Source: a virus (lineage: Duplodnaviria > Caudoviricetes). Taken from it: a stretch of DNA of 64,000 nucleotides. Of the stretch, positions 1 to 64,000 are shown piece by piece. The DNA lies in IMG/VR virus record IMGVR_UViG_3300036833_000307, positions 1 through 64,000 of that record. One strand, given 5' to 3'. The notes beneath the pieces are model-generated. The model saw only the letters and a list, made by a program, of their open reading frames with translations, ran no database searches and had not been told where the DNA came from. The position numbers were made by a program, and so were the translations under genes. Every line of letters begins with the position of its first letter. The first letter of the stretch is position 1.

Positions 1-2842
1 CTACTCGGCCAGCCAAATGCGTTGTCAGGTCGATACCACGCCCAGCCTTGCGGTGCGTGTAGCTGCCGGGCTCATCAGGTTTCTGCAAGCTTTTCCGGCG
101 CACTTTCTCCAATCGATCAGTGAGCGCAGCGACAAAGACTGGATCGTCCTGCTTGCCCATCCGACGCGCCTGGCTTAGCGCAATGGCGATAGCCTGCTTG
201 CGCGACTGCACCTTCGGCATCTTTCGCTTCGGCAATCCAGCACGAAACGAATGTAACTTGCCATGCTTGAACTCATGCATGGTCTGATGAATTTTCTCGC
301 GCGCTGCTGCCGAGGTCGGATAGCGCTGCTTGGCCATATCGCCCATCGGTTCGGCCAGCACCATCGGTCCCTTAGCCTGCAGCGGAAAGCCGGCCATGAC
401 GTTACGGGTATCGTTGGGATCGTGATAACTGAAATCGAGCGCATGCGCTGGCTCCCACTGATCGGAGCGCGCGGCACGCCATTGGCTAACCGTGTTGTCG
501 TCCTGCAGCAGGATGTTCTTGCGCAGCCGCTCGATCAGTTCGGCCTTCGCGGCATTGTTCTCGTCACGACTATGCGGCGCGAAGGCTGCACCGGTCAGGC
601 CGCCAGCGGCGAAGGTCGCGGCGGGATTACGCCGCGCCGCACGTCCAGCCAAGCCGCCTAGCGCTCCGCCCAGTTGGCGTGTCGTTGCCAATGGCTTGGC
701 ACGGAAAGCACGGCCAACCGTGCGTACCACTCCACCGAAGCCTGCTTTGCCCAACCGACGCTCGCCAGCCGCGTCCTCGCGCTGGTCGCGCTTGGTGCGC
801 TCATACTGAGCCATGGTCATGCCGAGCTTGCGTGCGCCGCGCCGATCCTCGCGCTCATCTTCGGCCGAGCCTTCATAAGCTTTGCGCATCCCATGGCGGG
901 ACAGCGCGGCCATTCTTTTGGCACCATATTTCCGGCGCCCGATCGCGGCTGCGACCGCACCAGGATCGCGAACTCCGCCACGATGCGCAATGCTACTTTC
1001 CAATGCCTTGAACCGCGCGCCCGAGCCGAGCTTCGGCTGCCGCTTGCGCAACTCATCGATCGGTTCCTGCTTGCTTGCCATCCGCTTAGGCCGCGGCGCC
1101 AACGCTCGCTCCGCCCGATTGCTGGCATGCCGCGTGCCCATTATGCCGGCTACATGACCAGCGACCGCGCCGGCTGCGGCGGCACCAATCACGCCACCGA
1201 CCAGTCGGTGCTTCTGCTTTGCCGTGAGCCTTGCGCCATGTGGCATCGTGGCTTCATGCAGCGCCAATGCCCGGCTCGCCGAGGGCGGCCCTCCGGGCCG
1301 GTGCCACTGTCCGTGCATGCCCTCCATGAACCGCGCATGACGAACGTTTCGTTCCGCGATATGCTCAGCAACCTTGGCGCCGATGCGCTTGCCAGCGTGA
1401 TATGCCACTTTGCCGCCAAGCACCGCGCCGGCCAGGCCGGCATGCGGCGCATAGCGGCGCGCGATCCGCGCGGCATGAACGCCCGCGGTGGCCGCCGCCC
1501 GCAGCACACCAGGATGCAGTTTCGAGAGATCGACCTGGCTCTCGGCCTTACCGGCGGTCCCCATGTCGGTATAGCCGGTACTGCTCGATGGCCGAGTATA
1601 AGCGCTGGTCGCGCCTTCACTCGATAACCCCGCTGATGGCGTCGGCGTCGCCGTGCCGGTCATCGTACCAGGCAGTTTCTTTTTGCCGTTAGTGGTCGGA
1701 CCCAGCGAAGCAGCAACAGGCGCGGGCGCAGCAGTGGGTGAGGTCGAGGTCGCCATCTGTTTGGCCAACCGCTCGTAGGGGGTCATGGCCTTCCTCACTG
1801 GCTTGCGGAAGCGTTTGCGCGGATAGGCGGTATCGGTGGCAGCCGCGAGTTGATCGCGCAGCTTTTCACGCAGCCGGTGCGCCGGATGAAACCCGTCGGC
1901 TTTGAAGAAGCTGCCACCTGGCCGCAGCTTTTTTGCCCGCACGACGCCGGTTACGCCACGCATTCCCGAATAGCCAGCCTTGTCGAGACTATCGCCATCG
2001 CTGTCATCCGACGGCGGCTTCGGCACCTTCGGCTTCTTCTTTTTGCCGCCGAACATGCCGCCGATCGCTGAGCCGCCGAAGCCGCCGATCGCGCCACCGA
2101 TCGCCGCACCGGGCAGTCCGCCGACCGCTGCGCCGAGCGCCTCGCCGGCGGTCGAGCCGATTTCGCCGCCGATCGCCTTGCCGGTGGACGAACCTTCGTC
2201 GTCGACCTGCGATCCCAGTGCAGTGCCAGCTGTACCACCAGCCGCGCCAGCCAGCATATGTGCCCATGGCGAGGCCTTGCGCAGCACCTCGCCGAAGGTT
2301 GGCGGCGGCAGCAACTCGGCAAAACTGCGCGGCATGCCTTTCAACATGACTTGCTCGGTCACGCCGTCGGATTTTGTCAGATCCATGATCCGTGCACTCG
2401 GGATGCACGGACTATCGACGAAAGAGATTTCCTGAATACGCGGTGTGTAGCGGGTATAGCCGGTCGGCTGGTCAGACCATTTTTTCAGATAGCCACCACC
2501 GATCGAGAAGCCGGTGTAACCACCCTCTGCGACCTTGATCCAATCGACCGGATCCAAGACCTTGACGCAGACATCAACCGCCTTGGCTTCATCGTTGTAG
2601 ATGATCTCGGCGATCTTGCCGGCCAGGTGCTTCGGGTTGTGCATGGCGCGGACGTTGCCGAAGCTCTTGCCGAGCGTGGCTTTGGCATAGCCGTCGCTCC
2701 ATTTCTGGAACTCCGGCTTGGCCGAGACGTAATCCATGATCTCACGCGACTTGTCGGGTTCCTCGACCGCCGCGCGGCCCCAGACCAGCTGTTTTCTCTC
2801 GTCCGCCTTGGTCAGCGGCAGGAAGAGGTTGAAGCCTTCCAT
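1..2842 (-). CDS. XkdF-type phage prohead serine protease with a >780-aa basic Gly/Ala/Arg-rich C-terminal extension (partial, runs off left edge)
   Basis: Absent from the ORF track because no stop lies in the window. Manual translation from ATG at 2842 gives MEGFNLFLPLTKADERKQLVWGRAAVEEPDKSREIMDY...NVRAMH...YTGFSIGG...EISFVDSPCIP and stays open to position 2. Contains a DUF6496-like segment (TMHEFKHGKLHS...KVQSRKQAIAIALSQARR). Confidence 0.85.
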   Translation of the reverse strand, partial: MEGFNLFLPLTKADERKQLVWGRAAVEEPDKSREIMDYVSAKPEFQKWSDGYAKATLGKSFGNVRAMHNPKHLAGKIAEIIYNDEAKAVDVCVKVLDPVDWIKVAEGGYTGFSIGGGYLKKWSDQPTGYTRYTPRIQEISFVDSPCIPSARIMDLTKSDGVTEQVMLKGMPRSFAELLPPPTFGEVLRKASPWAHMLAGAAGGTAGTALGSQVDDEGSSTGKAIGGEIGSTAGEALGAAVGGLPGAAIGGAIGGFGGSAIGGMFGGKKKKPKVPKPPSDDSDGDSLDKAGYSGMRGVTGVVRAKKLRPGGSFFKADGFHPAHRLREKLRDQLAAATDTAYPRKRFRKPVRKAMTPYERLAKQMATSTSPTAAPAPVAASLGPTTNGKKKLPGTMTGTATPTPSAGLSSEGATSAYTRPSSSTGYTDMGTAGKAESQVDLSKLHPGVLRAAATAGVHAARIARRYAPHAGLAGAVLGGKVAYHAGKRIGAKVAEHIAERNVRHARFMEGMHGQWHRPGGPPSASRALALHEATMPHGARLTAKQKHRLVGGVIGAAAAGAVAGHVAGIMGTRHASNRAERALAPRPKRMASKQEPIDELRKRQPKLGSGARFKALESSIAHRGGVRDPGAVAAAIGRRKYGAKRMAALSRHGMRKAYEGSAEDEREDRRGARKLGMTMAQYERTKRDQREDAAGERRLGKAGFGGVVRTVGRAFRAKPLATTRQLGGALGGLAGRAARRNPAATFAAGGLTGAAFAPHSRDENNAAKAELIERLRKNILLQDDNTVSQWRAARSDQWEPAHALDFSYHDPNDTRNVMAGFPLQAKGPMVLAEPMGDMAKQRYPTSAAAREKIHQTMHEFKHGKLHSFRAGLPKRKMPKVQSRKQAIAIALSQARRMGKQDDPVFVAALTDRLEKVRRKSLQKPDEPGSYTHRKAGRGIDLTTHLAGRV

Positions 2843-2848
2843 TGCCGT

Positions 2849-4315
2849 CTACGCGGCTTCGCGACGCACGATGACCGGCGATCTCGCCGGCTCCCAATCC
2901 ATGATGGCCTGGCCGAGATCGATCGGGATTTCCTCGGCCGTCGCCAATGCCTCGGCCACCCACTTCTTCAACTGGATTTGGTCAGGCTCGGCCTCTAGCC
3001 ATTCGGTCACGCTCGTATCGAGCGCTCGCTTGGCCAGACCTTGCTGCGGCAGTTGCCCACTCCAGGCCAGCAGATCAGCCGCATGGTTGGCGGCAGCGCC
3101 GGCAGCGAGGTCCTGGTCGTCTTCGTCGAGCTCGAGGATCGCCTCGATCATCTCGTCCGGCGCGATCTTCATGAGATCCTCAACGAATTCCGCCTTCGCG
3201 GCGGCTTCACCCTTCTTCTTCTTCTTACCGTTGCTCCACTGGCTGGGACCGTTGGTGTCGTCGTTCGTGACCGTGGCCACGCCGCTGCCGCTCTCGGAAC
3301 CGCGGACACTGCCCAGGCCTCCCGTGGTGCCCTTGCGACGGATGATGTCCGGATCGACCCCGCCATCGCCGGTATCGTTCGGGCCCGATCCTGGATCCGG
3401 GGTTTCACCATCACGTTGGTTGGGCGCCGGCGAACTGCCGCGCACTCGTTTGCCAGCGCCTTCAGAAGAACTGCGGCGCGGGATCGTACGCCGGATCGCC
3501 TGATCGGAACCTGTCTCGCTGCCATCGAGTTCGGCGCCGGCATGGCTCGGGGCATTGCCGATCACCTCACAGACCGGATCGCCGTCACCGTCGACACCAT
3601 CGGCGTAAATCCGGCGACCCGAAGCCGGCATGCCGGCGGTCAACACGTTTTTCTTGAGCTCGGTCTCAGCCGGATCGGCGGTCAGCCATGCGGTCATCGC
3701 CGCGTCGACCCGTTCATCCGGCTGGCCATATAGCGCGCCGATCAGATCGTTCATCTCGCGCGTGTAGTTGCCGATCTTGTGCAACAGATGCGCCCGCTTG
3801 GTATCGTCAATACAATTATCCACCATCTTGGCCAGCGCCTGTTCGGCTTCAGGCACCGGCGCTTGCTTGCGCAACGGGATTTCCTCGGCGCCGGCTGACG
3901 AATTCCACACCGCGCGTTTCAGCAGTTCGTCGCCTTCGGCGAACCACTGCTCGGCCACCTCGGCCGCCAGATCGTCATCGACGGTTGCCAGCATGTCGGC
4001 CTGCTTGGCCAATTCCTGACGATAGAACCCGATCTTAATGAGGATCTCAGCCTTGCGCTCAGGACTGCCGGCCGCTTCGACAAACTTGGCAAGTTCGCCA
4101 TCGAGGGTGGCCTGGATCTCGGCGGGATCGACTGCCATGGCTCTCTCCTGCTTGGTGACCGGTCCCGGTGGTCCGGTGCGACGTGGTTTGGGGGTGGCGG
4201 CGCGAACGCGGCGCTTGATCGGGCTATCCGTCTGCTCCTGGTTAAGCAGCACACGGCCACCGATTTCAGCGACGTCGGGGATGAGCAGCCCGGCATGGGA
4301 AAGCAGGTCGCTCAT
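2849..4315 (-). CDS. Hypothetical head-module protein (acidic, possible scaffold/internal protein)
   Basis: 488-aa ORF directly upstream of the protease, with many L-x-K motifs. Confidence 0.7.
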   Translation of the reverse strand: MSDLLSHAGLLIPDVAEIGGRVLLNQEQTDSPIKRRVRAATPKPRRTGPPGPVTKQERAMAVDPAEIQATLDGELAKFVEAAGSPERKAEILIKIGFYRQELAKQADMLATVDDDLAAEVAEQWFAEGDELLKRAVWNSSAGAEEIPLRKQAPVPEAEQALAKMVDNCIDDTKRAHLLHKIGNYTREMNDLIGALYGQPDERVDAAMTAWLTADPAETELKKNVLTAGMPASGRRIYADGVDGDGDPVCEVIGNAPSHAGAELDGSETGSDQAIRRTIPRRSSSEGAGKRVRGSSPAPNQRDGETPDPGSGPNDTGDGGVDPDIIRRKGTTGGLGSVRGSESGSGVATVTNDDTNGPSQWSNGKKKKKGEAAAKAEFVEDLMKIAPDEMIEAILELDEDDQDLAAGAAANHAADLLAWSGQLPQQGLAKRALDTSVTEWLEAEPDQIQLKKWVAEALATAEEIPIDLGQAIMDWEPARSPVIVRREAA

Positions 4316-4419
4316 GCGACGGCTCCTTGTAACGCTGGCGATCTGGGGTAATCATGCGAGCGAGCGCCGCCCTTGCCGGGGCAAGCGCTCGCTCTGACCC
4401 TACGGATGAGGAAGATCCG

Positions 4420-4962
4420 ATGAAGGCTCCACGCATCCTGCCGTCGCAGGAGTATCTTCGCGAGTGCTTCGACTACGATCCGCAGACTGGCGCGCTTCGC
4501 TGGCGAGTGCGACCGCGCGGGCATTTCTCTAACGATCATATCGAGGCCTCGTGGAACACTCGGCGCGCAGGAACAATCGCTGGCGCGCTTAGTGACGGTT
4601 ACCGCCTGGTCTGGATCAATTCCGAGGCGTTCAAAGCACATCGTGTGATCTGGAAATTGGTTGCCGGGGAAGAGCCAGCATCTCAGATCGATCACCTTAA
4701 CAATGACCGCTCCACCAACAGCCCTAAAAACCTTCGTGAAGCCAGCAATCAACAAAACCAGTTCAACAGAAGGGTTAGGAGCGACAACCCGTTCAAACTG
4801 AAGGGCGTTGCTCGCCAAAAAGGTAGACGGAAGGTTTACGCAAAAATTCGCATTGATGGCCACCAAGTTTGGCTTGGTTCGTTTAAAACGCCAGGAGAGG
4901 CGCATGCCGCTTATTGCCAAGCGGCCCAAAAATATCACGGCAAGTTTTGGAACCCAGGTTAG
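4420..4962 (+). CDS. HNH homing endonuclease with C-terminal AP2-like domain
   Basis: LRECFDYDPQTG...AHRVIWKL...IDHLNNDRSTNSPKNLREAS...WLGSFKTPGEAHAAY; antisense to the surrounding operon; GAGGA RBS before ATG 4420. Confidence 0.9.
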   Translation: MKAPRILPSQEYLRECFDYDPQTGALRWRVRPRGHFSNDHIEASWNTRRAGTIAGALSDGYRLVWINSEAFKAHRVIWKLVAGEEPASQIDHLNNDRSTNSPKNLREASNQQNQFNRRVRSDNPFKLKGVARQKGRRKVYAKIRIDGHQVWLGSFKTPGEAHAAYCQAAQKYHGKFWNPG

Positions 4963-4964
4963 CA

Positions 4965-7043
4965 TTATACAGCCACCGCCTGAAGTTGACCGCGCTTCGG
5001 CTTCAATATCCATTGCAGAGTGCACCGGCAGTTTATTACGAGTGCGGCAGGCGCTCCATCTTCCAAAGGCCACCGAATGGTCTCACCAGTTGAAGGCACC
5101 ACAAACGGTGTCTGAATTCCCTCGACCTCACGACCATCCAACTCCCGATGCGTATCGCGTGTCCGGTCATCATGCGTGGCCATCCAGCGTTTGGTTACGT
5201 CTAGCGACGGATAGTCGTCGAGGATCTGCTGTACTCTTGCTAAGCCGCCATACGAAGTAGCACGAATGCTCTCTGTTCTAGCGATAGTGACTGCTCTTAG
5301 GGCGACCGCTTTTCGGTGATAGGCGTCGGTCATGACGTCGATCTGCTCGGCTGACAGCGGCGTGTTGGTCTCGATCGCGCGGTTCAGCGTGCGGTCGTAA
5401 CGCTTATCGCGTAGCTGGCGCTCCAGCGCGCGCGGATCGAGCTCATCGAGTTGGCGGCGGAAGCTCGCCACCACGCCGCGCTGGTAGCTGGTGAGGCCGA
5501 TCGCCTCCTTGATGGTGCGCGCGACCTCCTTGGGGCCGATGCCCTGCAGCACCGCCTGCTCGCGCAGCGCGTCGCGGATCGCCTCACGCTGAGCGTCGGT
5601 CATCTCGACGATGCGGTCGAGCGCGTATTCGGCGATGTGGCGCAACTGCGCCGGATTGAGCAGATCGAAATCGACATCGATCTGATAATCCGGATGCTCG
5701 GGTTCGGTGATCGGCGGCTTGGTCAGTCCCTGGGCATAGGCTTCGGTAATGCCTGGCCCGAGCGCCTCGACCATACCGTCACCGAGATTGACCGGATCGT
5801 CGCCGCGGCCGAGCAGGCGGTCGATCCAGCGGCGATAGACCGCCGCCAGGTCGGGCCCCATCTGGCCTTCCGGCGTGTCGCGCGGCGGCCGCCGGGCCTT
5901 GAGCAATGCTTCCTGCGTCGAAACTTCCACTTTTTCTGCAGCGGATTTCTCTTGACTTTTGCGCCGTCCGGCGGTGGCGACGTGGTGCGCCAGTATGGCC
6001 ACGCCGGCGGTGGTCAGGCCAGCCACGCCGCCGATCAGGGCGCCGCGGCCAGAACGGCGCAGGATCTGCGAAGCGTAGCGGCCAGACAGCAGGTTCTGCC
6101 GCACCGCCTCGGCCATCTCCTCGATGGTACGGCGTTCGGCCGCGCTCACCAGGCGCTCGGTCTTGGCGGCATGCTGAGCGAGGCGCTCTTCCATGGTGCG
6201 ACGTGTCGCCGCGCGTTCGGTGCGAATGCGCTCCTGCAGGGCTTCGGTCGTTTCACCGCCCCGGTGCTGGCGCACGGCGCCGGCTTCCACGCGTTGCGGC
6301 TTCGGCGTCGGAATCGGCCGACCACGCCGGCGGGTTGGCGTGCGGGTGTGCTCGGCTCGCGCCTGGACGCGCGAGCCTAACCGCTGGAACCGCTCGAGGT
6401 CCTCGATCTCGCGCTCGATCGAGGCGACGTCGACCCGCACCCGGCGGGCGTTTGGCGCGGCTTCAGCCGCCTCCCGGTCGTCGCCGGCAGCCAGGTTGGT
6501 CTGGATGACAGCTTCCAGCCGACGCCGCGCCAGGACCAGGCGCCGCTGCGCCTGCCAGAGCTGCCGCGCATAAATCAACTGGTTCTCGACATTGCCGACG
6601 ATTGGCGAAACCCGGGCTGGCTGGCGCGGTGGTGGCCGGCCATGCCGTTCCGGATACCGCAGGCTTTCGATCGCTTCCTGCAAGGTCGGACGCCGTTCGG
6701 CGGCCGGCGCCTGGCGTATCTGCTCTTCGTAGAACTGTCGCACTTGCTGGAGTTTGTCGGCCCGCCGCGCCGCTTCCTGCTGCCGCGCGACATAGGCCTG
6801 GCGCACGCCGCGCACGCCGGCCGCTTCCGCTGCAGCACGCTCGCTGGCGCCGGTCAGCACCGCGCCACGAATGCCGCCGAGGATGGCGCCTAACGCAGCA
6901 GTTTTGCCGGCTGCCGCCCAGCGCGCGCGCGCCGCCTCACGCCGCTGGCGATGTTCGGCTTCAGAGAGAGGTTGCCCGGGCGTATGCTTGACAAGAAGCA
7001 ACAGCGACCAGTCCCCACAAAAAACGCGGCTCTTTGGCCGCAT
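4965..7043 (-). CDS. Head morphogenesis protein (Mu gpF / SPP1 gp7-like C-terminus) with long basic N-terminal extension
   Basis: IARTE...KRWMATHDDRTRDTHRELDG...INCRC motif. Confidence 0.85.
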   Translation of the reverse strand: MRPKSRVFCGDWSLLLLVKHTPGQPLSEAEHRQRREAARARWAAAGKTAALGAILGGIRGAVLTGASERAAAEAAGVRGVRQAYVARQQEAARRADKLQQVRQFYEEQIRQAPAAERRPTLQEAIESLRYPERHGRPPPRQPARVSPIVGNVENQLIYARQLWQAQRRLVLARRRLEAVIQTNLAAGDDREAAEAAPNARRVRVDVASIEREIEDLERFQRLGSRVQARAEHTRTPTRRRGRPIPTPKPQRVEAGAVRQHRGGETTEALQERIRTERAATRRTMEERLAQHAAKTERLVSAAERRTIEEMAEAVRQNLLSGRYASQILRRSGRGALIGGVAGLTTAGVAILAHHVATAGRRKSQEKSAAEKVEVSTQEALLKARRPPRDTPEGQMGPDLAAVYRRWIDRLLGRGDDPVNLGDGMVEALGPGITEAYAQGLTKPPITEPEHPDYQIDVDFDLLNPAQLRHIAEYALDRIVEMTDAQREAIRDALREQAVLQGIGPKEVARTIKEAIGLTSYQRGVVASFRRQLDELDPRALERQLRDKRYDRTLNRAIETNTPLSAEQIDVMTDAYHRKAVALRAVTIARTESIRATSYGGLARVQQILDDYPSLDVTKRWMATHDDRTRDTHRELDGREVEGIQTPFVVPSTGETIRWPLEDGAPAALVINCRCTLQWILKPKRGQLQAVAV

Positions 7044-7106
7044 TAAGTCAAGTTCTGCCGCAACCCACTGATGATTGCAACATTTCCGTCCTGACCGAGG
7101 TGTCCG

Positions 7107-8426
7107 ATGGCTGTTTCAGTGCCGACCATGGACGAGTTCAATGCGCTCGAGGCACGGGTTGCGGCACTCGAAGGTGCGCCGCCGGAGCTGCCCTCGGATA
7201 TCCCGCCCATTCAGGCCAAGCGCATTGCCGACCTGATCGAGCTGTTCGGCGTCAACACGTTCAGCCAGATCGACGACACCAACGTCTGGGGCAGCTATCC
7301 TTCGGACTATCGTTCGCAGACTGTCCTGGCAGCGCTCAAATACATGACCGGCACGACGAAGTTCTGCTTCGGCATCCGCGAGTATCACTACGCCGGGCGC
7401 GAGGTGATCCAGAAACCCTGGCTCGATGATATCAGGACTATCTACCCTAACAGCACAGTCACGATGTGTGTCAGCGCCAACGGCCAGGTCAGCGACGTGG
7501 CCTCAATGCTGCGAGTGGGTGGCGTCACTTACTTCGAGGGCATCAACGAACCGAACACCGATTTCGGCCAGGGTACCGTGCCGTTCGAGCAGACCAAGGC
7601 GATCCAGGACGAAGTCTGGATGCGCACCGAGACCATCGGCCAACAGCAAAACGTGGCCGGTCCGGCGATCGCTGCCGGCATGCCGAACCCGGAACAATGG
7701 ATCAAGGACTACTGCGGTAGCGGACTTGCTGCCCTGAACGCTGAGCTGCGGCACGGCAACGGCCATTATTACCCGCCGAGCTGCCCGGACCTCGCGCAAT
7801 CCGGCACTTCGCTCGCGGAGTATGCCGGCGGGCTACAGAACGCCTACGGGCAGCCGACGATGATCACCGAGTTCCATCCCTCGTTGCGCAGCACCGATGG
7901 CAACAAGCCGGGCGAAACCGGCTGGAGCGGCGATCGCGACGCCTATTACCTGCTGCTCAGCCTCTACCGCGCCGGCAAGCTCGGCATGCCGCTCTGGTGG
8001 TACGCCCTGTTCGATTATGCGGATGTCCATATCTGCGGGCTGTTCCCGCGCAACCAGCAGAACCCGCGCCCCGCGGCCACCGCGATGCGTAATCTCAGCA
8101 TCACCTGCGCCGATCCCGGTGACGACCTGCGAAGCTTCGCGCCAGGCACTCTGCAATGCCGCGCAACCGGCGAGGCCGGCGGGTGGGACTGGGATCTCTA
8201 CCAATCGAGCGACGGCAAGTTCTTCATCCCGCTCTGGCTGGCAGCGAAGGATCTCGGCGGCCCCTCCACCATGATCACCCTCGAACTGGCGAAGGTTCCT
8301 GCCGCGATCGCCCAATTCGATATCCGCACCGGCGCGCAGCTGCAGTTTCCCGAACCGCCGATGCAGGCGAAAACCTTCCATATCGAGCTCGATGCCAGCG
8401 CCCGGATGATCGTGATCCGGCCATGA
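7107..8426 (+). CDS. Glycoside hydrolase-like (clan GH-A type) protein
   Basis: FEGINEPN and MITEF candidate catalytic motifs; opposite strand to the head operon. Confidence 0.55.
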   Translation: MAVSVPTMDEFNALEARVAALEGAPPELPSDIPPIQAKRIADLIELFGVNTFSQIDDTNVWGSYPSDYRSQTVLAALKYMTGTTKFCFGIREYHYAGREVIQKPWLDDIRTIYPNSTVTMCVSANGQVSDVASMLRVGGVTYFEGINEPNTDFGQGTVPFEQTKAIQDEVWMRTETIGQQQNVAGPAIAAGMPNPEQWIKDYCGSGLAALNAELRHGNGHYYPPSCPDLAQSGTSLAEYAGGLQNAYGQPTMITEFHPSLRSTDGNKPGETGWSGDRDAYYLLLSLYRAGKLGMPLWWYALFDYADVHICGLFPRNQQNPRPAATAMRNLSITCADPGDDLRSFAPGTLQCRATGEAGGWDWDLYQSSDGKFFIPLWLAAKDLGGPSTMITLELAKVPAAIAQFDIRTGAQLQFPEPPMQAKTFHIELDASARMIVIRP

Positions 8427-8440
8427 TCGCCAGCTGAGCT

Positions 8441-8803
8441 TTACGGAACCGCCTGCACCACCCTAACCCCGGCCTCTCGCGCCTGTTGCATCATGTCACT
8501 GGTGCCCTTCTTGCCAGGAAAGGCGACGATGAGATTGGGCTTGCCTTCGAGCAGCATGCGCCGGTTGCGCATTGGACCGGCTGCTTTGCCATCGGCATGC
8601 CAGTAAGCGATGAAGCGCCTGGTGGGAACGCCGCGGCTGCCGGCCCAAGTCTCGGCCAGCGTGTCAGCGCCAGGTGCCGCGCCATGAATGAGCAGGCCGA
8701 TCGGCGTCGCCTTGTGCATCGCGTCGAGGTATCGACAAAGTCCATACCAATCGTCGAAGGTCCGGCCGCCGCAGACCAGGACGACGAGATCAACTCCGCT
8801 CAT
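8441..8803 (-). CDS. SLOG / YspA-like (DUF2493) protein
   Basis: VLVCGGRTF...IHGAAPGADTLA...AAGPMRNRRML...VAFPGKKGT. Confidence 0.85.
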   Translation of the reverse strand: MSGVDLVVLVCGGRTFDDWYGLCRYLDAMHKATPIGLLIHGAAPGADTLAETWAGSRGVPTRRFIAYWHADGKAAGPMRNRRMLLEGKPNLIVAFPGKKGTSDMMQQAREAGVRVVQAVP

Positions 8804-8970
8804 TCCGCGTCAAGCGCCTCCACGGCCTTCAGCAGTCGCACTTGAAGCTCAGCAATGCGGGCTTGGGTGTCGGGTGGCTGCAGATCGATCAGTTCGCCCA
8901 ACAGATCGCGCAGACAGTCGGTAACCTCGAGCAGAAAGACGGTCAGTTTCTCAGTGTCGGTGCCGCTCAT
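8800..8970 (-). CDS. Small hypothetical protein (56 aa)
   Basis: Manual translation MSGTDTEKLTVFLLEV...; overlaps both neighbours by 4 nt. Confidence 0.6.
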   Translation of the reverse strand: MSGTDTEKLTVFLLEVTDCLRDLLGELIDLQPPDTQARIAELQVRLLKAVEALDAE

Positions 8971-9386
8971 CGGTTTGGCTCAAAGACTGCCTGGTCGACC
9001 GCATCTGGAGCGACATCCTGGTCATGCAATTGCGCCTGAGTACGCGCTTGACGCCGTGCCGTGATCGCCTGGAAGAAACGCAGCACATGCGCCTCCTCGC
9101 CATAAAGCGCATGCGGGTAGCCGTCGATCCATACCAGCATGTCGCTGATGATGCGCGCCAAGGTATTGCGCGCTTCCGCCGCCTCCATCGCCTTGGCCGG
9201 ACGGATGGTGATCCCCTCGACCATGGCCGGCGCAGCGACATCGCCCTTGCGCTGCAACACCGGGACGACCTGAACGCGCTCGCCGGTCAATGACGACTTG
9301 CCGGGATCAAAGTCCGGAACATAGGTCAGGTCGCCGGCGGTGGCTGCGACACGCGCCGGCGGTACGGGCTTGACCTGGTCCGACAT
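8967..9386 (-). CDS. Hypothetical protein
   Basis: Tightly packed ORF in the leftward operon. Confidence 0.6.
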   Translation of the reverse strand: MSDQVKPVPPARVAATAGDLTYVPDFDPGKSSLTGERVQVVPVLQRKGDVAAPAMVEGITIRPAKAMEAAEARNTLARIISDMLVWIDGYPHALYGEEAHVLRFFQAITARRQARTQAQLHDQDVAPDAVDQAVFEPNR

Positions 9387-9388
9387 GA

Positions 9389-9715
9389 TTACTGCGTCGA
9401 GCCGACCCGGCTCCGCATCTGACCCAGCTCCATCAACGCGGCGTTAAGGTGCACGAACACCTTGTCCAACCGATCCATGGTGTCCCTTCGCAGCTGGACA
9501 TCGGCTGGCACGGCTTCCTTGTCGCCTCGGGTTACCGCCGAGGCCTTTTCGAGAAATTCGCTGATCCGCGCCAGGCCGTCGTTGACGCGCTGCTCCAGGC
9601 TGGCGTTGGCGCCATTGCCGGCAGTTCCGCTCGGGGCTTGTCGCGCCGCGCCTTCAGCTTGAGCAACGGTTACTCCGGCTGCGGCACCAGCAGCTTGCGT
9701 GGCACTTCCACTCAT
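9389..9715 (-). CDS. Hypothetical protein
   Basis: GGAG RBS, tightly packed in operon. Confidence 0.6.
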   Translation of the reverse strand: MSGSATQAAGAAAGVTVAQAEGAARQAPSGTAGNGANASLEQRVNDGLARISEFLEKASAVTRGDKEAVPADVQLRRDTMDRLDKVFVHLNAALMELGQMRSRVGSTQ

Positions 9716-9736
9716 CTCGCTATCTCCCCACCAGGA

Positions 9737-10261
9737 TTACATGGCCAACACGTCACCGTAGACGAACACATTGCAGGTCGCGGGCGCGCCATTCGCCGAC
9801 GTCAGTGACAGATAGAGCGGGCCCTGAAAGCATTTCGTGGCGCAGAGCGGCGCCAGTGTCGCCACCACCATCTCGCTGAGATCCGTGCCGGCCAGCGCGA
9901 AGCTCTGGCCAGCGGCCACTACCGCATCACCGCCTTTTTCCATATCGGTGTAGATCCCGCCCGCGGCAGCGGTGACTGGAGCCGAGGCTCCGGTGACAAC
10001 GACCTTGCTGAGGGAATATCCAGTCACCGGCCCGAGCGAGGAGCTGAACTTCTGATCCTCGGTCGAATTCATATCCGCATCCACCAGCACGAAGAGCGGG
10101 TAGCGGCCGGGGACCACCAGCGCACAGCCCATGGCCTCGAGATCAGTGACCTCAGTGCCTTGTGGCACATCGCGCAGCACGCCGGCACTGTCGGCTATGT
10201 AGGTGGTGCCGAGCCGCGTCAGGAACGAAGCATTCGCGGTCGGAGCGAGTAGCGTTGCCAT
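9737..10261 (-). CDS. Putative virion structural protein
   Basis: Ala/Thr/Gly-rich 174-aa ORF with AGGAG RBS in the head module. Confidence 0.55.
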   Translation of the reverse strand: MATLLAPTANASFLTRLGTTYIADSAGVLRDVPQGTEVTDLEAMGCALVVPGRYPLFVLVDADMNSTEDQKFSSSLGPVTGYSLSKVVVTGASAPVTAAAGGIYTDMEKGGDAVVAAGQSFALAGTDLSEMVVATLAPLCATKCFQGPLYLSLTSANGAPATCNVFVYGDVLAM

Positions 10262-10270
10262 TGGAAACTC

Positions 10271-13108
10271 CTATGGGTTCGCAGGGTTGGGCAGGTCCGC
10301 CCACCGGTTGTGGCGATGTAGCAGACCTGCGGTTAGCGCTGTCGCTCCTCCCAACGCTGCACCCGCGGCGACAGCCTTCCGCGAGGCCCGAACTTTCACC
10401 CCTGCACGAACCACTTTCGCCCGGTGCATCGGTGCCATCGACGCTAGCAACTTCCCGCGCGCGCGTCCGCGCGAAAGCGCGGCAGCCAGGGCGCCCCCGG
10501 CGATCGCGCCGACGGCGGCACGTTCCGCCGGATGCTGCTGGAGATGATGCACCGCTGGTATCGCCGCCGCCCCAGCCAGAACGCCAGCCGTCGCAGGATG
10601 GCGCCGGGTGGCTCCGGCAATGCCGCGGCCAACCGCGCCAACGACCCGGCCAGCCGTCTTGATGCCGAACGCCTTGCCGAGCAGCGGCGCAGTAGCCGCG
10701 TGAAACTCCTGTACCTTCTGTTGCAGCGCCTCTCTACGCTTCTTCTCGCTGACGATCAGGCCTCCAGCCAGCGCCGCGGTCGGTGCAAGACCCGCGGTTC
10801 GACCAATATGGCCGCCGATCCGCGCGCCACGTTCGCCGCCGATCCCGGCGCCAACCATGCGGCCCAGGCGATAACCTTTGGATTTGGGCAGGAAGCCGCC
10901 CATCGCCTCGGCTTCCGCCATCGCTGCGGCCACTCGTGGATGGCCAAACACCCGGTGCGACAAGCCGCGGCCGAACTGCATGGCGTTGCCGATAACGCCC
11001 TTGCGCACCTGGCCCTGCTCCGGTTTTGGCGGTTTCACCGCCCTACCCGCCCGGTAAGCCGTGTAGGCCAACGGGACGTAGTCGCTAGCAAGTCCGATAT
11101 GGCCGCCGATCTTGGCGCCGCGCGCGCCACCGACGCCGGCACCCGCCATGCGTCCAGCGACCATTCCCGGAGCGAGCGCCGATTTCACGCCATGCTGGCG
11201 CACCGTCGCCACGCCCTCGCGACCAGCACGGGATGCACCACGGCCAACGCCGCGGGCAGCACGAGCGCCCAGCCGCAGCGCCGAACCGGCGATGCCGGTG
11301 AAGACTTTTTCGAGAGAATTGCCCAAAATCGGGCCGATTTCGGGATAAAATCCCGCCGAATACGCTCCTTCGATCTTGCCGAAACCGCGCCCGGCACCGA
11401 GCTGCCAACGCTCCTGGCGGGTGACGCCGCCACCCAGCGCATGGCGCAGGCCGCGCTGGGTATTCAATCTCAGCGTCATCCGCCGTCGGTGCATCCGCGG
11501 CCGCATGGCGCGCCGCAGCAACAGCGCCGGGCTCGAGGAGTAATTGCCGAACGAAGGCTCGGAATAGGGATTGCTGAGCGGGAAGCTGGCATTGACCTTG
11601 CGCAGCTCCGGGTCGGGCTGCGCGGCGAACGCAATCGGCACTGTCTTGCCCAAGAGATGCCGCTCAACCCGGCGGGCGGCGTGTTTTACGTGCAGCTTCG
11701 GATGAAAGCGCAGCGCGCGAGAAGCGCCAGCTATTCGGCTGAAAGTCTCCTCAGATGCAGGGATATCAAGGCGCGGAAGGCTGCCATGTGCAGTTCGTGA
11801 TGGCATGGCCGACATAGCCAATCCACCTCCAGTGGTTTTCCGTAATCCTGGTGATGTCTCTGCACCGCTGTCACCGAACCGCACAACCGGCATGGCTGCC
11901 GTTGTAATCGACCGCGGCGCGTGTACGTCGAGGCGTAAGACCGTGCGATGTCCTTCTTCTTCTGTTCCTCGTTGAGCGGATGATCCTTTCGCCATTCTCG
12001 CATGTAAGCGGCGTGACAGCCCCGGCAGTACCGCTGTCCCGATGACGCGTTCCGTTCCCGACACCTTGAGCAGAGACACTTGTGTTCCACGTGGGTCAAT
12101 CTTTCGCAGGCGTTTCAACCGTGAAACACGATAGAGAAGGCCGTCAGGCCTTGCACTCCCCTGGTCGGTCGGACCGCGACCGGGCGAGCGGACCACCCCA
12201 GTCGCGTTGGTCCAGCTTTTGGCCAGTTTCACAAGCCTTTCGTTGGGCCTCATGCGATACCGCTCCGTCCCAGTCAGCTTGCCGTGCTTGCGGCTGCGAA
12301 ATTTGTGGCCGAATTGCTGCTTGAACGGCTCAAAGGCGCCGGACGGCGCTTCGGTATGCAACCGATCGAACGTTCGCCGATGAGCGTAGCGCATGAACCG
12401 TTCGAGCGGCCGAAACTGCCGCCGCGCCACCGTATCCATTTTGAAATCGTAATCGCCAACCCCAGCGCGGTGCAACGCCAGCAGCGAGGCATGCTTGAAG
12501 GCCCGGGACGCAACACTGCGGGGCGTATCCTTCGGGATTAAGCCTTTCTCGTAGCCGCGTTCGATTGCGCCCGCCTGGTGTTCGCGCACCACGCCGACCG
12601 CGTGCTGCAGCACCGCCCTCATCTTCGGATGGCGCATCGCCTCGACGAAGACCTCGGGGTTCTCCACCACCAGATCCCTGTGGACTTTACTGGCGCCTGC
12701 CCGATAGCGGGCACCGGCGATCTTGCCACCGCGGGTAGCGGGCGCTTCAGACAGCATCTCGGCCACCAGCGGGCGCCCCTTCTGCCGCGGCGCCTGCTCG
12801 CCGGGCGGACTGCGGTAGGCGTCCGGAAAATGCAACCGGAAGCGAGCATTGATGGACCCAACCGGCGCTTCGGTAGTGCGGGTATCCCACACGCTGCGCC
12901 CGGCCCTGGTACCGCCCCGCGCCTGGCCCTGGCGGAACAGGCCGACCGCCGCGCGGGAGGGTGCGCCGGTCGAGCCCTGCCGCACCGAGGGCGCGGTTTC
13001 GCCGGGATGGCCAGCACGCCTGGCACGTGCCGACGCCTTGCCCGCTTCCGAGCGCTGGCGGCGCTCGGCCTCGCTCAATAGGCCGGTAGTGTCACGCTTG
13101 CGGAGCAC
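10271..13108 (-). CDS. Very basic 945-aa protein, probable internal head polyprotein
   Basis: Arg/Gly/Ala-rich glycine-zipper-like blocks separated by L/M/V-x-K motifs; lies in the head module between portal and gpF genes. Confidence 0.7.
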   Translation of the reverse strand: MLRKRDTTGLLSEAERRQRSEAGKASARARRAGHPGETAPSVRQGSTGAPSRAAVGLFRQGQARGGTRAGRSVWDTRTTEAPVGSINARFRLHFPDAYRSPPGEQAPRQKGRPLVAEMLSEAPATRGGKIAGARYRAGASKVHRDLVVENPEVFVEAMRHPKMRAVLQHAVGVVREHQAGAIERGYEKGLIPKDTPRSVASRAFKHASLLALHRAGVGDYDFKMDTVARRQFRPLERFMRYAHRRTFDRLHTEAPSGAFEPFKQQFGHKFRSRKHGKLTGTERYRMRPNERLVKLAKSWTNATGVVRSPGRGPTDQGSARPDGLLYRVSRLKRLRKIDPRGTQVSLLKVSGTERVIGTAVLPGLSRRLHARMAKGSSAQRGTEEEGHRTVLRLDVHAPRSITTAAMPVVRFGDSGAETSPGLRKTTGGGLAMSAMPSRTAHGSLPRLDIPASEETFSRIAGASRALRFHPKLHVKHAARRVERHLLGKTVPIAFAAQPDPELRKVNASFPLSNPYSEPSFGNYSSSPALLLRRAMRPRMHRRRMTLRLNTQRGLRHALGGGVTRQERWQLGAGRGFGKIEGAYSAGFYPEIGPILGNSLEKVFTGIAGSALRLGARAARGVGRGASRAGREGVATVRQHGVKSALAPGMVAGRMAGAGVGGARGAKIGGHIGLASDYVPLAYTAYRAGRAVKPPKPEQGQVRKGVIGNAMQFGRGLSHRVFGHPRVAAAMAEAEAMGGFLPKSKGYRLGRMVGAGIGGERGARIGGHIGRTAGLAPTAALAGGLIVSEKKRREALQQKVQEFHAATAPLLGKAFGIKTAGRVVGAVGRGIAGATRRHPATAGVLAGAAAIPAVHHLQQHPAERAAVGAIAGGALAAALSRGRARGKLLASMAPMHRAKVVRAGVKVRASRKAVAAGAALGGATALTAGLLHRHNRWADLPNPANP
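11731..12099 (-). CDS. HNH-like zinc-finger endonuclease nested out of frame in the 945-aa ORF
   Basis: CSRC...CRGC...QPCRLCG...RHHQDYGKPLEVDWLCRPCHHELH; same family as 52697-53167. Confidence 0.75.
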   Translation of the reverse strand: MTHVEHKCLCSRCRERNASSGQRYCRGCHAAYMREWRKDHPLNEEQKKKDIARSYASTYTRRGRLQRQPCRLCGSVTAVQRHHQDYGKPLEVDWLCRPCHHELHMAAFRALISLHLRRLSAE

Positions 13109-13637
13109 GGCGTCTGGTCAGGAAAATCTCCCGCAGCGGGAGCAGTACCATCTTGGATTGGCCGCCATCGCCGCCGCAGCGCCAGTTGCCGCGTCTGTAT
13201 TGCTCACGCGCTAGTTCCAGCAGGACCTCTCGCGGGAACATCAGGTAGCAGAACACTTTGCCATTACGGCGCAACGCATGCACCCAGTAGCCAGCGGTGC
13301 TGGTCGCGATCCCTGACGGATGTCCGCGGCACCAGAATTCGAGCGCGAGGTTGAGGGTTTTCTCCCAAATCCATTTCTCGGTTTTCAGCTCGATCGTCTG
13401 GATGTCCCCTTCGGCAAAAATCTCGGCCAACCGCCGTTCTTCGATCAGCCCTTTATGCAACTGGATGTCGCGCTTTTTCCCTTTGGAGAAAGTCATCTTC
13501 TCGGTCTCTGGCGGTGCTGCCTGTTGCAACCGCACCACCGTTTTCTCCAGCGCGTGGAGTGCCTCGATCGCTTCCTCGAGCGTCAAGTTGCTCAGATGCA
13601 CGATCTCATCATTGACCCGAACAGCATCGACAATCAT
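13092..13637 (-). CDS. Phage protein, possibly restriction-endonuclease-like fold
   Basis: IELKTE...WEKTLNLALEF...PSGIATSTAGYWVH pattern. Confidence 0.55.
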   Translation of the reverse strand: MIVDAVRVNDEIVHLSNLTLEEAIEALHALEKTVVRLQQAAPPETEKMTFSKGKKRDIQLHKGLIEERRLAEIFAEGDIQTIELKTEKWIWEKTLNLALEFWCRGHPSGIATSTAGYWVHALRRNGKVFCYLMFPREVLLELAREQYRRGNWRCGGDGGQSKMVLLPLREIFLTRRRAPQA

Positions 13638-13858
13638 CGGCCGATCTCCCGGGTCTCGGACTGGATCTGAGGCTTCGACGCGCTGCGCTGATATCCGATC
13701 GCTTGTGCTTGCCGCTGATAGCCGGCCGCTTTTGCCTGCTGCAGCCGCACCAGCGCCTCTGTCACCGCATGGGAAGCCGCGATCGCCTGCTCGAGCGTCA
13801 ACTCCCGCAGCCGCACGATCCTCCCATCAAGGACGATCGCCTGGACATCACCCATCAC
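13634..13858 (-). CDS. Small hypothetical protein, paralogous to N-terminus of 13092-13637
   Basis: IVRLRELTLEQAI...VRLQQA vs IVHLSNLTLEEAI...VRLQQA. Confidence 0.6.
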   Translation of the reverse strand: MMGDVQAIVLDGRIVRLRELTLEQAIAASHAVTEALVRLQQAKAAGYQRQAQAIGYQRSASKPQIQSETREIGR

Positions 13859-15711
13859 CGCCTGCCTTTCATCCGTGCCGCATGCTGGCGGGCCACGCGC
13901 TCGCCCTCGGCCAGCGCCGCCTGTACCCCCGGATGCTGATGAAACGGAATGACATTGCCGGCGCCGCCCGGTACCACCTGATCGGTGGCTCCGCTCGAAG
14001 GCACCGAAATATTCGGATTGCGGCTGCCAAAGTCCACGCCGCCTGGCGCCGTCGGCTGATCCTGGTTTACCGGTGGTGCAGCACCAGCACCGCCAGCACC
14101 GCCAGCATGACCAGCAGCGTTAAGACTAGCGGAATTGCCCACCTCAGCGGGATCGATCCCGAGCGCCTGAAGGATTTCCGGCGGGAGGCTTTCGACGAGC
14201 TGGTCGACATTCTGGCCATTGCCGCCAGCCATTCCTGCACCTTCGGCACCTGGTGCGGGGGCTTGCGGCAATCCGGTGACGTCCCAGCCATTGGCGATGA
14301 CCTTCTTCACCCCGTCGATCGACATGAAGCCCATCGGGCCGATGCCACGGATGAATGGCGGCACGCCCAACGGCTCCATGCCGCGCTCGGTGCGGATGTC
14401 ATCGAGCGAGATCGCGCCCTCGTTAGCAAGCGTGACGTCGCGCTGCTCTTTCTCAGCCGGATCCACTTTCCTGACATCATCCCAAACCATCTCGATGTCG
14501 GCGAACCCGAACCACTGGACAATGATGAAATCGATCAGTCCCTTGATCCAGGTCATCAAGGGCATCAGGCCTTCCTGCAGCGCCTCTTCATACATCGTCT
14601 CGCCAGTCGCCCGGTTGACCAGGCGGACGAACGGTGTCGGCGGCAAGCTGAAGCAGAAGGCGATGATGCGGGCCAGCCACTCGTCGAACTGGTCGACCAG
14701 CGCCTCCGGCGAGCGCGTCATCACCGGCGATACCCCACCGGGAGCGAACCGCATTTTGCGGCGAGTGACAGCGTCGTTGACGACGCTATCCCAGTACGAC
14801 TGGAACTCGGCGATCTGCTGTGTCGACCAGTTCTGCGGCACTTGCCAGACCGCGTCCGGTATCGTGCCATCGGTGAAATAGGCGAGTTGCTGCGCCTGGC
14901 GCCGCAGCCCGATGTTCACCGTGACCAGTACTTGTTCCACACAGCTTTGGCCGTAGGCCTTATGGACGCGCCGGTTCCGCGGCGCATACAGCAACTCATC
15001 CTTGGTGAAATCGGCGGCGACGATGCCTTTGAGAATCTGCTGGTAGGCCGGACCTTCGGTCGGCGTACGGCCGTCGTAGTTCAACAGCGGCTTCACCGAA
15101 GCCCCGTCGATCAATTCGATCCCGATGGTCGAGCCGTCGCGCGCCCGCTTGCGCAGGATGGAGGCGGCATCGATGACCAGATGCTCCTCGGTCAGTTGCC
15201 CAATCCACTGCTGCCACTCGGTTTCGCCATCAGGCCGCTCGAACATCCGCTCGAGTTGCTGACAGCGCGCGTCGGCCTTCGGCCGGGTCGCCATGTCATT
15301 GGTCTTACGCGGCAGGATCGATTTCTTGAGGTTGCCGATCTGGTCCTTGCGGGTCTCGATCGCCAGCCGGATCAGGTCGTAGCCGCCGAGCGCCGGATCA
15401 GCGATCGAGCGCAGGAGATCGAAGCTGATCGGTTCGTAAGATCGCGGCGTGTAAATCGTGTTGTAGCTGGTCGGGTAGTCGAACCGCCGGCCGCCAGCAC
15501 CGGGCGCCACCGGATCGAGTGGCCGCCCTGGCGGAAAGAACGGCAATTCTGTCGAGCCTGGCTGATTGGCCCCGAGCCAGGAGCGGATCTGTCCGGAGAT
15601 GCGCGCGATCAGCCCGGGCTCAACCGGGGTCGAGGGCGCATTGTCCCGGCTGAGACCAGGCAGGTTCCAGGGCCTGGGATTAGGGTTCCAGGGCGACGGC
15701 GTCAGCGCCAC
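13855..15711 (-). CDS. Portal protein
   Basis: IELIDGASVKPLL...AYQQI...YGQSCVE...YFTDGTIPD...DEWLARIIAFCFSLPP...DDIRTERGMEP; downstream of TerL. Confidence 0.9.
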   Translation of the reverse strand: MALTPSPWNPNPRPWNLPGLSRDNAPSTPVEPGLIARISGQIRSWLGANQPGSTELPFFPPGRPLDPVAPGAGGRRFDYPTSYNTIYTPRSYEPISFDLLRSIADPALGGYDLIRLAIETRKDQIGNLKKSILPRKTNDMATRPKADARCQQLERMFERPDGETEWQQWIGQLTEEHLVIDAASILRKRARDGSTIGIELIDGASVKPLLNYDGRTPTEGPAYQQILKGIVAADFTKDELLYAPRNRRVHKAYGQSCVEQVLVTVNIGLRRQAQQLAYFTDGTIPDAVWQVPQNWSTQQIAEFQSYWDSVVNDAVTRRKMRFAPGGVSPVMTRSPEALVDQFDEWLARIIAFCFSLPPTPFVRLVNRATGETMYEEALQEGLMPLMTWIKGLIDFIIVQWFGFADIEMVWDDVRKVDPAEKEQRDVTLANEGAISLDDIRTERGMEPLGVPPFIRGIGPMGFMSIDGVKKVIANGWDVTGLPQAPAPGAEGAGMAGGNGQNVDQLVESLPPEILQALGIDPAEVGNSASLNAAGHAGGAGGAGAAPPVNQDQPTAPGGVDFGSRNPNISVPSSGATDQVVPGGAGNVIPFHQHPGVQAALAEGERVARQHAARMKGRR

Positions 15712-15712
15712 C

Positions 15713-16054
15713 TCAGAGCGCGCCCCAGACGGTCGCGATGGTCGTCACCGAGATCAGCCGCTTAATGGCAATGTGATACTGCACACCAGGCTGTACCGGC
15801 AGATTGACCACCGGCGTGGTGCTTTCCTTTGGTTCGAAGGTGATCTGGCCGGCGACATCGACCATGAAGCCGGAGACCCAGTTGACGTTGCCTTGCGGGG
15901 CATTGCGCTGCGGTAAGTTCGGCCCGGTGAGCGGACCCGGGCTGGGCGTCAGGACGAACATCTGGGTCCAGCGGTCGGAATACAGCGGATCCGGCATCGG
16001 GATTTTCCCTCCGGCATGGAGCCGGCAGGCGCCGGCGTCTTGGACCATAGTCAC
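15713..16054 (-). CDS. Hypothetical (possibly structural) protein
   Basis: Abuts the portal gene. Confidence 0.55.
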   Translation of the reverse strand: MTMVQDAGACRLHAGGKIPMPDPLYSDRWTQMFVLTPSPGPLTGPNLPQRNAPQGNVNWVSGFMVDVAGQITFEPKESTTPVVNLPVQPGVQYHIAIKRLISVTTIATVWGAL

Positions 16055-16084
16055 GCGGTTTCGGTCATTTCAACTGCGGCCAGG

Positions 16085-16420
16085 CTAGGCGAACCGTCCC
16101 GTCCGGGGTTCGACCTCGCGCGGGGAGACGGAGAAAGCGGTCAGCGGCTTGTTCGGCTTGCCGTCGTGGCGATAGGGCACCGTGGCGCTTTGGGTGTTCC
16201 AGAGCGCCATAACCTCCTCGATGGTGCGAAACCTGAGCGCCTCGCGCAAATTGTCGGTCATAATCACCTGACCGCGGCCGTCAAACGCCTCGGGATCGAA
16301 GCTCTTGAGATAGCGCATCCGTACCCGGCCCTGGATCAGATCGACCATGTGCCGGGTATGGCTCCGTTCGGTGAAGGGCACCGGCTCGGCAGCGATTTCC
16401 ATCACATAGGGCATTACCAC
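16085..16420 (-). CDS. Hypothetical phage protein
   Basis: YLKSFDPEAFDGRG...DGKPNKPLTAFSV; start uncertain. Confidence 0.6.
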   Translation of the reverse strand: MVMPYVMEIAAEPVPFTERSHTRHMVDLIQGRVRMRYLKSFDPEAFDGRGQVIMTDNLREALRFRTIEEVMALWNTQSATVPYRHDGKPNKPLTAFSVSPREVEPRTGRFA

Positions 16421-16584
16421 CAGCCGTAGCGCGGGCCGCCGATCAAGCCGACCAGCAGCAGGATCAACAGGATCACCAGTATGATGCTGAGCGGATCGCC
16501 CCAGGCCAGCCGACCGCCGCGATAGGCATAACCGCCACCGCCGAGCAGCAACACAATCACAATGATCAACAGGATCGTAATCAT
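16414..16584 (-). CDS. Small two-TM membrane protein (DUF3309-like)
   Basis: Manual translation MITILLIIVIVLLLGGGGYAYRGG...IILVILLILLLVG. Confidence 0.7.
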   Translation of the reverse strand: MITILLIIVIVLLLGGGGYAYRGGRLAWGDPLSIILVILLILLLVGLIGGPRYGWW

Positions 16585-16790
16585 CAGGGTCGCTTTTCGC
16601 GGCCTAACCGCCGCTTCTGCCGGGTGACGAAGTTAGCCAGCGCCTCCAGCAGCGAGAGGTCAAACTCGCCGCTCACCAACACCTTCAGTTGTTGGCCAGG
16701 GCCGCCTTCCTCGGTGAAGATTACCCGCTCAGGTGGGCTGGTGAGATGCAAGCCTGCGTCCATCGGCGGGTCCTCCCTCTCATCGCTCAT
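16584..16790 (-). CDS. Hypothetical protein
   Basis: MSDEREDPP... coupled to neighbours. Confidence 0.55.
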   Translation of the reverse strand: MSDEREDPPMDAGLHLTSPPERVIFTEEGGPGQQLKVLVSGEFDLSLLEALANFVTRQKRRLGREKRP

Positions 16791-17064
16791 GGCAATGCTG
16801 CCATAGCTCGCCGGCCAGTGGTACGGGATCGATGCCTGCCCGCTCCCACCAGGCCACTTCGTCGCCAGCATCCTCTACCGCGTCGTGACAGCGCCGGCAG
16901 AGCGGCACACAGAACTCATCGGAGACCTTCATGCCCATCGCTCTCGGCTGCATAAATTTGAGGTGGTGGGGATCGGAAGGCGGATCGGCACCGCAGACCA
17001 CGCAGCGGAGTGAGCCAACAAACCGGCGATGAGAGCGTGAGCGTTCATACCCAGACTTCTTCAA
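16780..17064 (-). CDS. DUF968-like HNH-fold zinc-binding protein
   Basis: CVVCG..SDPHHL...GMKVSDEFCVPLCRRCH. Confidence 0.8.
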   Translation of the reverse strand: MKKSGYERSRSHRRFVGSLRCVVCGADPPSDPHHLKFMQPRAMGMKVSDEFCVPLCRRCHDAVEDAGDEVAWWERAGIDPVPLAGELWQHCHER

Positions 17065-17344
17065 TTTCCGCTACGTCATCTGGATCACGCTGCAAGAATG
17101 TTAGTCCAAGCGGCAACATCGCCCGCAATTCATCGAGTGTGTCATGGATCATCACGAACCGGGTCGGCCGCGACGCTGGCAACGTAACATGCATCCGCGC
17201 CACCCATCGGCCAGGATATTCACGAGTGATCGGCCGATAGATCACCCACATCGGCAATCGCTTCCGCAACCGCCAGTGCAGCCGTGAGAAGTAGTCGGCG
17301 CTATTCACGCTGCGAGCCGTCAGGATTACGGGTGATCCCGACAT
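17045..17344 (-). CDS. Hypothetical phage protein
   Basis: WVIY...EYPGRWVAR...LDELRAMLPLGL...DDVAEIEEVW. Confidence 0.6.
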   Translation of the reverse strand: MSGSPVILTARSVNSADYFSRLHWRLRKRLPMWVIYRPITREYPGRWVARMHVTLPASRPTRFVMIHDTLDELRAMLPLGLTFLQRDPDDVAEIEEVWV

Positions 17345-17525
17345 TCACCCACATGGAACATTCGCGCAATTTACGCATGACATAGGTCTTGTCCGGACCG
17401 TCCGGCATCTCCTTCTCGAGCACACTGGTGAACAGTCCGAAAGCCGTGCGGCAACGGTCCATCGCCGTTCTCTGTTCGTCGGTCGGCACTAAATGCTGGA
17501 ATGTCGAACTATGCAGCATGGTCAT
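17301..17525 (-). CDS. Acb2/Tad1-like helical hairpin protein (candidate immune-signal sponge)
   Basis: STFQHLVPTDEQ...MPDGPDKTYVMRKLRECSMWVNVGITR resembles the F.YH.P..EQ...P..REKS.A..KLEE..MWAN.AI pattern. Confidence 0.6.
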   Translation of the reverse strand: MTMLHSSTFQHLVPTDEQRTAMDRCRTAFGLFTSVLEKEMPDGPDKTYVMRKLRECSMWVNVGITRNPDGSQRE

Positions 17526-17535
17526 CCCCGGGCTT

Positions 17536-17784
17536 TTAGTTCTTCGATCGCTTCGAGACCTGCACCTTGGTGTCCGGACCAAACCCGGTTGCCAGCAATT
17601 CGGTCAGCTCGGCTTCAGTGCGTCCGGAGAAGATCAGCACATCGATCGGCAAGTTCAGTTCCCTGCCGTCGATACGGATGTAGGTATCACTGGGTGCGGC
17701 GCGGAACTTGTCGAGATTGCCGTACGATAGACCAACGAACAGCACCTTGCGGCCATCGGGGGCTTGCCCGGTAGCTTTGATCAT
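17536..17784 (-). CDS. Hypothetical protein
   Basis: MIKATGQAPDGRKVLFVGLSYGNL... Confidence 0.6.
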   Translation of the reverse strand: MIKATGQAPDGRKVLFVGLSYGNLDKFRAAPSDTYIRIDGRELNLPIDVLIFSGRTEAELTELLATGFGPDTKVQVSKRSKN

Positions 17785-18909
17785 GGATCCCAGCTCCACT
17801 CGCGATAGGGCGGCCCCTGCGTCAACGGCGCCAACAGCACGACAGGCGGCAGGTTCGCAGTCTGCTGCACTTTGATCTCGGCGATCATCTGGCCGCCACA
17901 CATGAGGCAGCAGACATGCTGGCGAAACAAGGTCCTGAAGAAGATCGCCTTGCCGCGGCAGAAACCGCAGTCGATCCAGCTCGGCATCAGGCCATCGCGC
18001 TCATAGCGCTGGAAGTCGCCTGCCGCCCGCTTGGCCCGCCGGGACACTTCCGCCATCTGGCGCAGCTTGGCATCCCGGCGGTCCTCCCCCGTGCTCACAG
18101 GGCGTCCTCCTCCCCGTTGAAGGCCAGCAAGACCAGGAAGACCTGGCCGCCAATCGCTTCTATTATTCGATACTGCCAGATGTGCTGATTTATATGCGAC
18201 CGGGCGATGCCGCGCAACCAGGCGCCGCGTTCATTCCTTGCCTGGCGTTCGCCGCGGCCGCCGAAGGCGACGAACTCGTCGCCACTCTCGTATTCCGGTT
18301 CGATGCCCTCAAGGACCGCGGCGGCGGGATCAGCCACACAGCGGTCGGCCAGCGCCTCGCACTCCGCAGTCAACTCCCGCCATCGCTGGATGATCTTCTC
18401 GTTGGCCAGCTGCAAGCCCCCTTAGCGCAACACCATCCAGCCGCCGATGATCAGCAGCCAGCACACCACACCGATGAAGATCGCGTTCCTGATGCCGCGC
18501 AAGCCCTTTTCATTCAGTGCCGGTCGCGGCCACTTCATGCCGCTGGCGACGGATCAGGCGGTTGCCAATCTGCTTCTGGTTTTGGCATCGAAGCGGTCGT
18601 CTCGCTGATCAGCCGTACATTCAGCACCCGGTCCCGCGGAATCGTCCTGAGCGGCAACTCTTGGCGCAAGGTTGCGGCTTTACCGGCAGCGACCTCAGCG
18701 GCGATCGCCTGGGTGATAGTCAATTCGGTCGTACTCAACGCGACCGGATAAGCGTCCAGGATGGTCATCACGCCCTGGTTGCGCAGCTGCTCCGGCAGCG
18801 CCGGATCATCACGCAGTGTCTGCATGTACTGGATCCGCACCAGCAATCCGGTTTTTGCCGCGTGTTCGAACACCCGAAACTTCGCATCGGCATCATTGCC
18901 CCCACTCAT
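17781..18909 (-). CDS. Four small hypothetical genes (17781-18098, 18095-18415, 18422-18538 membrane peptide, 18535-18909)
   Basis: Overlapping or abutting ORFs in the leftward operon. Confidence 0.5.
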
Positions 18910-18921
18910 AGGAACTTCCCC

Positions 18922-19305
18922 CTATGCATCCACTATCGCTTCGACAGCGAAGAACCGGTCACCATCGTTGGCGGCTTTGCCTCGCCCGTCACGGAACCAG
19001 ATTATTCGCTGATGCACCGGCTGGCCGTGCCATTGGTCCCACACTAGCAAGCCGTCGATGTTGTCGGCGATCAGGATCGCCGCATGCGAGCTGCCATCGA
19101 GATTATTGCCATACGTGCCATCGGGCTCGAAGGTCGCGATCGCCGTGCCCGGCGTCAGATTCCCGCCGCGCACTTTCGGCCCGCGCCGCCAGGCCGCGGT
19201 CTCCGGGGTCTGCGCAGCGTTTCGTACGAACGCTGCACAGTGGCCGTCGCCCACGGTTCTGCCGCAATATTGCGCCGGCTTAAGCGCGACAAATCGCGAC
19301 GCCAT
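18922..19305 (-). CDS. NlpC/P60-type peptidoglycan amidase of the Tae2/BPSL0067-like family; probable endolysin
   Basis: VGDGHCAAFVR...WRRGPKVRG...GTAIATF...SHAAI...VWDQW (Cys/His dyad). Confidence 0.8.
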   Translation of the reverse strand: MASRFVALKPAQYCGRTVGDGHCAAFVRNAAQTPETAAWRRGPKVRGGNLTPGTAIATFEPDGTYGNNLDGSSHAAILIADNIDGLLVWDQWHGQPVHQRIIWFRDGRGKAANDGDRFFAVEAIVDA

Positions 19306-19566
19306 CTATCTCTCCCAACGTCCTCCGACCATCTCGGCTGAGGTCGGGATCGGGTAATCCCCGGCGGTGCGCGAGCCCAGCGCTCGCAGCCGGGCATCGA
19401 AGCTGGCAGCATAATCCTGGTGCAGCGCCAGCATGCGGGTGACCTCCTGGGCCAGCACGGCATGCCGGCGGCGCATGACGATGAACCGCCTGCCCAGCAT
19501 GACCACAACCAGCACCAGGACGACGAATTCGCCAGCGAGTGCAATCGCCAGCCATTCAACCGTCAC
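19306..19566 (-). CDS. Single-TM membrane protein (holin-like position)
   Basis: N-terminal hydrophobic helix; directly upstream of the amidase. Confidence 0.5.
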   Translation of the reverse strand: MTVEWLAIALAGEFVVLVLVVVMLGRRFIVMRRRHAVLAQEVTRMLALHQDYAASFDARLRALGSRTAGDYPIPTSAEMVGGRWER

Positions 19567-21050
19567 GGCGGCATGCCAACGCTGGCTCGCGAGGCGAGCG
19601 CCGCCTCGCGCATGAAGTCGATGATGCCGGTCGTGCTGTCCATCAGCAACATGTAGCCCAGCGCCACGGCATCGACCTGGTCATCGTGGCTGCCGGCGGG
19701 AAACGAGGTGAGTTCGTCGAGAAATGCCTCGGTCCAGTTAGCCCGGTAGAGTTTGACGTTGCCGATGCGGCATTGCGCGGCAAACGGATCGGCCCGATCG
19801 ATCTTGGTGTCGGACTGCGGAAACGCCGTCACCGGATAGCCGGGAATGACCTGGGTCACGTATTGCTGGGCCTGGAACTTGCCGGCCTGCGCCGGGTCCT
19901 GCGGGATCGCGATCTTGGTCATCGGCCCATCCTGTTGAGCCACCGCCTTGACCCGCTGCTGTACGCCGCCCGGGTCTTCGCGGAAACGGACCACCGAGGC
20001 GACATAGAGGATCCCGGTGGCGTTGTGGCGGCCGATCTTCACGCCGACCGACCAGTCTGGGTCAGCCTTGATCGATTTCGCGGTGCCTGCAAAATCCCAG
20101 CCGCGCGCCCAGGTGATGCCGTCGATCGGCATCTCGTCGACCACCTCGAACCACTCGCGCTTGAACAGGCCGCCCTCGCGTGAAGTCGGACGCTGCTGCT
20201 GCTGGCCGGCGACCGCGTAATCACGCAGCGTTTCCCACAGTCCTTCGAGGACCTCGTCACTGAACTTCTCCGGCCACAGCGGCTCGCCTGGGGTACGCCG
20301 CCAGTCATAGGCGTGCCGCTCCGGGTGATCCGGCTCGAACCGCGCCGGCAGGATGACATGTTGGTAGCCGCGGCGGATGCATTCGCCCTGCACATCGCCT
20401 TGGTTAACCCGTTGACCGATAACAACGGATACGCCCTGGTCTGGATTGTTGAAGCGCGAACTCATGCTTTCGAACCAGAACGAGATCGCCCGCACGCGAT
20501 CAGCGTCGCTTTCGGCATTCACCACATCGTGCGGGTCGTCAAACGTTGCGAAATCTGCCCCGTGACCGGTGATGCCGGTGTGGGGAGAACCGACATAACG
20601 CTGCCCGCCAGCGGTGGTCATGTAGAACATTTTTTGGTGCTGATCGCGCTCCAGCCTTACTTCAGGCCAACGTTCGCGATACCACGGATGTTCGACTAGA
20701 CGTCGCGTGGCAAGGCTGTCGCGCGTCGCTAGGCGCTGATCGTAGCTGCAAGAAATAATCTTACAAGACGGCCACCAAGTCCACAGCCAAGCCGGAAACG
20801 CCACAGAGCACAGCAGTGATTTAGAATAGCGCGGCGGGATGCAGATCAGTAATTTGAGGATTTCGCGCCGGGCGGCGCGCTGCAGATGATGTGTGATGAT
20901 CCGGATGTGCTTACCCGGCACGAATGGTGCTGGATCGATATAAGGCCATGCCATGATATAGAAGTCATGAAAGCTGCGCCGGCCTAACTCGCGTTCGGCC
21001 TCGATCCGCTTGGCCAGAAACTCGCTGGTGACGTTCGGATCAAACGGCAT
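19563..21050 (-). CDS. terL: Terminase large subunit
   Basis: IPPRYSKS Walker A, ATFDDPH Walker B, QQQQRP, WDFA, FPAGSHDDQVDA nuclease motif. Confidence 0.95.
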   Translation of the reverse strand: MPFDPNVTSEFLAKRIEAERELGRRSFHDFYIMAWPYIDPAPFVPGKHIRIITHHLQRAARREILKLLICIPPRYSKSLLCSVAFPAWLWTWWPSCKIISCSYDQRLATRDSLATRRLVEHPWYRERWPEVRLERDQHQKMFYMTTAGGQRYVGSPHTGITGHGADFATFDDPHDVVNAESDADRVRAISFWFESMSSRFNNPDQGVSVVIGQRVNQGDVQGECIRRGYQHVILPARFEPDHPERHAYDWRRTPGEPLWPEKFSDEVLEGLWETLRDYAVAGQQQQRPTSREGGLFKREWFEVVDEMPIDGITWARGWDFAGTAKSIKADPDWSVGVKIGRHNATGILYVASVVRFREDPGGVQQRVKAVAQQDGPMTKIAIPQDPAQAGKFQAQQYVTQVIPGYPVTAFPQSDTKIDRADPFAAQCRIGNVKLYRANWTEAFLDELTSFPAGSHDDQVDAVALGYMLLMDSTTGIIDFMREAALASRASVGMPP

Positions 21051-21071
21051 GCGTCAACAGCTCACAGCAAT

Positions 21072-21158
21072 CCGCCCCCGGTTATGGAAACCGAGGGCGG
21101 CTGCGCCTGCCGCGCCGTGACGTGACTGGCTTAGACAAGCCGTGACTTGCCTGGCCGC
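21072..21158 (-). ncRNA. Stand-alone GGC-NN mini-array (solo guide 1)
   Basis: Minus strand ggcCA ggcAA gtcAC ggcTT gtcTA agcCA gtcAC gtcAC ggcGC ggca ggcgc then a hairpin (21072-21100); TTGCCT at 21186-21191 upstream. Confidence 0.75.
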
Positions 21159-21669
21159 AAAGCGATTAACACGTCCCATCCCAATAGGCAAGTTAAACTT
21201 TGCCATCACATACGCTATCCCCAGGGCTCAAGCTTCCTCTCCAAATGCTGGCCGAACCGGACGAGCTCGAACAGCGAGTTAGCCAACACGATCCGTTCGT
21301 CGCGCGGAAAGCGCCGGGCAAACTCACGTTCGAGGAAGCTGATCGTCTGGTCGACCTCGAACACCCGAGGATCGACCGTGCTGTGCCAGCTATCGCTATC
21401 CTTGTCATCGGATCGCCGCAGATGGATGACCATGGTCATCTCCGAAGTCGCTCACGACGAGCTTACCCCGAAAGGAGGGTGAATATGATCCCGTCCGCGC
21501 CGACCGATTTCTGGGACCGCGTCATCGACCGCCTCGCCCGCCACATCTGGGACCGCGAGACATCCAACAACGCCTTTGTCAGCACTTCGATGGAACGGCG
21601 GATCGCGCTCACAAAAACGCCCTCGGCCGAGACCGAGGGCGTTCATCCGGGTAGTGAGCAGCGGTCGGC

Positions 21670-22401
21670 TTAGCGACGGCGGCGCAACCGAGTGATCCCG
21701 AGGCCCAGGAGGCCGACGCCGAGCACGGCGAGCGTCGCCGGCTCGGGAACCGGGATCATAGTGCACGTATTGTCGGCATTGAGCGTGCAGACGCCTGATA
21801 CGCGCGGCTGCTTGAACTTTTCGAAGCCGTATGGACCACTCGTCCCAGTGGCCTGAGTTACCTGGATATCGGTTATGACTTCGCCCGCGCTCGCTTCGAT
21901 GGTGACGAAGTTCTGCCCCTTCGCCAACACGTCGGAAAAGTTGTTGCCCATGTTATCAGTAACGTAGATATTGCTGGTGCCGATGCCGTTCTGCTCATTA
22001 AGGATGGCGTCGGTCCAGCCGAAACCCGGGCCGGGTTTCATTTCCATCGAGGTCAGCAGGTTAGTCAGGCCGCCGGCCGCGGTCGGGCATTTGGCCGCGG
22101 TGTCGGCGCAGATCAGCGAGCCCTGGCCGACGCCGTCCGCCTGGAACAGCTGTCCGGTGCCAGCACCACCGAGCGAGCCGGCCCCTTTGGCGAAGGTGGT
22201 ATCGAACAGCACCGGCGACATGGTCTTGTTGGTGTCGCCGTTGTGACTTAGGCCCGGCAGCAGGTTGGCGGCCTCGAACTGGATGTTCTGTTCGCTCGGC
22301 TGCGGCACCTGCCCGTCGATGAACACGATGGTGGCGCGAGCTTGCGTAGCGATGGCGGCGAGCATTGCCGCCATCACCCCCGCCACGATCAGGCTACGCA
22401 T
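21670..22401 (-). CDS. PEP-CTERM sorting-domain protein
   Basis: Signal peptide plus C-terminal VPEPATLAVLGVGLLGLGITRLRRRR. Confidence 0.9.
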   Translation of the reverse strand: MRSLIVAGVMAAMLAAIATQARATIVFIDGQVPQPSEQNIQFEAANLLPGLSHNGDTNKTMSPVLFDTTFAKGAGSLGGAGTGQLFQADGVGQGSLICADTAAKCPTAAGGLTNLLTSMEMKPGPGFGWTDAILNEQNGIGTSNIYVTDNMGNNFSDVLAKGQNFVTIEASAGEVITDIQVTQATGTSGPYGFEKFKQPRVSGVCTLNADNTCTMIPVPEPATLAVLGVGLLGLGITRLRRRR

Positions 22402-23126
22402 TAGCTGCGCCTCCGCAGCCGCCGCACTGCGCCAAGGCCGATTAGCCCAACGCCCATAATAGCGAGCGAGGTCGGCTCCGGCACCGCGGTAACGCTGGAA
22501 ACGATGGTCTGCCCGCGGCTCAACAGCGTGCCGCCAGCGTTCAAGCTGAACACGGCGTTTTCAGTCAAGCTGAACGGCGAGCTGGCCGCAAACGCTACCG
22601 GCACATTGCCGGTCGAGAAGCTGTCAGTGGCGCCGATGGCGGTATGCGAGAAGGTATCGAGCAGCGTGCCCGGAGTGACCCCTGGAGCAGTGGCGCCCTG
22701 CCCGTTGGCCGTGTCGCCAAACCACGTCAGGGTAGCGGTCGAGCCATTGCTGTTCTGGTAGGTGCCCGAGCCAGACAATGTTGCCGTCGTAACCGGTGCG
22801 GTAAAGCCTATATCGCTCACCGTGACAGTGCCGCTGATCGCGCCGGCATTGTTGTTGATCACCGACAGGCTGCTGGTGTTGAGGATGTTGGCGGCTCCGC
22901 CAGCAACGCCGAGCTGGCTGGTCTGGATGCTGCCGTTAACCGTCACCCCGCCGAGCGTGAGGTTGTTGAGTTGCAGCGTGCCGGTGGCCGGGTTGGTATC
23001 GCAAACTGCGTTGTCGGAGCAAGTGAAGATCACGCCATTTATATCGGCGGCGATCATCAGCGTGGCGCTGGCCGGAACGGCATAAGTCAGCCCGAGCAGC
23101 GCCGTTGTGGTGAGCAGTCGCTTCAT
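22401..23126 (-). CDS. PEP-CTERM sorting-domain protein
   Basis: MKRLLTTTALLGL signal peptide plus VPEPTSLAIMGVGLIGLGAVRRLRRRS. Confidence 0.9.
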   Translation of the reverse strand: MKRLLTTTALLGLTYAVPASATLMIAADINGVIFTCSDNAVCDTNPATGTLQLNNLTLGGVTVNGSIQTSQLGVAGGAANILNTSSLSVINNNAGAISGTVTVSDIGFTAPVTTATLSGSGTYQNSNGSTATLTWFGDTANGQGATAPGVTPGTLLDTFSHTAIGATDSFSTGNVPVAFAASSPFSLTENAVFSLNAGGTLLSRGQTIVSSVTAVPEPTSLAIMGVGLIGLGAVRRLRRRS

Positions 23127-23268
23127 TGGGTTCTCCCTTTTCCAGAGGCCCTGGGTGATATAGCCGTAGCCTCCAGTGATGAATTTAGCCGAGAACCCGG
23201 CATGCATGTTGTAAGAAGTTCAGAGCAGCTGGGGTTGCAATCCGTTTACACCTAAGTTAGCCTCAGGG

Positions 23269-23763
23269 ATGGCCATTAAGATCAATCCCCTGCCTGCCGT
23301 GGCTCTGCTCCGCAAGAGCTTCTCGTACGATCCTCAAACGGGAATATTCACCTGGAAAAAGCATCGCAGCATGACCGGCAAGCAAGCTGGATCAACCATG
23401 AGTACCGGCCATGTCTTGTTGCGGCTAGCCGGTCATCAGATGCTCGCCCACCGCGTCGCCTGGTCCTATGTGCATGGCAGCGTGCCGGTCAACCAGGAGA
23501 TCGACCATATCAACAACAACCACAGCGATAACCGCATCGTCAATCTGCGACTGGTCACGCATCAGATGTCCTGTCAGAACCGATCAGTCGATGGCGGCAT
23601 TTCTCGCAGCGGGAGAAAATGGCGCGTCCATGGTATCTTCGACGGCAAGAGCATTATCGTCGGTTCTTATACCAGCGAGAAAGCCGCGGCCCGAGCCTCA
23701 GATCGCTGGCGGCGGATAAATTATCCCGGCTACATCGGCGGCAAACCCAAAGCCAAAGCCTGA
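23269..23763 (+). CDS. HNH homing endonuclease (AP2-like C-terminus)
   Basis: FSYDPQTG...AHRVAWSY...EIDHINNNHSDNRIVNLRLVT. Confidence 0.9.
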   Translation: MAIKINPLPAVALLRKSFSYDPQTGIFTWKKHRSMTGKQAGSTMSTGHVLLRLAGHQMLAHRVAWSYVHGSVPVNQEIDHINNNHSDNRIVNLRLVTHQMSCQNRSVDGGISRSGRKWRVHGIFDGKSIIVGSYTSEKAAARASDRWRRINYPGYIGGKPKAKA

Positions 23764-23830
23764 GCCTTGAGGCCGACAAACGAAAATGCGCCCCGCGAGA
23801 GGCGCATCTCCGTGTTTCGTCAGGCGTCGT

Positions 23831-24427
23831 TCAGAGGGCCGGCGGCGTCCTCCCAGCAGCTGCTGGCGTCGGCACGCCAGGGTGGCTCTCGGAGGGCACG
23901 ATGGCCATCGTCCAGCCGCCTTCTTCCGTCCAGTACGCCACGACATCCCAATTTTCGAGCACCCGTTGTGGTCCTTCCGGCGGGACAACGATAGGATGGC
24001 TCGGGAGCGGCGGCCATATTGTTGTCGGGGGCGGAACGACTATCGGATGCTCCGGCCTCGCATTGGGCGGCCATATTTCCGGCGGCAAAACGATCGGGTG
24101 TGCGGGGTAACCGGGCACTGCCGGGGGTGGAATCACGATCGGATGTTCCGGGTGCGTTCCATCAATGAAGCCGGGCGGAATCACGATAGGGTGCACAGGC
24201 AGCGGTGGCGGTCCACCTGGGGCGATTGGATGGGCTGGATATCCTGGGCTGGGCCAGATGCCAGGAGGTGGGCCGCCAGGCGCTATCGGATGGCTGGGCA
24301 TGGGGGGCGACACGCCACCCCAGAAGCCAGGGGGAGCGCCGCCTCCACCGCTAGGCGGCAGGATCGGGCCACCGCCGACTTCCGGCAGGTAGATTTTGCC
24401 CACGAAGACTGCGTCGTATTGCGGCAT
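23831..24427 (-). CDS. Proline-rich protein with P-x-H-P-I repeats
   Basis: Repeated PSHPI/PAHPI/PEHPI; GAGGAG RBS. Confidence 0.7.
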   Translation of the reverse strand: MPQYDAVFVGKIYLPEVGGGPILPPSGGGGAPPGFWGGVSPPMPSHPIAPGGPPPGIWPSPGYPAHPIAPGGPPPLPVHPIVIPPGFIDGTHPEHPIVIPPPAVPGYPAHPIVLPPEIWPPNARPEHPIVVPPPTTIWPPLPSHPIVVPPEGPQRVLENWDVVAYWTEEGGWTMAIVPSESHPGVPTPAAAGRTPPAL

Positions 24428-24559
24428 GACGGTTTCTCTCCTCAGTTTGATGGCTTGGTCGGGGGCGGAAAGTTCGGCGACGTTCCAGGTTATCGCCCAG
24501 TGTCCACGATCATGGAAGGGGTTTAGTTTTCCACCGCTGCGCTGGTCATCGTTCGGTCA

Positions 24560-24907
24560 TCACCGATTGGTTGGCACACCAGGCCCGACGAGTGCCGCCG
24601 CCTTCTCGAACTCCTGTTGCGCAGCTTGCTGCAAATCGCCGATTATCCGGGTCAGCCGTTCGAACCCCCGCATGAGGTCTTCGAACTGCTGTTCGGTGAG
24701 CATCGGCTGGGCATCGACATTGAGCAGCTGCACCGCGACTGGCACGATCTGAGAATAATTGATTAATGTCCGGATACAACTCCGCAGGTTACTATCCAAC
24801 TCAGCTGCCTTGGGATAACCGCTGGCTTTGCGCTGCGCAATGACCGCATCAGCTGCAGGCAACGGAGCAGCAGCCGGCAGGATAGCCGGCAGGACGGGAA
24901 GCGCCAT
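24560..24907 (-). CDS. Hypothetical protein
   Basis: 115-aa ORF with plausible RBS. Confidence 0.55.
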   Translation of the reverse strand: MALPVLPAILPAAAPLPAADAVIAQRKASGYPKAAELDSNLRSCIRTLINYSQIVPVAVQLLNVDAQPMLTEQQFEDLMRGFERLTRIIGDLQQAAQQEFEKAAALVGPGVPTNR

Positions 24908-25032
24908 GGATCAGCCCCTACGGTGGATTAAATCAGCAATATCGCCTGCTCGGATCTCTCACAAGGCCGCGACCAAGGCTTCCGCTTCGACATAGCGGCG
25001 CCTTAATATCTGGTCCAGCGTAATAGGAACAA

Positions 25033-25278
25033 ATGCCGCCCCCCATTCCACCCGAGGTCGCCGAGGAAGTCACCTTGCTGGCCAACCGAATGACTGCCGG
25101 GCTCAATCTGCTCGAGGCCAGATATCGCAGCCATGCCGCGATCGCGATGATGATGCATCTGGCTGAACAAGTATTCCTCTACAGCAATTCTCCTGAAATC
25201 GGCTTTTTGCTGATGACCCAGATGCTCAACGAGACTTACCAGGAAGCGCTTTCCGGCCACGGCAAGAAAATCCAGTGA
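25033..25278 (+). CDS. Hypothetical protein, first gene of rightward operon
   Basis: AGGA RBS; 81 aa. Confidence 0.55.
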   Translation: MPPPIPPEVAEEVTLLANRMTAGLNLLEARYRSHAAIAMMMHLAEQVFLYSNSPEIGFLLMTQMLNETYQEALSGHGKKIQ

Positions 25279-25285
25279 GGTGCAT

Positions 25286-25876
25286 ATGTCAGCAATCGTG
25301 AAACAGCCGGTTGCGGCCCCGAGCGGTTGGCAGATCATGAAGATGTTGGAGATCGCCATCCAGCATCTCGAGCAACGCGATCGGGACATAACCGGCGACC
25401 AGGTTACCGAAGAACAGGACGAAGTTCTGGATACCGACATCGACGAATTGCTGGCGCTGCTGAAGAACAAGGGCTCCGATGTCGCCGGCATCATGACGGC
25501 ACTCCTGCTCGCCGGCGACGAGGGCAAACGCGAAGCCATGATGCTGGCCGAACGCGGCAAGCGCATAGCCTTGCGTCGCCAGCGCCGGCTGAACAAAGAG
25601 CGAAACTGCCGCAACGCCGCACTGCAGATCATGTTGACATTGCCCGAACTGTTTCCGGAGGGGAAATTCCGCGCCCCGCTGGTCGACGCTCAGGCACGGC
25701 CCGGTCGGCTGATCACCGCAGTCACTGACGAGACAAAAATCCCCGAGCGGTTCTTTGTCGTCACCCGCACGCTGGACAAGAACATGCTCAACGAAGCGGT
25801 CACCAAGGACGGCGAAGTAGTCGACGGCGCCGAGCTGCGCAACGGCGCGCCTTTCCTCGTCGTGAAAGTCACCTGA
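25286..25876 (+). CDS. Siphovirus Gp157-like protein
   Basis: Coiled coil plus DETKIPERFF...LDKNMLNEAVTKDGEVVDGAEL. Confidence 0.75.
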   Translation: MSAIVKQPVAAPSGWQIMKMLEIAIQHLEQRDRDITGDQVTEEQDEVLDTDIDELLALLKNKGSDVAGIMTALLLAGDEGKREAMMLAERGKRIALRRQRRLNKERNCRNAALQIMLTLPELFPEGKFRAPLVDAQARPGRLITAVTDETKIPERFFVVTRTLDKNMLNEAVTKDGEVVDGAELRNGAPFLVVKVT

Positions 25877-25907
25877 CGCAGCAATCCAAAGGAAGGAGAA
25901 ACCCAAC

Positions 25908-26762
25908 ATGCTGCTCACACGCCCATCGACCAAGACCCGCGGTAACGGTGCGCCTATGCCTCCCGCGCTGCCGAAGCGCCGCGGCCGGCCACCCAAGGTT
26001 GCCATGGCATTGGAAGTACCTGCCGCACCGGTCAAGCGCCGCGGCCGGCCGCCCAAGATAATCCGCGGATTGGAAAAAATGCGGCCGGTGAAAGCGAAAA
26101 TTCCGCCGCTCTCGGAGGGTGAGATCACTGCGCTATTGAGCGGCAAGCCACCACAGAAAATCGCTATCACCGCACCCAACCTTACCACCGCCACGATCAC
26201 CGTCGTCGGGGTAACCCCGTACGTCCAGAACGCCTTTACCGAAAAGCAACGGCTGATAATGGAAGAAACCCAACGCCAAGGTCAGCAGGCGCGTGGCAAA
26301 AAGGTGCGCAAGCCAAAGGATTTCGACGCCATCTACCGCAATGCCCAGCATCGCTCCAAGGAAGACTGGATTGGCATTCCGGCCGCCGCCTTTCGCAACG
26401 CCATGATCGACGCCACTCGTCTCGTCGGTGTCACCATGCAGCATGCCAAGATGAGCATTTTTATCGAAGCCGACGGCTACGACGCCCAAGACATGCGGGG
26501 ACTGGTCAAGATCCAGGGCGAGCCGCGACCATACAAGGCCCCGGTGCGCAATTCGAGCGGTGTCGCGGACATCAGATGGCGTCCGATGTGGGAAAAGTGG
26601 AAGGCCACCGTTCGTGTGACCTGGGATGCCGATCAGTACAGCGCAACCGACATCATGAACTTGATGTTGCGAGCAGGTCTCCAGGTCGGCATCGGTGAAG
26701 GCAGACCCAACAGTCCCAAATCCAACGGCCAGGACTGGGGCCGCTTTCGGATTGCCCCCTGA
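25908..26762 (+). CDS. RAMP/Cas7-like RNA-binding protein (VIPR-type effector candidate) with N-terminal AT-hook-like repeats
   Basis: TITVVGVTPY first strand, GIPAAAFRNAMIDA, IRWRP, C-terminal Gly-rich loop AGLQVGIGEGRP...DWGRF; two KRRGRPPK repeats; sits upstream of the GGC-NN array. Confidence 0.75.
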   Translation: MLLTRPSTKTRGNGAPMPPALPKRRGRPPKVAMALEVPAAPVKRRGRPPKIIRGLEKMRPVKAKIPPLSEGEITALLSGKPPQKIAITAPNLTTATITVVGVTPYVQNAFTEKQRLIMEETQRQGQQARGKKVRKPKDFDAIYRNAQHRSKEDWIGIPAAAFRNAMIDATRLVGVTMQHAKMSIFIEADGYDAQDMRGLVKIQGEPRPYKAPVRNSSGVADIRWRPMWEKWKATVRVTWDADQYSATDIMNLMLRAGLQVGIGEGRPNSPKSNGQDWGRFRIAP

Positions 26763-27283
26763 TGGCGGCGACACGCCGCCAGATCCGGGCCGAATTGCTA
26801 GCGCTCAAAAGCGACGACGGCCTCATCTACCCGGAGCGGGTACATGGATGGGCTCAGCGCCACCCGAATTCCGCGCTGTACAATTCGCTGAACTGGGACG
26901 ATGCCACAGCCGCGCACGAGCACCGGCTTTGGCAAATCCGACAGTTGATCCAGGTGCACATCACGATCGTCAGCGGCACCCGTGAATTCGTTTCGTTGAC
27001 CATCGACCGGGCAAGCGGCGGTGGTTATCGCGAGGTCGCCGATGTCGTCGCCTCCGGCAACCTACGGCAGATCATGTTGGACGATGCGCTCGAAGATTTG
27101 GAACGGGTGCGTCGCAAATACCAACTCCTCGACGAATTGGCGGGGGTCTGGAAGGCGGCAGAAGCCGCTCGTCCGACACCGCGCAGGAAACGGGCACAAC
27201 CCGCCCGCAAGAAGTCGTCACCCCGCCGACGGCGCCCGCTACCGGGCGGCGGTGATGATGGCCAGCCATCTGCGCCGGCATGA
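26762..27283 (+). CDS. Partner protein translationally coupled to the RAMP-like gene
   Basis: TGATG stop/start overlap; HPNSALYNSLNWDDATAAHEHRLWQIRQLI. Confidence 0.8.
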   Translation: MAATRRQIRAELLALKSDDGLIYPERVHGWAQRHPNSALYNSLNWDDATAAHEHRLWQIRQLIQVHITIVSGTREFVSLTIDRASGGGYREVADVVASGNLRQIMLDDALEDLERVRRKYQLLDELAGVWKAAEAARPTPRRKRAQPARKKSSPRRRRPLPGGGDDGQPSAPA

Positions 27284-27301
27284 AGCAGATGGATCGGCCA
27301 T

Positions 27302-28543
27302 GGCAGGCTCGGCAAGGCGCGTCTCGACGTGGCAGCGCATGGCATGTCTCGGCCGGACAGGGCAGGCACGGCAGGTCCTGGCGCGACGCGGTCGGGCAGG
27401 ACATGGCATGGCCGGGCAGGCCAGGCGGGGCGGGGCTCGACGCGGCTAGGCACCGCAACGCTCGGCAAGGCGGGTCCCGGCAGGCATGGCGTGGCGTGTC
27501 CAGGCCCGCCCGGGCATGTCCCGGCAGGCCGGGCACGGCGAGGCCTGTCACGACGAGCCACGGCTCGGCATGGCAGGCGCGGATGGCGCGGATGGCAAGC
27601 CAAGACGGGGCCGGGCAGGCGTGGCACGGCACGGTCAGTCCGGGCTACGCGCGTCCAGGCTTGGCAGGCGTGGCATGACTGGGCTTGGCGTGGCAGGGCG
27701 GAGCCCGCCCCGGCAGGCATGGCATGACTGGGCTTGGCGCGTCTCGTCTGGGCTTGGCGCGGCAGGCATGGCTCGGCCCGTCTTGGCCCGGCACGGCGGG
27801 GCAGCGCAGGCGTGGCAGGTCCCGACGAGGCATGGCCGGGCCTGCCGCGGCTCGGCGGGGCATGGCGGGGCAGGCGCGTCATGGCATGGCCCGTCCCGGC
27901 CTGCCGAGGCGTGGCCCGCCACGGCATGGCAGGCGTGGCAAGCCTCGGCGAGGCAAGGCGTGGCAAGGCCCGGCAGGGCAGGCGCGGCAAGGCGGGGCGG
28001 GGCCGGTCCTGGCTCGACATGCCCCGGCTCGGCAGGCACTGGCTCGGCAATGGCTCACCGGCCGAGCATGGCAGGCGTGGCTTGGCCTGGCGGGGCGTGG
28101 CCTGTCACGGCCCGGCCCGTCTCGGCAGGCTTGGCGCGACAGGCCCAGGCATGGCTCAGCTCGGCTCGGCGGGGCAGGCGTAGCAAGTCTCGGCTGGGCA
28201 AGACGTGGCAAGGCGAGACGAGCCTGGGCAGGCACGGCACGGCGAGCCTTGGCTTGGCTAGGCGTGGCCCGCCAGGGCATGGCAGGCATGGCGAGGCTAG
28301 CCTCGGCAAGGCGCGGCCCGGCGCGGCGTGGCAGGCCAGACGCGGCAAGGCGGGGCTCGGAGCGGCGCGGCGTGGCCAAGCGCGGCAGGCGCGGCAGGCT
28401 CGGCAACGGTTCACCGGCCGAGCCCACCCCGCGGCAGGCATGGCACGGCCTGGCCCGGCCCGACGAGGCACGGCGTGGCGAGACTAGGCAGGCGCGGCCA
28501 GGCATGGCTTGGCAAGGCTGGGCGCGGCAGGCAAGGAGTGGCA
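27302..28543 (+). repeat. Non-coding array of GGC-NN pentamers in about 23-25 units delimited by GGCA (putative guide-RNA array)
   Basis: Strict 5-nt period (GGC, sometimes GTC/GAC/GCC/AGC/CGC, plus 2 variable nt), mostly 7-12 pentamers per unit, phase reset by GGCA; all overlapping ORFs are low-complexity artefacts. Confidence 0.9.
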
Positions 28544-28551
28544 GACCCGCA

Positions 28552-29649
28552 ATGGAAACCATCCGCCTCGAGGACGACGAGATGCCACCCTCTCGGTACA
28601 CTCGATCACCCCCGCGGGTCTGCTCTCGCCATGGCACAACGTTCTTTTCGTTGTTCAATTGTCCAGCTTGCCGTCCGGAACACCTAGTCGCCCTGTCACC
28701 ATACGGATCCATGAATGCCAGTCAGCCTCGCCCAGCAGATCCGCTGCGTTGAACGCGAGCTCCGGCTGCGCCGCCACGTCTACCCACGCTGGATCGAGGA
28801 AAAGCGCCTCAGCCAAGCGGACGCGGACGCGGAAATTCTGGCAATGGAGGCCGTCTTGAGCACACTTGGCCGGCTATGGACCGAGCAGCATCCGGTCCAG
28901 GCCTCTCTGCCGTTGGAGAAGACCGACGAGGAGGGATGATATGCAGAACCGCCACCCCGACGATCCAGAAAAGCAAGACGATCCAGAAAAGCTGCCCAGC
29001 GATGGCTGGGAAGATGTCGCCTCCCGCAACATCGGCGATTACCTGGAGCGCATAGCGGTCCCTGGTGGGTGGCTGTATCGCCAGTATTTCGCCAAGGAAA
29101 CCACCCCGACATGCGTGGCCCTGGTATTCGTGCCGCAGCCGCCGTGATCGCGATCGACGGCCAAAACGTGAACCAAACACCAACCCCTTGCGGCGAATCG
29201 GAGCAAACCTGCACAGCGCGCTAGCCACCATTTACTTTGCGAGCTCGCCAGCCATGCCAGTGTTCCGCTCTCCGAGCGGTCGGATCAAACGCTTCATCTG
29301 CTCACGCGATATGTTCCTGCGCTGGGCCTGCTTGCCTTATGGCACGTGGTTAACCGGCGAAGGACGACAGATCCTGTTCAACCGGTTCTACGAGCCGATC
29401 TGGCAACGGCTGGCGGACGGCAGCACCGAACCGGCGGACCCGACGGAATGGGTCCAGAGCATTACCGACCGGCGCTGGTTTTACCATGACGGACACAACG
29501 AGCGTGAAAAACGCGTGATGGCACGCGCTGCGCTGCGGGCCTGGAGCTTGCCCGAGCCGAGCTGTGCGGACATCGCGGCGCTACAGCAACCGATCCGGCG
29601 AAGGTTGCATGAGCTAAGCCGCCGGCGGCTTCTCAGCGCGGTATCGTAG
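28552..29649 (+). CDS. Four small hypothetical genes (28552-28752, 28715-28939, 28941-29147, ~29144-29649)
   Basis: 28715-28939 (QQIRCVERELRLRRHVYPRWI) looks like a common phage family; the others have RBS or coupling. Confidence 0.55.
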
Positions 29650-30730
29650 GTTCAATCACCTCCGCCTCCGGCCCCAGGAGGTCGTCGATCGGATCGGGCA
29701 CCGGCGGCAACGGAATCGCCCGATGATCACGCTGGTGGCGCTCCAGCAACTCCATGCCCCGGCGAACCGCCCGCAAGTCCTCGGTCGAGAGACCATCCAC
29801 ATCGATCAATTGCGGACCATCGGCGTTCTCATCACCAGGGTCCCCGGGTTGCAGCCCGGACGGCACATTGCCAACGATGACCTTATTCAGCCCGGCCACC
29901 GACCGCTTCAGCTCGATCGAGCGGAACAACGCGTCCGACAACGTCCGCAAGCCGGCAGTGAAACTGTCCTTCTCGGTAGGAGCAATCATCCGAAGCGCAG
30001 TCCGCTGCGCCTTCGCCAGCGCCGCGTCAGCTTTTCGCTTGGTCATATTTGCCGTATCGACGTACTGGTGCGGCGCCAGATAGACCTCGAGCCAGTACCA
30101 GTATTTGCCGAGCAGGGTATCAAACCGCTCGAGCTGACGGATCTGCTCGACCGACATCGCCGCCCGGATCGCCGCCAGTGTAATACGCAACTGGGTCTTC
30201 TGCGGATCCTCACCAGGTCCGAGCACCTGGACCGCGGCGACTGATGGTTGCGGCGGCGGCGGCGCTTCGTCCCACTTTTCCTGCTTGCGCGCGTAATACA
30301 AAGCTTTCGTGTCGACATGGAGCACCCGCGCCAACTCCATCATGTTGGTCTTACCCGGCTGGTAGAGCTTGCGGGCGGCGGCAATTGCCTTGGCGGTATG
30401 GCTCTCTGCCGCCCGCCGCGGGCGCCCCCTAGTAGGCCGCCCTTTGTCACGTTTATCCGTTGTCGACGGCGCCGGCCGATGCGGTGGCACCTTGTCGGGT
30501 GCTGGATGCGGCAGTTCCTGGGTCATGATCGCAGCCTCCACCTCCTCAGCAATATTGCGAACGCCCTGATTGAACCGCATCCATCCCTCACGCTCGGCCA
30601 GCGAGTGCAGCGTGCCGTGATTAGTGCCAAACCGCTTGGCGAGCGTCGCGAAGCTGATGTTCTCGGTTTCGTACAGTACCCGGCATCGATCGCGGACCTG
30701 AAGTGGTAGAGCGTAGAATTCCAGCGGCAT
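29633..30730 (-). CDS. HTH protein, terminase small subunit candidate
   Basis: Two HTH-like repeats ending EREGW / KQEKW and C-terminal IDVDGLSTEDL; same strand as and upstream of TerL. Confidence 0.55.
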   Translation of the reverse strand: MPLEFYALPLQVRDRCRVLYETENISFATLAKRFGTNHGTLHSLAEREGWMRFNQGVRNIAEEVEAAIMTQELPHPAPDKVPPHRPAPSTTDKRDKGRPTRGRPRRAAESHTAKAIAAARKLYQPGKTNMMELARVLHVDTKALYYARKQEKWDEAPPPPQPSVAAVQVLGPGEDPQKTQLRITLAAIRAAMSVEQIRQLERFDTLLGKYWYWLEVYLAPHQYVDTANMTKRKADAALAKAQRTALRMIAPTEKDSFTAGLRTLSDALFRSIELKRSVAGLNKVIVGNVPSGLQPGDPGDENADGPQLIDVDGLSTEDLRAVRRGMELLERHQRDHRAIPLPPVPDPIDDLLGPEAEVIEPTIPR

Positions 30731-30834
30731 TGATACGCGTCCGTAAAACCACCATATAACGATGTGCCGAATATTCGGCACGCTGCGCCTGGACCGTTCG
30801 CGGCCAGGCGCTTGGCACGAGGAAAATCCCCTAC

Positions 30835-31143
30835 ATGGCAAAAAAACACAAGGACAAGTCGGCCAAGGCCGGGCTCCGCCCGGCGCCGGCCGGCGAGGAT
30901 CGCAAGCGCTTCACCGTCTATGTCGACTGCGAACACGAGGACTTCCAAGGCACGAAATTCGCCATCACCACGGGACGGCTGCTGATGCGTGTTATCGGCA
31001 AGATCGCCGAAGGCAAGCTCAGCGGCCCGATCAGCATGGGCGAGACGACGATCGGCCAGTGGAAAACCCACTGGCGCAACGATGATCCGGCCGACCGGAG
31101 ACCGAAGCGCTCGAGGTCCAAGCCCACAGCGACCACCACATGA
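30835..31143 (+). CDS. Hypothetical protein
   Basis: GAGGA RBS; follows a promoter at 30729-30757. Confidence 0.55.
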   Translation: MAKKHKDKSAKAGLRPAPAGEDRKRFTVYVDCEHEDFQGTKFAITTGRLLMRVIGKIAEGKLSGPISMGETTIGQWKTHWRNDDPADRRPKRSRSKPTATTT

Positions 31144-31176
31144 TCACACGGGGCGCTCTGCAACGGGGCGCCCTTC

Positions 31177-31205
31177 CTTGAATTTACGCAACGAAATCCC
31201 CATAT
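31177..31205 (+). promoter_or_regulatory. Promoter CTTGAA-N15-CCCCATAT (sigma32-like)
   Basis: Matches RpoH consensus; related motifs at 30729, 32406, 36972 and 45493. Confidence 0.65.
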
Positions 31206-31325
31206 AAGGGGAAGCCTCCTGTGTGCGGATAGCCCGTCGACTGAGACGCAGTCGTTAAAACCCAAGGGCGAGTTCAGCCGGCCACTCTCAAGGCCGGCGA
31301 AATCCTCACAACACAGGAGGGCAAA

Positions 31326-34300
31326 ATGCCTAGATCCCACCAATACCAACCGACCGACCCCGCAGACACCGTGACGGTTCTCGTCACTTGTCCCCACTCT
31401 GATGTCACCCTCGAGATGGTTATCAAAGGTCGGCTCGCCGTCCAGCCAGCCGCCGGAAGGACCAGCCGGGGCGGACCACTACACGCCGGCGGGGAACGGA
31501 TCGGTCAGTATTTCATCATTGAAGGCCCGCGCGTTTAGCGCGGGCTACCTTTCGTGCCGCACTCCGCAGCACGGCAGAGAGCGTCCCTGACTGGACGTAG
31601 AAAGATATAACCATGTCAGACCAATGGGATAGATTTGCTGGTCTCTTCCTGGCGCGTTTCCTGACAAGCCTGATACCGGCTTGTGTGATCGTACCCGTTA
31701 TCATCCCTATACTCCTTGCCGCCCTCGCTCTCGCAGCGATCTGGGTCGGAGGGGTTTATTACGGCGCACGCAACAAACCGGGCGCGGCCAAGCAAATACC
31801 ATCCAGCTAATCAAACGGCCTCAGTCCAAAACCTGAGGCTGCCTTTCGTGCAACAGCGTGTTGCACGGCAGAGAGCGCCCCTGACTGGGCGCGAAAGGAA
31901 GGCAAAACTCAATGAGTTTTACCATGCATGACGTTCCGCGACCGGTCTCCAGCGGCCTCTACAGCGCCGCCAGATCGATGATCAGCCCAGCGACACTTGG
32001 CGTCATGGCCAAGGGCTTCGCCGTCGCTGGCGCTGCCATCGCGATCACCGCCGGCTACCAGTTGGTGCAGGAGGAAGGTCGCAGCGTCATCAACAACATC
32101 CGCTCGACGCGGGCAGCGCGCAAGGCACGCAACGACACCGTGCTCTGCGCCCTGCTGGCCGAGGACGATTTTCCGCTCGACATCATCCAGTTTCTGGAGA
32201 CCAGGCGCGATGCATTTCGCGCCGCCATCCAGCTCTCATTGGACGAGAACGTGCCGAGCGAACAGCGTAGCAGGCTACGCGAGGCGTTGCGCAACCTGTA
32301 CCGCGCTTCGAACGGGTCCTGAAAGCCGGTTCCGGCCCTGTGGCATTTAGCAGGGCCGGTTGGGGCTAAAACACTGAAAAGCCAACGGTTTTTATTGCAA
32401 AAACCCTTGAAATATCGTTACGGAATCCCATATCCATGATATCTCATCACGGCAATATGCCAACGATGAGGGAGACAGTCGGCACTCCATCAACGCCGAC
32501 GAAATCAAGGAAAACCCCTAATGCTCTCACCCGAGAACGTTATGCCTGTCGTCTCCAACTTTGCCGAGACCCTCCGCGGCGCTGCCGCATGGGGGTTCGA
32601 ACAGGGTATCCGCGACATCGGCCGCGTCGCAACTATTGCGAGCGCCGTTGTCGTCGCCAGCGCTGCCTGTTACAGCATCGCCGGCACTGCCAAGTTCGTC
32701 GCGGCAAGGACCGAGACAACAACCAACTTCTTCCGCCGCACCTGGCGGGAGGCTGGCGAACGAAACGAAGTCAAGCACGAGTTTCAGGAGTTCCTGAAGA
32801 AGCGGAACGCTTCAAAGCAAAACTCCGACGCTCAGGCCGAACCGGTCGTCGCGTAGCAAAACGCCCCAGCCCTGATCAAACGGGGGTTGGGGCGTTTGCC
32901 ATTTTCTAGCGAACAAGAGAGATCACATGATCTTCTTCGCAACCGCGCTAGCCTTCCCATGGTGGGCCTGGATGCTCATCATCGGCTGTCTCATCGCAGA
33001 CCGCCTCATCGCTTAACCAAGCCACGCGCCGAAGTATCCGGCGCACATGTCCGAGCAGAAACGGCGCGTGGCTGCCCTATCGCCACACTCGTGGCGACTG
33101 ACGAGCCGGCAGCAACTTACCGGCGAAAGGGCATCATATGCTCTCAGTACCCTCGACTAAGAAGCGTCGTCGCAGCTGGGATCGTCGCGCAGCCTACATC
33201 AGGAAATACGGCCCGCTTGCTGGGCCGGTTATCCTGCGGCTGCTCGCGCTCCACGCCCGCGACCATCGCTGATTATCCCCTGGCCCCCTCGGGGGCCAGG
33301 ACCTCTCCCGCAGCATCCTGCGGGGCAGAGAGCGTCCCTGTTAGGACGTAGAAAGCACCCTCGATATGCGTACGCTCAAACGTACACTCAAACGTATTAT
33401 CATCGGCTTCCTATTGACCTTAGTGGTCTTGATCGGTGGTTTTGTAGGGCTCTTAGAATACTCCTACGAAAACACTCCGGTCATTGTTCAGCGAGCAGAC
33501 GAACCACGCGCCCGCACATGGGAACAACAACAAGCCGACCGAGAAGCTAAATGGGAGCAAAAACGCATCGACGATGCGTTATTTAACAGACAATCCAGCT
33601 CCACGACCTTCTGCAACACCGCAGGCTGCGTTACAAATTCCTTTGTACCAGGCCAAGGCTATACTAGTTGCACTACAACGAAGATCGAAGGAATTACTCA
33701 AACCGTCTGCGGGCCATCCCCGCTAAGATGACGAAAGGCCCCTGTTCTCCAGGGGCTTTTCTTTCCCGCCGCACATCGCGCGGGGCAGAGAGCTCGCCTG
33801 TAAGCCGAGCGCAAGGACACACATCCAATGACCGACACCAAGTTCGGTGGCGTCGAATACCGCGTCTCGATTGCCCTGCAAAGGCAGGGTGACGGCTACA
33901 CCGCCAAGGTAGCGATGATCGATCCCGGGTTCCCCGGACATAGAAACGACCATCTGCTGCCTGATCTGTACGGCACCCCACTGGAAGCCATCACGGCTGC
34001 CGGTGTCGAGGCCCGTTCGATGCTTAGCCGCCTGGTCGAGGACTTCGACCGTAAGGCGACACGGCAACACTGCGGTCACGATGACATTTACAACAACAAG
34101 CCCGCTTAGCGCGGGCGCCTTTCGGATCCATCGATCCGGCAGAGAACCCGGCTGTTCCGGGAGAAAGACCAAAACCAATGCGCTACGAGAAAGATAAACT
34201 GCGTGTATTCCAGCGCGAAGGTTATCTCGTCGTGCAAGCACCCAGCGGCAAAGAGGTTATGACGATCGACGTATGGGCGCTCGAGCGAGCCCCTCTGTTC

Positions 34301-34707
34301 TGCTTCAAACTGGTGGAAGCCGCCTTGAAGCAACACGCGGAAGAGCTAGTAAAGAGCCCGCCCATGCCACGCTTCGTCGAACCGGAGACGGAGGGGTAAT
34401 TCCCCTCTGCCTTTCGGATCACCTGATCCGGCAGAGAGCGACCCTGACTGGTCGCGAAAGAAACCACACAATGCCTAGCATCCTTAACACTCCGCCCGAA
34501 ACTCCGCTGGAGAAACTACGCCGGCTGCATCATCTGAAGGCCCGTTGCGTAGCCGGCGCTCGCAGCATCGACGATAACGTCGCAGGCCGTGCTGGCTGCA
34601 GCGTCGAAGAACTGACGAAATTGATGCACGACCAAGCCTTTCAGCAGCTTGTCGCCTACTACCGCAAGCAGTTCAAGCTCCAGCAAAACATACTCGACGG
34701 AGTGTGA
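31326..34707 (+). CDS. Cluster of small cassette-like genes (31326-31538, 31613-31810, 31912-32322, 32521-32856, 33366-33731, 33828-34109, 34178-34399, 34471-34707)
   Basis: Most are preceded by the repeated GGCAGAGAG leader and followed by a hairpin. Confidence 0.65.
31548..31604 (+). promoter_or_regulatory. Repeated structured leader (first of about 16 copies)
   Basis: CCTTTC-hairpin-GGCAGAGAG-hairpin with CTG loop-GAAAG, 4-15 nt upstream of ATG. Other copies near 31842, 33302, 33761, 34118, 34410, 35092, 35942, 36282, 46872, 47807, 48171, 48638, 48963, 49273, 54844. Confidence 0.85.
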
Positions 34708-34826
34708 CCACGAGCCAGGCTACCAGACACCAAGATTGACACCAAAAGCCCCTGTAACCCAGGGGCTTTTCGGCTTTTCTAGCCCAGAAAAATGCCCATA
34801 TATACAGCACATTGCGCTCGCAGACC

Positions 34827-35055
34827 TTGCGGCCGGTGAACCGTCGCCGCAAAGCCAGCCAAGCCTGCCGCGCCCAACCCGGCCCTGCCTGGCCGCGCCA
34901 TGTCCTGCCTGGCCTGCCGCCCCTGGCCCGGCCTAGCCCTGCCTGGCTGCGTCTCGCCATGCCGTGCCAAGTCCAGCCCTGCCTCGCCCGACCAAGCCAC
35001 GCCTGCCATGACCCGCCGTGCCTAGCCTGCCAGGGCCTGCCGCGCCTTGTCCCAG
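34827..35055 (-). ncRNA. Stand-alone GGC-NN mini-array (solo guide locus 2, about 3 units)
   Basis: Pentamer period on the minus strand; TTGACG(35081-86)-N18-TACGAT(35057-62) promoter; ends in a hairpin with the GACGGTTCACCG loop. Confidence 0.85.
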
Positions 35056-35155
35056 CATCGTATGCTCTATTTTACCGCGGCGTCAAATCAGCTCTCCCGC
35101 ACACCCTGCGGGGCAGAAAAGCGTCTCTGCGCTCAGACGCAGAAAGCATTCCATC

Positions 35156-35470
35156 ATGAACCAACGAACCATCAGCCTGCTGCTGGCACTCACCGCGGCA
35201 AGCTGCGCGTCTGACGCCTCGATCCAGCGGCTCGGCGCCCTACACAGCGCCTGCGCAACAGGCGATCAGCAAGCCTGCCAGCTAGTGCCGATCCAAGAGG
35301 AGACCAACCGGCAAGAGGCTAATGCCAACGCCGGCAAGGTCGCACTTGGTATTCTAACCGGTGCTCTGCTGATCGGCCTGTTTGCGTGGGCCGCTTCAAC
35401 CGAAAACGGCCACGAACATAGTTTCCATAACCATGGTGGCTTTGGCCACGGTGGCTTTGGTCATCGCTGA
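35156..35470 (+). CDS. Putative lipoprotein
   Basis: MNQRTISLLLALTAASC lipobox-like signal; second TM helix; His/Gly tail. Confidence 0.65.
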   Translation: MNQRTISLLLALTAASCASDASIQRLGALHSACATGDQQACQLVPIQEETNRQEANANAGKVALGILTGALLIGLFAWAASTENGHEHSFHNHGGFGHGGFGHR

Positions 35471-35504
35471 CCAGGCAGGGCCGCGCCGAACGCGGTCCCT
35501 GCTC

Positions 35505-35933
35505 TTACGCATGCCCACCCTCTGGATGGGTCACTGTCTTTGCCCTGACATCACCCCAGATTACCCGCAGTTGGCGCACCAGCTGCTCCAGCAAACCAGC
35601 ATCGCTGTAACGGTCGCTGCAATCACGACAGATCGGCACGAAGATGCCGGGTGCGGAGCGATCATCCGCCAGGATGATGAAGATCGTGTCCAGCGTGTCG
35701 AGGCTGATCCTGGTTTCGCAGCTCAAACACGTCGCGGTATCCGGCTCGGTCGCGACCTGGTGCACGAACAGCTGCACACCATAAGCGAGCCGCTCTGCTT
35801 CAGGATCGGACTGCGCGGCCTTAAGGACATTCAGCATTTCGCTCTGACGCACCAGATGCGCCGAGAAACACCCCCCGGATTTCGCATGAAACGTCTGCAG
35901 CCTATCGGCCCACTCCCCGGGTTCATTTGCCAT
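35505..35933 (-). CDS. Hypothetical zinc-binding protein
   Basis: CLSC...ICRDC; AAGGA RBS. Confidence 0.55.
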   Translation of the reverse strand: MANEPGEWADRLQTFHAKSGGCFSAHLVRQSEMLNVLKAAQSDPEAERLAYGVQLFVHQVATEPDTATCLSCETRISLDTLDTIFIILADDRSAPGIFVPICRDCSDRYSDAGLLEQLVRQLRVIWGDVRAKTVTHPEGGHA

Positions 35934-36004
35934 CGTCCATTCCTTTCGCATGCCATCGCATGCGGCAGAGAGCCTGGCTGTACCAGGTGAAAGACACAAC
36001 AACC

Positions 36005-36955
36005 ATGGAACTGATCAAGTTGTCATACGTGACTATGGGCGGCATGCCATCGCGGACCGGCAAGACCTGGATCTGGAGCGTCGAGGCTAACAAGGGCGGC
36101 CGATCCGTCGGCACCGTCTTGTGGTACGGCGGATGGAAAAAATACGTGTTCCGCCCCTCCGACATCAGCGCTCCGATATTCGAGGAGGTCTGCCTGCGCG
36201 AGATCGCGGACTTCATCGAAGCCCGCACCCGCGAATGGCGCGCCCAGCGCAAATGACCTGACCGGGCCTTCGGGCCTGGTCCCTTTCGCATGCCTCTGCA
36301 TGCGGCAGAGAGCCCATCTGTTCATGGGCTGAAAGGCACCATTCCAATGAATGACCTTGTTGCTGGCATTGTCGAAGGCTTAGAGCTCACCAAACCATTC
36401 TACGGTCAGCTGCCGGCGAAGACCCGGCCAATGACCAGCTTGTGGGCGGCACATGAAAAAGCTCTGCACGCCTTACGCATGCCACTGTATTATTCAAGGC
36501 TTGGCAAACCCAAGCCAAAACCCGCAGCGTACGACCAAGCCGTCCAAAGCGGCTTGGCAATCGCGGCGAGCTTTGCTCGCATAGCTGGCAGCCAACGCGT
36601 GATCATTCCGGTCCGCAACGGCATTGCCAGCAGCATCTCGATCCAGCCGCGCCCATGGCAACAAGCGAACTGGACCGCCGAACATGGCTTGTCATCCGGG
36701 CTCGTTGAGCCCTGCGATGATCCAATGACGGCAGACGATCCAAACCGGTTGCCACGCGTTTCAACATCGGATGTCATGCATCTGATGCGTAAGGTCGCGC
36801 TTGCGTTCGTCAGTGCACAGGACATCTGCTCCTTTCCCGGCACAGTAACCATCGAGTTCACCAACGATCGCGACCAGCCGAGCGCTCGGATGATCTTCAA
36901 GCCGTTCGACAGCGGCGATCACATGGTGCGGCGCGAGGCCCTACAGCCGTTGTAA
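36005..36955 (+). CDS. Two hypothetical genes (36005-36256, 36347-36955)
   Basis: Each preceded by the repeated leader. Confidence 0.65.
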
Positions 36956-37004
36956 TTTTGTTACAAACGCTCTTGATCACTACGGTTGGAATAACCATAT
37001 CTCA

Positions 37005-37445
37005 TCCGTAGCGATCAAGCGGTTAGCTTGCCCCCTAGTCGATCCCGTCAGTGTCGATTGAATGAGGCAGGCCGCCAGCTCCCGGCAGGGTTGGCGTCTT
37101 GATAGCTCTCAATCGTTCGATGCCACGACCATCGGCAGAACCTTGCCCTTGTGGTCCAAGGACTGATGCCAGTCACGTGGCGCCGGTGGATGGCTTTTGG
37201 CCCGTCCAATCGACCGGTTACCGATGTCGCATCATTTCCAGCGTAAAGCCATGCCTGTGCCTAGCGCAGGCGAAATTACCCCAACGATCCGCCCTTGGCC
37301 TGCGGATGGCTGCCAAGTCCAGGTCACCCTGGATGAGGTGGTGCGACAGAGGCTCTGCCAGCGCTCCCTTAAAAGTGGGGGCTAAAACAAAGGCAGGCAG
37401 ACGAAGCCCCGGTGTGACCAGCAAATCCCCTCACACCGGGGCCAG
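37005..37445 (+). ncRNA. Candidate large structured non-coding RNA
   Basis: Follows a promoter (36972-37000), no credible ORF, at least 8 consecutive hairpins. Confidence 0.4.
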
Positions 37446-37673
37446 AACCTCAAAATCAAACCTCACGAGCGCGGGCGATTTCCCCCGTCCGCGCTTCAGC
37501 GGCCAAGATGTTCTTCAGGCATTTGCCGGAATTAACCGGCCACTGTCTTGATCGGGTGGACAGTGCGGCCGCGCCGTATCATTCCAATACCCGAAACCCC
37601 ATGCCATGCGCGACTTGTCTGACCCCGCGCATGCATCCGGCAGGGCTTCCTGCTTCGTCCCTGCCGTCACTCC

Positions 37674-37725
37674 AACCCGCCGAAAGACCGTTCTTTACGA
37701 ACCCGGTCTTTCGGCGGGTTTTTTT
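37674..37725 (+). terminator. Rho-independent terminator
   Basis: aacccgccgaaagaccg...cggtctttcggcgggtt followed by a T run. Confidence 0.8.
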
Positions 37726-37942
37726 GCGTCCGGCGCCAGAAAAAACCCCGCGACTGGCATGGGCGCCGCGAGGTTTCAGGTACTTGTGTCATCCGCTTAG
37801 AGTGCCTTGCACCTGCTTGCCTTGTCCGGGCGCGTATCCAGTCCAGGGAGTTCGCGTCCGGCCACGACCGGCCTGAGCCATGCCGCCATAACAGGGGGAC
37901 ATCAGTCTACGGGCGGGTTCAGATCAGGGTCAACACAGACTG

Positions 37943-38039
37943 GACCCCGCAGCCGGCAAGCACCGAACCCGCGGGGTCGCCGTGCCTGCCCTGGCTTGCC
38001 GGGCCATGCCTCGCCGTGACACGCCAGGCCAGGCCTGCC
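37943..38039 (-). ncRNA. Stand-alone GGC-NN mini-array (solo guide 3)
   Basis: ggca + 9 pentamers + ggca ggcac, then a hairpin; TTGATC(38073-78)-N17-TACCTT(38050-55) promoter. Confidence 0.85.
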
Positions 38040-38074
38040 AGGTTACATCAAGGTAGACCGAGTTTGACTTGAGA

Positions 38075-38569
38075 TCAATGGAGAGCGTTATCACTCAAAA
38101 TCCGGCTCAGTGCACGCAGAGCCATCCTAAACATTGCCTTGCGTTCAGCCCCTCTCACCACACTTTCCCAGATCAGGGCATCGAACAGAACATTCCACGC
38201 ATCATGACCCAGCATGGTGCAAACACGCGCCAGCAAGTGGCGTGCACGCGCTTTCTCGGCTGAGGCGCTGATCGGCAACTCGGTTACAAGTTGGCTGTAG
38301 ACCAAACGTCCACGGACCTGAGCCAGATGAGCCATCTCGGCGAACCATTCACCTGCAGCGGCCAAGGCTGCGACGTCTTCACCAACATCACCGGCGGCAG
38401 CAATCTCCTCGAGCACGTTACGTGGCAGCACTCGCCCGCCGACTATGTCGCCCTTGGCAATCCGCTCCGCCGTCGCCCCTACAGGCGCTGGAGCGATGTA
38501 CTGGCCACTCCTCCGCTCCCACACCAACTCAATGGTGTTGCGGACAGCTCGACGCTTGTAGCCAGTCAT
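38075..38569 (-). CDS. Hypothetical protein, possible late-transcription regulator
   Basis: Helical C-terminus (VLFDALIWE...MFRMALRAL) resembling alphaproteobacterial phage Q-like proteins. Confidence 0.45.
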   Translation of the reverse strand: MTGYKRRAVRNTIELVWERRSGQYIAPAPVGATAERIAKGDIVGGRVLPRNVLEEIAAAGDVGEDVAALAAAGEWFAEMAHLAQVRGRLVYSQLVTELPISASAEKARARHLLARVCTMLGHDAWNVLFDALIWESVVRGAERKAMFRMALRALSRILSDNALH

Positions 38570-38637
38570 GGTTTAGGCTCCCGCCCAGATCGCCGAAAGC
38601 AACCCATTGTGCTAGACCGGCAGTCATGGATACCAGT

Positions 38638-39015
38638 ATGAGCGTTCAGCCGACCTTCAGCCACCGGATCGAGGCCTACGTCGACCGGGCGAACGTGCTG
38701 CTCGACGAGATCCGTCGAGCGGCAAACTACCTGCGCGGCAAGTACGGGTACACGCTGGCGATGTTGGAATCCGTTGCCAAGGTGCACAAAAACAGCTTGC
38801 TCAAGCTGGCCGACCCTGACTGGCGGCCGAAGATGGATACCCTGGTCCGCCTCGGAGCGCTGGTGGAGCGCGCGCAAGCGCATCGCCGCGGCGAGGTGTT
38901 CCGGTTTCCCGAGCGCCGCGGTCCCGGACGGCCACCCGGATCGAAGAACAGCAAATCGCGCCGTTCGCCGACCAAGGCGCGAAAAAATATGCCGAAAAGT
39001 ATTCCACCGCCATGA
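38638..39015 (+). CDS. HTH-like DNA-binding protein with GRPPGSKN (AT-hook-like) tail
   Basis: LESVAKVHKNSLLKLADPDWRPKMDTL. Confidence 0.6.
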   Translation: MSVQPTFSHRIEAYVDRANVLLDEIRRAANYLRGKYGYTLAMLESVAKVHKNSLLKLADPDWRPKMDTLVRLGALVERAQAHRRGEVFRFPERRGPGRPPGSKNSKSRRSPTKARKNMPKSIPPP

Positions 39016-39551
39016 CCGAGCCGGCCCAGACCAAGGTCCAGACCAAGGTCCAGACCAAGGTCCAGACCAAGCCCAACCAGCACGAGACCAGGCTGCAGAT
39101 CTACCTGGTCGAGTTGTTCATCAAGCACGTGAAGCGCGAAGACGCGGTGCTGGCGATGACCGGCAACGGCAGCTACCGCACGCCGGAAACCCTGCGGCTG
39201 ATCACCCGCATGGGCCTCGTCGAGGGTCTGCCGGACCTGGTGCTGATCCTGCCCGAGACCCGGCTGCACTGGATCGAGGTGAAGCTCGAGAAGACGCTGT
39301 GGCACAAACGCACCGACCTCACCGGAGCCCAGCCGGCAATGCATACGCTGCTGCGGACGATGGGTCACCGGGTGAGCACGGTGCGGAATGCCAAGGAGCT
39401 CTGGGCGATCATCGAGGCGGAGCGGATCCCCCACACACTGACCGAGTTTCCGCCCGAGCAGATGACCTTCGAGTACAGCCGGCGCCCGCTCAAACGGCGA
39501 CGCCGCACTTCACCCGAATCCGCTGCAGCACCGCCTCCTGCTTCTCCGTAG
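39012..39551 (+). CDS. VRR-NUC-like nuclease
   Basis: ETRLQ...MGLVEGLPDLVL...WIEVK...Q; N-terminal QTKV tandem repeat. Confidence 0.75.
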   Translation: MTEPAQTKVQTKVQTKVQTKPNQHETRLQIYLVELFIKHVKREDAVLAMTGNGSYRTPETLRLITRMGLVEGLPDLVLILPETRLHWIEVKLEKTLWHKRTDLTGAQPAMHTLLRTMGHRVSTVRNAKELWAIIEAERIPHTLTEFPPEQMTFEYSRRPLKRRRRTSPESAAAPPPASP

Positions 39552-42247
39552 GTGGCCGGAGCCGCTCGCCGATCGAAGTCTTCAGAAAGTCATGTTCCCA
39601 TTGGGACAATCGATTGCTGTATTCCTGCAGCAATGAATTGGCCTCGACTTGCCAAGGATATGGCTCTGGCGGTGGCGGTGGCGGCGGCGGACGCCTTGGC
39701 TGCGGCCTGGCCTGCTTAACTCCGGCGGCAAAGCCGCGCCGATAACCTTCCGCCAGCCCGCGCTGATAGCCTGCCGCCACCCCGCTCTGATAAGCCGCCA
39801 GCCCGCTCCGGTAATCCGCCTCATTGGGCTCTGCCGGCAGCAGGCCAAGCACATCGTTCCACTGCAGCTGGAGTTTCTGCACCAGGCGATTGGCCAGCCG
39901 CGCGGCATTGAGCGCTTCGCCGTCGTGGCCGCTGCCGATCATCCCGAGCAGCTGAGCAAGGCGCTTGCGATCCGGCCCTTCGATGCGCGCCACGGCCATT
40001 CAACGAGCGGCGACCTGCAGGCGCCACGTTGCCCATATCGCCGCTCTCGCCGTGGCTTCCCCGCTACGAACTTCCTCGTTCAAGTGATGAATTGCATCTC
40101 GCCCGGGAAGCCCATGGCAAGACATTGGGTCAACGATTGATCGAGCGCCCGGTCGAAGAAGCTGCGGCATTGTCGCACGGCGTCCGGCGAGCCAGTGCCG
40201 ATCACGGTGGAGGCGACGGTGAAGGCGAGCGCGTTGAGCGCTTCATAAATCCGGTCAGCGGAGCAGGGACCTTTGAGATAATTGCCACGGATCGCCTCCA
40301 GCATGATCAGGCTCAAGCTTTCTACCCGCTCTCGATCGAGTTCGTCCATCATCGTGTGCTCGGTTTATCTCGCGCCATCTTGTTGCGTCCAGTCGTGGCA
40401 CCGGCCGCAATAGCCTTCAGCGATGTCCTTCGGATGATAACTCGTCAGGCCGCAGCGCGGGCAGGTGATACTCGGCGGCGTATGCGCGGTTTTCCCACTC
40501 GAGGAACCACCGCAGCAATCGTCGAGTTCTTCCTGGGTCACTGGCGACGTGCGCCAACGGCCTGGCAGATCAAACAGGTCAGGCATCAGGATGGCTCGCT
40601 CGTACTGTGCTGCGATATCGGCGAATGGCGTCCGAAGCGCAGCAGCTGCAGCATCTCGGTGAGCAATTGCTGGGTTGCCGCAGGACCGCCTGCCGAGCTC
40701 AGGCAGTGCACTCGACCATCGCCGCCGGTGCGGAACATCAGGACGAACTCGCCGACATCATCGGGGAACGCATGCGCCAGCGTTTCGCCGATCACCTGGT
40801 AGTCCACATTCATCGCCGTTCCTCCTCGAGCGGGAGCAAGACGCCCTTCCGCCAGTGCCATTCGAACGCGGTGCGGTCGCCGGCGTCGAGGATCCAGATG
40901 CGTTCGATCCGGCCAACGCAGGCATCGATCGAGCGCAGCAGCCGGCGCACGGTATGGCTGGCGGTTGCCGCGTCGGTCCGGCCGGCGACCGCAAACGCGC
41001 TGCTGTCGAACAGCTGGGCGCAGACCTGGAACTGCCGGCTGTCGGCCTTCTGAGACGCCATCTCATCAGTCGGGATGGCCTTGGCTTGGCCTGGGAAGCC
41101 CGTAGGCGGCTTCCCGACTTCGCGGGCCTGCAGATACCCGAACAGCCGGTTCATGGCGCCAGCGACCGCCGGACGGCCAGCATCAGGCGGATCGCCCGGC
41201 GGGCAACTCGCGCAGCAACTCTACCATCATGCGCGCCGTCCCCATGGTCAGCTTACCGGCCTCGAGTTTGTCGACCACCGCCTGGGCCGCCCGTTCGGTC
41301 AGCGGCAGGGCGCAGCATGGGCAGAGACTGAGCGGTGGCCCGGCACCGTCATCGATGGCGAATCCGCCACCGGCCACCCGGCGGATGGTGAAGTTCATCG
41401 GCGTTCCCCTTTCCCCGAGCCGCAGAAATGGCAGCATTGCTGCCTTGATTTGGGATATCACCCTTCCGCAACCGGATCGGCCGGTCGGTCGAGAGCGTCA
41501 CCCAGCCGGTCGATAGCAGCGGTCATTCCCGCAATGGCGCGAGCGATGGCGAACAGTCCATCGGCCACGTTGGCGGAGACTGTATCGGTGCCGCGGGGAT
41601 CTTCGTAGGGGCTGACAAAGGCGTCGTCGATCGCCGTTGCGATGGTCTCGAGAGGGGTCACGAGAGCATCATCGGCCATGCTCGGGCACTCCGCTGCGGG
41701 TTTGGACGATGAGCGCTTCCATGTCGGCCCGATGGGTGCGGCAGGTCCAGCGGATTTGCGGCCAGGGTGTGAGCGGCGGGCCGAAGCCGAAGGGGGCGTA
41801 GGAGGCGCCGCAGAAGTGGCAGGGATGATCGCGCAGCGGTGGTGAGTATCTCTGGACAGTCACCGGCGGCCGCGGTGGAGGTCTCCGGGCCATATCACTC
41901 CCGCCAGTTCTTCTCTGGCGGCTTGCTTTCGTCTGCGGGATCTGAGCCAGTCATCAGTCGGCCTCCATTCTGCTCAGAGCGAGATCACGGCGTTCTCTGC
42001 ACACCTTGCGGCCGGGCGCCTTACAGGCTTGGCAACGGCGGGACGGCCATTTGCTGTCTGGAACGGTAAAGAGCTCAAAGGTGACACCGCAGGTCGGACA
42101 CTTGGTTTGCCAATAGACGACGAAGATCGTTTTACCACGACGGTTGACGTAATTGCCCAGCCGAACAAATCGATAGAGCTGTTTATCGAACTCAAAACTG
42201 CTGGGTTGCCGATGCTCCTCGGACAGAGGAATGCTTGGCTCAGCCAT
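39490..42247 (-). CDS. Leftward cluster of small hypothetical genes (39490-39999, 40080-40352, 40365-40586, 40586-~40813, 40810-41154, 41183-41461, 41458-41679, 41669-41893, 41954-42247)
   Basis: Coupled ORFs downstream of the helicase; several Cys-pair motifs; 39490-39999 carries LLGMIGSGHDGEALNAAR. Confidence 0.55.
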
Positions 42248-42419
42248 CTGCGCATCTCCTAATGCGTGAGGGTCAGGACCGGCCCGGAGGGTTTGCAGCC
42301 TCCGGGTTGGTCCGCTGATCCAACCCCTTCGGTCGACCAGCGTCAAGCATCCGAACCCCCCCCTCAAGCCCCGCGCGCGATTCGCGCGCGGGCGCGCGCG
42401 CGCCCCCCACTAAAGGGGG

Positions 42420-42612
42420 GGAGGACCAACGGACCAGCGGACCAAAAACGCCCCTTGGAGAGGCGTTTTGGTCCGGTTCTGGACCAGCAGAAGTTGTTGA
42501 TTTCATTGACATATTCGGACCGTAGCTTCAGCTTGCTTCATTGTTACGGTCCGGGACGGACCAGTTCGTTAACGGACCAGTCCAATGAAGCAAGGGACCA
42601 GCCCGGGACCGT
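42420..42612. repeat. GGACC iteron-like cluster, candidate replication origin
   Basis: About 11 direct/inverted GGACC copies in a non-coding gap immediately downstream of the helicase. Confidence 0.55.
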
Positions 42613-42618
42613 AATGGA

Positions 42619-43815
42619 TTACAAACCTGCTGCCTTCAGCACATCCTGGCCCTTTTGGGTCACCGACCAAGGACCGCGCTTACGTTGCTGCGCGATGAGC
42701 TTGTCGGCCGCTAAGGCCTTGATTGATCTATCAACCCGCGTCCTCAACGGCATGTCACCCTCACTGACCCACCCAGCTTCACGGCAGATTTGGTTCCGGG
42801 ACCAATCTGGATGGTCGCGCATGCTGCGTAGCACAATATCGTCGTTGGCCAGCGCTTGCTTCTGCTGATCCGCCGCAGCTTCCTCCGACATCGGCTCGGC
42901 GATGATGGTGACCTCGGGTTCGTCCCATTCATCGAGCAGGCCGGTTTCGACTGGCCGCAACCGATAGTGGAAGGTCGGGAAATCCGGACCACGGATTTTG
43001 CCGAGCCAATGCAATCTGGTGTTCTCGCCAAGCGCCTCCGACCATAGGGTCAGGTTGCCATCCAGCTCGTTGACAAATCCGCCTCCTCCACGAGGCAGAA
43101 GAGTGCCTTCGGTCGCGTTCTTCACCGGATGTGACAGCATCATGATGGCCGGCTTGCCGTTACAGCCGTTCAGTATCCGCAAGGTGCGGGCATACAACCC
43201 CATGGGCACGTTGGCGTTGTCGTCCTCGCCGGGGAAGAAGCTGGACGTGGTGTCGCCGACGATCAGACCGAACGGGATCCCCAGGGCGTCGATGTCCTGC
43301 TTGAGCGCCTTGATCGCCTCCTCGTTGAGCGGGAAGGCGCCTGGGAGCACAAACGGCAGATGACCCCTGGGCAACTTGTAGGCTTTTGCCATGCCCAGCA
43401 TACGAGCCTCGAGGTCGGCGGGGTTTTCCCCGGCCAGGAACAGCACGTTGCTTTTGAACGTCCGCAGATGGCCGATCATGCGGCCGGCGTGAATCATGCA
43501 GGCATTGAACAGCCAGACCGCGGTCTTGCCGTGGCCGGTGAGCGAGGTGCACGAGTAGAGCCTGCCGCGCTGCACAATGCCTTCGATCAGCCAAACTGGA
43601 GGGACGTGAGTGGCGACGAATGCGGCACCGGTCTTGATCCGCCCGTTGTCTTGGCCGTTTGGCTTGTATTCCTTCTCGGCATCGGGTGGCGGTTGGCCGT
43701 CCTTCCAGCCGTGCTCGCGCTGATAATCCTTACCCGGCGGTGGCATGTAGTCGGGGTCATCGGTGCCGTCGCGGTCACGCCATGGCTGGTCGTCATCGTT
43801 CTTGGAGCCGCTCAT
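42619..43815 (-). CDS. RepA/AAA_25-type (RecA-like) replicative helicase
   Basis: WLIEGIVQRG, SLTGHGKT Walker A, VLFLAGENP, LIVGDT, SHPVK, PRGGG. Confidence 0.85.
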   Translation of the reverse strand: MSGSKNDDDQPWRDRDGTDDPDYMPPPGKDYQREHGWKDGQPPPDAEKEYKPNGQDNGRIKTGAAFVATHVPPVWLIEGIVQRGRLYSCTSLTGHGKTAVWLFNACMIHAGRMIGHLRTFKSNVLFLAGENPADLEARMLGMAKAYKLPRGHLPFVLPGAFPLNEEAIKALKQDIDALGIPFGLIVGDTTSSFFPGEDDNANVPMGLYARTLRILNGCNGKPAIMMLSHPVKNATEGTLLPRGGGGFVNELDGNLTLWSEALGENTRLHWLGKIRGPDFPTFHYRLRPVETGLLDEWDEPEVTIIAEPMSEEAAADQQKQALANDDIVLRSMRDHPDWSRNQICREAGWVSEGDMPLRTRVDRSIKALAADKLIAQQRKRGPWSVTQKGQDVLKAAGL

Positions 43816-44648
43816 GCGCCAGCCGCTTTCAACCCTGACTGGATGGTCCGGGCGCTGGCCTTGATGTCGGCGGCCGAGACGAAGCCAGCGTCGCGCGCGG
43901 CGTTGGCCAGCAGGGTTTCGGCCTCGAGGCGTCCTAGCTCACCCTCGACCACGCGTCGGCCGAGGCACCACGCCCCCCAGTTCAGCATGGCGTTGCGGTT
44001 GCCTTCCGGGGTTTCGGCGATCTTGCGCAGGATTGCGCCGATGCCGGCCTCGCTGTAGCGGCGCGGATCGCCGGTGACCTTGGGTCTGGGCGGTGGTGGC
44101 GCCGGTGGAGGAAACAGCGCCTTGCTCAGCCAGTCCGGCCAGGGGGCTGGCGGTGCGCTGTTGAGCATCGGCAGGCCGGCGGCAAACCAGAAGATGGCGA
44201 AACCGCCTTCGCCGCGAACGTCGACGCCACGCAGCGGGTCTGGTGGTGCGCCTGTGCGCTTGTTGCCATGGGTGATCGAGCCGACTTCGGCGGTCGCCAG
44301 GAAATGCAGATGGATGCCCCCCCGCCTGGTACGCAATACGGTGGTCGGCAGCAGCGAGCGGCCGAAGATGTGCCACCAGGCGCGTGCGGTGTCGTGCTCG
44401 ACGTCGAGGTCCAGCACGATGCGGTTGGAAACCTTGCCGGTGGCAACTCCGATCAGCGGTCCCGGCCAGTTGCGCCACAGCCAGCCAATTTCGTCGGGAT
44501 CCTTCGAGGCGTCCTTGAACCCGTGCTCGCCTTCCTCGCCTTTCGGGCATGGCCGGGTTGGTCGCTTGTCATCGCCGCACGGGAACACGGCAAAGCCGCA
44601 GTTACGCGCCAGCGCTTGGGCCATGGTGCAGATATCTTCGTGCTTCAT
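43812..44648 (-). CDS. Bifunctional DNA primase/polymerase (Prim-Pol) with PriCT-like domain
   Basis: VFPC..DKRP, HGFKDAS, IGVATG, VLDLD, TRRGGIHLHF, GVDVRGEGG, EGNRNAML. Confidence 0.9.
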   Translation of the reverse strand: MKHEDICTMAQALARNCGFAVFPCGDDKRPTRPCPKGEEGEHGFKDASKDPDEIGWLWRNWPGPLIGVATGKVSNRIVLDLDVEHDTARAWWHIFGRSLLPTTVLRTRRGGIHLHFLATAEVGSITHGNKRTGAPPDPLRGVDVRGEGGFAIFWFAAGLPMLNSAPPAPWPDWLSKALFPPPAPPPPRPKVTGDPRRYSEAGIGAILRKIAETPEGNRNAMLNWGAWCLGRRVVEGELGRLEAETLLANAARDAGFVSAADIKASARTIQSGLKAAGA

Positions 44649-45040
44649 GACGCCACCTCCTGGCCGGAGGCCTGCGGCGACGGCAACTGGGCTTGCAGCT
44701 CGCCCAGCAGATGCGGGCGGTCGCGGCGGATCGCCTCGATCACCGCCGCCGACCAGCGGCGGCGGATGTCCGGGGTCTCGAAGCTGATCAGGTCATTCGA
44801 CCACACTAGCTTGCCGCCGGCATCGCGCAGCGGCTCCGACGAGCCGTCACGCAGCCGGAGCCGTGCCGGTGGCGCCGCCCAGCAGGTGTTGCCATGGCGG
44901 TGGATGCCGATCTCGCCGATGACGAGGCCGGATGGAAACACCATCCGGGCGAAGCCGATCAGCGAGCCTTTGGTGAAGTCGCGGAAGTGGATGAGCCGCG
45001 CGCGGTTGCCGTTTGACGGACCATTGAGCGGGGCATTCAT
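44645..45040 (-). CDS. Hypothetical protein (possible ssDNA-binding fold)
   Basis: KGSLIGFARM.FPSGLVI...WAAPPA; coupled to the primase. Confidence 0.65.
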   Translation of the reverse strand: MNAPLNGPSNGNRARLIHFRDFTKGSLIGFARMVFPSGLVIGEIGIHRHGNTCWAAPPARLRLRDGSSEPLRDAGGKLVWSNDLISFETPDIRRRWSAAVIEAIRRDRPHLLGELQAQLPSPQASGQEVAS

Positions 45041-45651
45041 CCATGCGCCCCCCTGGCCCGCGTGTGCGGCACATCACAATGGACAATTTTCGCGGGTATC
45101 GGGGGAACGAAACCAGAAACAATGAAGGCTATCGTGCTGTGCATAAATTTCCCTCCCCCGTGACCGCACCATGACGGATCGATGATCCGCCGGTGAAAAT
45201 GCCGGTGTGGAGGGCTGGTCTGCCGCGGGAAAAGCCTTGCTGCCGGATTTTCCGTCGCCTATATATTTCCATGGCGACGGGAAACCGGCGTTGCACAGGG
45301 GCTGCTCAACAAACCCTGCTGCTGCTCCGCGGTGTGGCTTGCAAAACCTCACACCGGTAGTTTTCTCCCAAACCGAAGGCCGGGGGGCGGGCTACGCTTC
45401 CCGGCCTTCATCGTTCAGGAAGCTATGCAGCCTAGCGCCAAACCGCGCTGCACGGCAAACCGAATTTCCGTCATAGCTTAATAGGCTAGCTGCTTGATGC
45501 GTCAGGCAAAAATCGCCATATAACCTTGTGCCGGATAGTTATCCCCAGGCTTATCCCCCAGAAACATTGAGCAACACTGCCGTGAGTTCCTGAAACCCGC
45601 TCGGGTCTCCGGGCGGAATTCCCCGCCCGGGTAGACAAGGAACCACTCATC

Positions 45652-46697
45652 ATGGCCTCATTGTTCCAGGTTCATAAGAACTCTGGCGACATTGTCGCGG
45701 TCAGCGCCCGCACCATGCTGGGCATGCTGGCCGATCCCTATTCGGCCGCGCGCCTGATGCGCGAGCTGGCGTTCGATCGCGAGGTCGAGGTCGAGCTGCG
45801 CGACGGGCCGGCCAAGGTCAAATACGCTGACCCATTACCCAAACGGCAGCGCGAGCTGCCGATCATCCCCTACGATGCTCAGGTGAACCTCGTCTTCGTG
45901 CTGCCGGCGCTGGTGAAGTGCCGCGCCAGTTCGGAGATGGAGGCCAAGCACACCATCGAGGAAATCCTGCTGCGCGCCGGCCGCTGGCCGAGCGACGGCT
46001 TCGATCTCATTCTCCGGCCCGAGGACCTGAAGGCGTTCATTGAAAGTCTGGAGATCAAAAGCACTCTGGCGATCCAGGACGTCGAATTCCTCAACGTCTA
46101 TCCATGCAAGCAGCTGACCCACGAGCGGAGGACCTGACCATGCTGATGTCGGTATTCCGCCAGGGCCAGCCCACGCTGCAGATCGACCACCTGGTCGCCA
46201 TACGCGAGGCGGTCGATCCGGATCACGCCGGCATGGTGTTGCACGCCTGGACGCAGAACGCGACCGTATTGATCGGTCTGCGTTCCGGCGAGGCGATCAT
46301 CAAGCCTGCCGCCGACGGCGATGAGCAGCTCAGCTTCGAGGCGCTCTATGACACCTGCATTTCGCTTTCGCAGTGGAAGCAGATGAAGGCTCAGCGCGTC
46401 GTCAAACCTGAGGACCTCGCACCGCATCTCTACGAGCTCGATGTTCTGCTCGAACAGGCTCGTCCGGTGCGTGTGCGGCTGCGCATTAAAGCCAAAACAA
46501 CCACCGAAGTAAGTCAGCTTCTCAATCGCTTGGTCCGTGAAGACAAAGAATTTCAGGATAGCTTGATGGCGAAGCTTACCGAGGCGTTGTTGATACAGGA
46601 CGACGGCTCGATCATTTCTACTTCAGTACACAAGGTTGAGCACGTTGCGCCTGGAGATGCGCCGCTCTGGTCGTTCGTCCCAGAGGAACCTGGCTGA
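45652..46697 (+). CDS. Two hypothetical genes (45652-46137, 46140-46697)
   Basis: AAGGA / GGAGG RBS; downstream of promoter at 45493-45521. Confidence 0.65.
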
Positions 46698-46752
46698 TGG
46701 CTCGGAAACCGCGCTTGCATTTCCAGTCCATGCCGCTAGACTGCATTTTGTC

Positions 46753-46850
46753 GGCTCGACGCGGCATGGCGCGACTTGGCCAGTCCCGGCTCGGCTTGGC
46801 AGGCACGGAGAAGCAGGACCCAGAAGCACCATGCCGCTTCCGGGTCCTGC
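46753..46850 (+). ncRNA. Stand-alone GGC-NN mini-array (solo guide 4)
   Basis: 9 pentamers + ggca ggcac + hairpin; TTGCAT(46715-20)-N16-TAGACT(46737-42) promoter. Confidence 0.85.
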
Positions 46851-46938
46851 GCTCGGTTTTCCGCACAGTGTCTTTCGCACGCCATCCTGGTGTGCGGCAG
46901 AGAGCCCGCTGTTCAACGGGTAGAAAGACACCAAAAAT

Positions 46939-47760
46939 ATGTCTGATATCGTAAGGATGTTATCGAACCCGCTGGCAAAATCCGCATCCCAAACCGATTT
47001 CTTTCTCCTTACATTGGCGGAATGTGCAAAATTCGGCGTGCCGCCGCAGGCGCTTGCGCTGCTGCGCGATGTGCATAGCATGTTGGGATATTCCAAACCG
47101 CTCGGCGAAAAACAGATCAGCGCCCTGGCTGGGCCGTTGGTGGCGTGGCGCACCGATCCCCGGCAGCCGCATTTCGAGCGCGTTGTCGATCTCGAACGGC
47201 TGGCCTTTCACCAGCGCGCGCTGATCGCCTTTGGCGGCGGCAAACCTGGCGAAATGGTGGGCCGTGCCGAGATCGTATACGCGATGGGAAATCTGCTGCA
47301 CGGGACCTCGCCGCCGGAATACTACGAAGTATTCCAGTGGGCCTCCGTCGATACGCTCGCGGAGATCGAGGGAGACAGCAAGGCGAAAATCCTGGCCGAC
47401 CGTGAAAAGGACGGCTGGACAGCCGTCGCCGATGCGGAAGTAACCCAGCCCGGTGGGCGGCTCTACGCCACCTACCAGGAAATCTGCACGTCGATCCGCC
47501 GCGAGGCAATCGCCGGACTGGAGCGGAACCCGGCGGGGCATCCACGCAACATACTGCGGCCAATGGCCGCTCTGGCCATCGCCAACCATGCCCGGATCAA
47601 ACAGGAACTCCTCGCCGAGGGGCGTCCCGAAGTGGTGGAGACACTCGACCGCACGATCGAACAGATCCGCGGCATGTTTCCTGGTCTTGGCTCGTTGGAC
47701 GATGAGCTCAAGCGGCGCAACCAGGCCGCTCTCAACGAGGTCCTGGAAGAACTCCTGTGA
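46939..47760 (+). CDS. Hypothetical protein (273 aa)
   Basis: Preceded by the repeated leader; contains a near-match to solo guide 4. Confidence 0.75.
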   Translation: MSDIVRMLSNPLAKSASQTDFFLLTLAECAKFGVPPQALALLRDVHSMLGYSKPLGEKQISALAGPLVAWRTDPRQPHFERVVDLERLAFHQRALIAFGGGKPGEMVGRAEIVYAMGNLLHGTSPPEYYEVFQWASVDTLAEIEGDSKAKILADREKDGWTAVADAEVTQPGGRLYATYQEICTSIRREAIAGLERNPAGHPRNILRPMAALAIANHARIKQELLAEGRPEVVETLDRTIEQIRGMFPGLGSLDDELKRRNQAALNEVLEELL

Positions 47761-47869
47761 GCCTCGCGGATCCCGGTGCGCAAGCACCGGGTTCCGGTCC
47801 GCCATCCCTATCGCCGCACTCATTGTGCGGCGGCAGAGAGCCGGCTGATACCGGCGCAAGGGAGGCCTT

Positions 47870-49804
47870 ATGGCTAAACCAACGAAGTATCCACGCAGAC
47901 TGCGGCGAACCCTCGAGAAGGTCGCCGACGGCCGGCGGGAGCGGGAAGCCAAAGCGGCGGCGGAGGACGATGTTCCACCGCTGTTCCGATCGTTCTACCA
48001 GTCAGGATTTCTGACCCAGGTGCAGACGATCCATACCCGTTTCAACGACGCGGCAACGCAAGCGACAACCATCTATCAGTTGCATCCGTTGCCGGCGAAC
48101 CGGCGTATTTTCGTGCCGCCGCCGTGGATCCTAAAACCCAAAAGCGACGCGTCCTGAGAGGGGCGCGCTGCTTATCCCGCAGCTTCCTGCGGGGCAGTCG
48201 AGCCGACGCTGCTCAGTCGGCGAAAGGAAACCCCATGCGGAAAATCATGCGAATGATGCGCGACGCCTGGCGGGCTGGGCGGTTGCCCGAGCCATTCAAC
48301 GTACGCGCCTTTCGTACGGCCTGCCCAGGTCTCGCCGCCACGACCTACCCGACGTTCCTGGCGAAGCACGCTAAGGACAATCCGGGTGGTAACTCGACAC
48401 GGTTCAAGCGTGTTTCACGTGGCTGGTACCGTTTCTACGATCATGAATGATCGGGACCGCGCGCAGTGGGTCGACAACGACGAGGGCCTGTATCGCTGGT
48501 GGCGCCAACACCGCCAGAGCAAAGCCGCCTTCATTCGCGCTAACCGCGCCGAGATCGACGAGATCATCGGCAAGATCCAACGCGGCGAACATAAGCCGCA
48601 TTACCTAGCCTACCCGCCTACGCGCAAAGCGTAGGCGCCTTTCGCACGCAGCATGCGTTGCGGCAGAGAGCCGGTCTGCCAACCGGCGCAAGGAAACCCC
48701 ATATAATGGCCAGTCCATTCGACTATGACCTCGACCTCAACCTCGACGCAATGGCCGAGGAAGACCTCGAGGCCTGCGCGAACCATCTGACAACGATGGT
48801 CGATTATTGCTCGCACAAGCTCCTGGCAATGCGGCAACGCAAGATCGGTCGCATCCAGGATGCGCTCGACAACGAGCGCGCATGCGAGCTGATCTACCAG
48901 CGCATCCCCGCCAACTGGCGGTGGTGATCCGCGCAAAACCAACGCCTGCGCAACGCAGGCGTCTCTCGCTTGATTTCAAGCGGCAGAGAACCGGTCTGAT
49001 CACCGGCGAAAGAATAATGATGAGCAACGAACGCAGCGCCGAGGCGGAGGTCCGCAATCCGCTCCTCAGCCTGCCGGCGATGCAGAAAATTCGGGCACTT
49101 CCGGCGCCGGCGCGCCAGGCGCTCGCGGAACTCCTGGTGGAGCTCCACAGCGATGCCGAGCGTCGGGCGCAGGTCGCCTGGAACCGCAGCAAAGCACCGA
49201 TGGCGGCGTACTGGAAATCGGTCGCCGTCTATACGCTGCACATCCACCGGGCGCTGCGAAAATAGCGCCCGGCTTTCGTGCAACAGCCTGTTGCACGGCA
49301 GAGAGCCGGTCTGCTCACCGGCGAAAGACCCCATTCCATGACCAAACCCGACAAGTCGGCCACAGCGCGCGCGCTGGAGCGGTTTTTGCGGCATATGCTG
49401 GCCGGCAAACGGCCCGCCACGCTCAACGCCTGGCACAAGCTGGGTAATGAGTTGCAACTGGAGCCACTGCCACCAGCCGAGGAAGTCCTCGAGGTGCTGT
49501 CAGGCTTTTCACTGTCGCGCACCATGGCCGAAAAAACCGACTAATGCCGAACCTCGCGCTCTGCGGAGCCGAGGCTCCGGGCAATTCCGCCCGGGCAGAA
49601 GAGGCACGACAGATGAAGATCACCACCGATCTTTACACCGGGAAGCCGTTCCGCTGGAACACCACGGTTTTGCATCGGGCACCCGACGGCAAACTTACCA
49701 CCGTGCCCGCCCGCAGCACATCGCGTAGTAGTACCTGGCTGCATCCTTCACGGGTGCCGGCGGCACTGCTAGCCGAATTGAACCCGGACAAGACCAAACC
49801 CTGA
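47870..49804 (+). CDS. Cluster of small genes (47870-48157, 48235-48450, 48443-48634, 48706-48927, 49017-49265, 49338-49544, 49613-49804)
   Basis: Nearly all preceded by a repeated structured leader. Confidence 0.65.
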
Positions 49805-49877
49805 ACGTGCCGAACCTCGCGCCGGAAAGCGGCCGGGGTTCCGGGCAATCAAGCCCGGGCAGAAGAGGCACGATCAA

Positions 49878-50630
49878 ATGTCGAAATCTGTCGCTCCGCG
49901 TCAGCCTCTCGATGAGCTGGCGCGGGCGTTGAACTCGTTCGACCACCGCCACCGCATCGACGAGATCTTTTTCAACTGGCTGGAAATGAGCGCGATCGCG
50001 ATCTCCAACGCGGTCGACCGGGCTCAGTACGACAAACGCGAGGCCCGCTACATGGCCATCGTCGGCAACTATTCGCGCGACGAGGCGCAACTGCTGGCCG
50101 AGATGACGGGCATGCTCTGGCTCGCGATCGCCAGAGGCGGTGCCCCGCTCAGCGAGCTGATGACCAGGCTCGAGCTTGGCAGCAAGGCGATGAAGAGCCG
50201 GCTCGGCCAGTTCTACACGCCATTCAACGTTTCCTACATGATGGCGAAAATGCTGCTCCAGCCACGCGACCAACTGGTCGAAGAGATTAAGGCGAAGGGC
50301 TACGTCACCATGATGGAGCCCGCATGCGGTGCCGGCGGTATGGTGCTTGCGTTCGCACAGGCATTCGAGGAAGCCGGGTTCAACCCCCACACTCAACTGT
50401 ACGTTGCCGCGGTCGACATCGATCAGGCCGCAGTGCACATGACCTATCTGCAGATTGCGATGCTCAGCATTCCCGCTGTCGTCTTCCAAGGCGATAGTCT
50501 TCGCGTCAACACTTCGGCGCACTGGCTGACCCCGGAATATGTTTCCGGCCGCTGGAACCTCCGCCTCAACGGCGAGACACCCAAGCCGGTTCCCGGGATT
50601 GCCCGCTGGAGCATCCGCCAGCAGATATGA
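49878..50630 (+). CDS. N6-adenine methyltransferase-like protein (SAM-binding part only)
   Basis: GQFYTP, EPACGAGGM, AVDID, QGDSL; no NPPY-type motif before the stop. Confidence 0.8.
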   Translation: MSKSVAPRQPLDELARALNSFDHRHRIDEIFFNWLEMSAIAISNAVDRAQYDKREARYMAIVGNYSRDEAQLLAEMTGMLWLAIARGGAPLSELMTRLELGSKAMKSRLGQFYTPFNVSYMMAKMLLQPRDQLVEEIKAKGYVTMMEPACGAGGMVLAFAQAFEEAGFNPHTQLYVAAVDIDQAAVHMTYLQIAMLSIPAVVFQGDSLRVNTSAHWLTPEYVSGRWNLRLNGETPKPVPGIARWSIRQQI

Positions 50631-51094
50631 CCAAACCCCCGAGGCTTCGCGCCTTGGGGGTTTTATTTTATTTTGCACTGTTGCGTGGGAGGGGTAAACC
50701 GGAGTAAGCTGGCTGATCCTGATAGGAAGTCGGCTGATGTCGTTCCTGTTGTCCCGCCCGGGTTATCCCCCAGCTTATTCGTCCTGGCCCATCGCCGCGA
50801 AAACCCGTCACACCAATATAGACTACGGGAGCACGGAGGTTGGCTATGCCCGAACCACGACGGCGGTCGGGGCGGATGACCATTCGCGAGGCGACGGTCG
50901 AGGTCGCGACTATGTTGCTCGGCACCGCCATCGGGTTGGTTATCGTCCTCGGCTTGGCTTACTGGTTAGGTCGCCACTTTCTCGTGGCCTTCCTGGGCGC
51001 CGTATCCGGACACTACTAGTCCGGGTACGGTGTTCCATCGTTTATGTGGTCTATGAAAATGTTTTGAGTTTAGTGGAAGATCGGCTAAGCTGTA

Positions 51095-51215
51095 GGCGCG
51101 GCTCGTCTAAGCCCGACATGGCAGGCTCGGCAAGACAAGGCACGGCGGGGCTCGGCATGGCCGGGCTTGGCAGGCGCGGCCTATGGACCCGGAGGAAACC
51201 TGCCTCCTCCGGGTC
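51095..51215 (+). ncRNA. Stand-alone GGC-NN mini-array (solo guide locus 5, 2 units)
   Basis: 5 + 9 pentamers separated by ggca, then a hairpin; TTGAGT(51064-69)-N16-TAAGCT(51086-91) promoter. Confidence 0.85.
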
Positions 51216-51253
51216 TTCGCTTGTACCCTTCGCTTCGATCGGAGGTTTGAGCA

Positions 51254-52057
51254 ATGAGTGAAGATCCAACATTGCCGAGGTTCTTCCCGCCGGAGGGTGC
51301 GCCGAAGGTCATCCAAGCCATTGTCGAAGTCATGCGGAACATCCCGGCGGTTCCCAAAAGTGGCCGCAATCTGGAGCAAAAATATAACTACGTCGAAGCA
51401 ACCGTCCTGACCGCAAAAATCCAGGATGCGATGATCAAGGCCGGCCTCGTTCTGGTGCCACGCGAGCTTTCGCGTTCAGTACAATCCGGTATTCTGTTTA
51501 TTCGTTTTGCCTTTGATGCGCACAGTGGCGATCAGTCGATTTTTGCCATCGGAAATTTTACCGGAGCATGTCGTTTCCAGTTTCAGCGTAGTGGCGCGTT
51601 TGACGACAAAGCGGCAAATAAATGCCTCACGACCGCGCTTAAACAATTCGAAATCGCATTGTTTAAAATCCCGGCTGATGTTGCCGATATAGAACGGGAT
51701 GAAGAGGTGCGCGAACCTTCGGGACGCGGCGACGGCCGAGACAACCCGCCCGATGAACCGCCGGATGACCGGCCGCCGCCGCACGACACCGCACCAGATG
51801 ACCAGCCACCCAGCGATGATGGCCCGCCGGACGACGAGCCTGTCGGCGATGCCGAACCGGGCGACGAAGCTCCAGTCGACTTCCAGACCCGGGTGCGCGA
51901 ATTCGCCCAGCGGCTGAAGACGGCGCAGAACCAACGCGAAGCCGACGCGCTGTGGAGCGACGAAGCGGTCATGCTACGACAGTGCAATGACACCACGTAT
52001 CGCTGGCTGGCCGATGCCTACGAAGGCCGCTGGAATATCCGTCCCCCGAAAGTATGA
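51254..52057 (+). CDS. ERF-family single-strand annealing protein
   Basis: VPKSGRNLEQKYNY...DDKAANKCLTTALKQF...LFKIP. Confidence 0.8.
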   Translation: MSEDPTLPRFFPPEGAPKVIQAIVEVMRNIPAVPKSGRNLEQKYNYVEATVLTAKIQDAMIKAGLVLVPRELSRSVQSGILFIRFAFDAHSGDQSIFAIGNFTGACRFQFQRSGAFDDKAANKCLTTALKQFEIALFKIPADVADIERDEEVREPSGRGDGRDNPPDEPPDDRPPPHDTAPDDQPPSDDGPPDDEPVGDAEPGDEAPVDFQTRVREFAQRLKTAQNQREADALWSDEAVMLRQCNDTTYRWLADAYEGRWNIRPPKV

Positions 52058-52072
52058 GGAGAGGAACAAGCT

Positions 52073-52672
52073 ATGGCTGGGCTGAACAAGGTCCAATTGA
52101 TCGGCAACCTGGGCGCTGATCCCGAAATGCGCACCACCCAGAATGGCGACAAGGTCGTCAACTTGCGAGTTGCCACTTCAGAGACCTGGAAAGATCGGCA
52201 AGGCGAGCGCCAGGAACGCACCACCTGGCACCAGGTGGTGATCTGGAACGAGAACCTTGGCGACGTCGCTGACAAGTATCTGCGCAAAGGTTCCAAGGTC
52301 TATCTCGAGGGCTCGCTGCAAACCCGCAAATGGACCGACAAGGACGGCCAGGACCGCTACACGACCGAGGTCGTGCTGCAGCGCTTCCGCGGCGAACTGG
52401 TGATGCTGGACAGCCGCCGTGACGACGATCGCGACGACGATCGCGGCGGCCGGGACCGCGGCGGCAGCCGTGAGCGCGACCGTGGCGACAGCCGGGACCG
52501 TGGCCGCGATGACCGTGGTGGCGGGCGTGACGATCGCCGGGACAGCTCCCCGGCACGTGGCGATACCAACGGCAGCGGCCGTAGCCGCGAGGGGCCGCTC
52601 GGGGGTGGCTATCGGCCGGGTGGCCGAGGCACCCAGAGCGCGCCCGACCTGGACGATGAAATACCGTTCTAA
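52073..52672 (+). CDS. ssb: Single-stranded DNA-binding protein
   Basis: [15 protein letters not shown]...[19 protein letters not shown]...DLDDEIPF. Confidence 0.97.
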
Positions 52673-52696
52673 TCTCCCTGCCGCAACAACATAGCC

Positions 52697-53167
52697 ATGA
52701 TCCTCATTCCTTGTCAAGAATGCGGGCTAAGGAAACGGAGGGTCGAGTTCCCCCCGCGCATCGGGAGGTACAAGCGGCGATGCAGAGCATGCATCGCTCG
52801 CTTGATGGGGCGGCTGGGCCCGGATGGCTATAGGCGACTGTTCGAGGATGAGCGCCTGCACGATCCACATCGCGTCGCTATGCGAGACGCCTATCGCAAG
52901 ACGGCTAACGGCCAAGAGCGGCTGACTGCCGGCAAGATCGCTTGGATCGCGCGCAACCCTGAGAAGCGCCAGTGCCACGTCATCTTCGGCAATGCGCTGC
53001 GTGACGGCAAGATCGAGCGCCAGCCCTGCCAACGCTGTAGCAACCCGAGATCCCATGCCCACCACAAGGACTACTCCAAGCCGCTGAAGGTCCGCTGGTT
53101 GTGCGCGGCGTGTCACAGCGCTTTGCACAAGCGTGAACGAAGGAGAATTGCCAATGCCGATCAGTAA
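52697..53167 (+). CDS. HNH-like zinc-finger endonuclease
   Basis: QPCQRC...HAHHKDYSKPLKVRWLCAACHSALH. Confidence 0.8.
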   Translation: MILIPCQECGLRKRRVEFPPRIGRYKRRCRACIARLMGRLGPDGYRRLFEDERLHDPHRVAMRDAYRKTANGQERLTAGKIAWIARNPEKRQCHVIFGNALRDGKIERQPCQRCSNPRSHAHHKDYSKPLKVRWLCAACHSALHKRERRRIANADQ

Positions 53168-55235
53168 CGCCGAACGGCTGGCCCAGGCGGTGCTGCTGTT
53201 CCATCGCGGCGGCCCGTGGACGGCCTTAGACAGCGGCCACTGGCTGGCGCTGACCGGCAAGGTGGACTGCACCACCAAGGTGCTCTGCGACCTTGCCCGC
53301 CGCATCCTCGAGACCGCCGAGCGTGAGGTAGTGATCCAGCTACCGTTGGAGCCATTGAGCGATGCGGACATCCGGCAGGCCGCGCTAGGCCCCCTGGAAT
53401 GGAAGCAGCGCTGATGCCGCGCTGGTCTGAGGTCGTCACCATCACCCTGCCGGACGGCACACAGGCTCAAGCCATCGTCTGTGGCAGCGGCAAGCGTCCG
53501 CGTACGCCGCGCTGCCGCTGCGGCCGGACGTCGAGCATCCAGTGCGACTTTCCGCTGCTGGATGGCAAGACCTGCGACCAACACCTGTGTCGCTCCTGCG
53601 CCGTCCCGGTCGGGCGCAACCGCGACTACTGCCCCGAGCATCCACGGTGAGTACCACCCGCCGCACCCCTCGTTACGAGGACGTCCAGCCGGTCAAGGAC
53701 CTCGTCACCAACGAGGAGATGTACGAGGCGATGGTCTACATGGACCAGAGCCCGCACGACTATGCCGAGGCGGTCGCTGACGCTGAGTACGCCGCGTACA
53801 AAATCCGCATGGCCGAGGCAGTCGGCATCCTCGTGTCGGGCGAACGGAACGCCGCCCGCCAACAAGCTGATGCCCGCACCTCGCAAGCCTATGCCAACGC
53901 CGTTGAGGACAACCGCCGCGCGCAGATGCAAGCCGAGATGATGAAAGCCAGGCGCGCCGCTGCACAGTTGAAAATCGAGGTATGGCGAACCCTTCGCGCC
54001 GACCAACGCGCCCGGGATGTGTCCGAACCAGGAAGTAGATGATGACGCGTGCGAAAAGGGCTCTCCAGCCTAAGCCGAAGAGCCCCGTGCCGCGTCCGGC
54101 GTTGCCACGTCCTGCCAAGCCTCGTCTCGCCGCAGCATGTCATGCCTGGCCGTGTGTGGCATAGGCACATCACGATATGCCACATTTTTTATCCTTGGCA
54201 ACGGTTCGCTGATGCCCTGCCGCGACTGTAATCACTGGAACCGGGTTCCGGTCTGCGCTGCCCTCGAGCGCTTTACCCCCGGCTGGTGTGAAGTCCAGCA
54301 CCGTGCGGTATTCCCGCACTATCACTGCCCCAGGTGGGTACAACGCGAGGTCACCCACGCCGAGGTCGGCCTCACCCGCGACGAAGTCGCCTGGGCGCGC
54401 CAGCATCGTGACGACCCATCGGTTCGCGCCCTCAACTTCCTGTTCCGCCGCATCCAGTTCCAGCCGCAGAACCCCGCGATCCGCGCGGAATTCACCACGA
54501 CGCTGGAAATCTGGCGCAGCAAGCGACGTATCGCATTCGGTCAACCGGAGGAAATGCCATGAGCGGGACCGGCTTCCCCGAAGGTTTCGCTATCGTTCAT
54601 GCCGGACAACTCTACCGACCGATTGGCACCCGGGAATTCGTCAACACCAAGGGTCAGCGGGTGATGTGCATCGACTGGCGTTCGGTCTGTCCGGAGTGCG
54701 GTGAGGCTTTCACCCTCACCACCGGCCGGCGCTGGCAGCGCCCGCACGCACGCCGTTGTCCGGGTTGTCGAGCGCCGGGCCAAGCGGTGCAAGATGCTCG
54801 TATCGGGCAGCGATAGACCCTATATAATAAGCCGCAACGATCTGCCTCCCGGCCCGAGCATCGGTGACCGGCAGTGAACCCGGCTGCTCCCGGGGGAAAG
54901 GCATATCAATGTCAGAACCAGTATCCCGCATCCAGATCCTCGCTCCTGAGCGGCTGGATGCCTTCTTCGCACACTATCATTCCGGCGCGGACTACGGGCT
55001 GTTTCGCCAGGGTCTCGCCCGGCTGCTGGAGCTCTGCTCCCGCTATTGCTCAAATCTTCCTGCTGGCGCGTACCGCGTCGCCAGCCTCATGCCTGACCAC
55101 CGCGATTTCCAATCAATCGACTGGTGCATTCAGGAAAATCCGGAGCCATCCGGATTCCACGGCAAGCACATCATCAATGGTGGCTTAAACCACCACAGCG
55201 ATGTTTCCACTCCAACGTGGAGCATCAACACTTAG
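53154..55235 (+). CDS. Small hypothetical genes (53154-53414, 53414-53650, 53647-54042, 54212-54562, 54559-54816, 54909-55235)
   Basis: Coupled ORFs, several Cys-rich. Confidence 0.6.
54058..54151 (-). ncRNA. Stand-alone GGC-NN mini-array (solo guide 6)
   Basis: 13 pentamers on the minus strand then hairpin + T4; TTGCCA(54196-201)-N18-TATCGT(54172-77). Confidence 0.8.
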
Positions 55236-55244
55236 AAGGGAGGA

Positions 55245-55895
55245 ATGGCGATGCCAGCCCATAAGAACTATCGCGTCAATCGCGATGCGTTCAAACCTCC
55301 CCTGTCAGCAGCGGCTGAATATTGGCTTGGCTTTCTGTTGGCAGATGGGAATATCGACCAAGGCGGCTACTGGCTACAGATTTTGCTGAGAGCAGGTGAC
55401 AGAGATCACTTGCAAAAATTCCGCACGTTTATGAAAGCCGAGACGCCAATCTATGACAGATTTATCAACGGTTATTCGCTCGTGCAGCTACGAATTGGAT
55501 CAGTCAAAATCTGCCAGGATCTGATCGCCCTGGGTGTCGTTCCAAGAAAATCCCTCAAGCAGCGAGCCGCTGACTGCGTCAAGCATAGTTGGCACTTCTG
55601 GCGAGGGATAATCGACGGCAATGGTTATGTCTCGATGGATCGGTTGCAACTCAGCGGGGGCAAAACTCTGCTGAGGCAATGGATCCAGTTCTCTCGGCAT
55701 AGAAACTCAACGCCAAAACTCCGGCAAAGCCGAAGCCATGCTTCTGAGGTTTTCTATGCCACCTGTTACGGCAGGACAATGCGTAGATTGCTTCACCACC
55801 TCTACAGCAAAGCCTCAGTGGCAATGCGTTTGGAGCGCAAGTTCCAGATAGCGGTGGCGACCTTAAGCAGGTTTCCGCAGGAGGATCACACATGA
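55245..55895 (+). CDS. Free-standing LAGLIDADG homing-endonuclease-like protein
   Basis: YWLGFLLADGNI and HFWRGIIDGNGYV motifs; lower GC than flanks. Confidence 0.85.
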   Translation: MAMPAHKNYRVNRDAFKPPLSAAAEYWLGFLLADGNIDQGGYWLQILLRAGDRDHLQKFRTFMKAETPIYDRFINGYSLVQLRIGSVKICQDLIALGVVPRKSLKQRAADCVKHSWHFWRGIIDGNGYVSMDRLQLSGGKTLLRQWIQFSRHRNSTPKLRQSRSHASEVFYATCYGRTMRRLLHHLYSKASVAMRLERKFQIAVATLSRFPQEDHT

Positions 55896-56761
55896 CCAAC
55901 ATCGACTGGAGCGATCCAGTCGATCGCCTGCGCTTGGTCGAAAAGCTTGGCGCAGCTCAATACAACGAAGCCTACCGACGCTGGCTCGCCTCGATCGTCG
56001 TCGCGACGGTCAACGGGCGCAACATCCATCCCGTCCAAACGAAATACGGTCGCCTCTATGCGGTGTCGAACACCGGCAAGGCGTTCGCCACCCAACAGGA
56101 GGCCGAAAACTACGCTGCTCAACTACCCAACCAGGAGAACGACAATGTCTGACGACGACAACGCCTATCGTGTCATTACGCTCAGCAACCGCGCTCCGGT
56201 ACGGATTGTGCACGCGGACTGGCCGGTCATCGCCCGTGGCGACTTCAGCCACTTCGTTGGCGAAACCGCCGATGAGGCAAGCCGGTCATGGCGGACCCGC
56301 ATTCGCGTGCGCCAGCATGCGGACGGACGGACCATCGCCTACGGTGTGTATAACTATCAGACCCAGTTCCAGCGCGAACAGGATCAGACCTGTCAGGCTG
56401 GCCTGTTGGTAACCGACGAGGATCTGGTTGCGGCCATTCAGACGGTTGTTGGGCTGCTGACGGCGCGGATCACCGATCGAGAAGAACACCCGAACGTCGA
56501 GGCGGCAGGTGATGCCGCCATCGCCGATTTGCCGCCGGAGGACCTGACATGAGTGACGCCCAACTTGTCGCTCATGCGCTGCACTTGCTGAAGACCAAGC
56601 CGCACTATGTCGCGGACGCCCGCCAGGGCGCTCGTCTCGGCAATTCGATTATCGGCAGCATCATGAACCTGACGCTGAAGTCTCCGCGCCAGATGACCGA
56701 GGCCGCCGTGGTCGAAGCGCTGCAGCTCCTCGACGCCGAAAAGCGGAGGCAACAGCCATGA
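55892..56761 (+). CDS. Three hypothetical genes (55892-56152, 56145-56552, 56549-56761)
   Basis: Coupled, with strong RBS. Confidence 0.6.
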
Positions 56762-56894
56762 GAAAACCCAACCGGGCGAATGACGCGTTTCCCAACCTCA
56801 GTCCAGGCGAACGTGAGTTCATCCTGACCGGCGTAACGCCGCAGGAATGGCAACAGCTGGTGGTTGGTCCGCCCGATGATGAGGAGGGCGATCC

Positions 56895-57281
56895 ATGCTG
56901 AAACCTGCCGCACTCCTCAATGGATTGAGCCAGTTCTGCGGGACCGAGAAATGGACCCGTCACGCACTGGCCCGCAACGTCGTCATGACCGATGGCATCC
57001 TTTATTTGCGTGAAAACGCGGACTGCTACTGGCTGATCGACGCAATCGCTTCGCACATCGCGACGAACGCTACCTTGCAGAAGGTGCCATACCAGCACTG
57101 GATGCTCTGGTGCTTTGGTGAAGAAGCCAACAGCGCCGTACTTTCTGCCAGCGGCTCAGGTGATCCGATTGTTACACAGAAGTTCGAGGTCACCAATTTC
57201 CCGCTGCCGGAGATCAGGCTGCTAGCGGTGTGGGACGAGGGCATGCGCGCCTTCGTCCTGATGCTGCCAAGCGAATACTGA
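56895..57281 (+). CDS. DUF6876-like protein
   Basis: LSQFCGTEKWTRH...TDGILYL...CYWLIDAIAS...LMLPSEY. Confidence 0.75.
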   Translation: MLKPAALLNGLSQFCGTEKWTRHALARNVVMTDGILYLRENADCYWLIDAIASHIATNATLQKVPYQHWMLWCFGEEANSAVLSASGSGDPIVTQKFEVTNFPLPEIRLLAVWDEGMRAFVLMLPSEY

Positions 57282-57293
57282 GGAGGACGGGCG

Positions 57294-58111
57294 ATGAATG
57301 ACCGTCCGCCTGCAGGCATCGGGCACAACCGCCCGCCCGCTCAATCGCGCTTGGCCAAGCTGCCGCTGGACGCCGAAGCCGTGCAGCGCCTCATCGAGGA
57401 GCTGCACCGGCTCAGGGCGGCCGCGATCACCGAATGCCAGGGACACATCCGCGACTATGTGCAGGTGTCGCCCTGGCGGTTCTCGCCGTCGCGGTTGGAG
57501 AGGTGGCCAACCGGCCGGCAGACCCTGGCGACCATCCTGGACCTCACCTGGCCCCAAGCGATCGCCAAGCGATTGCCGCAGATCGCACGAGTGGAGCGCA
57601 AGCTCGCCCGCCTCTGTGCGGACTGGCCGGGCCTCTCCGAGGCCCAGCTCACCGAAGCGCCGTGCGGTGAATTTTTCAGCACAGCGGTCGGCGATACGTG
57701 GTCGGTAAGATCGTTATTGACGGGAAAGGAGGCGCCGTTATGCCGCAGGCCAAAGTGATCTTTTTCGCGCTCGCCGGCGGCCTCGTGGTCGGGACGCTGG
57801 TGGATCACTGGATCGCCTTCACCCTGGCCGCTGCCGCCCTCGCGGCCGGCTTTATCCTCGAATACCGGGAGGACTGAACCATGGACCAAATCCACGAAAT
57901 GGATGAACTGCTCGCTTATCTCGATGAGATGACCAAGCGAGCCAAATCAGCCGCTCCCTTCGGGGTTAAGGCGAATGTCGAAAGCATCTGCGCGCACATG
58001 TGGCAGCGGTTTACCCCGCACGCGTTGAGCTTTTGGACGCCGGCAGGAGTGTTGCAGCACATCGCTACTTGTCTGTCGCCACCCGAACCCGAAGCGGATG
58101 AGGAGGACTGA
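57294..58111 (+). CDS. Hypothetical genes (57294-57758, 57881-58111)
   Basis: GAGGAG / GGAGG RBS; GIGHNRPP motif. Confidence 0.55.
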
Positions 58112-58114
58112 GCC

Positions 58115-58333
58115 ATGGCCGGACTTCGCAAATGGGAAAGAGGCGACAGTCCCTGGTCGGACGCAACTGTGGTTCACCTGCGCCAGCTGTGGGGCACCGA
58201 CCTTTCCGCCACCAAGATCGGTCGCAAGCTCGGCGTGTCGAAGAGCGCCGTCATCAGCAAGGCGCATCGGCTCGATCTGCCGGCGCGGCGGTCGCCGATC
58301 AAACGCCAAAGCAAGGGGAGCATAGACGCATGA
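58115..58333 (+). CDS. gcrA: GcrA-like cell-cycle regulator (N-terminal HTH only)
   Basis: WSDATVVHLRQLWGTDLSATKIGRKLGVSKSAVISKAHRLDLPARRSPI. Confidence 0.8.
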   Translation: MAGLRKWERGDSPWSDATVVHLRQLWGTDLSATKIGRKLGVSKSAVISKAHRLDLPARRSPIKRQSKGSIDA

Positions 58334-59324
58334 GCACCGTCATTATCACCATCGACACCGAAAACGACGTCTTCGCTGGCAACCCAGCCGGAGAAGTCGC
58401 GCGGATCCTTGAGGAGCTCGTCGTCACGCTACGCGACGGCCATCCACGGATGGGCACGACAGCGTTGCGCGACATCAACGGCAACCGTGTCGGCTCGATG
58501 AAGATCGTCCAGGGAGAGACTAATGATGGTTGCTGATCAAAAACGCAGCAATGTCCGCCAGCGACTGCAACGGATGGACTTCCATCCCTGGCATCGCTGC
58601 TACGGGCTCGACGTGTGGCGTAACCACATTCGCGAATGGTGGTTCTCGGTCAACGGTCAGATCGTCTCGAAGGAACATGGCATCGATGCCGCCGTCGCCT
58701 TCGTGATGGCCAATGGCTGGGAGGATCAACCATGACCGGCTATGTCACTGTCATGAGCCCGTGCATTGGGTGCGGGCGCGTTTTCTCCTACAACCCGCAT
58801 CGGGTGCCATCGTCATCGGCGCTGACCGGCGAACGAGAGCCGATCTGCCGCCCGTGCGTGGATCGCCTCAACGTCATACGCAAGGCGAAGGGCCTGGAGC
58901 CCATCGTCCCCGCAGCGGATGCTTACGAGGCGATCGAGGAGAGCGAGCTATGAACGCGCTATTCCCCGATTGCCGCCAGCCCGACGACTGCGAGTGCCGC
59001 AAGCGCGGCTACGAGCATGAGGCGGACAGCTGCCGGATCCCGCTGGTTAAGCGAGCCATCGAGACGCTGTTTTTCAGCGACGACGATCTGTTGGAATGGA
59101 GTGACGACATGCTGATGCAGTTCGTCGCCGCTGCCATTCTGGTCGCCGAAGGCACGGTGCCACCGCTGCCCGAACAGGGCGAAGGCCTCCGCCTGGTCCC
59201 CTGGGCGATCGCGCATGTCTCGCCCCAGGTGTTCGCCGCTGCCGTCAAACGCGCCGAAGCGATGCCGCCCAGCGAACGCGGGCAGCATCTGCGCAAGGCG
59301 ATCGATGGCGCCACCGATGCATGA
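58330..59324 (+). CDS. Four small hypothetical genes (58330-58536, 58523-58735, 58732-58953, 58950-59324)
   Basis: Translationally coupled chain. Confidence 0.6.
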
Positions 59325-60001
59325 CGAAAGACAATGGGATGAGTAACAACCCAGATGTTCGCTCAATCGCTTCGGATGTCGATATCGACGCTCTGTTCGA
59401 AGGCAATACCGTTGCCAGGCTTTTGCCAGGCGGTGGTTATGCCATCGAGGCAAGGCCTCCAGGAGGCCGCCAATGCGGCACCTGCACGCTGTGCTGTAAG
59501 CTCGTCCCGGTCCCCGAGATCCGGAAGTCCGCCGGCGAGCGCTGCCGTTATCAGCAGGCCGGCAAAGGCTGCCGGGTGTATCGCAAGCCGGGCTTCCCCC
59601 GCAGCTGCCTGCTATGGAGCTGCCGGTGGCTGTCTGATCCCGATACTGCGGGGCTGGCCCGGCCGGATCGCTCGCACTGCGTGATCGACGTGATGACCGA
59701 CGTGGTGCAACTCGGCGGCCAGCAGGTGCCGGTCATTCAGATCTGGGTGGACCCGGCGTTTCGCGACGCCTGGCGCACCCAGGAGATGAAGGCCTACATC
59801 GAGCGGGTCGGCAAAAGCTATGGCTGCATGACGATCATTCGCTGGGACGCCGAAAGCGGCCTGGTGGTCTGTCCACCGGCACTTTCAGAGGACGGCGAAT
59901 GGCACGAGCGATCCGGCCAATCGATGCCGCGCGACGCGTTCGAGGCGCAGATCCTGGCTGACGCCAGGGCCGCGAAACTTGCGCAAACAAAATCCAACTG
60001 A
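59321..60001 (+). CDS. Cys-cluster (YkgJ-like) protein
   Basis: CGTCTLCCK...C...GCRVY...P.SC...C.WL...RPDRSH. Confidence 0.7.
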   Translation: MTKDNGMSNNPDVRSIASDVDIDALFEGNTVARLLPGGGYAIEARPPGGRQCGTCTLCCKLVPVPEIRKSAGERCRYQQAGKGCRVYRKPGFPRSCLLWSCRWLSDPDTAGLARPDRSHCVIDVMTDVVQLGGQQVPVIQIWVDPAFRDAWRTQEMKAYIERVGKSYGCMTIIRWDAESGLVVCPPALSEDGEWHERSGQSMPRDAFEAQILADARAAKLAQTKSN

Positions 60002-60017
60002 ATCCTACTCGATCCAA

Positions 60018-60089
60018 TAACCCCCCCCACGGTCCGGGCCCCAACGAACTTGTTCGTTGGGTTCCCGGTGCGGCCGTGGGGGGTTTTTG
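60018..60089. terminator. Long hairpin terminator between convergent operons
   Basis: aacccccccacgg...ccgtggggggttttt. Confidence 0.75.
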
Positions 60090-60092
60090 CGT

Positions 60093-62171
60093 TCAGCGTC
60101 GCCAGGAGTGCTGTGGCCGGTCCTGATAGCCTCGCTCCAGGTCGAAGGTCGCGCTGTTGGCGAACAGCCACTCGCACGCCGCGGCGTAGTCGGGGTCGAT
60201 CCGCGCCGCTTCGGCCAGCACCGAGTTCATCAACTCGGCGTACTGCCGGATATCGCCTGGCGGCCAGGGCGAGCCGTCCGCGAGCACGAAGCCATGCTGG
60301 TTGGGTCGTGATGGATCGGCGCTCTGACCGCGCTCGCCGGTCAACTCCTGTGATTGTTCCCAGGTGCCACCGGCCCAGTACCAGTTGTAGCAAAGCCCGT
60401 TAGCGGGATTGTACTGCCCGTGCGCGGAAAACCGCTCGGTGATGTATGGCTTGAGCTTGTCGAGACAGTCGCGTGCCTGCGGCAGCCTCATGCGGATCGC
60501 GCGGATCAGCGTCGAGAGGTAGTAGTCCTGCTGCCACGGCGCCATGGCCGGCGGTGTCTCGGAGCCGTAGACGCCAGGGATGCTCAATTGCGCCTCGGTT
60601 GCGGTTTTTTCCAGCGTCTTCAGCCGCGTGAAGTTGTCCTGCACCATCGGCGCGAACACCGCCGACATTGCCGGCGAGATGTAGGCGCTGTCGATAAGCT
60701 GGCGCAGCGACCAAGCTTGCGAGCGCACCTGGATGTCGCCGCCGTAGACACCTTTCTCGTTGCCGCGCGAGCCGGGCGGCACCCACATGATGGCCCAGCC
60801 CGCCTGCGCGTCCAGCATATCGAGCCGATGCCGGTCGCCGGTCAGGAGATACGGCAGGTAATGCGCGTCCGGCTGATGGCCGGCTTCCGGCGACCAGCCG
60901 GTTCCCGCGGTGTCGATCGGCTGGGTCAGTCCGCCCTGCGCTGCGCTCTGGCGCGGATCGGCCCACAGCAGCGGGCGATCTTGCGGGTTGAGCCAACGGT
61001 AGTGCTCGATGTCCCACAGGTGCCACGGACAGGAACCCGCTGCGTCCGACATCGCCACCGCGTAGGCGTAGGCGCGCGGGTCCTGTGAGATGAGCCAGGC
61101 GGCGTTCCACAGCGGGTCGGGGCCGATGTCCGGCCGGCCGCCGCCGGCGCCCATGTACATCGCGAAATCGCCCGGACCCAGGGGATCGAACTTCGGTCCG
61201 TCGCACGGCTTGGCGAGCACCGCTTCGGCGACCGGACCCGGGCCGTAGACGTGCACCGCGCCAGAGGCCTCGAGCGCGGCGCGATCGTGGGCGATGAAAT
61301 GCCCTGGCGCATCGCCGATCCAGTACGTGTGGTGCCAGATCTGGTATTGGTGGTGCGTCAGCGGCCCGACGGCATAGACCTGCTGACCATTTGCGGTGAG
61401 CGCCATGGTATAGGTCTGCGCGCCGCCTTCCGGTCCCATCGCGCCGTCGTTGCGGAAGCCGAAGACGATGCGGACAGTATCGTCTTGGTAGCGGCGGATA
61501 TCGATTACCAGCCGCATAGCCGCGTGCACCGGCAGCACGTAACGCGTCTCGCTGGCGGACGATCCCTCGAAATACATGCTGCCTGGCCCGCTGGCGAGGA
61601 TCTGGTCGAGATCGAAGACCATGGGACCGTCATTGAAATCGAGCGTCAGCACCACGGATTTAGGCAACGGTCCGATGCCTACCATCGTCCCAGCCGATGC
61701 TGGATCAGCAAGGCTGAGTTCTACATCGTGGCTCTCGCCAGGAGCCAATGCGGGAGCGGCGATAGTGATCGCGCCATGGCGGACGGTGCCGTCCTCATGA
61801 ACCATCAATGGATTGAGTTGTTGGCCGGCGATGCCGGCGCCGGCTGGCACCTGACCTGGCGCAAACGGCAACGCGAAAGTCAACAGTCGCTCAGCGATCG
61901 CAGCAGGACCGATATTGCGCAGTCGCAGAGTTGCCAACGTGGCACCCGGCACTGGCGGCAGTTCGGTATCCGGCGGCTGCTCTCCCGGTGGGACAATCGG
62001 GCCCGGATGGCCGGGCACCGGCGGTATCGGGTGCTCCGGGTGCAGCGGCGGCTGCGGTGGCTCTGGTTCCGGTTTTCCGCCACCTGGCGGATGTTCCGGA
62101 TGCGGCGGATGCTCCGGATGCGGCGGATGCTCGTCGGGTTTGCTTGTGTCGGGCTTGGTGGGCTTGGCCAT
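60093..62171 (-). CDS. Large protein with Pro/His N-terminus, possible polysaccharide-active or tail-associated enzyme
   Basis: TFALPFAPGQVP...DGTVRHG, YMGAGGGRPDIG, HQP..HYLPYLLTGD, QVRSQAWSLR; resembles PcRGLX/YetA-like architecture (from memory). Confidence 0.5.
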   Translation of the reverse strand: MAKPTKPDTSKPDEHPPHPEHPPHPEHPPGGGKPEPEPPQPPLHPEHPIPPVPGHPGPIVPPGEQPPDTELPPVPGATLATLRLRNIGPAAIAERLLTFALPFAPGQVPAGAGIAGQQLNPLMVHEDGTVRHGAITIAAPALAPGESHDVELSLADPASAGTMVGIGPLPKSVVLTLDFNDGPMVFDLDQILASGPGSMYFEGSSASETRYVLPVHAAMRLVIDIRRYQDDTVRIVFGFRNDGAMGPEGGAQTYTMALTANGQQVYAVGPLTHHQYQIWHHTYWIGDAPGHFIAHDRAALEASGAVHVYGPGPVAEAVLAKPCDGPKFDPLGPGDFAMYMGAGGGRPDIGPDPLWNAAWLISQDPRAYAYAVAMSDAAGSCPWHLWDIEHYRWLNPQDRPLLWADPRQSAAQGGLTQPIDTAGTGWSPEAGHQPDAHYLPYLLTGDRHRLDMLDAQAGWAIMWVPPGSRGNEKGVYGGDIQVRSQAWSLRQLIDSAYISPAMSAVFAPMVQDNFTRLKTLEKTATEAQLSIPGVYGSETPPAMAPWQQDYYLSTLIRAIRMRLPQARDCLDKLKPYITERFSAHGQYNPANGLCYNWYWAGGTWEQSQELTGERGQSADPSRPNQHGFVLADGSPWPPGDIRQYAELMNSVLAEAARIDPDYAAACEWLFANSATFDLERGYQDRPQHSWRR

Positions 62172-62237
62172 CGGTTGTCTCCTCTTTCAGGATCAACTTG
62201 ACGGGACTGCTAAAATCTGGCACACATGAATGTGCCA

Positions 62238-62338
62238 GGCAGGCCGGGCTCGGCATGACGTGGCACGGTGCGGCGCGGCTGGGCTCGACATGGCATGGCC
62301 CGGCAGGCACGGGACCCTCCGGCTTCGGCCGGAGGGTC
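62238..62338 (+). ncRNA. Stand-alone GGC-NN mini-array (solo guide 7)
   Basis: ggca + 12 pentamers + ggca ggcac + GC hairpin with TTCG loop, antisense in the gap between two structural genes. Confidence 0.85.
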
Positions 62339-63023
62339 ATTGCAGCCGCAGGATCGCATGCGTTGCGTCAGCGGCAGGCATGACGATGGTAAAGGTTCCT
62401 GATGCGACTTGTTGGCGGCCACCGAAGTCGCCGGCATAGATCGCTCTGCCGCTGCCCGTAGTACTGGCGCCGCTGGCGCCACCGAGGCGAGGATTGACAC
62501 CGGAATTGTAAATTATGCAGCCATCGCTATCAATTGTGGCACTGGTCCAACTGATGGTGCCGCCAAAGCTGACGAACGCGGTAGAGCCGGCCACAGCGGG
62601 CGAGACGTTGCTGAGCCCCAGGCCGCCCGCGGCGTAGCCAACGCCGACCACCTCATCGACGTTGCTGGTGACATCGGCGTAGTTCACCGACGCCGCGCCG
62701 TAGGTGCCAACCGGAGCGTGCCGGATCAGCGCAATCCGGAACACATCGCCGTTGAAGCTCAGCGCGACGCCGGTCGCGGTGGCGGTAGCGTTCGGATAGA
62801 TCTTGATCGCCGTGGCGCTGGTGATCTGCGAGACGATGCAGCCGACCGGGATCCCGGGGCCCGAAACGCGCATTCCGACGCTGATCCCGACCATGCTAGC
62901 GAGCGTATCGACAATATCATTGCTATAAGTGTTGCCGGTCGTGTTCACGGTGCCGCCGAAGCAATGGGCGCCGGCGAACAGCTCGGACTTGAAACTGGTC
63001 GGCATCGCGGTGGTGATTGCCAT
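62337..63023 (-). CDS. Virion structural (tail-associated) protein
   Basis: MAITTAMPTSFKSEL...FRIAL...EVVGVGYAAGG...WTSATI...DFGG...GTFTI. Confidence 0.7.
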   Translation of the reverse strand: MAITTAMPTSFKSELFAGAHCFGGTVNTTGNTYSNDIVDTLASMVGISVGMRVSGPGIPVGCIVSQITSATAIKIYPNATATATGVALSFNGDVFRIALIRHAPVGTYGAASVNYADVTSNVDEVVGVGYAAGGLGLSNVSPAVAGSTAFVSFGGTISWTSATIDSDGCIIYNSGVNPRLGGASGASTTGSGRAIYAGDFGGRQQVASGTFTIVMPAADATHAILRLQ

Positions 63024-63036
63024 TGGACTAGCTCCC

Positions 63037-63528
63037 TCAGGCGGCAGCGGCGGCCACAGGCGGCTCTGGCAAGTCCGGCAGCCCATGAACCCGGCGATAA
63101 GCCAGACCGGCCTCCAGCCGCGTCCTGTCGGCGTGCCAGAGACGTTCGATGTGACGGATGTGGCGGATGTGGTCGGTCACCACCTGACGGATCGCGTCGA
63201 TCACCTCGGGACCGCCGATATGGCCTTCCCAGGGTGTGCCAGCGGCGGTCGCCTGCAGTTCGGCGAACAGGTGGCCGAAATCCGGATGGCCGTCGAGTTC
63301 GGTGGCAAAGCAGGCTGCGGCGTCGTCGCGCAGCGATTTGCGTTCCGCCTCCTGGATCGCTTGGTAATGCTCGGCCAGCACCTCGAGCAGCCGGCCGCGC
63401 AGAATGATGCCCTGCGACTGATGTTCGGCCGGGATGCCGTCGAGCGGGATGAGGTCTTCGCAGGTGACACGAGCCCAGTCGGCGGCGGCGTGGGGTCCGC
63501 CGGGAGTTGCCAGCACGCGGTTGTACAT
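63037..63528 (-). CDS. Hypothetical protein
   Basis: Coupled to the upstream gene. Confidence 0.6.
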   Translation of the reverse strand: MYNRVLATPGGPHAAADWARVTCEDLIPLDGIPAEHQSQGIILRGRLLEVLAEHYQAIQEAERKSLRDDAAACFATELDGHPDFGHLFAELQATAAGTPWEGHIGGPEVIDAIRQVVTDHIRHIRHIERLWHADRTRLEAGLAYRRVHGLPDLPEPPVAAAAA

Positions 63529-64000
63529 CAGAAAACGCCTCCCATGAAAAAGATGTAGCGTTTAACGACGCCGCCGGCGATCGCAAACAGTATGCCTGGT
63601 ACACCGGTGGCGTAGACATCGACCAGGAAGACGGCCGGGCCGGCATAGGCTTGTACCGCCTGTGCCATGCCGGTGGCAGCCACGCCGGCGAGCGGCACGA
63701 TACGCGGAATGACGATCGCTAACGTACCGACAGCGCTGATGGCGGCGACACCGGCCAGGACCGGGGCGATCGGCGCGACGAGGGCCACGCTTATCGTGCC
63801 AGCTATACCGGTAGCGGCGACGCCGGTCAGGTTTCCGGCGATGCCGACTATCGTGATCGGAGCTTCGTTGAGAATGCTGGGCAGCGACGTGGCGTAACTG
63901 CGCGTCGTGGTGCGCATGCCGATCGCCGAGCCGAGGCCGGCTCGAGAGGCGGTCAGCGCGTAGGCTGGTCCGATGATCGATTGAATGGCGATCGTTGCCC
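63528..64000 (-). CDS. Tail-type structural protein (partial, 5' end beyond right edge)
   Basis: LxGVAAT repeats; frame appears open to the window end. Confidence 0.55.
   Translation of the reverse strand, partial: ATIAIQSIIGPAYALTASRAGLGSAIGMRTTTRSYATSLPSILNEAPITIVGIAGNLTGVAATGIAGTISVALVAPIAPVLAGVAAISAVGTLAIVIPRIVPLAGVAATGMAQAVQAYAGPAVFLVDVYATGVPGILFAIAGGVVKRYIFFMGGVF

What the first reader, a model, noticed from the sequence alone, without database searches (positions are those of the whole stretch)
27306..27360. First guide appears to target a homolog of the system's own partner gene
NN = TC AA GC TC GT AG AT AT TC CG AG decodes to CT CG GA AT AT CT AC GA GC TT GA (LREIMLTDALE). The adjacent partner gene at 27062-27094 reads cta cgg cag atc atg ttg gac gat gcg ctc gaa (LRQIMLDDALE): 17/22 bases, 7/11 dinucleotides and 9/11 residues compatible, with two mismatches being synonymous CTN/TTN leucine swaps. 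This suggests targeting of the same system in competing phages with self-escape, or weak autoregulation. The next unit (27365-27414, ..MLRAARLV) loosely resembles MIDATRLV in the RAMP gene.
Basis: partly seen in the sequence, partly recalled or inferred. Interest (0 to 1): 0.88.

Follow-up and report, generated by a model that had tools for sequence, protein, structure and literature searches.

The report
VIPR guide aimed at rivals' vap
The first guide RNA of this soil phage's VIPR system (a CRISPR-like, phage-borne DNA silencer described in 2026) spells a conserved stretch of the system's own accessory gene as a rival phage writes it (21 of 22 read bases), not as the phage itself does (17 of 22). 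It is therefore most likely a weapon against competitors' VIPR systems, which makes it a real but new example of an already reported behaviour.

Summary
Unit 1 of the pentamer array (27306-27360) decodes by the two-read, one-skipped rule to a site in the adjacent gene. That site (27062-27093) matches at 17/22 bases, in frame, with every skipped base on a wobble position. It is the single best match in the whole 102.5-kb genome.

The locus is a VIPR system, described in 2026 bioRxiv preprints. It has a Vipr RAMP protein (25908-26762), an accessory vap gene (26762-27283) and a "staggered" GGCNN vrRNA array (27306-28543).

A vap homologue on a metagenomic phage contig (L001) matches the guide at 21/22 at the same codons, and six other alleles score 18-19. 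No 22/22 allele was found. The resident allele scores 77% and the closest relative's allele 73%, both below the 80% cut-off used by the VIPR authors.

Conversely, the first guide of the closest relative (L005) matches this phage's vipr at 20/22.

The side remark about unit 2 is at chance level (11/20). An evolved "self-escape" is not demonstrated, because the resident allele lies within ordinary family divergence.

Guides against other VIPR systems are already published. This scan has also noted similar near-self guides on other genomes. Verdict: a new member of a known kind.

The parts
25908..26762 (+). vipr: RAMP (Cas7/Csm3-like) effector gene, 284 aa, with an N-terminal extension carrying two KRRGRPPK (AT-hook-like) motifs
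   Evidence: phrog_4652. 1,227 homologues. AlphaFold model with pLDDT 80.6. Foldseek top hits are Csm3/Cas7 subunits of type III and type VII complexes, probability 1.0, E 3e-5. The family profile hits PDB 36pp 'SUSP1 Vipr protein', E 4.8e-4.
26762..27283 (+). vap: VIPR accessory gene (173 aa). Its start overlaps the vipr stop (ATGA-type overlap).
   Evidence: phrog_15946. 78 close homologues and 13,401 representative clusters by profile. It lies next to vipr in 84 of 87 loci. The model has pLDDT 87 and is mostly helical, with no significant PDB match.
27062..27093 (+). Near-self site of guide 1 inside vap (codons 101-111, LRQIMLDDALE), 17/22 read bases
   Evidence: The site is the most conserved motif of the vap family (LR.IML.DAL.EL) and lies in predicted helix 99-120.
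27306..27364 (+). vrRNA unit 1 (guide 1): eleven GNC+NN pentamers (27306-27360) plus the closing GGCA
   Evidence: Viterbi parse and decoding. Matches the L001 vap allele at 21/22.
27306..28543 (+). Staggered vrRNA array: 21 units of 7-18 pentamers, most of them closed by a 4-nt GGCA so that the register slips by one base per unit
   Evidence: The same architecture is seen in L001, L005, L009 and L010. 580 of 590 called guides in 87 loci lie on the vipr strand.
26430..26461 (-). Site in this phage's vipr matched 20/22 by the first guide of the closest relative (L005:6527-6581)
   Evidence: The skipped bases fall on wobble positions. L005's own allele scores 18/22.
26562..26590 (-). Site in this phage's vipr (motif VADIRWRPMW) matched 19/20 by an intergenic guide of L010 (L010:1169-1218)
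   Evidence: The same guide matches 20/20 in the vipr genes of ten other loci.
28397..28424 (+). Hairpin with a conserved loop that interrupts or ends the pentamer register. A similar element ends the L005 array and the minus-strand array at 34850-35042.
   Evidence: Read directly from the sequence. Not analysed further.

Best explanation
Guide 1 is an anti-VIPR vrRNA.

Shown here: the locus is a VIPR system with vipr, vap and a staggered GGCNN array. The variable dinucleotides of unit 1 spell, with every third (wobble) base skipped, the most conserved motif of the vap family. They spell it as a rival phage lineage (L001 type) writes it, not as the resident gene does.

Inferred from the published mechanism: Vipr protomers polymerise on the transcript and hide each GGC while presenting each NN. 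The filament binds double-stranded DNA at the gapped target and blocks transcription. In a co-infected or lysogenic cell it would therefore sit on the rival's vap. Because the rival's array follows vap directly, it would probably also block transcription of that array.

The resident allele has five mismatches (77%). The allele of the closest relative scores 73%. Both fall below the 80% match the VIPR authors use for predicted targets, so they are probably spared or only weakly bound.
For: System identity:
- RAMP fold of the upstream protein, and a profile hit to SUSP1 Vipr.
- vipr-vap synteny in 84 of 87 loci.
- Arrays co-oriented with vipr.
- A unit period of 5n+4, which fits the published 'staggered arrays' with 1-nt overlaps.

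Targeting:
- 21/22 to the L001/L002 vap allele at the homologous codons, in frame. L001 carries its own vipr (61% identical to this phage's), vap and array.
- The match includes the first bases of two Leu codons that differ from the resident gene, so it is a nucleotide-level fit and not only a protein-level one.
- The guide is closer to the L001 allele (21) than any two natural alleles are to each other (at most 20).
- Conditional null P = 2.5e-5.

Generality:
- Of 67 hand-called guides from the first eight loci fetched, only two hit any vipr-vap operon at 80% or more. Both are first-position guides: this one, and L005's against this phage's vipr.
- In an all-against-all test of 446 guides, 7 reach 85% or more against a mean of 1.2 in five shuffles. 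These include 20/20 and 19/20 hits on vipr or vap of other loci.

Literature:
- The 1-nt skip rule, wobble alignment, dsDNA binding and silencing (10.64898/2026.04.26.720920 and .720927).
- vipr-targeting vrRNAs, and vrRNA-targeting vrRNAs whose self-match scores are lower than their non-self scores (10.64898/2026.10.15.759431).
Against: - No 22/22 target was found in IMG/VR, the JGI metagenome collection or the species-representative genomes.
- The best target comes from another metagenome. Co-occurrence with this phage in one host is unknown.
- There is no expression, processing or binding data for this array. No RNA data were available.
- The mismatch tolerance of this VIPR clade is unknown; the 80% cut-off comes from type II systems.
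- Two other anti-vipr guides in the clade match their own gene at 82% (L005) and 90% (L010). So either 80% is not a sharp self/non-self boundary here, or such guides also act on self.
- The resident allele's score (17) is ordinary for the family: 7 of 30 distinct alleles score higher, 6 equal and 16 lower. Specific self-avoidance is therefore not demonstrated.
Confidence: 0.72

Rival explanations
1. Autoregulation. Guide 1 is a deliberately imperfect match to the phage's own vap. It gives weak negative feedback on vap and on read-through into the array, which starts about 210 bp downstream of the site.
For: - The near-self site is the best match in the whole genome and lies in the same transcription unit, just upstream of the array.
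- No promoter-like or terminator-like site separates vap from the array.
- Operon-proximal guides in L005 and L010 match their own vipr at 82% and 90%.
Against: - In all three cases a foreign allele matches better than self: 21 against 17, 20 against 18, and 20/20 against 18/20. A dedicated autoregulator would be expected to track its own gene.
- The VIPR authors found no self hits at 80% or more in the clades they examined.
Confidence: 0.13
2. Non-functional relic or by-product. The unit once matched an ancestral or foreign vap allele and is now drifting. Alternatively, any guide against a conserved family motif will resemble many alleles without current use.
For: - No perfect target is known.
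- Family alleles share 13-20 of the 22 read positions anyway.
- Targets of most other guides in this array remain unidentified.
Against: - The unit keeps a clean GNC scaffold and a normal length of 11 pentamers.
- 21/22 to an extant allele is far beyond family background (P = 2.5e-5).
- Seven distinct extant alleles pass the 80% cut-off.
Confidence: 0.1
3. Pure coincidence between an unrelated guide and the neighbouring gene.
For: 17/22 somewhere in the 102-kb genome occurs for 18% of shuffled guides.
Against: - Location inside the operon has P = 0.0005-0.002 per guide.
- The match is in frame and wobble-aligned.
- 21/22 at the homologous codons of a homologue.
Confidence: 0.02

Closest known systems
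VIPR systems (Viral Interference Programmable Repeat): Vipr + vap + vrRNA; type II of Escherichia phage SUSP1 and the Pseudomonas fulva prophage (bioRxiv 10.64898/2026.04.26.720920; structures in 10.64898/2026.04.26.720927)
   Same: - A RAMP effector gene followed by a small accessory gene and co-oriented GGY+NN pentamer guides.
- Targets read two bases and skip one.
- Skipped bases fall on codon wobble positions.
- The system is phage-borne.
   Different: - Here the guides have no individual structured 3' tails. They form one long 'staggered' array of units closed by GGCA, an architecture the paper mentions only in its fig. S18 legend.
- Vipr is only distantly related to SUSP1 Vipr (profile E 4.8e-4) and carries an AT-hook-like N-terminal extension.
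- Which of the published vap1-6 classes this vap belongs to could not be determined.
vrRNAs that target other VIPR systems: the P. fulva clade (discovery paper, fig. S15), and vipr- or vrRNA-targeting solo vrRNAs of VIPR-null SUSP1-like phages (bioRxiv 10.64898/2026.10.15.759431)
   Same: - A guide directed at a component of rival VIPR systems.
- Wobble-aligned.
- The self match is lower than the non-self match.
   Different: - The target here is vap, not vipr or a vrRNA.
- The carrier is a VIPR-positive soil phage of about 100 kb from a different VIPR clade.
- The site is the most conserved vap motif.
- The evidence here is computational only.
Phage-encoded CRISPR-Cas used against rival mobile elements (for example Vibrio phage ICP1 against PLE; from my own knowledge, not checked here)
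   Same: A virus carries an RNA-guided system whose guides are aimed at a competing mobile element in the same host.
   Different: CRISPR uses contiguous spacers, nucleases and an adaptation machinery. VIPR uses a gapped code and, in the characterised types, silences without cutting.

Membership tests
VIPR system | Vipr protein: a minimal RAMP (RRM core, G-loop, thumb) homologous to characterised Vipr | tested here: met
   Model pLDDT 80.6. Foldseek top hits are Csm3/Cas7 subunits, probability 1.0. The family profile hits PDB 36pp 'SUSP1 Vipr protein', E 4.8e-4. The G-loop and thumb were not inspected residue by residue.
VIPR system | Adjacent vipr-accessory (vap) gene | tested here: met
   A 173-aa gene overlaps the vipr stop. 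Homologues lie next to vipr in 84 of 87 loci.
VIPR system | vrRNA genes made of tandem GGY+NN pentamers, on the vipr strand | tested here: met
   1.24-kb array with GGC spacing of 5 nt, parsed into 21 units of 7 or more pentamers. 580 of 590 guides across 87 loci are on the vipr strand.
VIPR system | Targets follow the 1-nt skip rule, with the skipped base on the wobble position, in other mobile elements | tested here: met
   Guide 1 matches L001 vap at 21/22, in frame. The L005 guide matches this phage's vipr at 20/22. The L010 guide matches ten vipr genes at 20/20. Other skip lengths were not compared.
VIPR system | vrRNAs are expressed, processed and bound by Vipr; the complex binds dsDNA and silences transcription | not testable with these tools
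   No RNA run was listed for this DNA. Taken from the literature for type II systems only.
Staggered vrRNA array (fig. S18 of the discovery paper) | Successive vrRNAs derive from positions overlapping by 1 nt, so that the end of one marks the start of the next | tested here: met
   Most units have length 5n+4 (a closing GGCA followed directly by GGC), so the register shifts by -1 per unit. This was compared with the figure legend only; the figure itself is not held.
Anti-VIPR guide (a vrRNA aimed at rival VIPR systems) | At least 80% match of read bases to a foreign vipr/vap/vrRNA, with a lower match to self | tested here: met
   95% to L001; 86% to L008 and L018; 82% to L003, L010, L017 and L053; 77% to self; 73% to the closest relative L005.
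Anti-VIPR guide (a vrRNA aimed at rival VIPR systems) | Carrier and target meet in the same host, and the guide represses the target | not testable with these tools
   This phage comes from a 2020 soil metagenome. L001 comes from JGI samples 3300051090/3300051091. No host or co-occurrence data are available.

The most novel reading that the evidence does not exclude
In this soil-phage VIPR clade, the guide placed nearest the vipr-vap genes may be a dedicated anti-VIPR guide, with relatives targeting each other's vipr or vap reciprocally. That would be a VIPR-against-VIPR arms race in which vap is a target in its own right. The resident copy would be protected partly by rare allele states, including switches between the two codon families of Leu, Ser and Arg. 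Those switches are the only synonymous changes that a wobble-skipping code can see. The three VIPR preprints do not discuss that escape route (term searches for 'synonymous', 'six-fold' and 'leucine').
Probability: 0.3. Interest if true: 0.55.

Novelty: new member of a known kind. Interest (0 to 1): 0.36.

Why it matters
It gives an independent, sequence-only confirmation that the VIPR gapped code operates in a distant, uncultured soil-phage clade with staggered arrays. It also shows that rival VIPR systems are themselves targets there. In this case the accessory gene vap is hit at its most conserved motif. That fits the published finding that vap is needed for, or enhances, VIPR function, and it marks the motif as functionally important.

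The reciprocal hits between this phage, L005 and L010 sketch a network of phage-against-phage silencing that could be mapped systematically.

Mycobacterium smegmatis phages of the genus Cheoctovirus carry the same vipr-vap pair with a pentamer array. They offer a culturable model for this clade.

Tried and rejected
Searches for a perfect or near-perfect target:
- Exact-pattern scan for a 22/22 target in IMG/VR: no hits.
- The same pattern with codon 7 left free (20 fixed bases): no hits in IMG/VR or the JGI metagenome collection.
- In species-representative genomes, that pattern gave two hits. Neither is a vap gene, and both read LR[ED]IILREAF in unrelated ORFs. By my arithmetic about one such hit is expected by chance.

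Searches that failed for technical reasons:
- The search for related loci with the single vap protein found nothing.
- With the 78-sequence vap alignment it failed because no block was conserved enough.
- DNA for two homologues (P0004, P0008) was unavailable.

Annotation attempts that gave nothing:
- Vap fold: no PDB match with E below 1, only insignificant winged-helix-like rows.
- Pfam, PADLOC and Rfam: no hits for the two proteins or the array.
- Promoter and terminator scan between vap and the array: nothing.
- Sequencing runs: no RNA holder listed. One soil run holds the DNA and may be its source.

Other guides:
- Guide 3 (MTase-like motif): two exact-pattern scans of IMG/VR gave no hits.
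- Other guides of this array against about 590 kb of related phage loci: only chance-level 15/18 hits.
- L001's guides against this genome: none at 80% or more.

Readings considered and rejected:
- A coding reading of the array. The long ORFs across it are a by-product of composition, and the register slips every unit.
- A CRISPR array. There is no repeat-spacer structure.

Full report
**What is at the coordinates**

The region 27290-28550 is a run of GGC plus two variable bases with a 5-nt period. GGC-to-GGC spacing is 5 in 101 cases and 10 in 34.

A Viterbi parse splits the run into 21 units of 7-18 pentamers. Most units are closed by a 4-nt GGCA, so the register slips by one base per unit.

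Upstream lie two overlapping genes on the same strand: 25908-26762 (284 aa, phrog_4652) and 26762-27283 (173 aa, phrog_15946). Neither has a Pfam, PADLOC or Rfam match.

**What the system is**

A literature search found three 2026 bioRxiv preprints on VIPR systems.

- The discovery paper (10.64898/2026.04.26.720920) describes mostly phage- and prophage-borne loci with a minimal RAMP protein (Vipr), an accessory gene (vap) and vrRNAs made of GGY/NN pentamers.
- In that paper, NN bases pair with dsDNA while one target base per unit is skipped. The skipped base usually falls on the codon wobble position, and binding silences transcription.
- The structural paper (.720927) shows Vipr filaments that sequester GGY and present NN.
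- The third paper (10.64898/2026.10.15.759431) reports vipr-targeting solo vrRNAs, and vrRNA-targeting vrRNAs whose self-match scores are lower than their non-self scores. It uses an identity score of 0.8 or more for predicted targets.

**Membership of this locus**

- The upstream protein has 1,227 homologues.
- Its AlphaFold model (pLDDT 80.6) hits Csm3/Cas7 subunits of type III and type VII complexes with Foldseek probability 1.0.
- The family profile hits PDB 36pp, 'SUSP1 Vipr protein', at E 4.8e-4.
- The downstream gene belongs to a very large family: 13,401 representative clusters at E of 1e-3 or lower.
- That gene lies next to vipr in 84 of 87 loci examined.
- In those loci, 580 of 590 called guides are on the vipr strand.

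I therefore file the locus as a VIPR system with a staggered array. Expression and binding could not be tested.

**The observation itself**

Placed with a one-base skip, guide 1 matches vap at 27062-27093(+) at 17/22 read bases, in frame, with the skips on wobble positions. This is the single best site on both strands of the 102,563-bp genome.

The score alone is not remarkable, because 18% of order-shuffled guides reach 17 somewhere in the genome. The location is remarkable. Only 0.05-0.19% of 20,000 shuffled or random guides reach 17 anywhere in the 1,376-bp operon, and at most 0.065% do so in frame on the sense strand of vap. After correction for 21 guides, this is about 0.01-0.04.

Unit 2 against MIDATRLV scores 11/20 by my count, and its best score in the operon is 12/20.

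**The decisive test: homologues**

Seventy-eight vap homologues align with the targeted codons as the best-conserved motif of the family, LR.IML.DAL.EL. I obtained DNA for seven of them.

Guide-1 scores at the homologous codons:

| Locus | Score (of 22) |
|---|---|
| L001/L002 | 21 |
| L008 | 19 |
| L003 | 18 |
| L010 | 18 |
| Self | 17 |
| L004 | 17 |
| L005 (closest relative) | 16 |
| L009 | 15 |

- The L001 allele (LREIMLNDALE) differs from the guide at one base. It agrees at the first bases of the two Leu codons where the resident gene disagrees.
- Natural alleles share at most 20 of the 22 positions with each other, so the guide is closer to the L001 allele than any two alleles are to one another.
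- A random sequence five informative mismatches from the resident allele reaches 21 on any of the seven homologues with P = 2.5e-5.
- L001 is a different phage lineage with its own vipr (61% identical), vap and staggered array.
- Among 80 further IMG/VR loci, the best scores are 19 (L018) and 18 (L017, L053).
- No 22/22 allele turned up in three collections. The two 20/22 hits in bacterial genomes are unrelated ORFs.

**Reciprocity and generality**

- The first guide of the closest relative (L005, a 104.5-kb contig) matches this phage's vipr at 26430-26461(-) at 20/22, wobble-aligned. It matches its own vipr at 18/22. The self mismatches include a Leu TTG/CTN and a Ser TCG/AGN family switch.
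- A guide lying between vipr and vap in L010 spells the invariant VADIRWRPMW motif. It matches ten vipr genes at 20/20, this phage's vipr (26562-26590) at 19/20, and its own at 18/20.
- In an all-against-all scan of 446 guides against 87 operons, 7 guides reach 85% or more, against 0-4 (mean 1.2) in five shuffles.

VIPR-against-VIPR guides therefore recur in this clade, and this phage is both an attacker and a predicted target.

**How it most likely works**

Shown: the sequence relationships above.

Inferred from the type II literature: unit 1 is transcribed with the array and coated by Vipr. It then binds the gapped site in a rival's vap, blocking transcription of vap and probably of the array that follows it directly.

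The resident allele (77%) and that of the closest relative (73%) fall below the authors' 80% cut-off.

**Limits of the inference**

- The mismatch tolerance of this clade is unknown.
- L005 and L010 show self matches of 82% and 90%, so some action on self (autoregulation) cannot be excluded.
- The resident allele is not unusually diverged from the guide. Among 30 distinct alleles, 7 score higher, 6 equal and 16 lower.
- Its two departures from majority states are Gln at codon 3 and TTG at Leu-6. They lower it from 19 to 17, but they are only suggestive; I estimate P of about 0.08 from the frequencies.

**Novelty**

The system, the code and the existence of anti-VIPR guides are all published, so this is a new member of a known kind.

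What is additional here:
- The target is vap, at its most conserved motif.
- The carrier is a VIPR-positive soil phage with a staggered array.
- Relatives target each other reciprocally.
- Six-fold-degenerate codon families may offer a synonymous escape route. The preprints do not mention this.

Earlier notes of this scan report VIPR arrays in at least 14 other genomes, and near-self guides aimed at rivals in at least 7. One of those describes an anti-vipr guide with a Ser TCG/AG mismatch that resembles what I found independently in L005.

Noticed in passing
window 27419-27478; L005:6797-6851: Guide 3 decodes to G-P-[FL]-[DE]-[FL]-V-Y-A-[DE]-P-P-W, which resembles motif IV (DPPW) of N6-adenine/MT-A70-type DNA methyltransferases. 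The closest relative L005 keeps a near-identical guide that differs in a Leu codon family. No exact target was found in IMG/VR. No such gene site matches at 80% or more in this genome.
   Followed up: partly
window 27873-27927; L005:6856-6910: Guide 11 decodes to [IM]-V-G-T-S-[RS]-G-G-[IM]-[IM]-A, and the L005 counterpart to A-G-T-S-T-G-G-[IM]-[IM]-A-[IM]. From memory this resembles the GxSxG nucleophile motif of patatin-like phospholipases. Two related phages keeping guides for the same motifs suggests conserved targets. Targets were not searched.
   Followed up: no
window 26430-26461 and 26562-26590 (minus-strand reading): This phage's own vipr gene is a predicted target of guides carried by other phages: the first guide of L005 (20/22) and the intergenic guide of L010 (19/20).
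   Followed up: yes
window 34850-35042 (minus strand): A second, short pentamer array lies on the minus strand, with units of about 4, 17 and 9 pentamers. It ends in a hairpin whose loop matches the hairpins at 28050-28067 and 28397-28424 and the end of the L005 array. None of its guides hit the loci tested above chance.
   Followed up: partly
window 25968-26060: The Vipr N-terminus carries two KRRGRPPK motifs (AT-hook-like RGRP cores). Most homologues (about 235 aa) lack them, but the L005 protein shares them. The region is predicted disordered.
   Followed up: no
L091 (Mycobacterium phage Mattes, NC_051681.1 36735-38181): Cultured M. smegmatis phages (Cheoctovirus: Mattes, BobaPhett, SwagPigglett and others) have a GGCNN tract just upstream of gp52 and gp53. 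These proteins are Vipr and Vap homologues (hhalign probability 99.7% and 99.2%) annotated as hypothetical proteins. They would be a culturable model for this VIPR clade.
   Followed up: partly
L004:1036-1435: One related locus uses AGC+NN pentamers (each unit starts with GGC and ends with AGCA) instead of GGC+NN, a variant scaffold consensus.
   Followed up: no
L001:5574-6188(-), L005:6604-7362(+); window 27486-28487 and 27685-28752: Gene callers place long 'hypothetical protein' ORFs across vrRNA arrays. These are artefacts of the G+C-rich, stop-poor pentamer composition.
   Followed up: no
window 25280-25876: The gene upstream of the VIPR operon is a Gp157 / Mu Gam-like protein (Pfam PF05565, phrog_253). 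The same neighbour precedes the locus in L005.
   Followed up: no
L020:4896-4945 and L024:4785-4834: Two further anti-VIPR guides in the clade. The L020 guide matches the vap of L026 at 19/20 and the vap of L001, L010 and L023 at 17/20. The L024 guide matches the vipr of L025 at 19/20.
   Followed up: partly

Follow-up and report, generated by a model that had tools for sequence, protein, structure and literature searches.

In prophages and phages, hammerhead ribozymes occur in clusters that flank single genes (Perreault et al. 2011, PMC3088659). One variant, HHphage of the haloviruses HF1 and HF2, has an unusual core and lies approx. 13 nt upstream of an early-gene start codon, and an mRNA 5' end was mapped near its cleavage site (PMC3088659). 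In T4-type phages, another repeated unit, PeSL, consists of a sigma-70 early promoter and a stem-loop (PMC2839356, PMC4122927). The locus described here, from an uncultured soil phage, shares features with all of these, as it carries a leader of about 65 nt, with three helices and a pseudoknot, that recurs between differing small phage genes, as the phage hammerheads do. Like HHphage, it places an unusual hammerhead-type core shortly before early-gene start codons, although HHphage has insertions next to C3, occurs as a single copy in an archaeal brine virus and has no core pseudoknot described. Like PeSL, it is a repeated composite (circa 50-70 nt) in front of many small early ORFans and a candidate vehicle of modular shuffling; unlike with PeSL, no promoter was found at the leaders, and what they conserve is an RNA fold.

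Compact pseudoknotted folds with ribosome-site bases in a helix, such as the present leaders, are also formed by preQ1-II, SAM-II and the S15 and S4 mRNA operators; these, however, are found once per regulated operon and are tied to specific gene functions, whereas the leaders stand 17 times in one genome before unrelated genes. RNase III sites of the T7 early and late mRNAs and the lambda N leader are intercistronic structures as well, where the cut produces a protective hairpin at the 3' end and can expose the following ribosome site, but they are long irregular duplexes of around 20 bp, while the helices of the leaders measure 5-10 bp and surround a junction.

A covariance model of the two hairpins matched 17 times in the window (the whole 64,000-nt stretch of DNA that was analysed), on the + strand only; 14 of the 17 copies scored E 1e-26 to 4e-9, and those at 48168, 35088 and 33073 were weaker. 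The matched span, from the start of the first copy at 31545 to the end of the last at 54901, agrees with the extent (31548-54901) and the number of copies (about 16) given in an earlier note made from the sequence. The exact string GGCAGAGAG occurs 11 times on the + strand, from 31573 to 49297, where by our own arithmetic approx. 0.5 exact matches per 128 kb are expected by chance. Beyond the window, the model found around 75 additional copies in three related IMG/VR phages, about 20 soil metagenome contigs and two Alphaproteobacteria MAG contigs, giving a family of approx. 90 copies in related phage DNA. A weak match at 16593-16662 (- strand) was rejected as chance, since it lies inside a coding region and has a poor P2. 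The Infernal/Rfam scan bore out the expectation that no known family would match: nothing relevant was found at the gathering score in the whole window or in 140 kb of relatives, nor with the cut-off relaxed to E <= 10 for 31.4-36.5 kb and 33.06-33.37 kb. When cultured phages were searched by megablast and blastn, neither the region nor a copy had relatives, and the phage contigs L095-L099 (helicase 62-65% identical) contain neither the element nor a similar two-hairpin leader. The terminase of the phage is only 37% identical to that of Rhizobium phages.

The fold can be followed in copy 2 (31839-31911; ATG 31912, 136 aa), which has the top score. Its closing helix P1 pairs 31842-31845 with 31895-31898, the latter being the Shine-Dalgarno (SD) strand; P2 occupies 31846-31868, the junction J2/3 31869-31874 and P3 31875-31892, with the loop CUG at 31881-31883 and GA at 31893-31894 (all + strand). 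A three-way-junction leader whose stems differ in sequence and keep their pairing had been proposed earlier, and covariation backs all three helices. Among the window copies, 95.8% of cells are paired, with 213 double-change cells in the stems vs. 70 in shuffles, and among 88 distinct copies 90.8% are paired (37-48% with partners slid), with 384 double-change cells vs. 116. P1, approx. 5 bp long (range 3-7 bp, with 9 bp in copy 11), contains SD bases and shows compensatory changes at two pairs; its flanks pair better with their cognates (5.03) than when swapped (4.38 ± 0.07), the cognate value being reached by none of 2000 permutations. The pairing of a 5' pyrimidine block with the ribosome-binding region thus stands, but with other partners than the CUUUC and GAAAG first named: the closing helix is (G)CCUU/AAGG(C), and CTTTC gives its final two bases to the foot of P2, where they pair with the GG of GGCAG (U-G, C-G). 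P1 is predicted to be weak, with a mean pair probability of 0.25, and to form in only 22 of 88 copies without extra stabilisation.

Strongly conserved are CAGAGA in the junction, the CUG loop and the two lowest base pairs of both hairpins, the second pairs of P2 and of P3 being invariant, while the P2 loop is not conserved. The suspected pseudoknot between CAG and CUG is confirmed as 3 bp between the first three junction bases and the P3 loop, with the compensatory swaps UAG:CUA, CUG:CAG and CGG:CCG; in one copy (L094:5638) the core G and the P3-loop G, both possible partners of the junction C, changed together. Since G-U pairs outnumber A-C pairs 60 to 11 and the spacing of the two conserved blocks varies by 5 nt (19 to 24 nt), this is an RNA element and not a promoter, and the best reading is that the copies are cis-acting RNA elements that form part of early mRNAs.

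Each copy is oriented as the gene that it precedes. Copy 1 (31545-31612; ATG 31613, 65 aa) has CAGAGA in J2/3 and CUGACU in L3, and copy 3 (33073-33137; ATG 33138, 44 aa) has the canonical hammerhead core CUGACGA. They are followed by copy 4 (33299-33365; ATG 33366, 121 aa), copy 5 in a GCAAGG form (33757-33827; ATG 33828, 93 aa), copy 6 (34115-34177; ATG 34178, 73 aa), copy 7 (34407-34470; ATG 34471, 78 aa) and the degenerate copy 8 with J2/3 CAGAAAA (35088-35155; ATG 35156, 104 aa). The beginning of copy 9 (35939-36004; ATG 36005, 83 aa) and the start codon of a divergent ORF on the minus strand (35505-35933) are 6 nt apart, and copy 10 lies at 36279-36346 (ATG 36347, 202 aa). Copy 11 (46868-46938; ATG 46939, 273 aa), with the 9-bp P1, stands downstream of a unit of promoter, GGC-NN pentamer and hairpin (46715-46860). 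The remaining ones are copies 12 and 14 of the GCAAGG form (47804-47869; ATG 47870, 95 aa; and 48635-48705; ATG 48706, 73 aa), the weak copy 13 with J2/3 CAGUCGA (48168-48234; ATG 48235, 71 aa), copy 15 (48959-49016; ATG 49017, 82 aa), copy 16 (49269-49337; ATG 49338, 68 aa) and copy 17 with J2/3 CAGUGA (54842-54908; ATG 54909, 108 aa), all on the + strand. Every window copy ends 5-15 nt before the start codon, with the ATG 35-45 nt after the core; among 89 distinct copies the start codon lies 12-17 nt from the end of P3 in 77 (range 9-19), and four have no ATG within the 30 nt read.

The led ORFs in the window are small early genes (44-273 aa), and 85 led proteins fall into approx. 50 unrelated ORFan families, namely 14 small families and 36 singletons, with a Pfam domain (KilA-N) in two proteins only. 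One shared element before many small phage genes, as the earlier note had it, is what the 17 window copies present; a classical metabolite riboswitch is unlikely, because they precede unrelated ORFans and not the genes of one pathway. Orthologous genes retain the leader, with stems altered by compensatory mutation. Upstream, a GC hairpin (P0; e.g., 31818-31839, + strand, with no U tract after it) adjoins P1 in about two thirds of copies and is enriched, as dG <= -15 is reached in 65% of copies vs. 17% of random windows. It had been called terminator-like; the hairpin is real, but the 8 nt after it contain just 2-3 T, too few for a canonical intrinsic terminator, and true terminators of the region (34744-34770, 50633-50663) carry U tracts. 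A promoter scan showed no + strand promoter-like site at any copy.

The earlier note saw no match to hammerhead consensus sequences, and this has to be revised, as both the fold and the core, in 11 of its 13 positions, agree with the type III hammerhead. Three helices meet in one junction. Stem III, the open one, corresponds to P1, and stems I and II, both closed as hairpins, correspond to P2 and P3, respectively. The core CUGANGA itself is found only in copy 3, which satisfies all the sequence rules for a hammerhead core and has a 6-bp stem III closed by an A-U pair, an A at position 17 and an L3 beginning with CAG; in 80 of 90 distinct copies the core is CAGAGA, which is equal except that U4 is replaced by A and N7 is missing, and position 4 is A (or G) in every copy except one. 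Between stems II and III, the GAA of hammerheads is present, with G in 88/88 copies, then A in 83/88 (C in 5), then A in 87/88. The equivalent of A15.1-U16.1 is U-A in 87/88 copies, position 17 is never G (U73 C10 A5 G0), and G10.1-C11.1 is seen in 73/88 by one count, the first pair of P3 being tallied elsewhere as G-C 71 and G-U 6, although part of these matches could stem from the SD constraint on AAGG. For C3-G8, two copies have UAGAAA (C to U with G to A), which may go back to one event, and the C is also tied by covariation to the P3 loop; U3-A8 covariation occurs in natural hammerheads (PMC3088659).

Three further loci on the + strand could be permuted, type II-like relatives, their 7-nt cores deviating from the consensus at position 4 only. 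The first, 45586-45651 (ATG 45652), recognised by a descriptor check only, has a 5-bp outer helix, GAA, a hairpin, C, a second hairpin (U-G/C-G base) and the core UAGACAA. The second, 49545-49612 (ATG 49613), has CAGAAGA, that is, the hammerhead core with U4 to A as its sole change, and an ortholog in a related phage (G002, about L093:6715, - strand); its paralog at 49806-49877 (ATG 49878) precedes a DNA methylase gene.

From this fold, its conservation, its placement and its likeness to hammerheads we infer that the copies are hammerhead-derived elements that punctuate early transcripts by processing, a reading to which we assign a probability of roughly 0.45. A polycistronic early transcript would be cut at the junction of stems III and I, after the equivalent of position 17, through self-cleavage or through a fold-recognising nuclease. 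This would leave P0 as the 3' end of the upstream mRNA and a base-paired hairpin at the 5' end of the downstream one, while the short anti-SD strand may drop off and free the ribosome site; the thermodynamic weakness of P1 fits such product release better than stable repression. Several observations count against the hammerhead reading. U4, which is altered, is essential according to the mutational work reviewed in PMC3088659, N7 is missing, and the equivalent of A13 is C in five of 88 copies. The pseudoknot, kept by compensation, uses the equivalents of C3, U4 and G5, which is impossible in the known active hammerhead fold, and it takes the P3 loop, so that the stem I-stem II tertiary contact of the phage hammerheads is replaced by one with the junction. 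The invariant second pairs of P2 and P3 are not required in hammerheads, and no copy is matched by the Rfam hammerhead models at the gathering score or at E <= 10 on a 311-nt slice, nor does RF00008 match anywhere in three genomes.

The main rival, possible but in our judgement rather unlikely, is a non-catalytic translational operator, in which junction and pseudoknot hold the SD in P1 and a phage or host protein, a small ligand or an ion stabilises or opens the fold, switching the early genes together. T4 RegA switches early genes together in this way, via a different recognition element. The SD bases within a covarying P1, the 17 copies per genome on unrelated early ORFans, a pseudoknot incompatible with hammerhead catalysis and the conservation of CAGAGA, the CUG loop and the hairpin-foot pairs beyond the plain need of SD masking all suit an operator. 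However, P1 is short and predicted in only a quarter of the copies without extra stabilisation, and no RNA polymerase, RNA ligase or RNA-binding protein was recognised by Pfam and PHROGs among approx. 45 phage proteins. The element lies anywhere from 1 to 63 nt behind the preceding stop codon, and three copies lack an upstream ORF, so simple translational coupling is not general, and the near-hammerhead core, the canonical copy and the permuted forms are left unexplained. A new two-state ribozyme, or a switch derived from a ribozyme, is also unlikely. In the two-state form, a hammerhead-like fold would cut the early transcript and the cut leader would refold to a P2-pseudoknot-P3 stack, locking the product and capping the new 5' end while the ribosome site stays open, with the junction C pairing by turns with the core G and the loop G; alternatively, the catalytic past may be lost, and the scaffold may now serve the early genes as a global translational operator.

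More doubtful is a passive modular cassette, i.e., a self-folding insulator and 5' or 3' end stabiliser that brings a uniform ribosome site and homology for the shuffling of gene cassettes. There is a precedent in PeSL (PMC2839356, PMC4122927), one leader heads the many unrelated families, and this phage (G000) and its syntenic relative G002 have different ORFans in 33.0-35.0 kb, each with its own copy. Nevertheless, the near-invariant junction and covarying pseudoknot are unnecessary for homology or insulation, the leader is kept in orthologs with compensatory stem changes, which shows selection on the fold itself, and the ends of homology blocks between the two phages are not clustered at the copies beyond expectation (rough count), which gives no support to the recombination joint suggested earlier. 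A DNA-level signal, such as a phage-specific or N4-kind hairpin promoter joined to the terminator of the previous gene, is highly improbable: the copies do come after hairpins, with no sigma-70-type + strand promoter seen nearby, and copy 9 leaves no space for a separate promoter beside the divergent gene, but the block spacing varies, G-U exceeds A-C, P1 (ribosome-site bases included) and pseudoknot covary, the upstream hairpins have no U tracts, no phage RNA polymerase was recognised and the phage has a sigma-70-like promoter at another place (46716-46745). Rejected outright were a sigma-54/sigma-70 promoter (-12 GC not conserved, varying spacing, no + strand site in the scan), a tRNA-like RNase P substrate (P3 loop not T-loop-like, no fixed NCCA after P1) and both a CRISPR or Cas6 repeat mimic and a link to the GGC-NN arrays, as stem sequences vary and the models miss the array. 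The common processing with guide separators proposed from the shared GGCAG is likewise not supported, since its GG is paired in P2 and neither model matches the pentamer array at 27.3-28.5 kb.

Most likely, then, the family marks a cut point of early mRNAs or a gated ribosome site. What role the many hammerheads between phage genes play has been asked since 2011, and this family is a dense natural test series for it, with 17 copies in one genome and approx. 90 overall, of which one is canonical, most are altered and carry the pseudoknot, and some may be permuted, all at a fixed distance to start codons and with ribosome-site bases in stem III. If the altered core cleaves, the natural sequence space of hammerheads would gain A at position 4 and the loss of N7, and cleavage would be tied directly to the unmasking of a ribosome site; if it does not, a ribozyme scaffold would have been re-used as a regulator. 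Either way, this is an unannotated RNA family worth adding to RNA family libraries, and the leader is a compact natural part for insulating cistrons.

The leader, a folded RNA of about 65 nt before the start codons of small early genes, is repeated along the window (copies are named here by start position). Eleven matches to the 9-mer GGCAGAGAG lie on the + strand at 31.5–49.3 kb, a descriptor scan gave two further degenerate copies, and R1, a covariance model with two hairpins, found 17 copies in the window, every one on the + strand, also with filters off. In each, an ATG lies 35–45 nt past the core and opens an ORF of 44–273 aa, which bears out the estimate of about 16 leaders before small genes in the earlier note. 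From the 5' end, the leader comprises a frequent GC hairpin (P0); the 5' strand of the closing helix P1, (G)CCUU; a single base (U, C or A); the hairpin P2 (7–10 bp, foot pairs U-G and C-G, variable loop); the junction core J2/3, CAGAGA; the hairpin P3 (5–6 bp, foot pairs G-C and C-G, loop beginning CUG); GA, occasionally GC; AAGG(C), which is both the 3' strand of P1 and the Shine-Dalgarno bases; and a spacer rich in A/C up to the ATG. It is invariably on the strand of its gene and ends at the ribosome site. Most copies had also been said to follow a terminator-like hairpin; a hairpin, P0, does lie upstream, but it does not qualify as a canonical terminator, and true terminators end gene blocks at 34744–34770 and 50633–50663. 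For several copies, the P0 loop contains the stop codon (often TAG) of the preceding gene, e.g., at 34098–34114 and 31520–31544.

The claim that the stems vary in sequence yet keep pairing was confirmed on two alignments. Over 48 copies P2 and P3 were 95.8% paired, against about 40% in slid controls, with 213 double-change cells compared with 70 in shuffles. The second model, R2, to which P1 was added, aligned 92 copies (88 distinct), and here 90.8% of cells were paired, double-change cells numbered 384 versus 116, and 19 of the 22 pairs showed a double change. Most copies have a P1 of 5 bp, two pairs of which show compensatory changes, and in many the helix reaches into the non-conserved flanks (e.g., 9 bp at 46868). 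Pairing between cognate flanks was 5.03 versus 4.38 ± 0.07 for swapped flanks (0 of 2000 permutations). Junction bases 1–3 pair with P3 loop bases 1–3, as CAG with CUG in 71 of 90 distinct copies. The proposed CAG:CTG contact holds, since changed triplets compensate (UAG/CUA, CUG/CAG, CGG/CCG, CGG/CUG with G-U, and partially CGG/ACG), one exception being UAG with UCA; a formal count on A8, an alignment of leader copies, gave 95.1% paired and two double-change pairs versus 0.1 in shuffles. The strand order would make this an H-type pseudoknot, with possible stacking of P2, pseudoknot and P3.

The leader had been said to match no known hammerhead consensus sequence; that it does not resemble a hammerhead is not supported. 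It has the order of a type III hammerhead, namely stem III strand, unpaired base, stem I hairpin, purine-rich core, stem II hairpin, GAA and stem III strand; 87 of 88 copies have U-A at the equivalent of A15.1-U16.1, G is absent from the position-17 column, and G10.1-C11.1 and G12 A13 A14 are present. In copy 33073 the core is CUGACGA, which agrees with every hammerhead sequence rule, and the P3 loop of this copy has become CAG, so that the pseudoknot is retained. Compared with the hammerhead core CUGANGA, CAGAGA is changed at position 4 and has lost N7; as U4 touches the phosphate between A6 and N7 in hammerheads (PMC3088659), both changes affect the same corner of the core. The U3-A8 covariation known in natural hammerheads (PMC3088659) has its counterpart in two copies with a UAGAAA core. 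There are differences, however: five of 88 copies have C in place of A13, the pseudoknot occupies bases of the active site of known hammerheads, and no copy scored with the Rfam hammerhead models. A permuted, type II arrangement can be drawn for three elements (45586, 49545, 49806), which have 7-nt cores (UAGACAA, CAGAAGA), and there are an ortholog in the related phage G002 and two metagenome examples; as the descriptor behind this also yields chance matches, we treat it as a lead only.

Single prophage genes can be flanked by hammerhead clusters, and the start codon of an early gene lies 13 nt after a variant whose cleavage site coincides with the mapped mRNA 5' end (PMC3088659); the leader series has the same layout. 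From these sequence comparisons we tentatively suggest, with a probability of roughly 0.45, that the leader is a processing element cut after position 17. The cut, by the RNA itself or by a protein, would free the anti-Shine-Dalgarno strand along with the upstream mRNA and leave the downstream mRNA capped. Four further points agree with this: P0 adjoins P1, the cut would place P2 at the start of the downstream mRNA, P1 is predicted to be weak, and the leader begins at a variable 1–63 nt after the upstream stop codon.

The main rival, a non-catalytic operator gating the ribosome site, seems to us rather unlikely, even with the pseudoknot and the extra invariant base pairs in its favour. That the leader is a passive cassette is more doubtful still. 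A DNA signal is highly improbable, the leader being an RNA element with 60 G-U pairs versus 11 A-C mismatches in its helices, a gap of 19–24 nt between its two conserved blocks and, in a scan of the copies, no sigma-70-like site at any of them, while a good promoter lies elsewhere in the phage (46716–46745). On the minus strand, an ORF at 35505–35933, whose GC distribution over codon positions resembles that of coding sequence, has its start codon 6 nt from copy 35939, so the + transcript must begin within the antisense strand of that gene.

The window also carries pentamer units. At 25908–28543 about 1.2 kb with a strict period of 5 nt (GGC, then two free bases) comes after a two-gene unit, and solo units of promoter, pentamers and hairpin are dispersed, e.g., at 46715–46860. 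Both the two-gene unit with its array and the solo units fit the description of VIPR systems, which combine a Vipr RAMP protein with vrRNAs of alternating GGY/NN motifs (bioRxiv 10.64898/2026.04.26.720920); Pfam gave no match in the two proteins before the array, and G002 has a homologous array. The unit at 46716–46860 (sigma-70-like promoter TTGCAT, 16 nt, TAGACT; pentamer tract; hairpin with TTTT tail) lies directly 5' of copy 46868, so read-through of a small-RNA unit may account for expression of the gene behind this copy.

The source record (102,563 bp, direct terminal repeats, GC about 62%; the window is its first 64 kb) encodes terminase, portal, a Mu-F-like protein, tape measure protein and a GTA-type tail protein on the minus strand, and small + strand genes plus methylase, ERF and SSB at 31–60 kb. 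Among cultured phages, those of Rhizobium come nearest, sharing only 37% identity in the terminase. Two large minus-strand proteins have no Pfam or PHROGs match (1584 aa, record 96847–101601; 945 aa, window 10271–13108), and a perfect 12-nt tandem repeat of 3.8 copies lies within an ORF at 39026–39071. Searching IMG/VR with a strict pattern gave the leader in two more phage contigs of 91.5 and 104.6 kb (G001, G002), the remaining matches being lone chance matches. A less restricted set came with a second pattern: a fourth phage (G003), roughly 20 metagenome contigs of soil, peat and rhizosphere origin, and two contigs binned in Alphaproteobacteria MAGs. Nothing like it was found in cultured phages or Rfam 15, in line with the earlier view of it as unrecognised, and it is absent from contigs whose helicase is 62–65% identical. 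The copies on the two MAG contigs, of 46 kb and 169 kb (CAWCDM010000008.1, CAWABH010000041.1; uncultured Alphaproteobacteria), may point to the host group or to prophage forms. The 85 distinct led proteins form 14 small families and 36 singletons, and only two have a Pfam domain (KilA-N). G002 is syntenic with the phage of the window at 65–78% DNA identity. Orthologous genes retain the leader with altered stems, so selection acts on the fold itself.

Follow-up and report, generated by a model that had tools for sequence, protein, structure and literature searches.

The window, a 64,000-nt stretch of the 102.6-kb genome of a Caudoviricetes phage (G000; IMG/VR record IMGVR_UViG_3300036833_000307), contains a vipr gene, a vap-like accessory gene, a staggered array of vrRNA units and stand-alone ('solo') vrRNA units, one of which, solo vrRNA 4, lies directly upstream of a conserved phage gene (Table 1). 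VIPR has been described as the combination of a RAMP protein, Vipr, with vrRNAs built from GGY/NN pentamers, which address their targets by a one-base skip rule (bioRxiv 10.64898/2026.04.26.720920, 10.64898/2026.04.26.720927). Vipr is a minimal RAMP with an RRM core, a G-loop and a thumb, and a vrRNA comprises 9–16 tandem pentamers, hypervariable in NN, and a conserved, structured 3' tail. As published, Vipr protomers assemble into a polymer along the vrRNA, with each GGY hidden and the NN pairs exposed. These pair with positions 1 and 2 of successive target triplets in double-stranded DNA, thereby blocking transcription. Natural VIPR targets are mostly coding and occur on either strand, with the skipped base at the wobble position. 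The VIPRs characterised so far silence transcription without cutting, and some types carry nuclease or helicase vap genes (all bioRxiv 10.64898/2026.04.26.720920).

Table 1. Features of the VIPR system, the solo vrRNA 4 cassette and the linked gene (positions are those of the window or, beyond it, of the genome).
Feature	Position	Strand	Remarks
vipr, RAMP-fold effector with N-terminal extension carrying RGRP repeats	25908..26762	+	Profile match to SUSP1 Vipr; phrog_4652
vap-like accessory gene, 173 aa	26762..27283	+	Overlaps the vipr stop by ATGA; phrog_15946; virus-only hypothetical family
Staggered vrRNA array, ~22 units of 7–12 pentamers	27306..28530	+	Units joined via GGCA/GGC with a 1-nt overlap
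Solo vrRNA units in the window	21112, 34870-35037, 37991, 51095/51124, 54087, 62242		Same 5-nt periodicity
Solo vrRNA units beyond the window	70162, 91312		Same 5-nt periodicity
Promoter-like pair TTGCAT, 16-nt spacer, TAGACT (putative)	46715..46742	+	Ends ~10 nt 5' of the pentamers; TAGACT box and spacing conserved in the G001 cassette
Guide part of solo vrRNA 4, nine G-N-C/NN pentamers	46753..46797	+	Same format as the array units at 27306-28530 and published vrRNAs
3' handle and tail: GGCA, GGCAC GG, GC-rich hairpin, T run	46798..46862	+	Stem arms 46814-46821 and 46842-46849
Three-way-junction-like leader: CTTTC, hairpin, GGCAGAGAG, hairpin, GAAAG	46863..46938	+	Before the ATG; part of the downstream gene, not of the guide
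Linked gene, conserved all-alpha phage protein, 273 aa	46939..47760	+	50 homologue clusters; AF2 model pLDDT 90.9
Near-cognate, putatively escaped target site KDGWTAVAD	47407..47433	+	16/18 to guide 4; in frame with ORF 46939-47760, 468 nt from the ATG

Profile and model comparisons assign the locus, with its vipr, vap, staggered array and solos, to the VIPR systems. A profile of the effector, built from 25 homologues, gave a single PDB match, the SUSP1 Vipr protein (36pp_D, E = 1.8e-4), aligned over the G-loop region. The AF2 model of the effector (pLDDT 75, core >85) matched the Cas7/Csm3 backbone subunits with a probability of 1.0. NCBIfam returned no family for vipr or vap. The guide RNAs have the published vrRNA format, with nine pentamers in solo 4, 7–12 in the array units and NN dinucleotides that differ throughout; the second base of the repeat is degenerate, being G more often than A, T or C. 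At least ten solo vrRNA genes are dispersed through the genome.

Residues 1–90 of Vipr (25908-26180) form a low-confidence extension of ~90 aa that contains two KRRGRPPK repeats of the AT-hook-like RGRP type. Most Vipr homologues (~235 aa) are without this extension, which may provide an extra DNA contact. The second base of 'GGY' is often A, T or C (GAC, GTC, GCC; occasionally CGC/AGC), as at 46758, 46773 and 46783. Repeat recognition by this Vipr clade is probably looser than, or different from, that in SUSP1, where changes to GGY abolished activity. All solos of this phage and of the related viral contig G001 end in GGCA-GGC-NN-GG followed by a strong hairpin, the sequence of which varies. 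The hairpins that close the arrays and some of the solos have the loop motif ACGGTTCACCGG, found in the window at 28040-28070, 28395-28425 and 34835-34865 and in G001 at 20545-20580, 22641-22680, 24753-24790 and 30010-30050. This loop may be a conserved tail element of this VIPR clade.

Two other accounts of the pentamers were set aside. A protein-coding function was rejected: none of the ORFs extends across the whole array, and base composition alone accounts for all three forward frames being open there. We also dropped the idea of a TRAP-like ring-binding site with uninformative spacers, since the NN dinucleotides are conserved while GNC varies, and in view of the VIPR papers.

The free dinucleotides of solo vrRNA 4 read TC GC AT GC TT CA CC TC TT and are followed by GGCA and then GGC. 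Its handle and tail fold with −36.5 kcal/mol, and the hairpin stem is common to the homologous cassette of G001 and retained in L024, a relative without the guide. A consensus promoter and terminator scan gave no site in 46600-47000, the promoter-like pair upstream of the pentamers being too weak for that scan, so both the promoter and the terminator of solo 4 are assigned by conservation only. Scans for Rfam families, tRNAs and tandem repeats returned nothing relevant. The leader with GGCAGAGAG recurs (46863-46935, 47790-47870) and also stands ahead of many small genes, directly before their start codons. It is present in the guide-less relatives L023, L024, L104 and L106 and is therefore independent of the vrRNA cassette.

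To decode the guides, we reverse-complemented the dinucleotides and laid them on the first and second base of each triplet, covering both strands of the whole genome (102,563 bp). Guide 4 decodes to KDGWKAIAD, and 16 of its 18 bases agree with the site in the linked gene. The mismatches fall on position 2 of codon 5 (guide AA, gene ACA) and position 1 of codon 7 (guide AT, gene GTC), of which the latter would amount to an rU-dG wobble. A first-pass annotation of this DNA had described the near-match as lying in codon phase, with one mismatch possibly a G-U pair, and re-decoding bore out both points. The site is the sole one reaching at least 15/18 on either strand of the genome, with a runner-up of 14. 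When the order of the dinucleotides was shuffled, 12 of 2000 trials (0.6%) reached a score of at least 16 at any place in the genome. Exact enumeration of all 45,360 distinct orders gave such a score within ±1 kb for eight (1.8e-4), corresponding to ~0.006 after correction for the ~34 units available. The near-match thus survives the objection, raised together with it, that shuffled guides might find similar sites within 1 kb; it is real and not due to chance.

The spacing of the match is that of the published rule. With no skipped base the guide reaches at most 14, with two at most 13, and with three it finds its own DNA alone, whereas the 1-nt skip gives 16/18 in frame and with wobble alignment. 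Five further guides have significant matches that are in frame or antisense and wobble-aligned. The first-pass annotation took the near-match as independent support for a gapped code. That code is real, but since it had already been published as the VIPR 1-nt skip rule (bioRxiv 10.64898/2026.04.26.720920), the match backs a known rule and establishes no new one.

No Pfam, PHROG or NCBIfam family was found for the linked gene, and a fold search of its AF2 model gave no PDB match. Across its homologues, the family consensus is K at codon 5 of the site (33/49) and I at codon 7 (46/49), while the resident protein has T and V. Relatives carry AAA and ATC at these codons, from which a single base change leads to the resident ACA and GTC, respectively. 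Guide 4 and the resident differ solely at the two codons where the resident lacks the consensus K and I, and they agree at the lineage-specific residues D2, A6 and A8, each present in 2–3 of the 49 homologues. Because it shares these rare residues and has the consensus K and I, guide 4 appears to be directed at a sibling allele very close to the resident one.

A perfect gapped match, sought in homologues of the linked gene as the first-pass annotation had proposed, did not turn up. The best non-self matches were 16/18 in L023 and 15/18 in both G001 and L024, no better than self. Exact searches for the perfect target of guide 4 gave 0 matches in IMG/VR and 79 in JGI metagenomes, none of them in a homologue of the linked gene; the 79 lie in unrelated genes, mostly on low-GC contigs. 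Searching the locus against a phage database with blastn gave no match, and a scan of metagenome contigs for homologues found nothing. Homologue scans of viral and genome contigs recovered G001, L106 and L104 only, the last two without a solo.

Further comparative evidence comes from outside the window, from G001 and L024, and concerns a different guide than solo 4. The protein of the linked gene in G001 is 64% identical to the resident one, and a homologous cassette lies at the same place (G001 10034-10078), with the same −10 box, handle and hairpin stem as the cassette at 46753-46797. All nine dinucleotides differ from those of solo 4, and the two guides address two different sites in the same gene. 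The G001 guide has its sole 9/9 amino-acid-compatible site genome-wide in this downstream gene, ~330 nt off (0/3000 shuffles). At the base level it matches its own site at 14/18, the mismatches affecting three codons, for Arg, Leu and Ser, each written in the alternative codon family.

L024 and G001 share 97–100% identity across most of ~2.5 kb and 96.8% in the linked gene (26 of 822 nt differ), and L024 is without the promoter-pentamer segment present in G001. The L024 site matches the G001 guide at 17/18 (0/20000 shuffles), compared with 14/18 in G001 itself. The 25-nt footprint of the guide contains nine of the 26 differences found across the gene (0/20000 random placements). From L024 to G001, the footprint changes include CGC to AGA, CTG to TTA and GCG to AGC; AGA accounts for 1.6% of the Arg codons and TTA for 1.3% of the Leu codons in G001. 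The lower score in the carrier and the clustering of rare-codon changes lead us to conclude that the guide-carrying G001 has been recoded away from its guide. Between the two contigs, the flank of the cassette is divergent (89%, then unalignable) and the recoded patch is separate from it, with ~190 nt of near-identical sequence in between.

Three of the nine clustered substitutions (alignment columns ~1019-1050) affect the skip base only, change G/C to T/A and are not forced by the genetic code. One of these three changes affects the codon that adjoins the nine read by the guide. Vipr may be somewhat sensitive to the skipped base after all, or else the patch was acquired by recombination.

A solo at the end of the L024 contig (L024 4503-4542) matches G001 7580-7603 at 16/16, at the syntenic locus (0/5000 shuffles). 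The matched stretch is the RBS and start-codon region of a gene beginning MPKEFA. Given this match, the near-identical (~97–99%) L024 and G001 carry guides against each other.

The same pattern extends to other units of G000. Four of them (46753, 70162, 91312 and 27306) find their best amino-acid-level match in the whole genome in the ORF next to them, in frame and on the same strand (local p <1/400). For solos of G000, the guide-less orthologues in G001 score higher than the genes next to the solos themselves, with 22/26 versus 19/26, 17/20 versus 15/20, 17/18 versus 15/18 and 20/26 versus 17/26. The self copies beside these solos differ by Leu/Ser family swaps or by single amino-acid changes. 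The first-pass suggestion that solos adjoin the gene whose rival allele they target therefore held up: guide-less near-identical relatives match better, and the resident alleles are changed at guide-read positions.

Comparison of the array units with G000–G004 gave no significant targets, except for unit 27306 against the vap of G002. This unit, the first of the array (27306-27360), near-matches the phage's own vap (27062-27094) at 17/22, with 9/11 codons compatible and two Leu family swaps; the vap homologue of the related contig G002 (~32908) is matched better, at 19/22. The array unit at 27419-27478 (L001 6639-6693) recurs in G001 with a single altered dinucleotide, TT to CT, which decodes as Leu to Leu, and with differences at several of the constant GNC bases. 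The decoded unit reads as a DPPW-type adenine-methyltransferase-like motif, and an exact search for this target gave 0 matches in IMG/VR.

We favour, with a probability of about 0.68 and on the sequence evidence above, the reading that solo 4 and the linked gene form a linked guide and resistant allele that would silence sibling alleles. The segment at 46715-46862 would be a stand-alone vrRNA gene of the phage's own VIPR, probably transcribed from its own weak promoter, and the RNA would be loaded with Vipr from 25908-26762. By analogy with the published system, the filament would bind the double-stranded DNA of a sibling allele of ORF 46939-47760, encoding KDGWKAIAD, and block its transcription. 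The resident allele would be spared by two single-base, amino-acid-changing departures at guide-read positions (AAA to ACA and ATC to GTC), which presumably abolish binding. The 'poison' guide and the 'antidote' allele would be kept within ~600 bp of each other, a distance at which recombination would rarely separate them, and they would stay linked because a recombinant with the guide and a sensitive allele would silence itself. In a co-infected cell, or in a host that already carries a close relative as a prophage, the relative's unaltered allele of this conserved early gene would be silenced, probably to the relative's detriment.

The solo might instead be meant to bind the resident gene in cis, the imperfect match tuning or delaying VIPR repression as a timing switch and rivals being hit incidentally. 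The VIPR preprints call targets at ≥80% NN identity and found no self-contig match of this kind in the types examined there, whereas one exists here, at 16/18 (89%). Guide and target are on the same strand and transcribed in the same direction, and the site is intragenic, where binding could block elongation. One of the mismatches could be a G-U pair, and the resident gene may for that reason still be bound by guide 4. The G001/L024 pattern is the opposite of what selection for pairing would leave, since the carrier's own site has been degraded to 14/18 through rare codons and that of the guide-less sibling is kept at 17/18. Several solos match the orthologues of another phage better than self, and the resident mismatches are derived states. 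Autoregulation is accordingly an unlikely explanation. Chance resemblance, or a composition shared between a GC-rich repeat and a GC-rich gene, draws what strength it has from the many guides and decodings that could be tried, with ~34 units available. The exact enumeration speaks against it (1.8e-4 locally, ~0.006 after the 34-unit correction), as do the independent replicates in G001, in L024 and in four other G000 units under one pre-published rule, and we consider it extremely improbable.

A homing or gene-drive element, in which Vipr-vrRNA would recruit a nuclease to cut the rival allele and repair would copy in the resistant patch and the guide gene, fits the presence or absence of the cassette between near-identical genomes, the divergent flank and the separate, converted-looking patch at the target, as well as the existence of VIPR types with nuclease or helicase vap genes. 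However, Pfam, PHROGs and NCBIfam gave no nuclease family for vipr, vap or ORF 46939-47760, fold searches of vipr and of the ORF gave none either, and the neighbours of vipr and vap likewise have no recognised nuclease domain; a distant or trans-encoded nuclease could still act. Characterised VIPRs silence without cutting, and the ~190 nt of near-identity between cassette and recoded patch speaks against a continuous co-conversion tract. We regard homing as quite improbable. The first-pass annotation had offered a homing or an allele-exclusion cassette side by side; the comparison backs allele exclusion, whereas homing gained no direct support.

The favoured reading, a linked guide and resistant allele, has parallels among selfish elements. 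In intronless homing by free-standing phage endonucleases, such as the T-even Seg/Mob enzymes, the selfish element adjoins a conserved gene and attacks the rival allele; the carrier allele is protected by polymorphism, and presence or absence varies between close relatives. Unlike Seg/Mob homing, the agent here would be a trans-acting RNA-guided filament, with no nuclease or cleavage evident, and its effect is probably silencing rather than conversion. In poison-antidote linkage, as in toxin-antitoxin and restriction-modification systems, attack is tightly linked to self-resistance, which avoids attack-only recombinants. In contrast to those systems, the 'antidote' here would consist of a few base changes in the target gene and not of a gene product.

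With the VIPRs of Escherichia phage SUSP1 and a P. fulva prophage, the system shares a small RAMP protein followed by an accessory gene, pentamer arrays that are staggered with a 1-nt overlap, and NN pairs that read positions 1 and 2 and skip the third base of wobble-aligned coding targets. Like the published systems, it is phage-encoded and would be directed at other phages. The present system differs from both in the RGRP-repeat N-terminal extension of its Vipr and in the at least ten solos spread across a VIPR-positive genome. Solo or orphan vrRNAs have been reported in F5 satellites and in VIPR-null SUSP1-like phages (bioRxiv 10.64898/2026.10.15.759431); these are likewise stand-alone vrRNA genes outside the vipr locus, with Vipr provided in trans or from elsewhere. 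Their effect is to steer Vipr towards REP decoys of the host or to hit the vipr/vrRNA loci of rivals, and for vrRNA-targeting vrRNAs the self scores are lower than the non-self scores, which was read as autoimmunity avoidance (bioRxiv 10.64898/2026.10.15.759431). Each solo described here, unlike them, lies within ~100–600 bp of its target, a protein gene that the phage itself carries in altered form. It has also been argued that escape from VIPR needs an amino-acid change (bioRxiv 10.64898/2026.10.15.759431), whereas escape here also proceeds by synonymous Arg, Leu and Ser codon-family switches.

The VIPR system and its code, solo vrRNAs, and self scores below non-self scores for vrRNA-targeting guides are already known from the 2026 preprints. 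Three features are absent from the VIPR preprints and appear to be new: the tight linkage between every solo and a minimally changed copy of its protein-gene target in the same phage, the coupling of cassette presence or absence to a recoded patch between near-identical phages, and escape by six-fold-codon family switching. Codon-family escape is a loophole in a wobble-skipping logic that published work presents as closed, and natural target escape that includes synonymous six-fold-codon switches to very rare codons qualifies the claim that wobble-skipping forces an amino-acid change. With the two natural pairs, G001/L024 and G000/G001, mismatch tolerance, self/non-self discrimination and guide reprogramming can be tested directly.

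What VIPR does in nature is so far understood for one E. coli phage with its satellite (2026 preprints). A VIPR-positive phage with many solos, each linked to its own protected target copy, points to a different deployment, in sibling-phage warfare at the level of single alleles. We give about even odds to the broader proposition that dispersed solos and their neighbouring, minimally recoded targets are heritable guide-plus-resistant-allele modules for kin discrimination or allele exclusion, turned over by NN reprogramming at a fixed cassette and escaped also via the Arg, Leu and Ser codon families. If a recombination step also spreads the modules, they would be RNA-guided gene-drive elements of phages.
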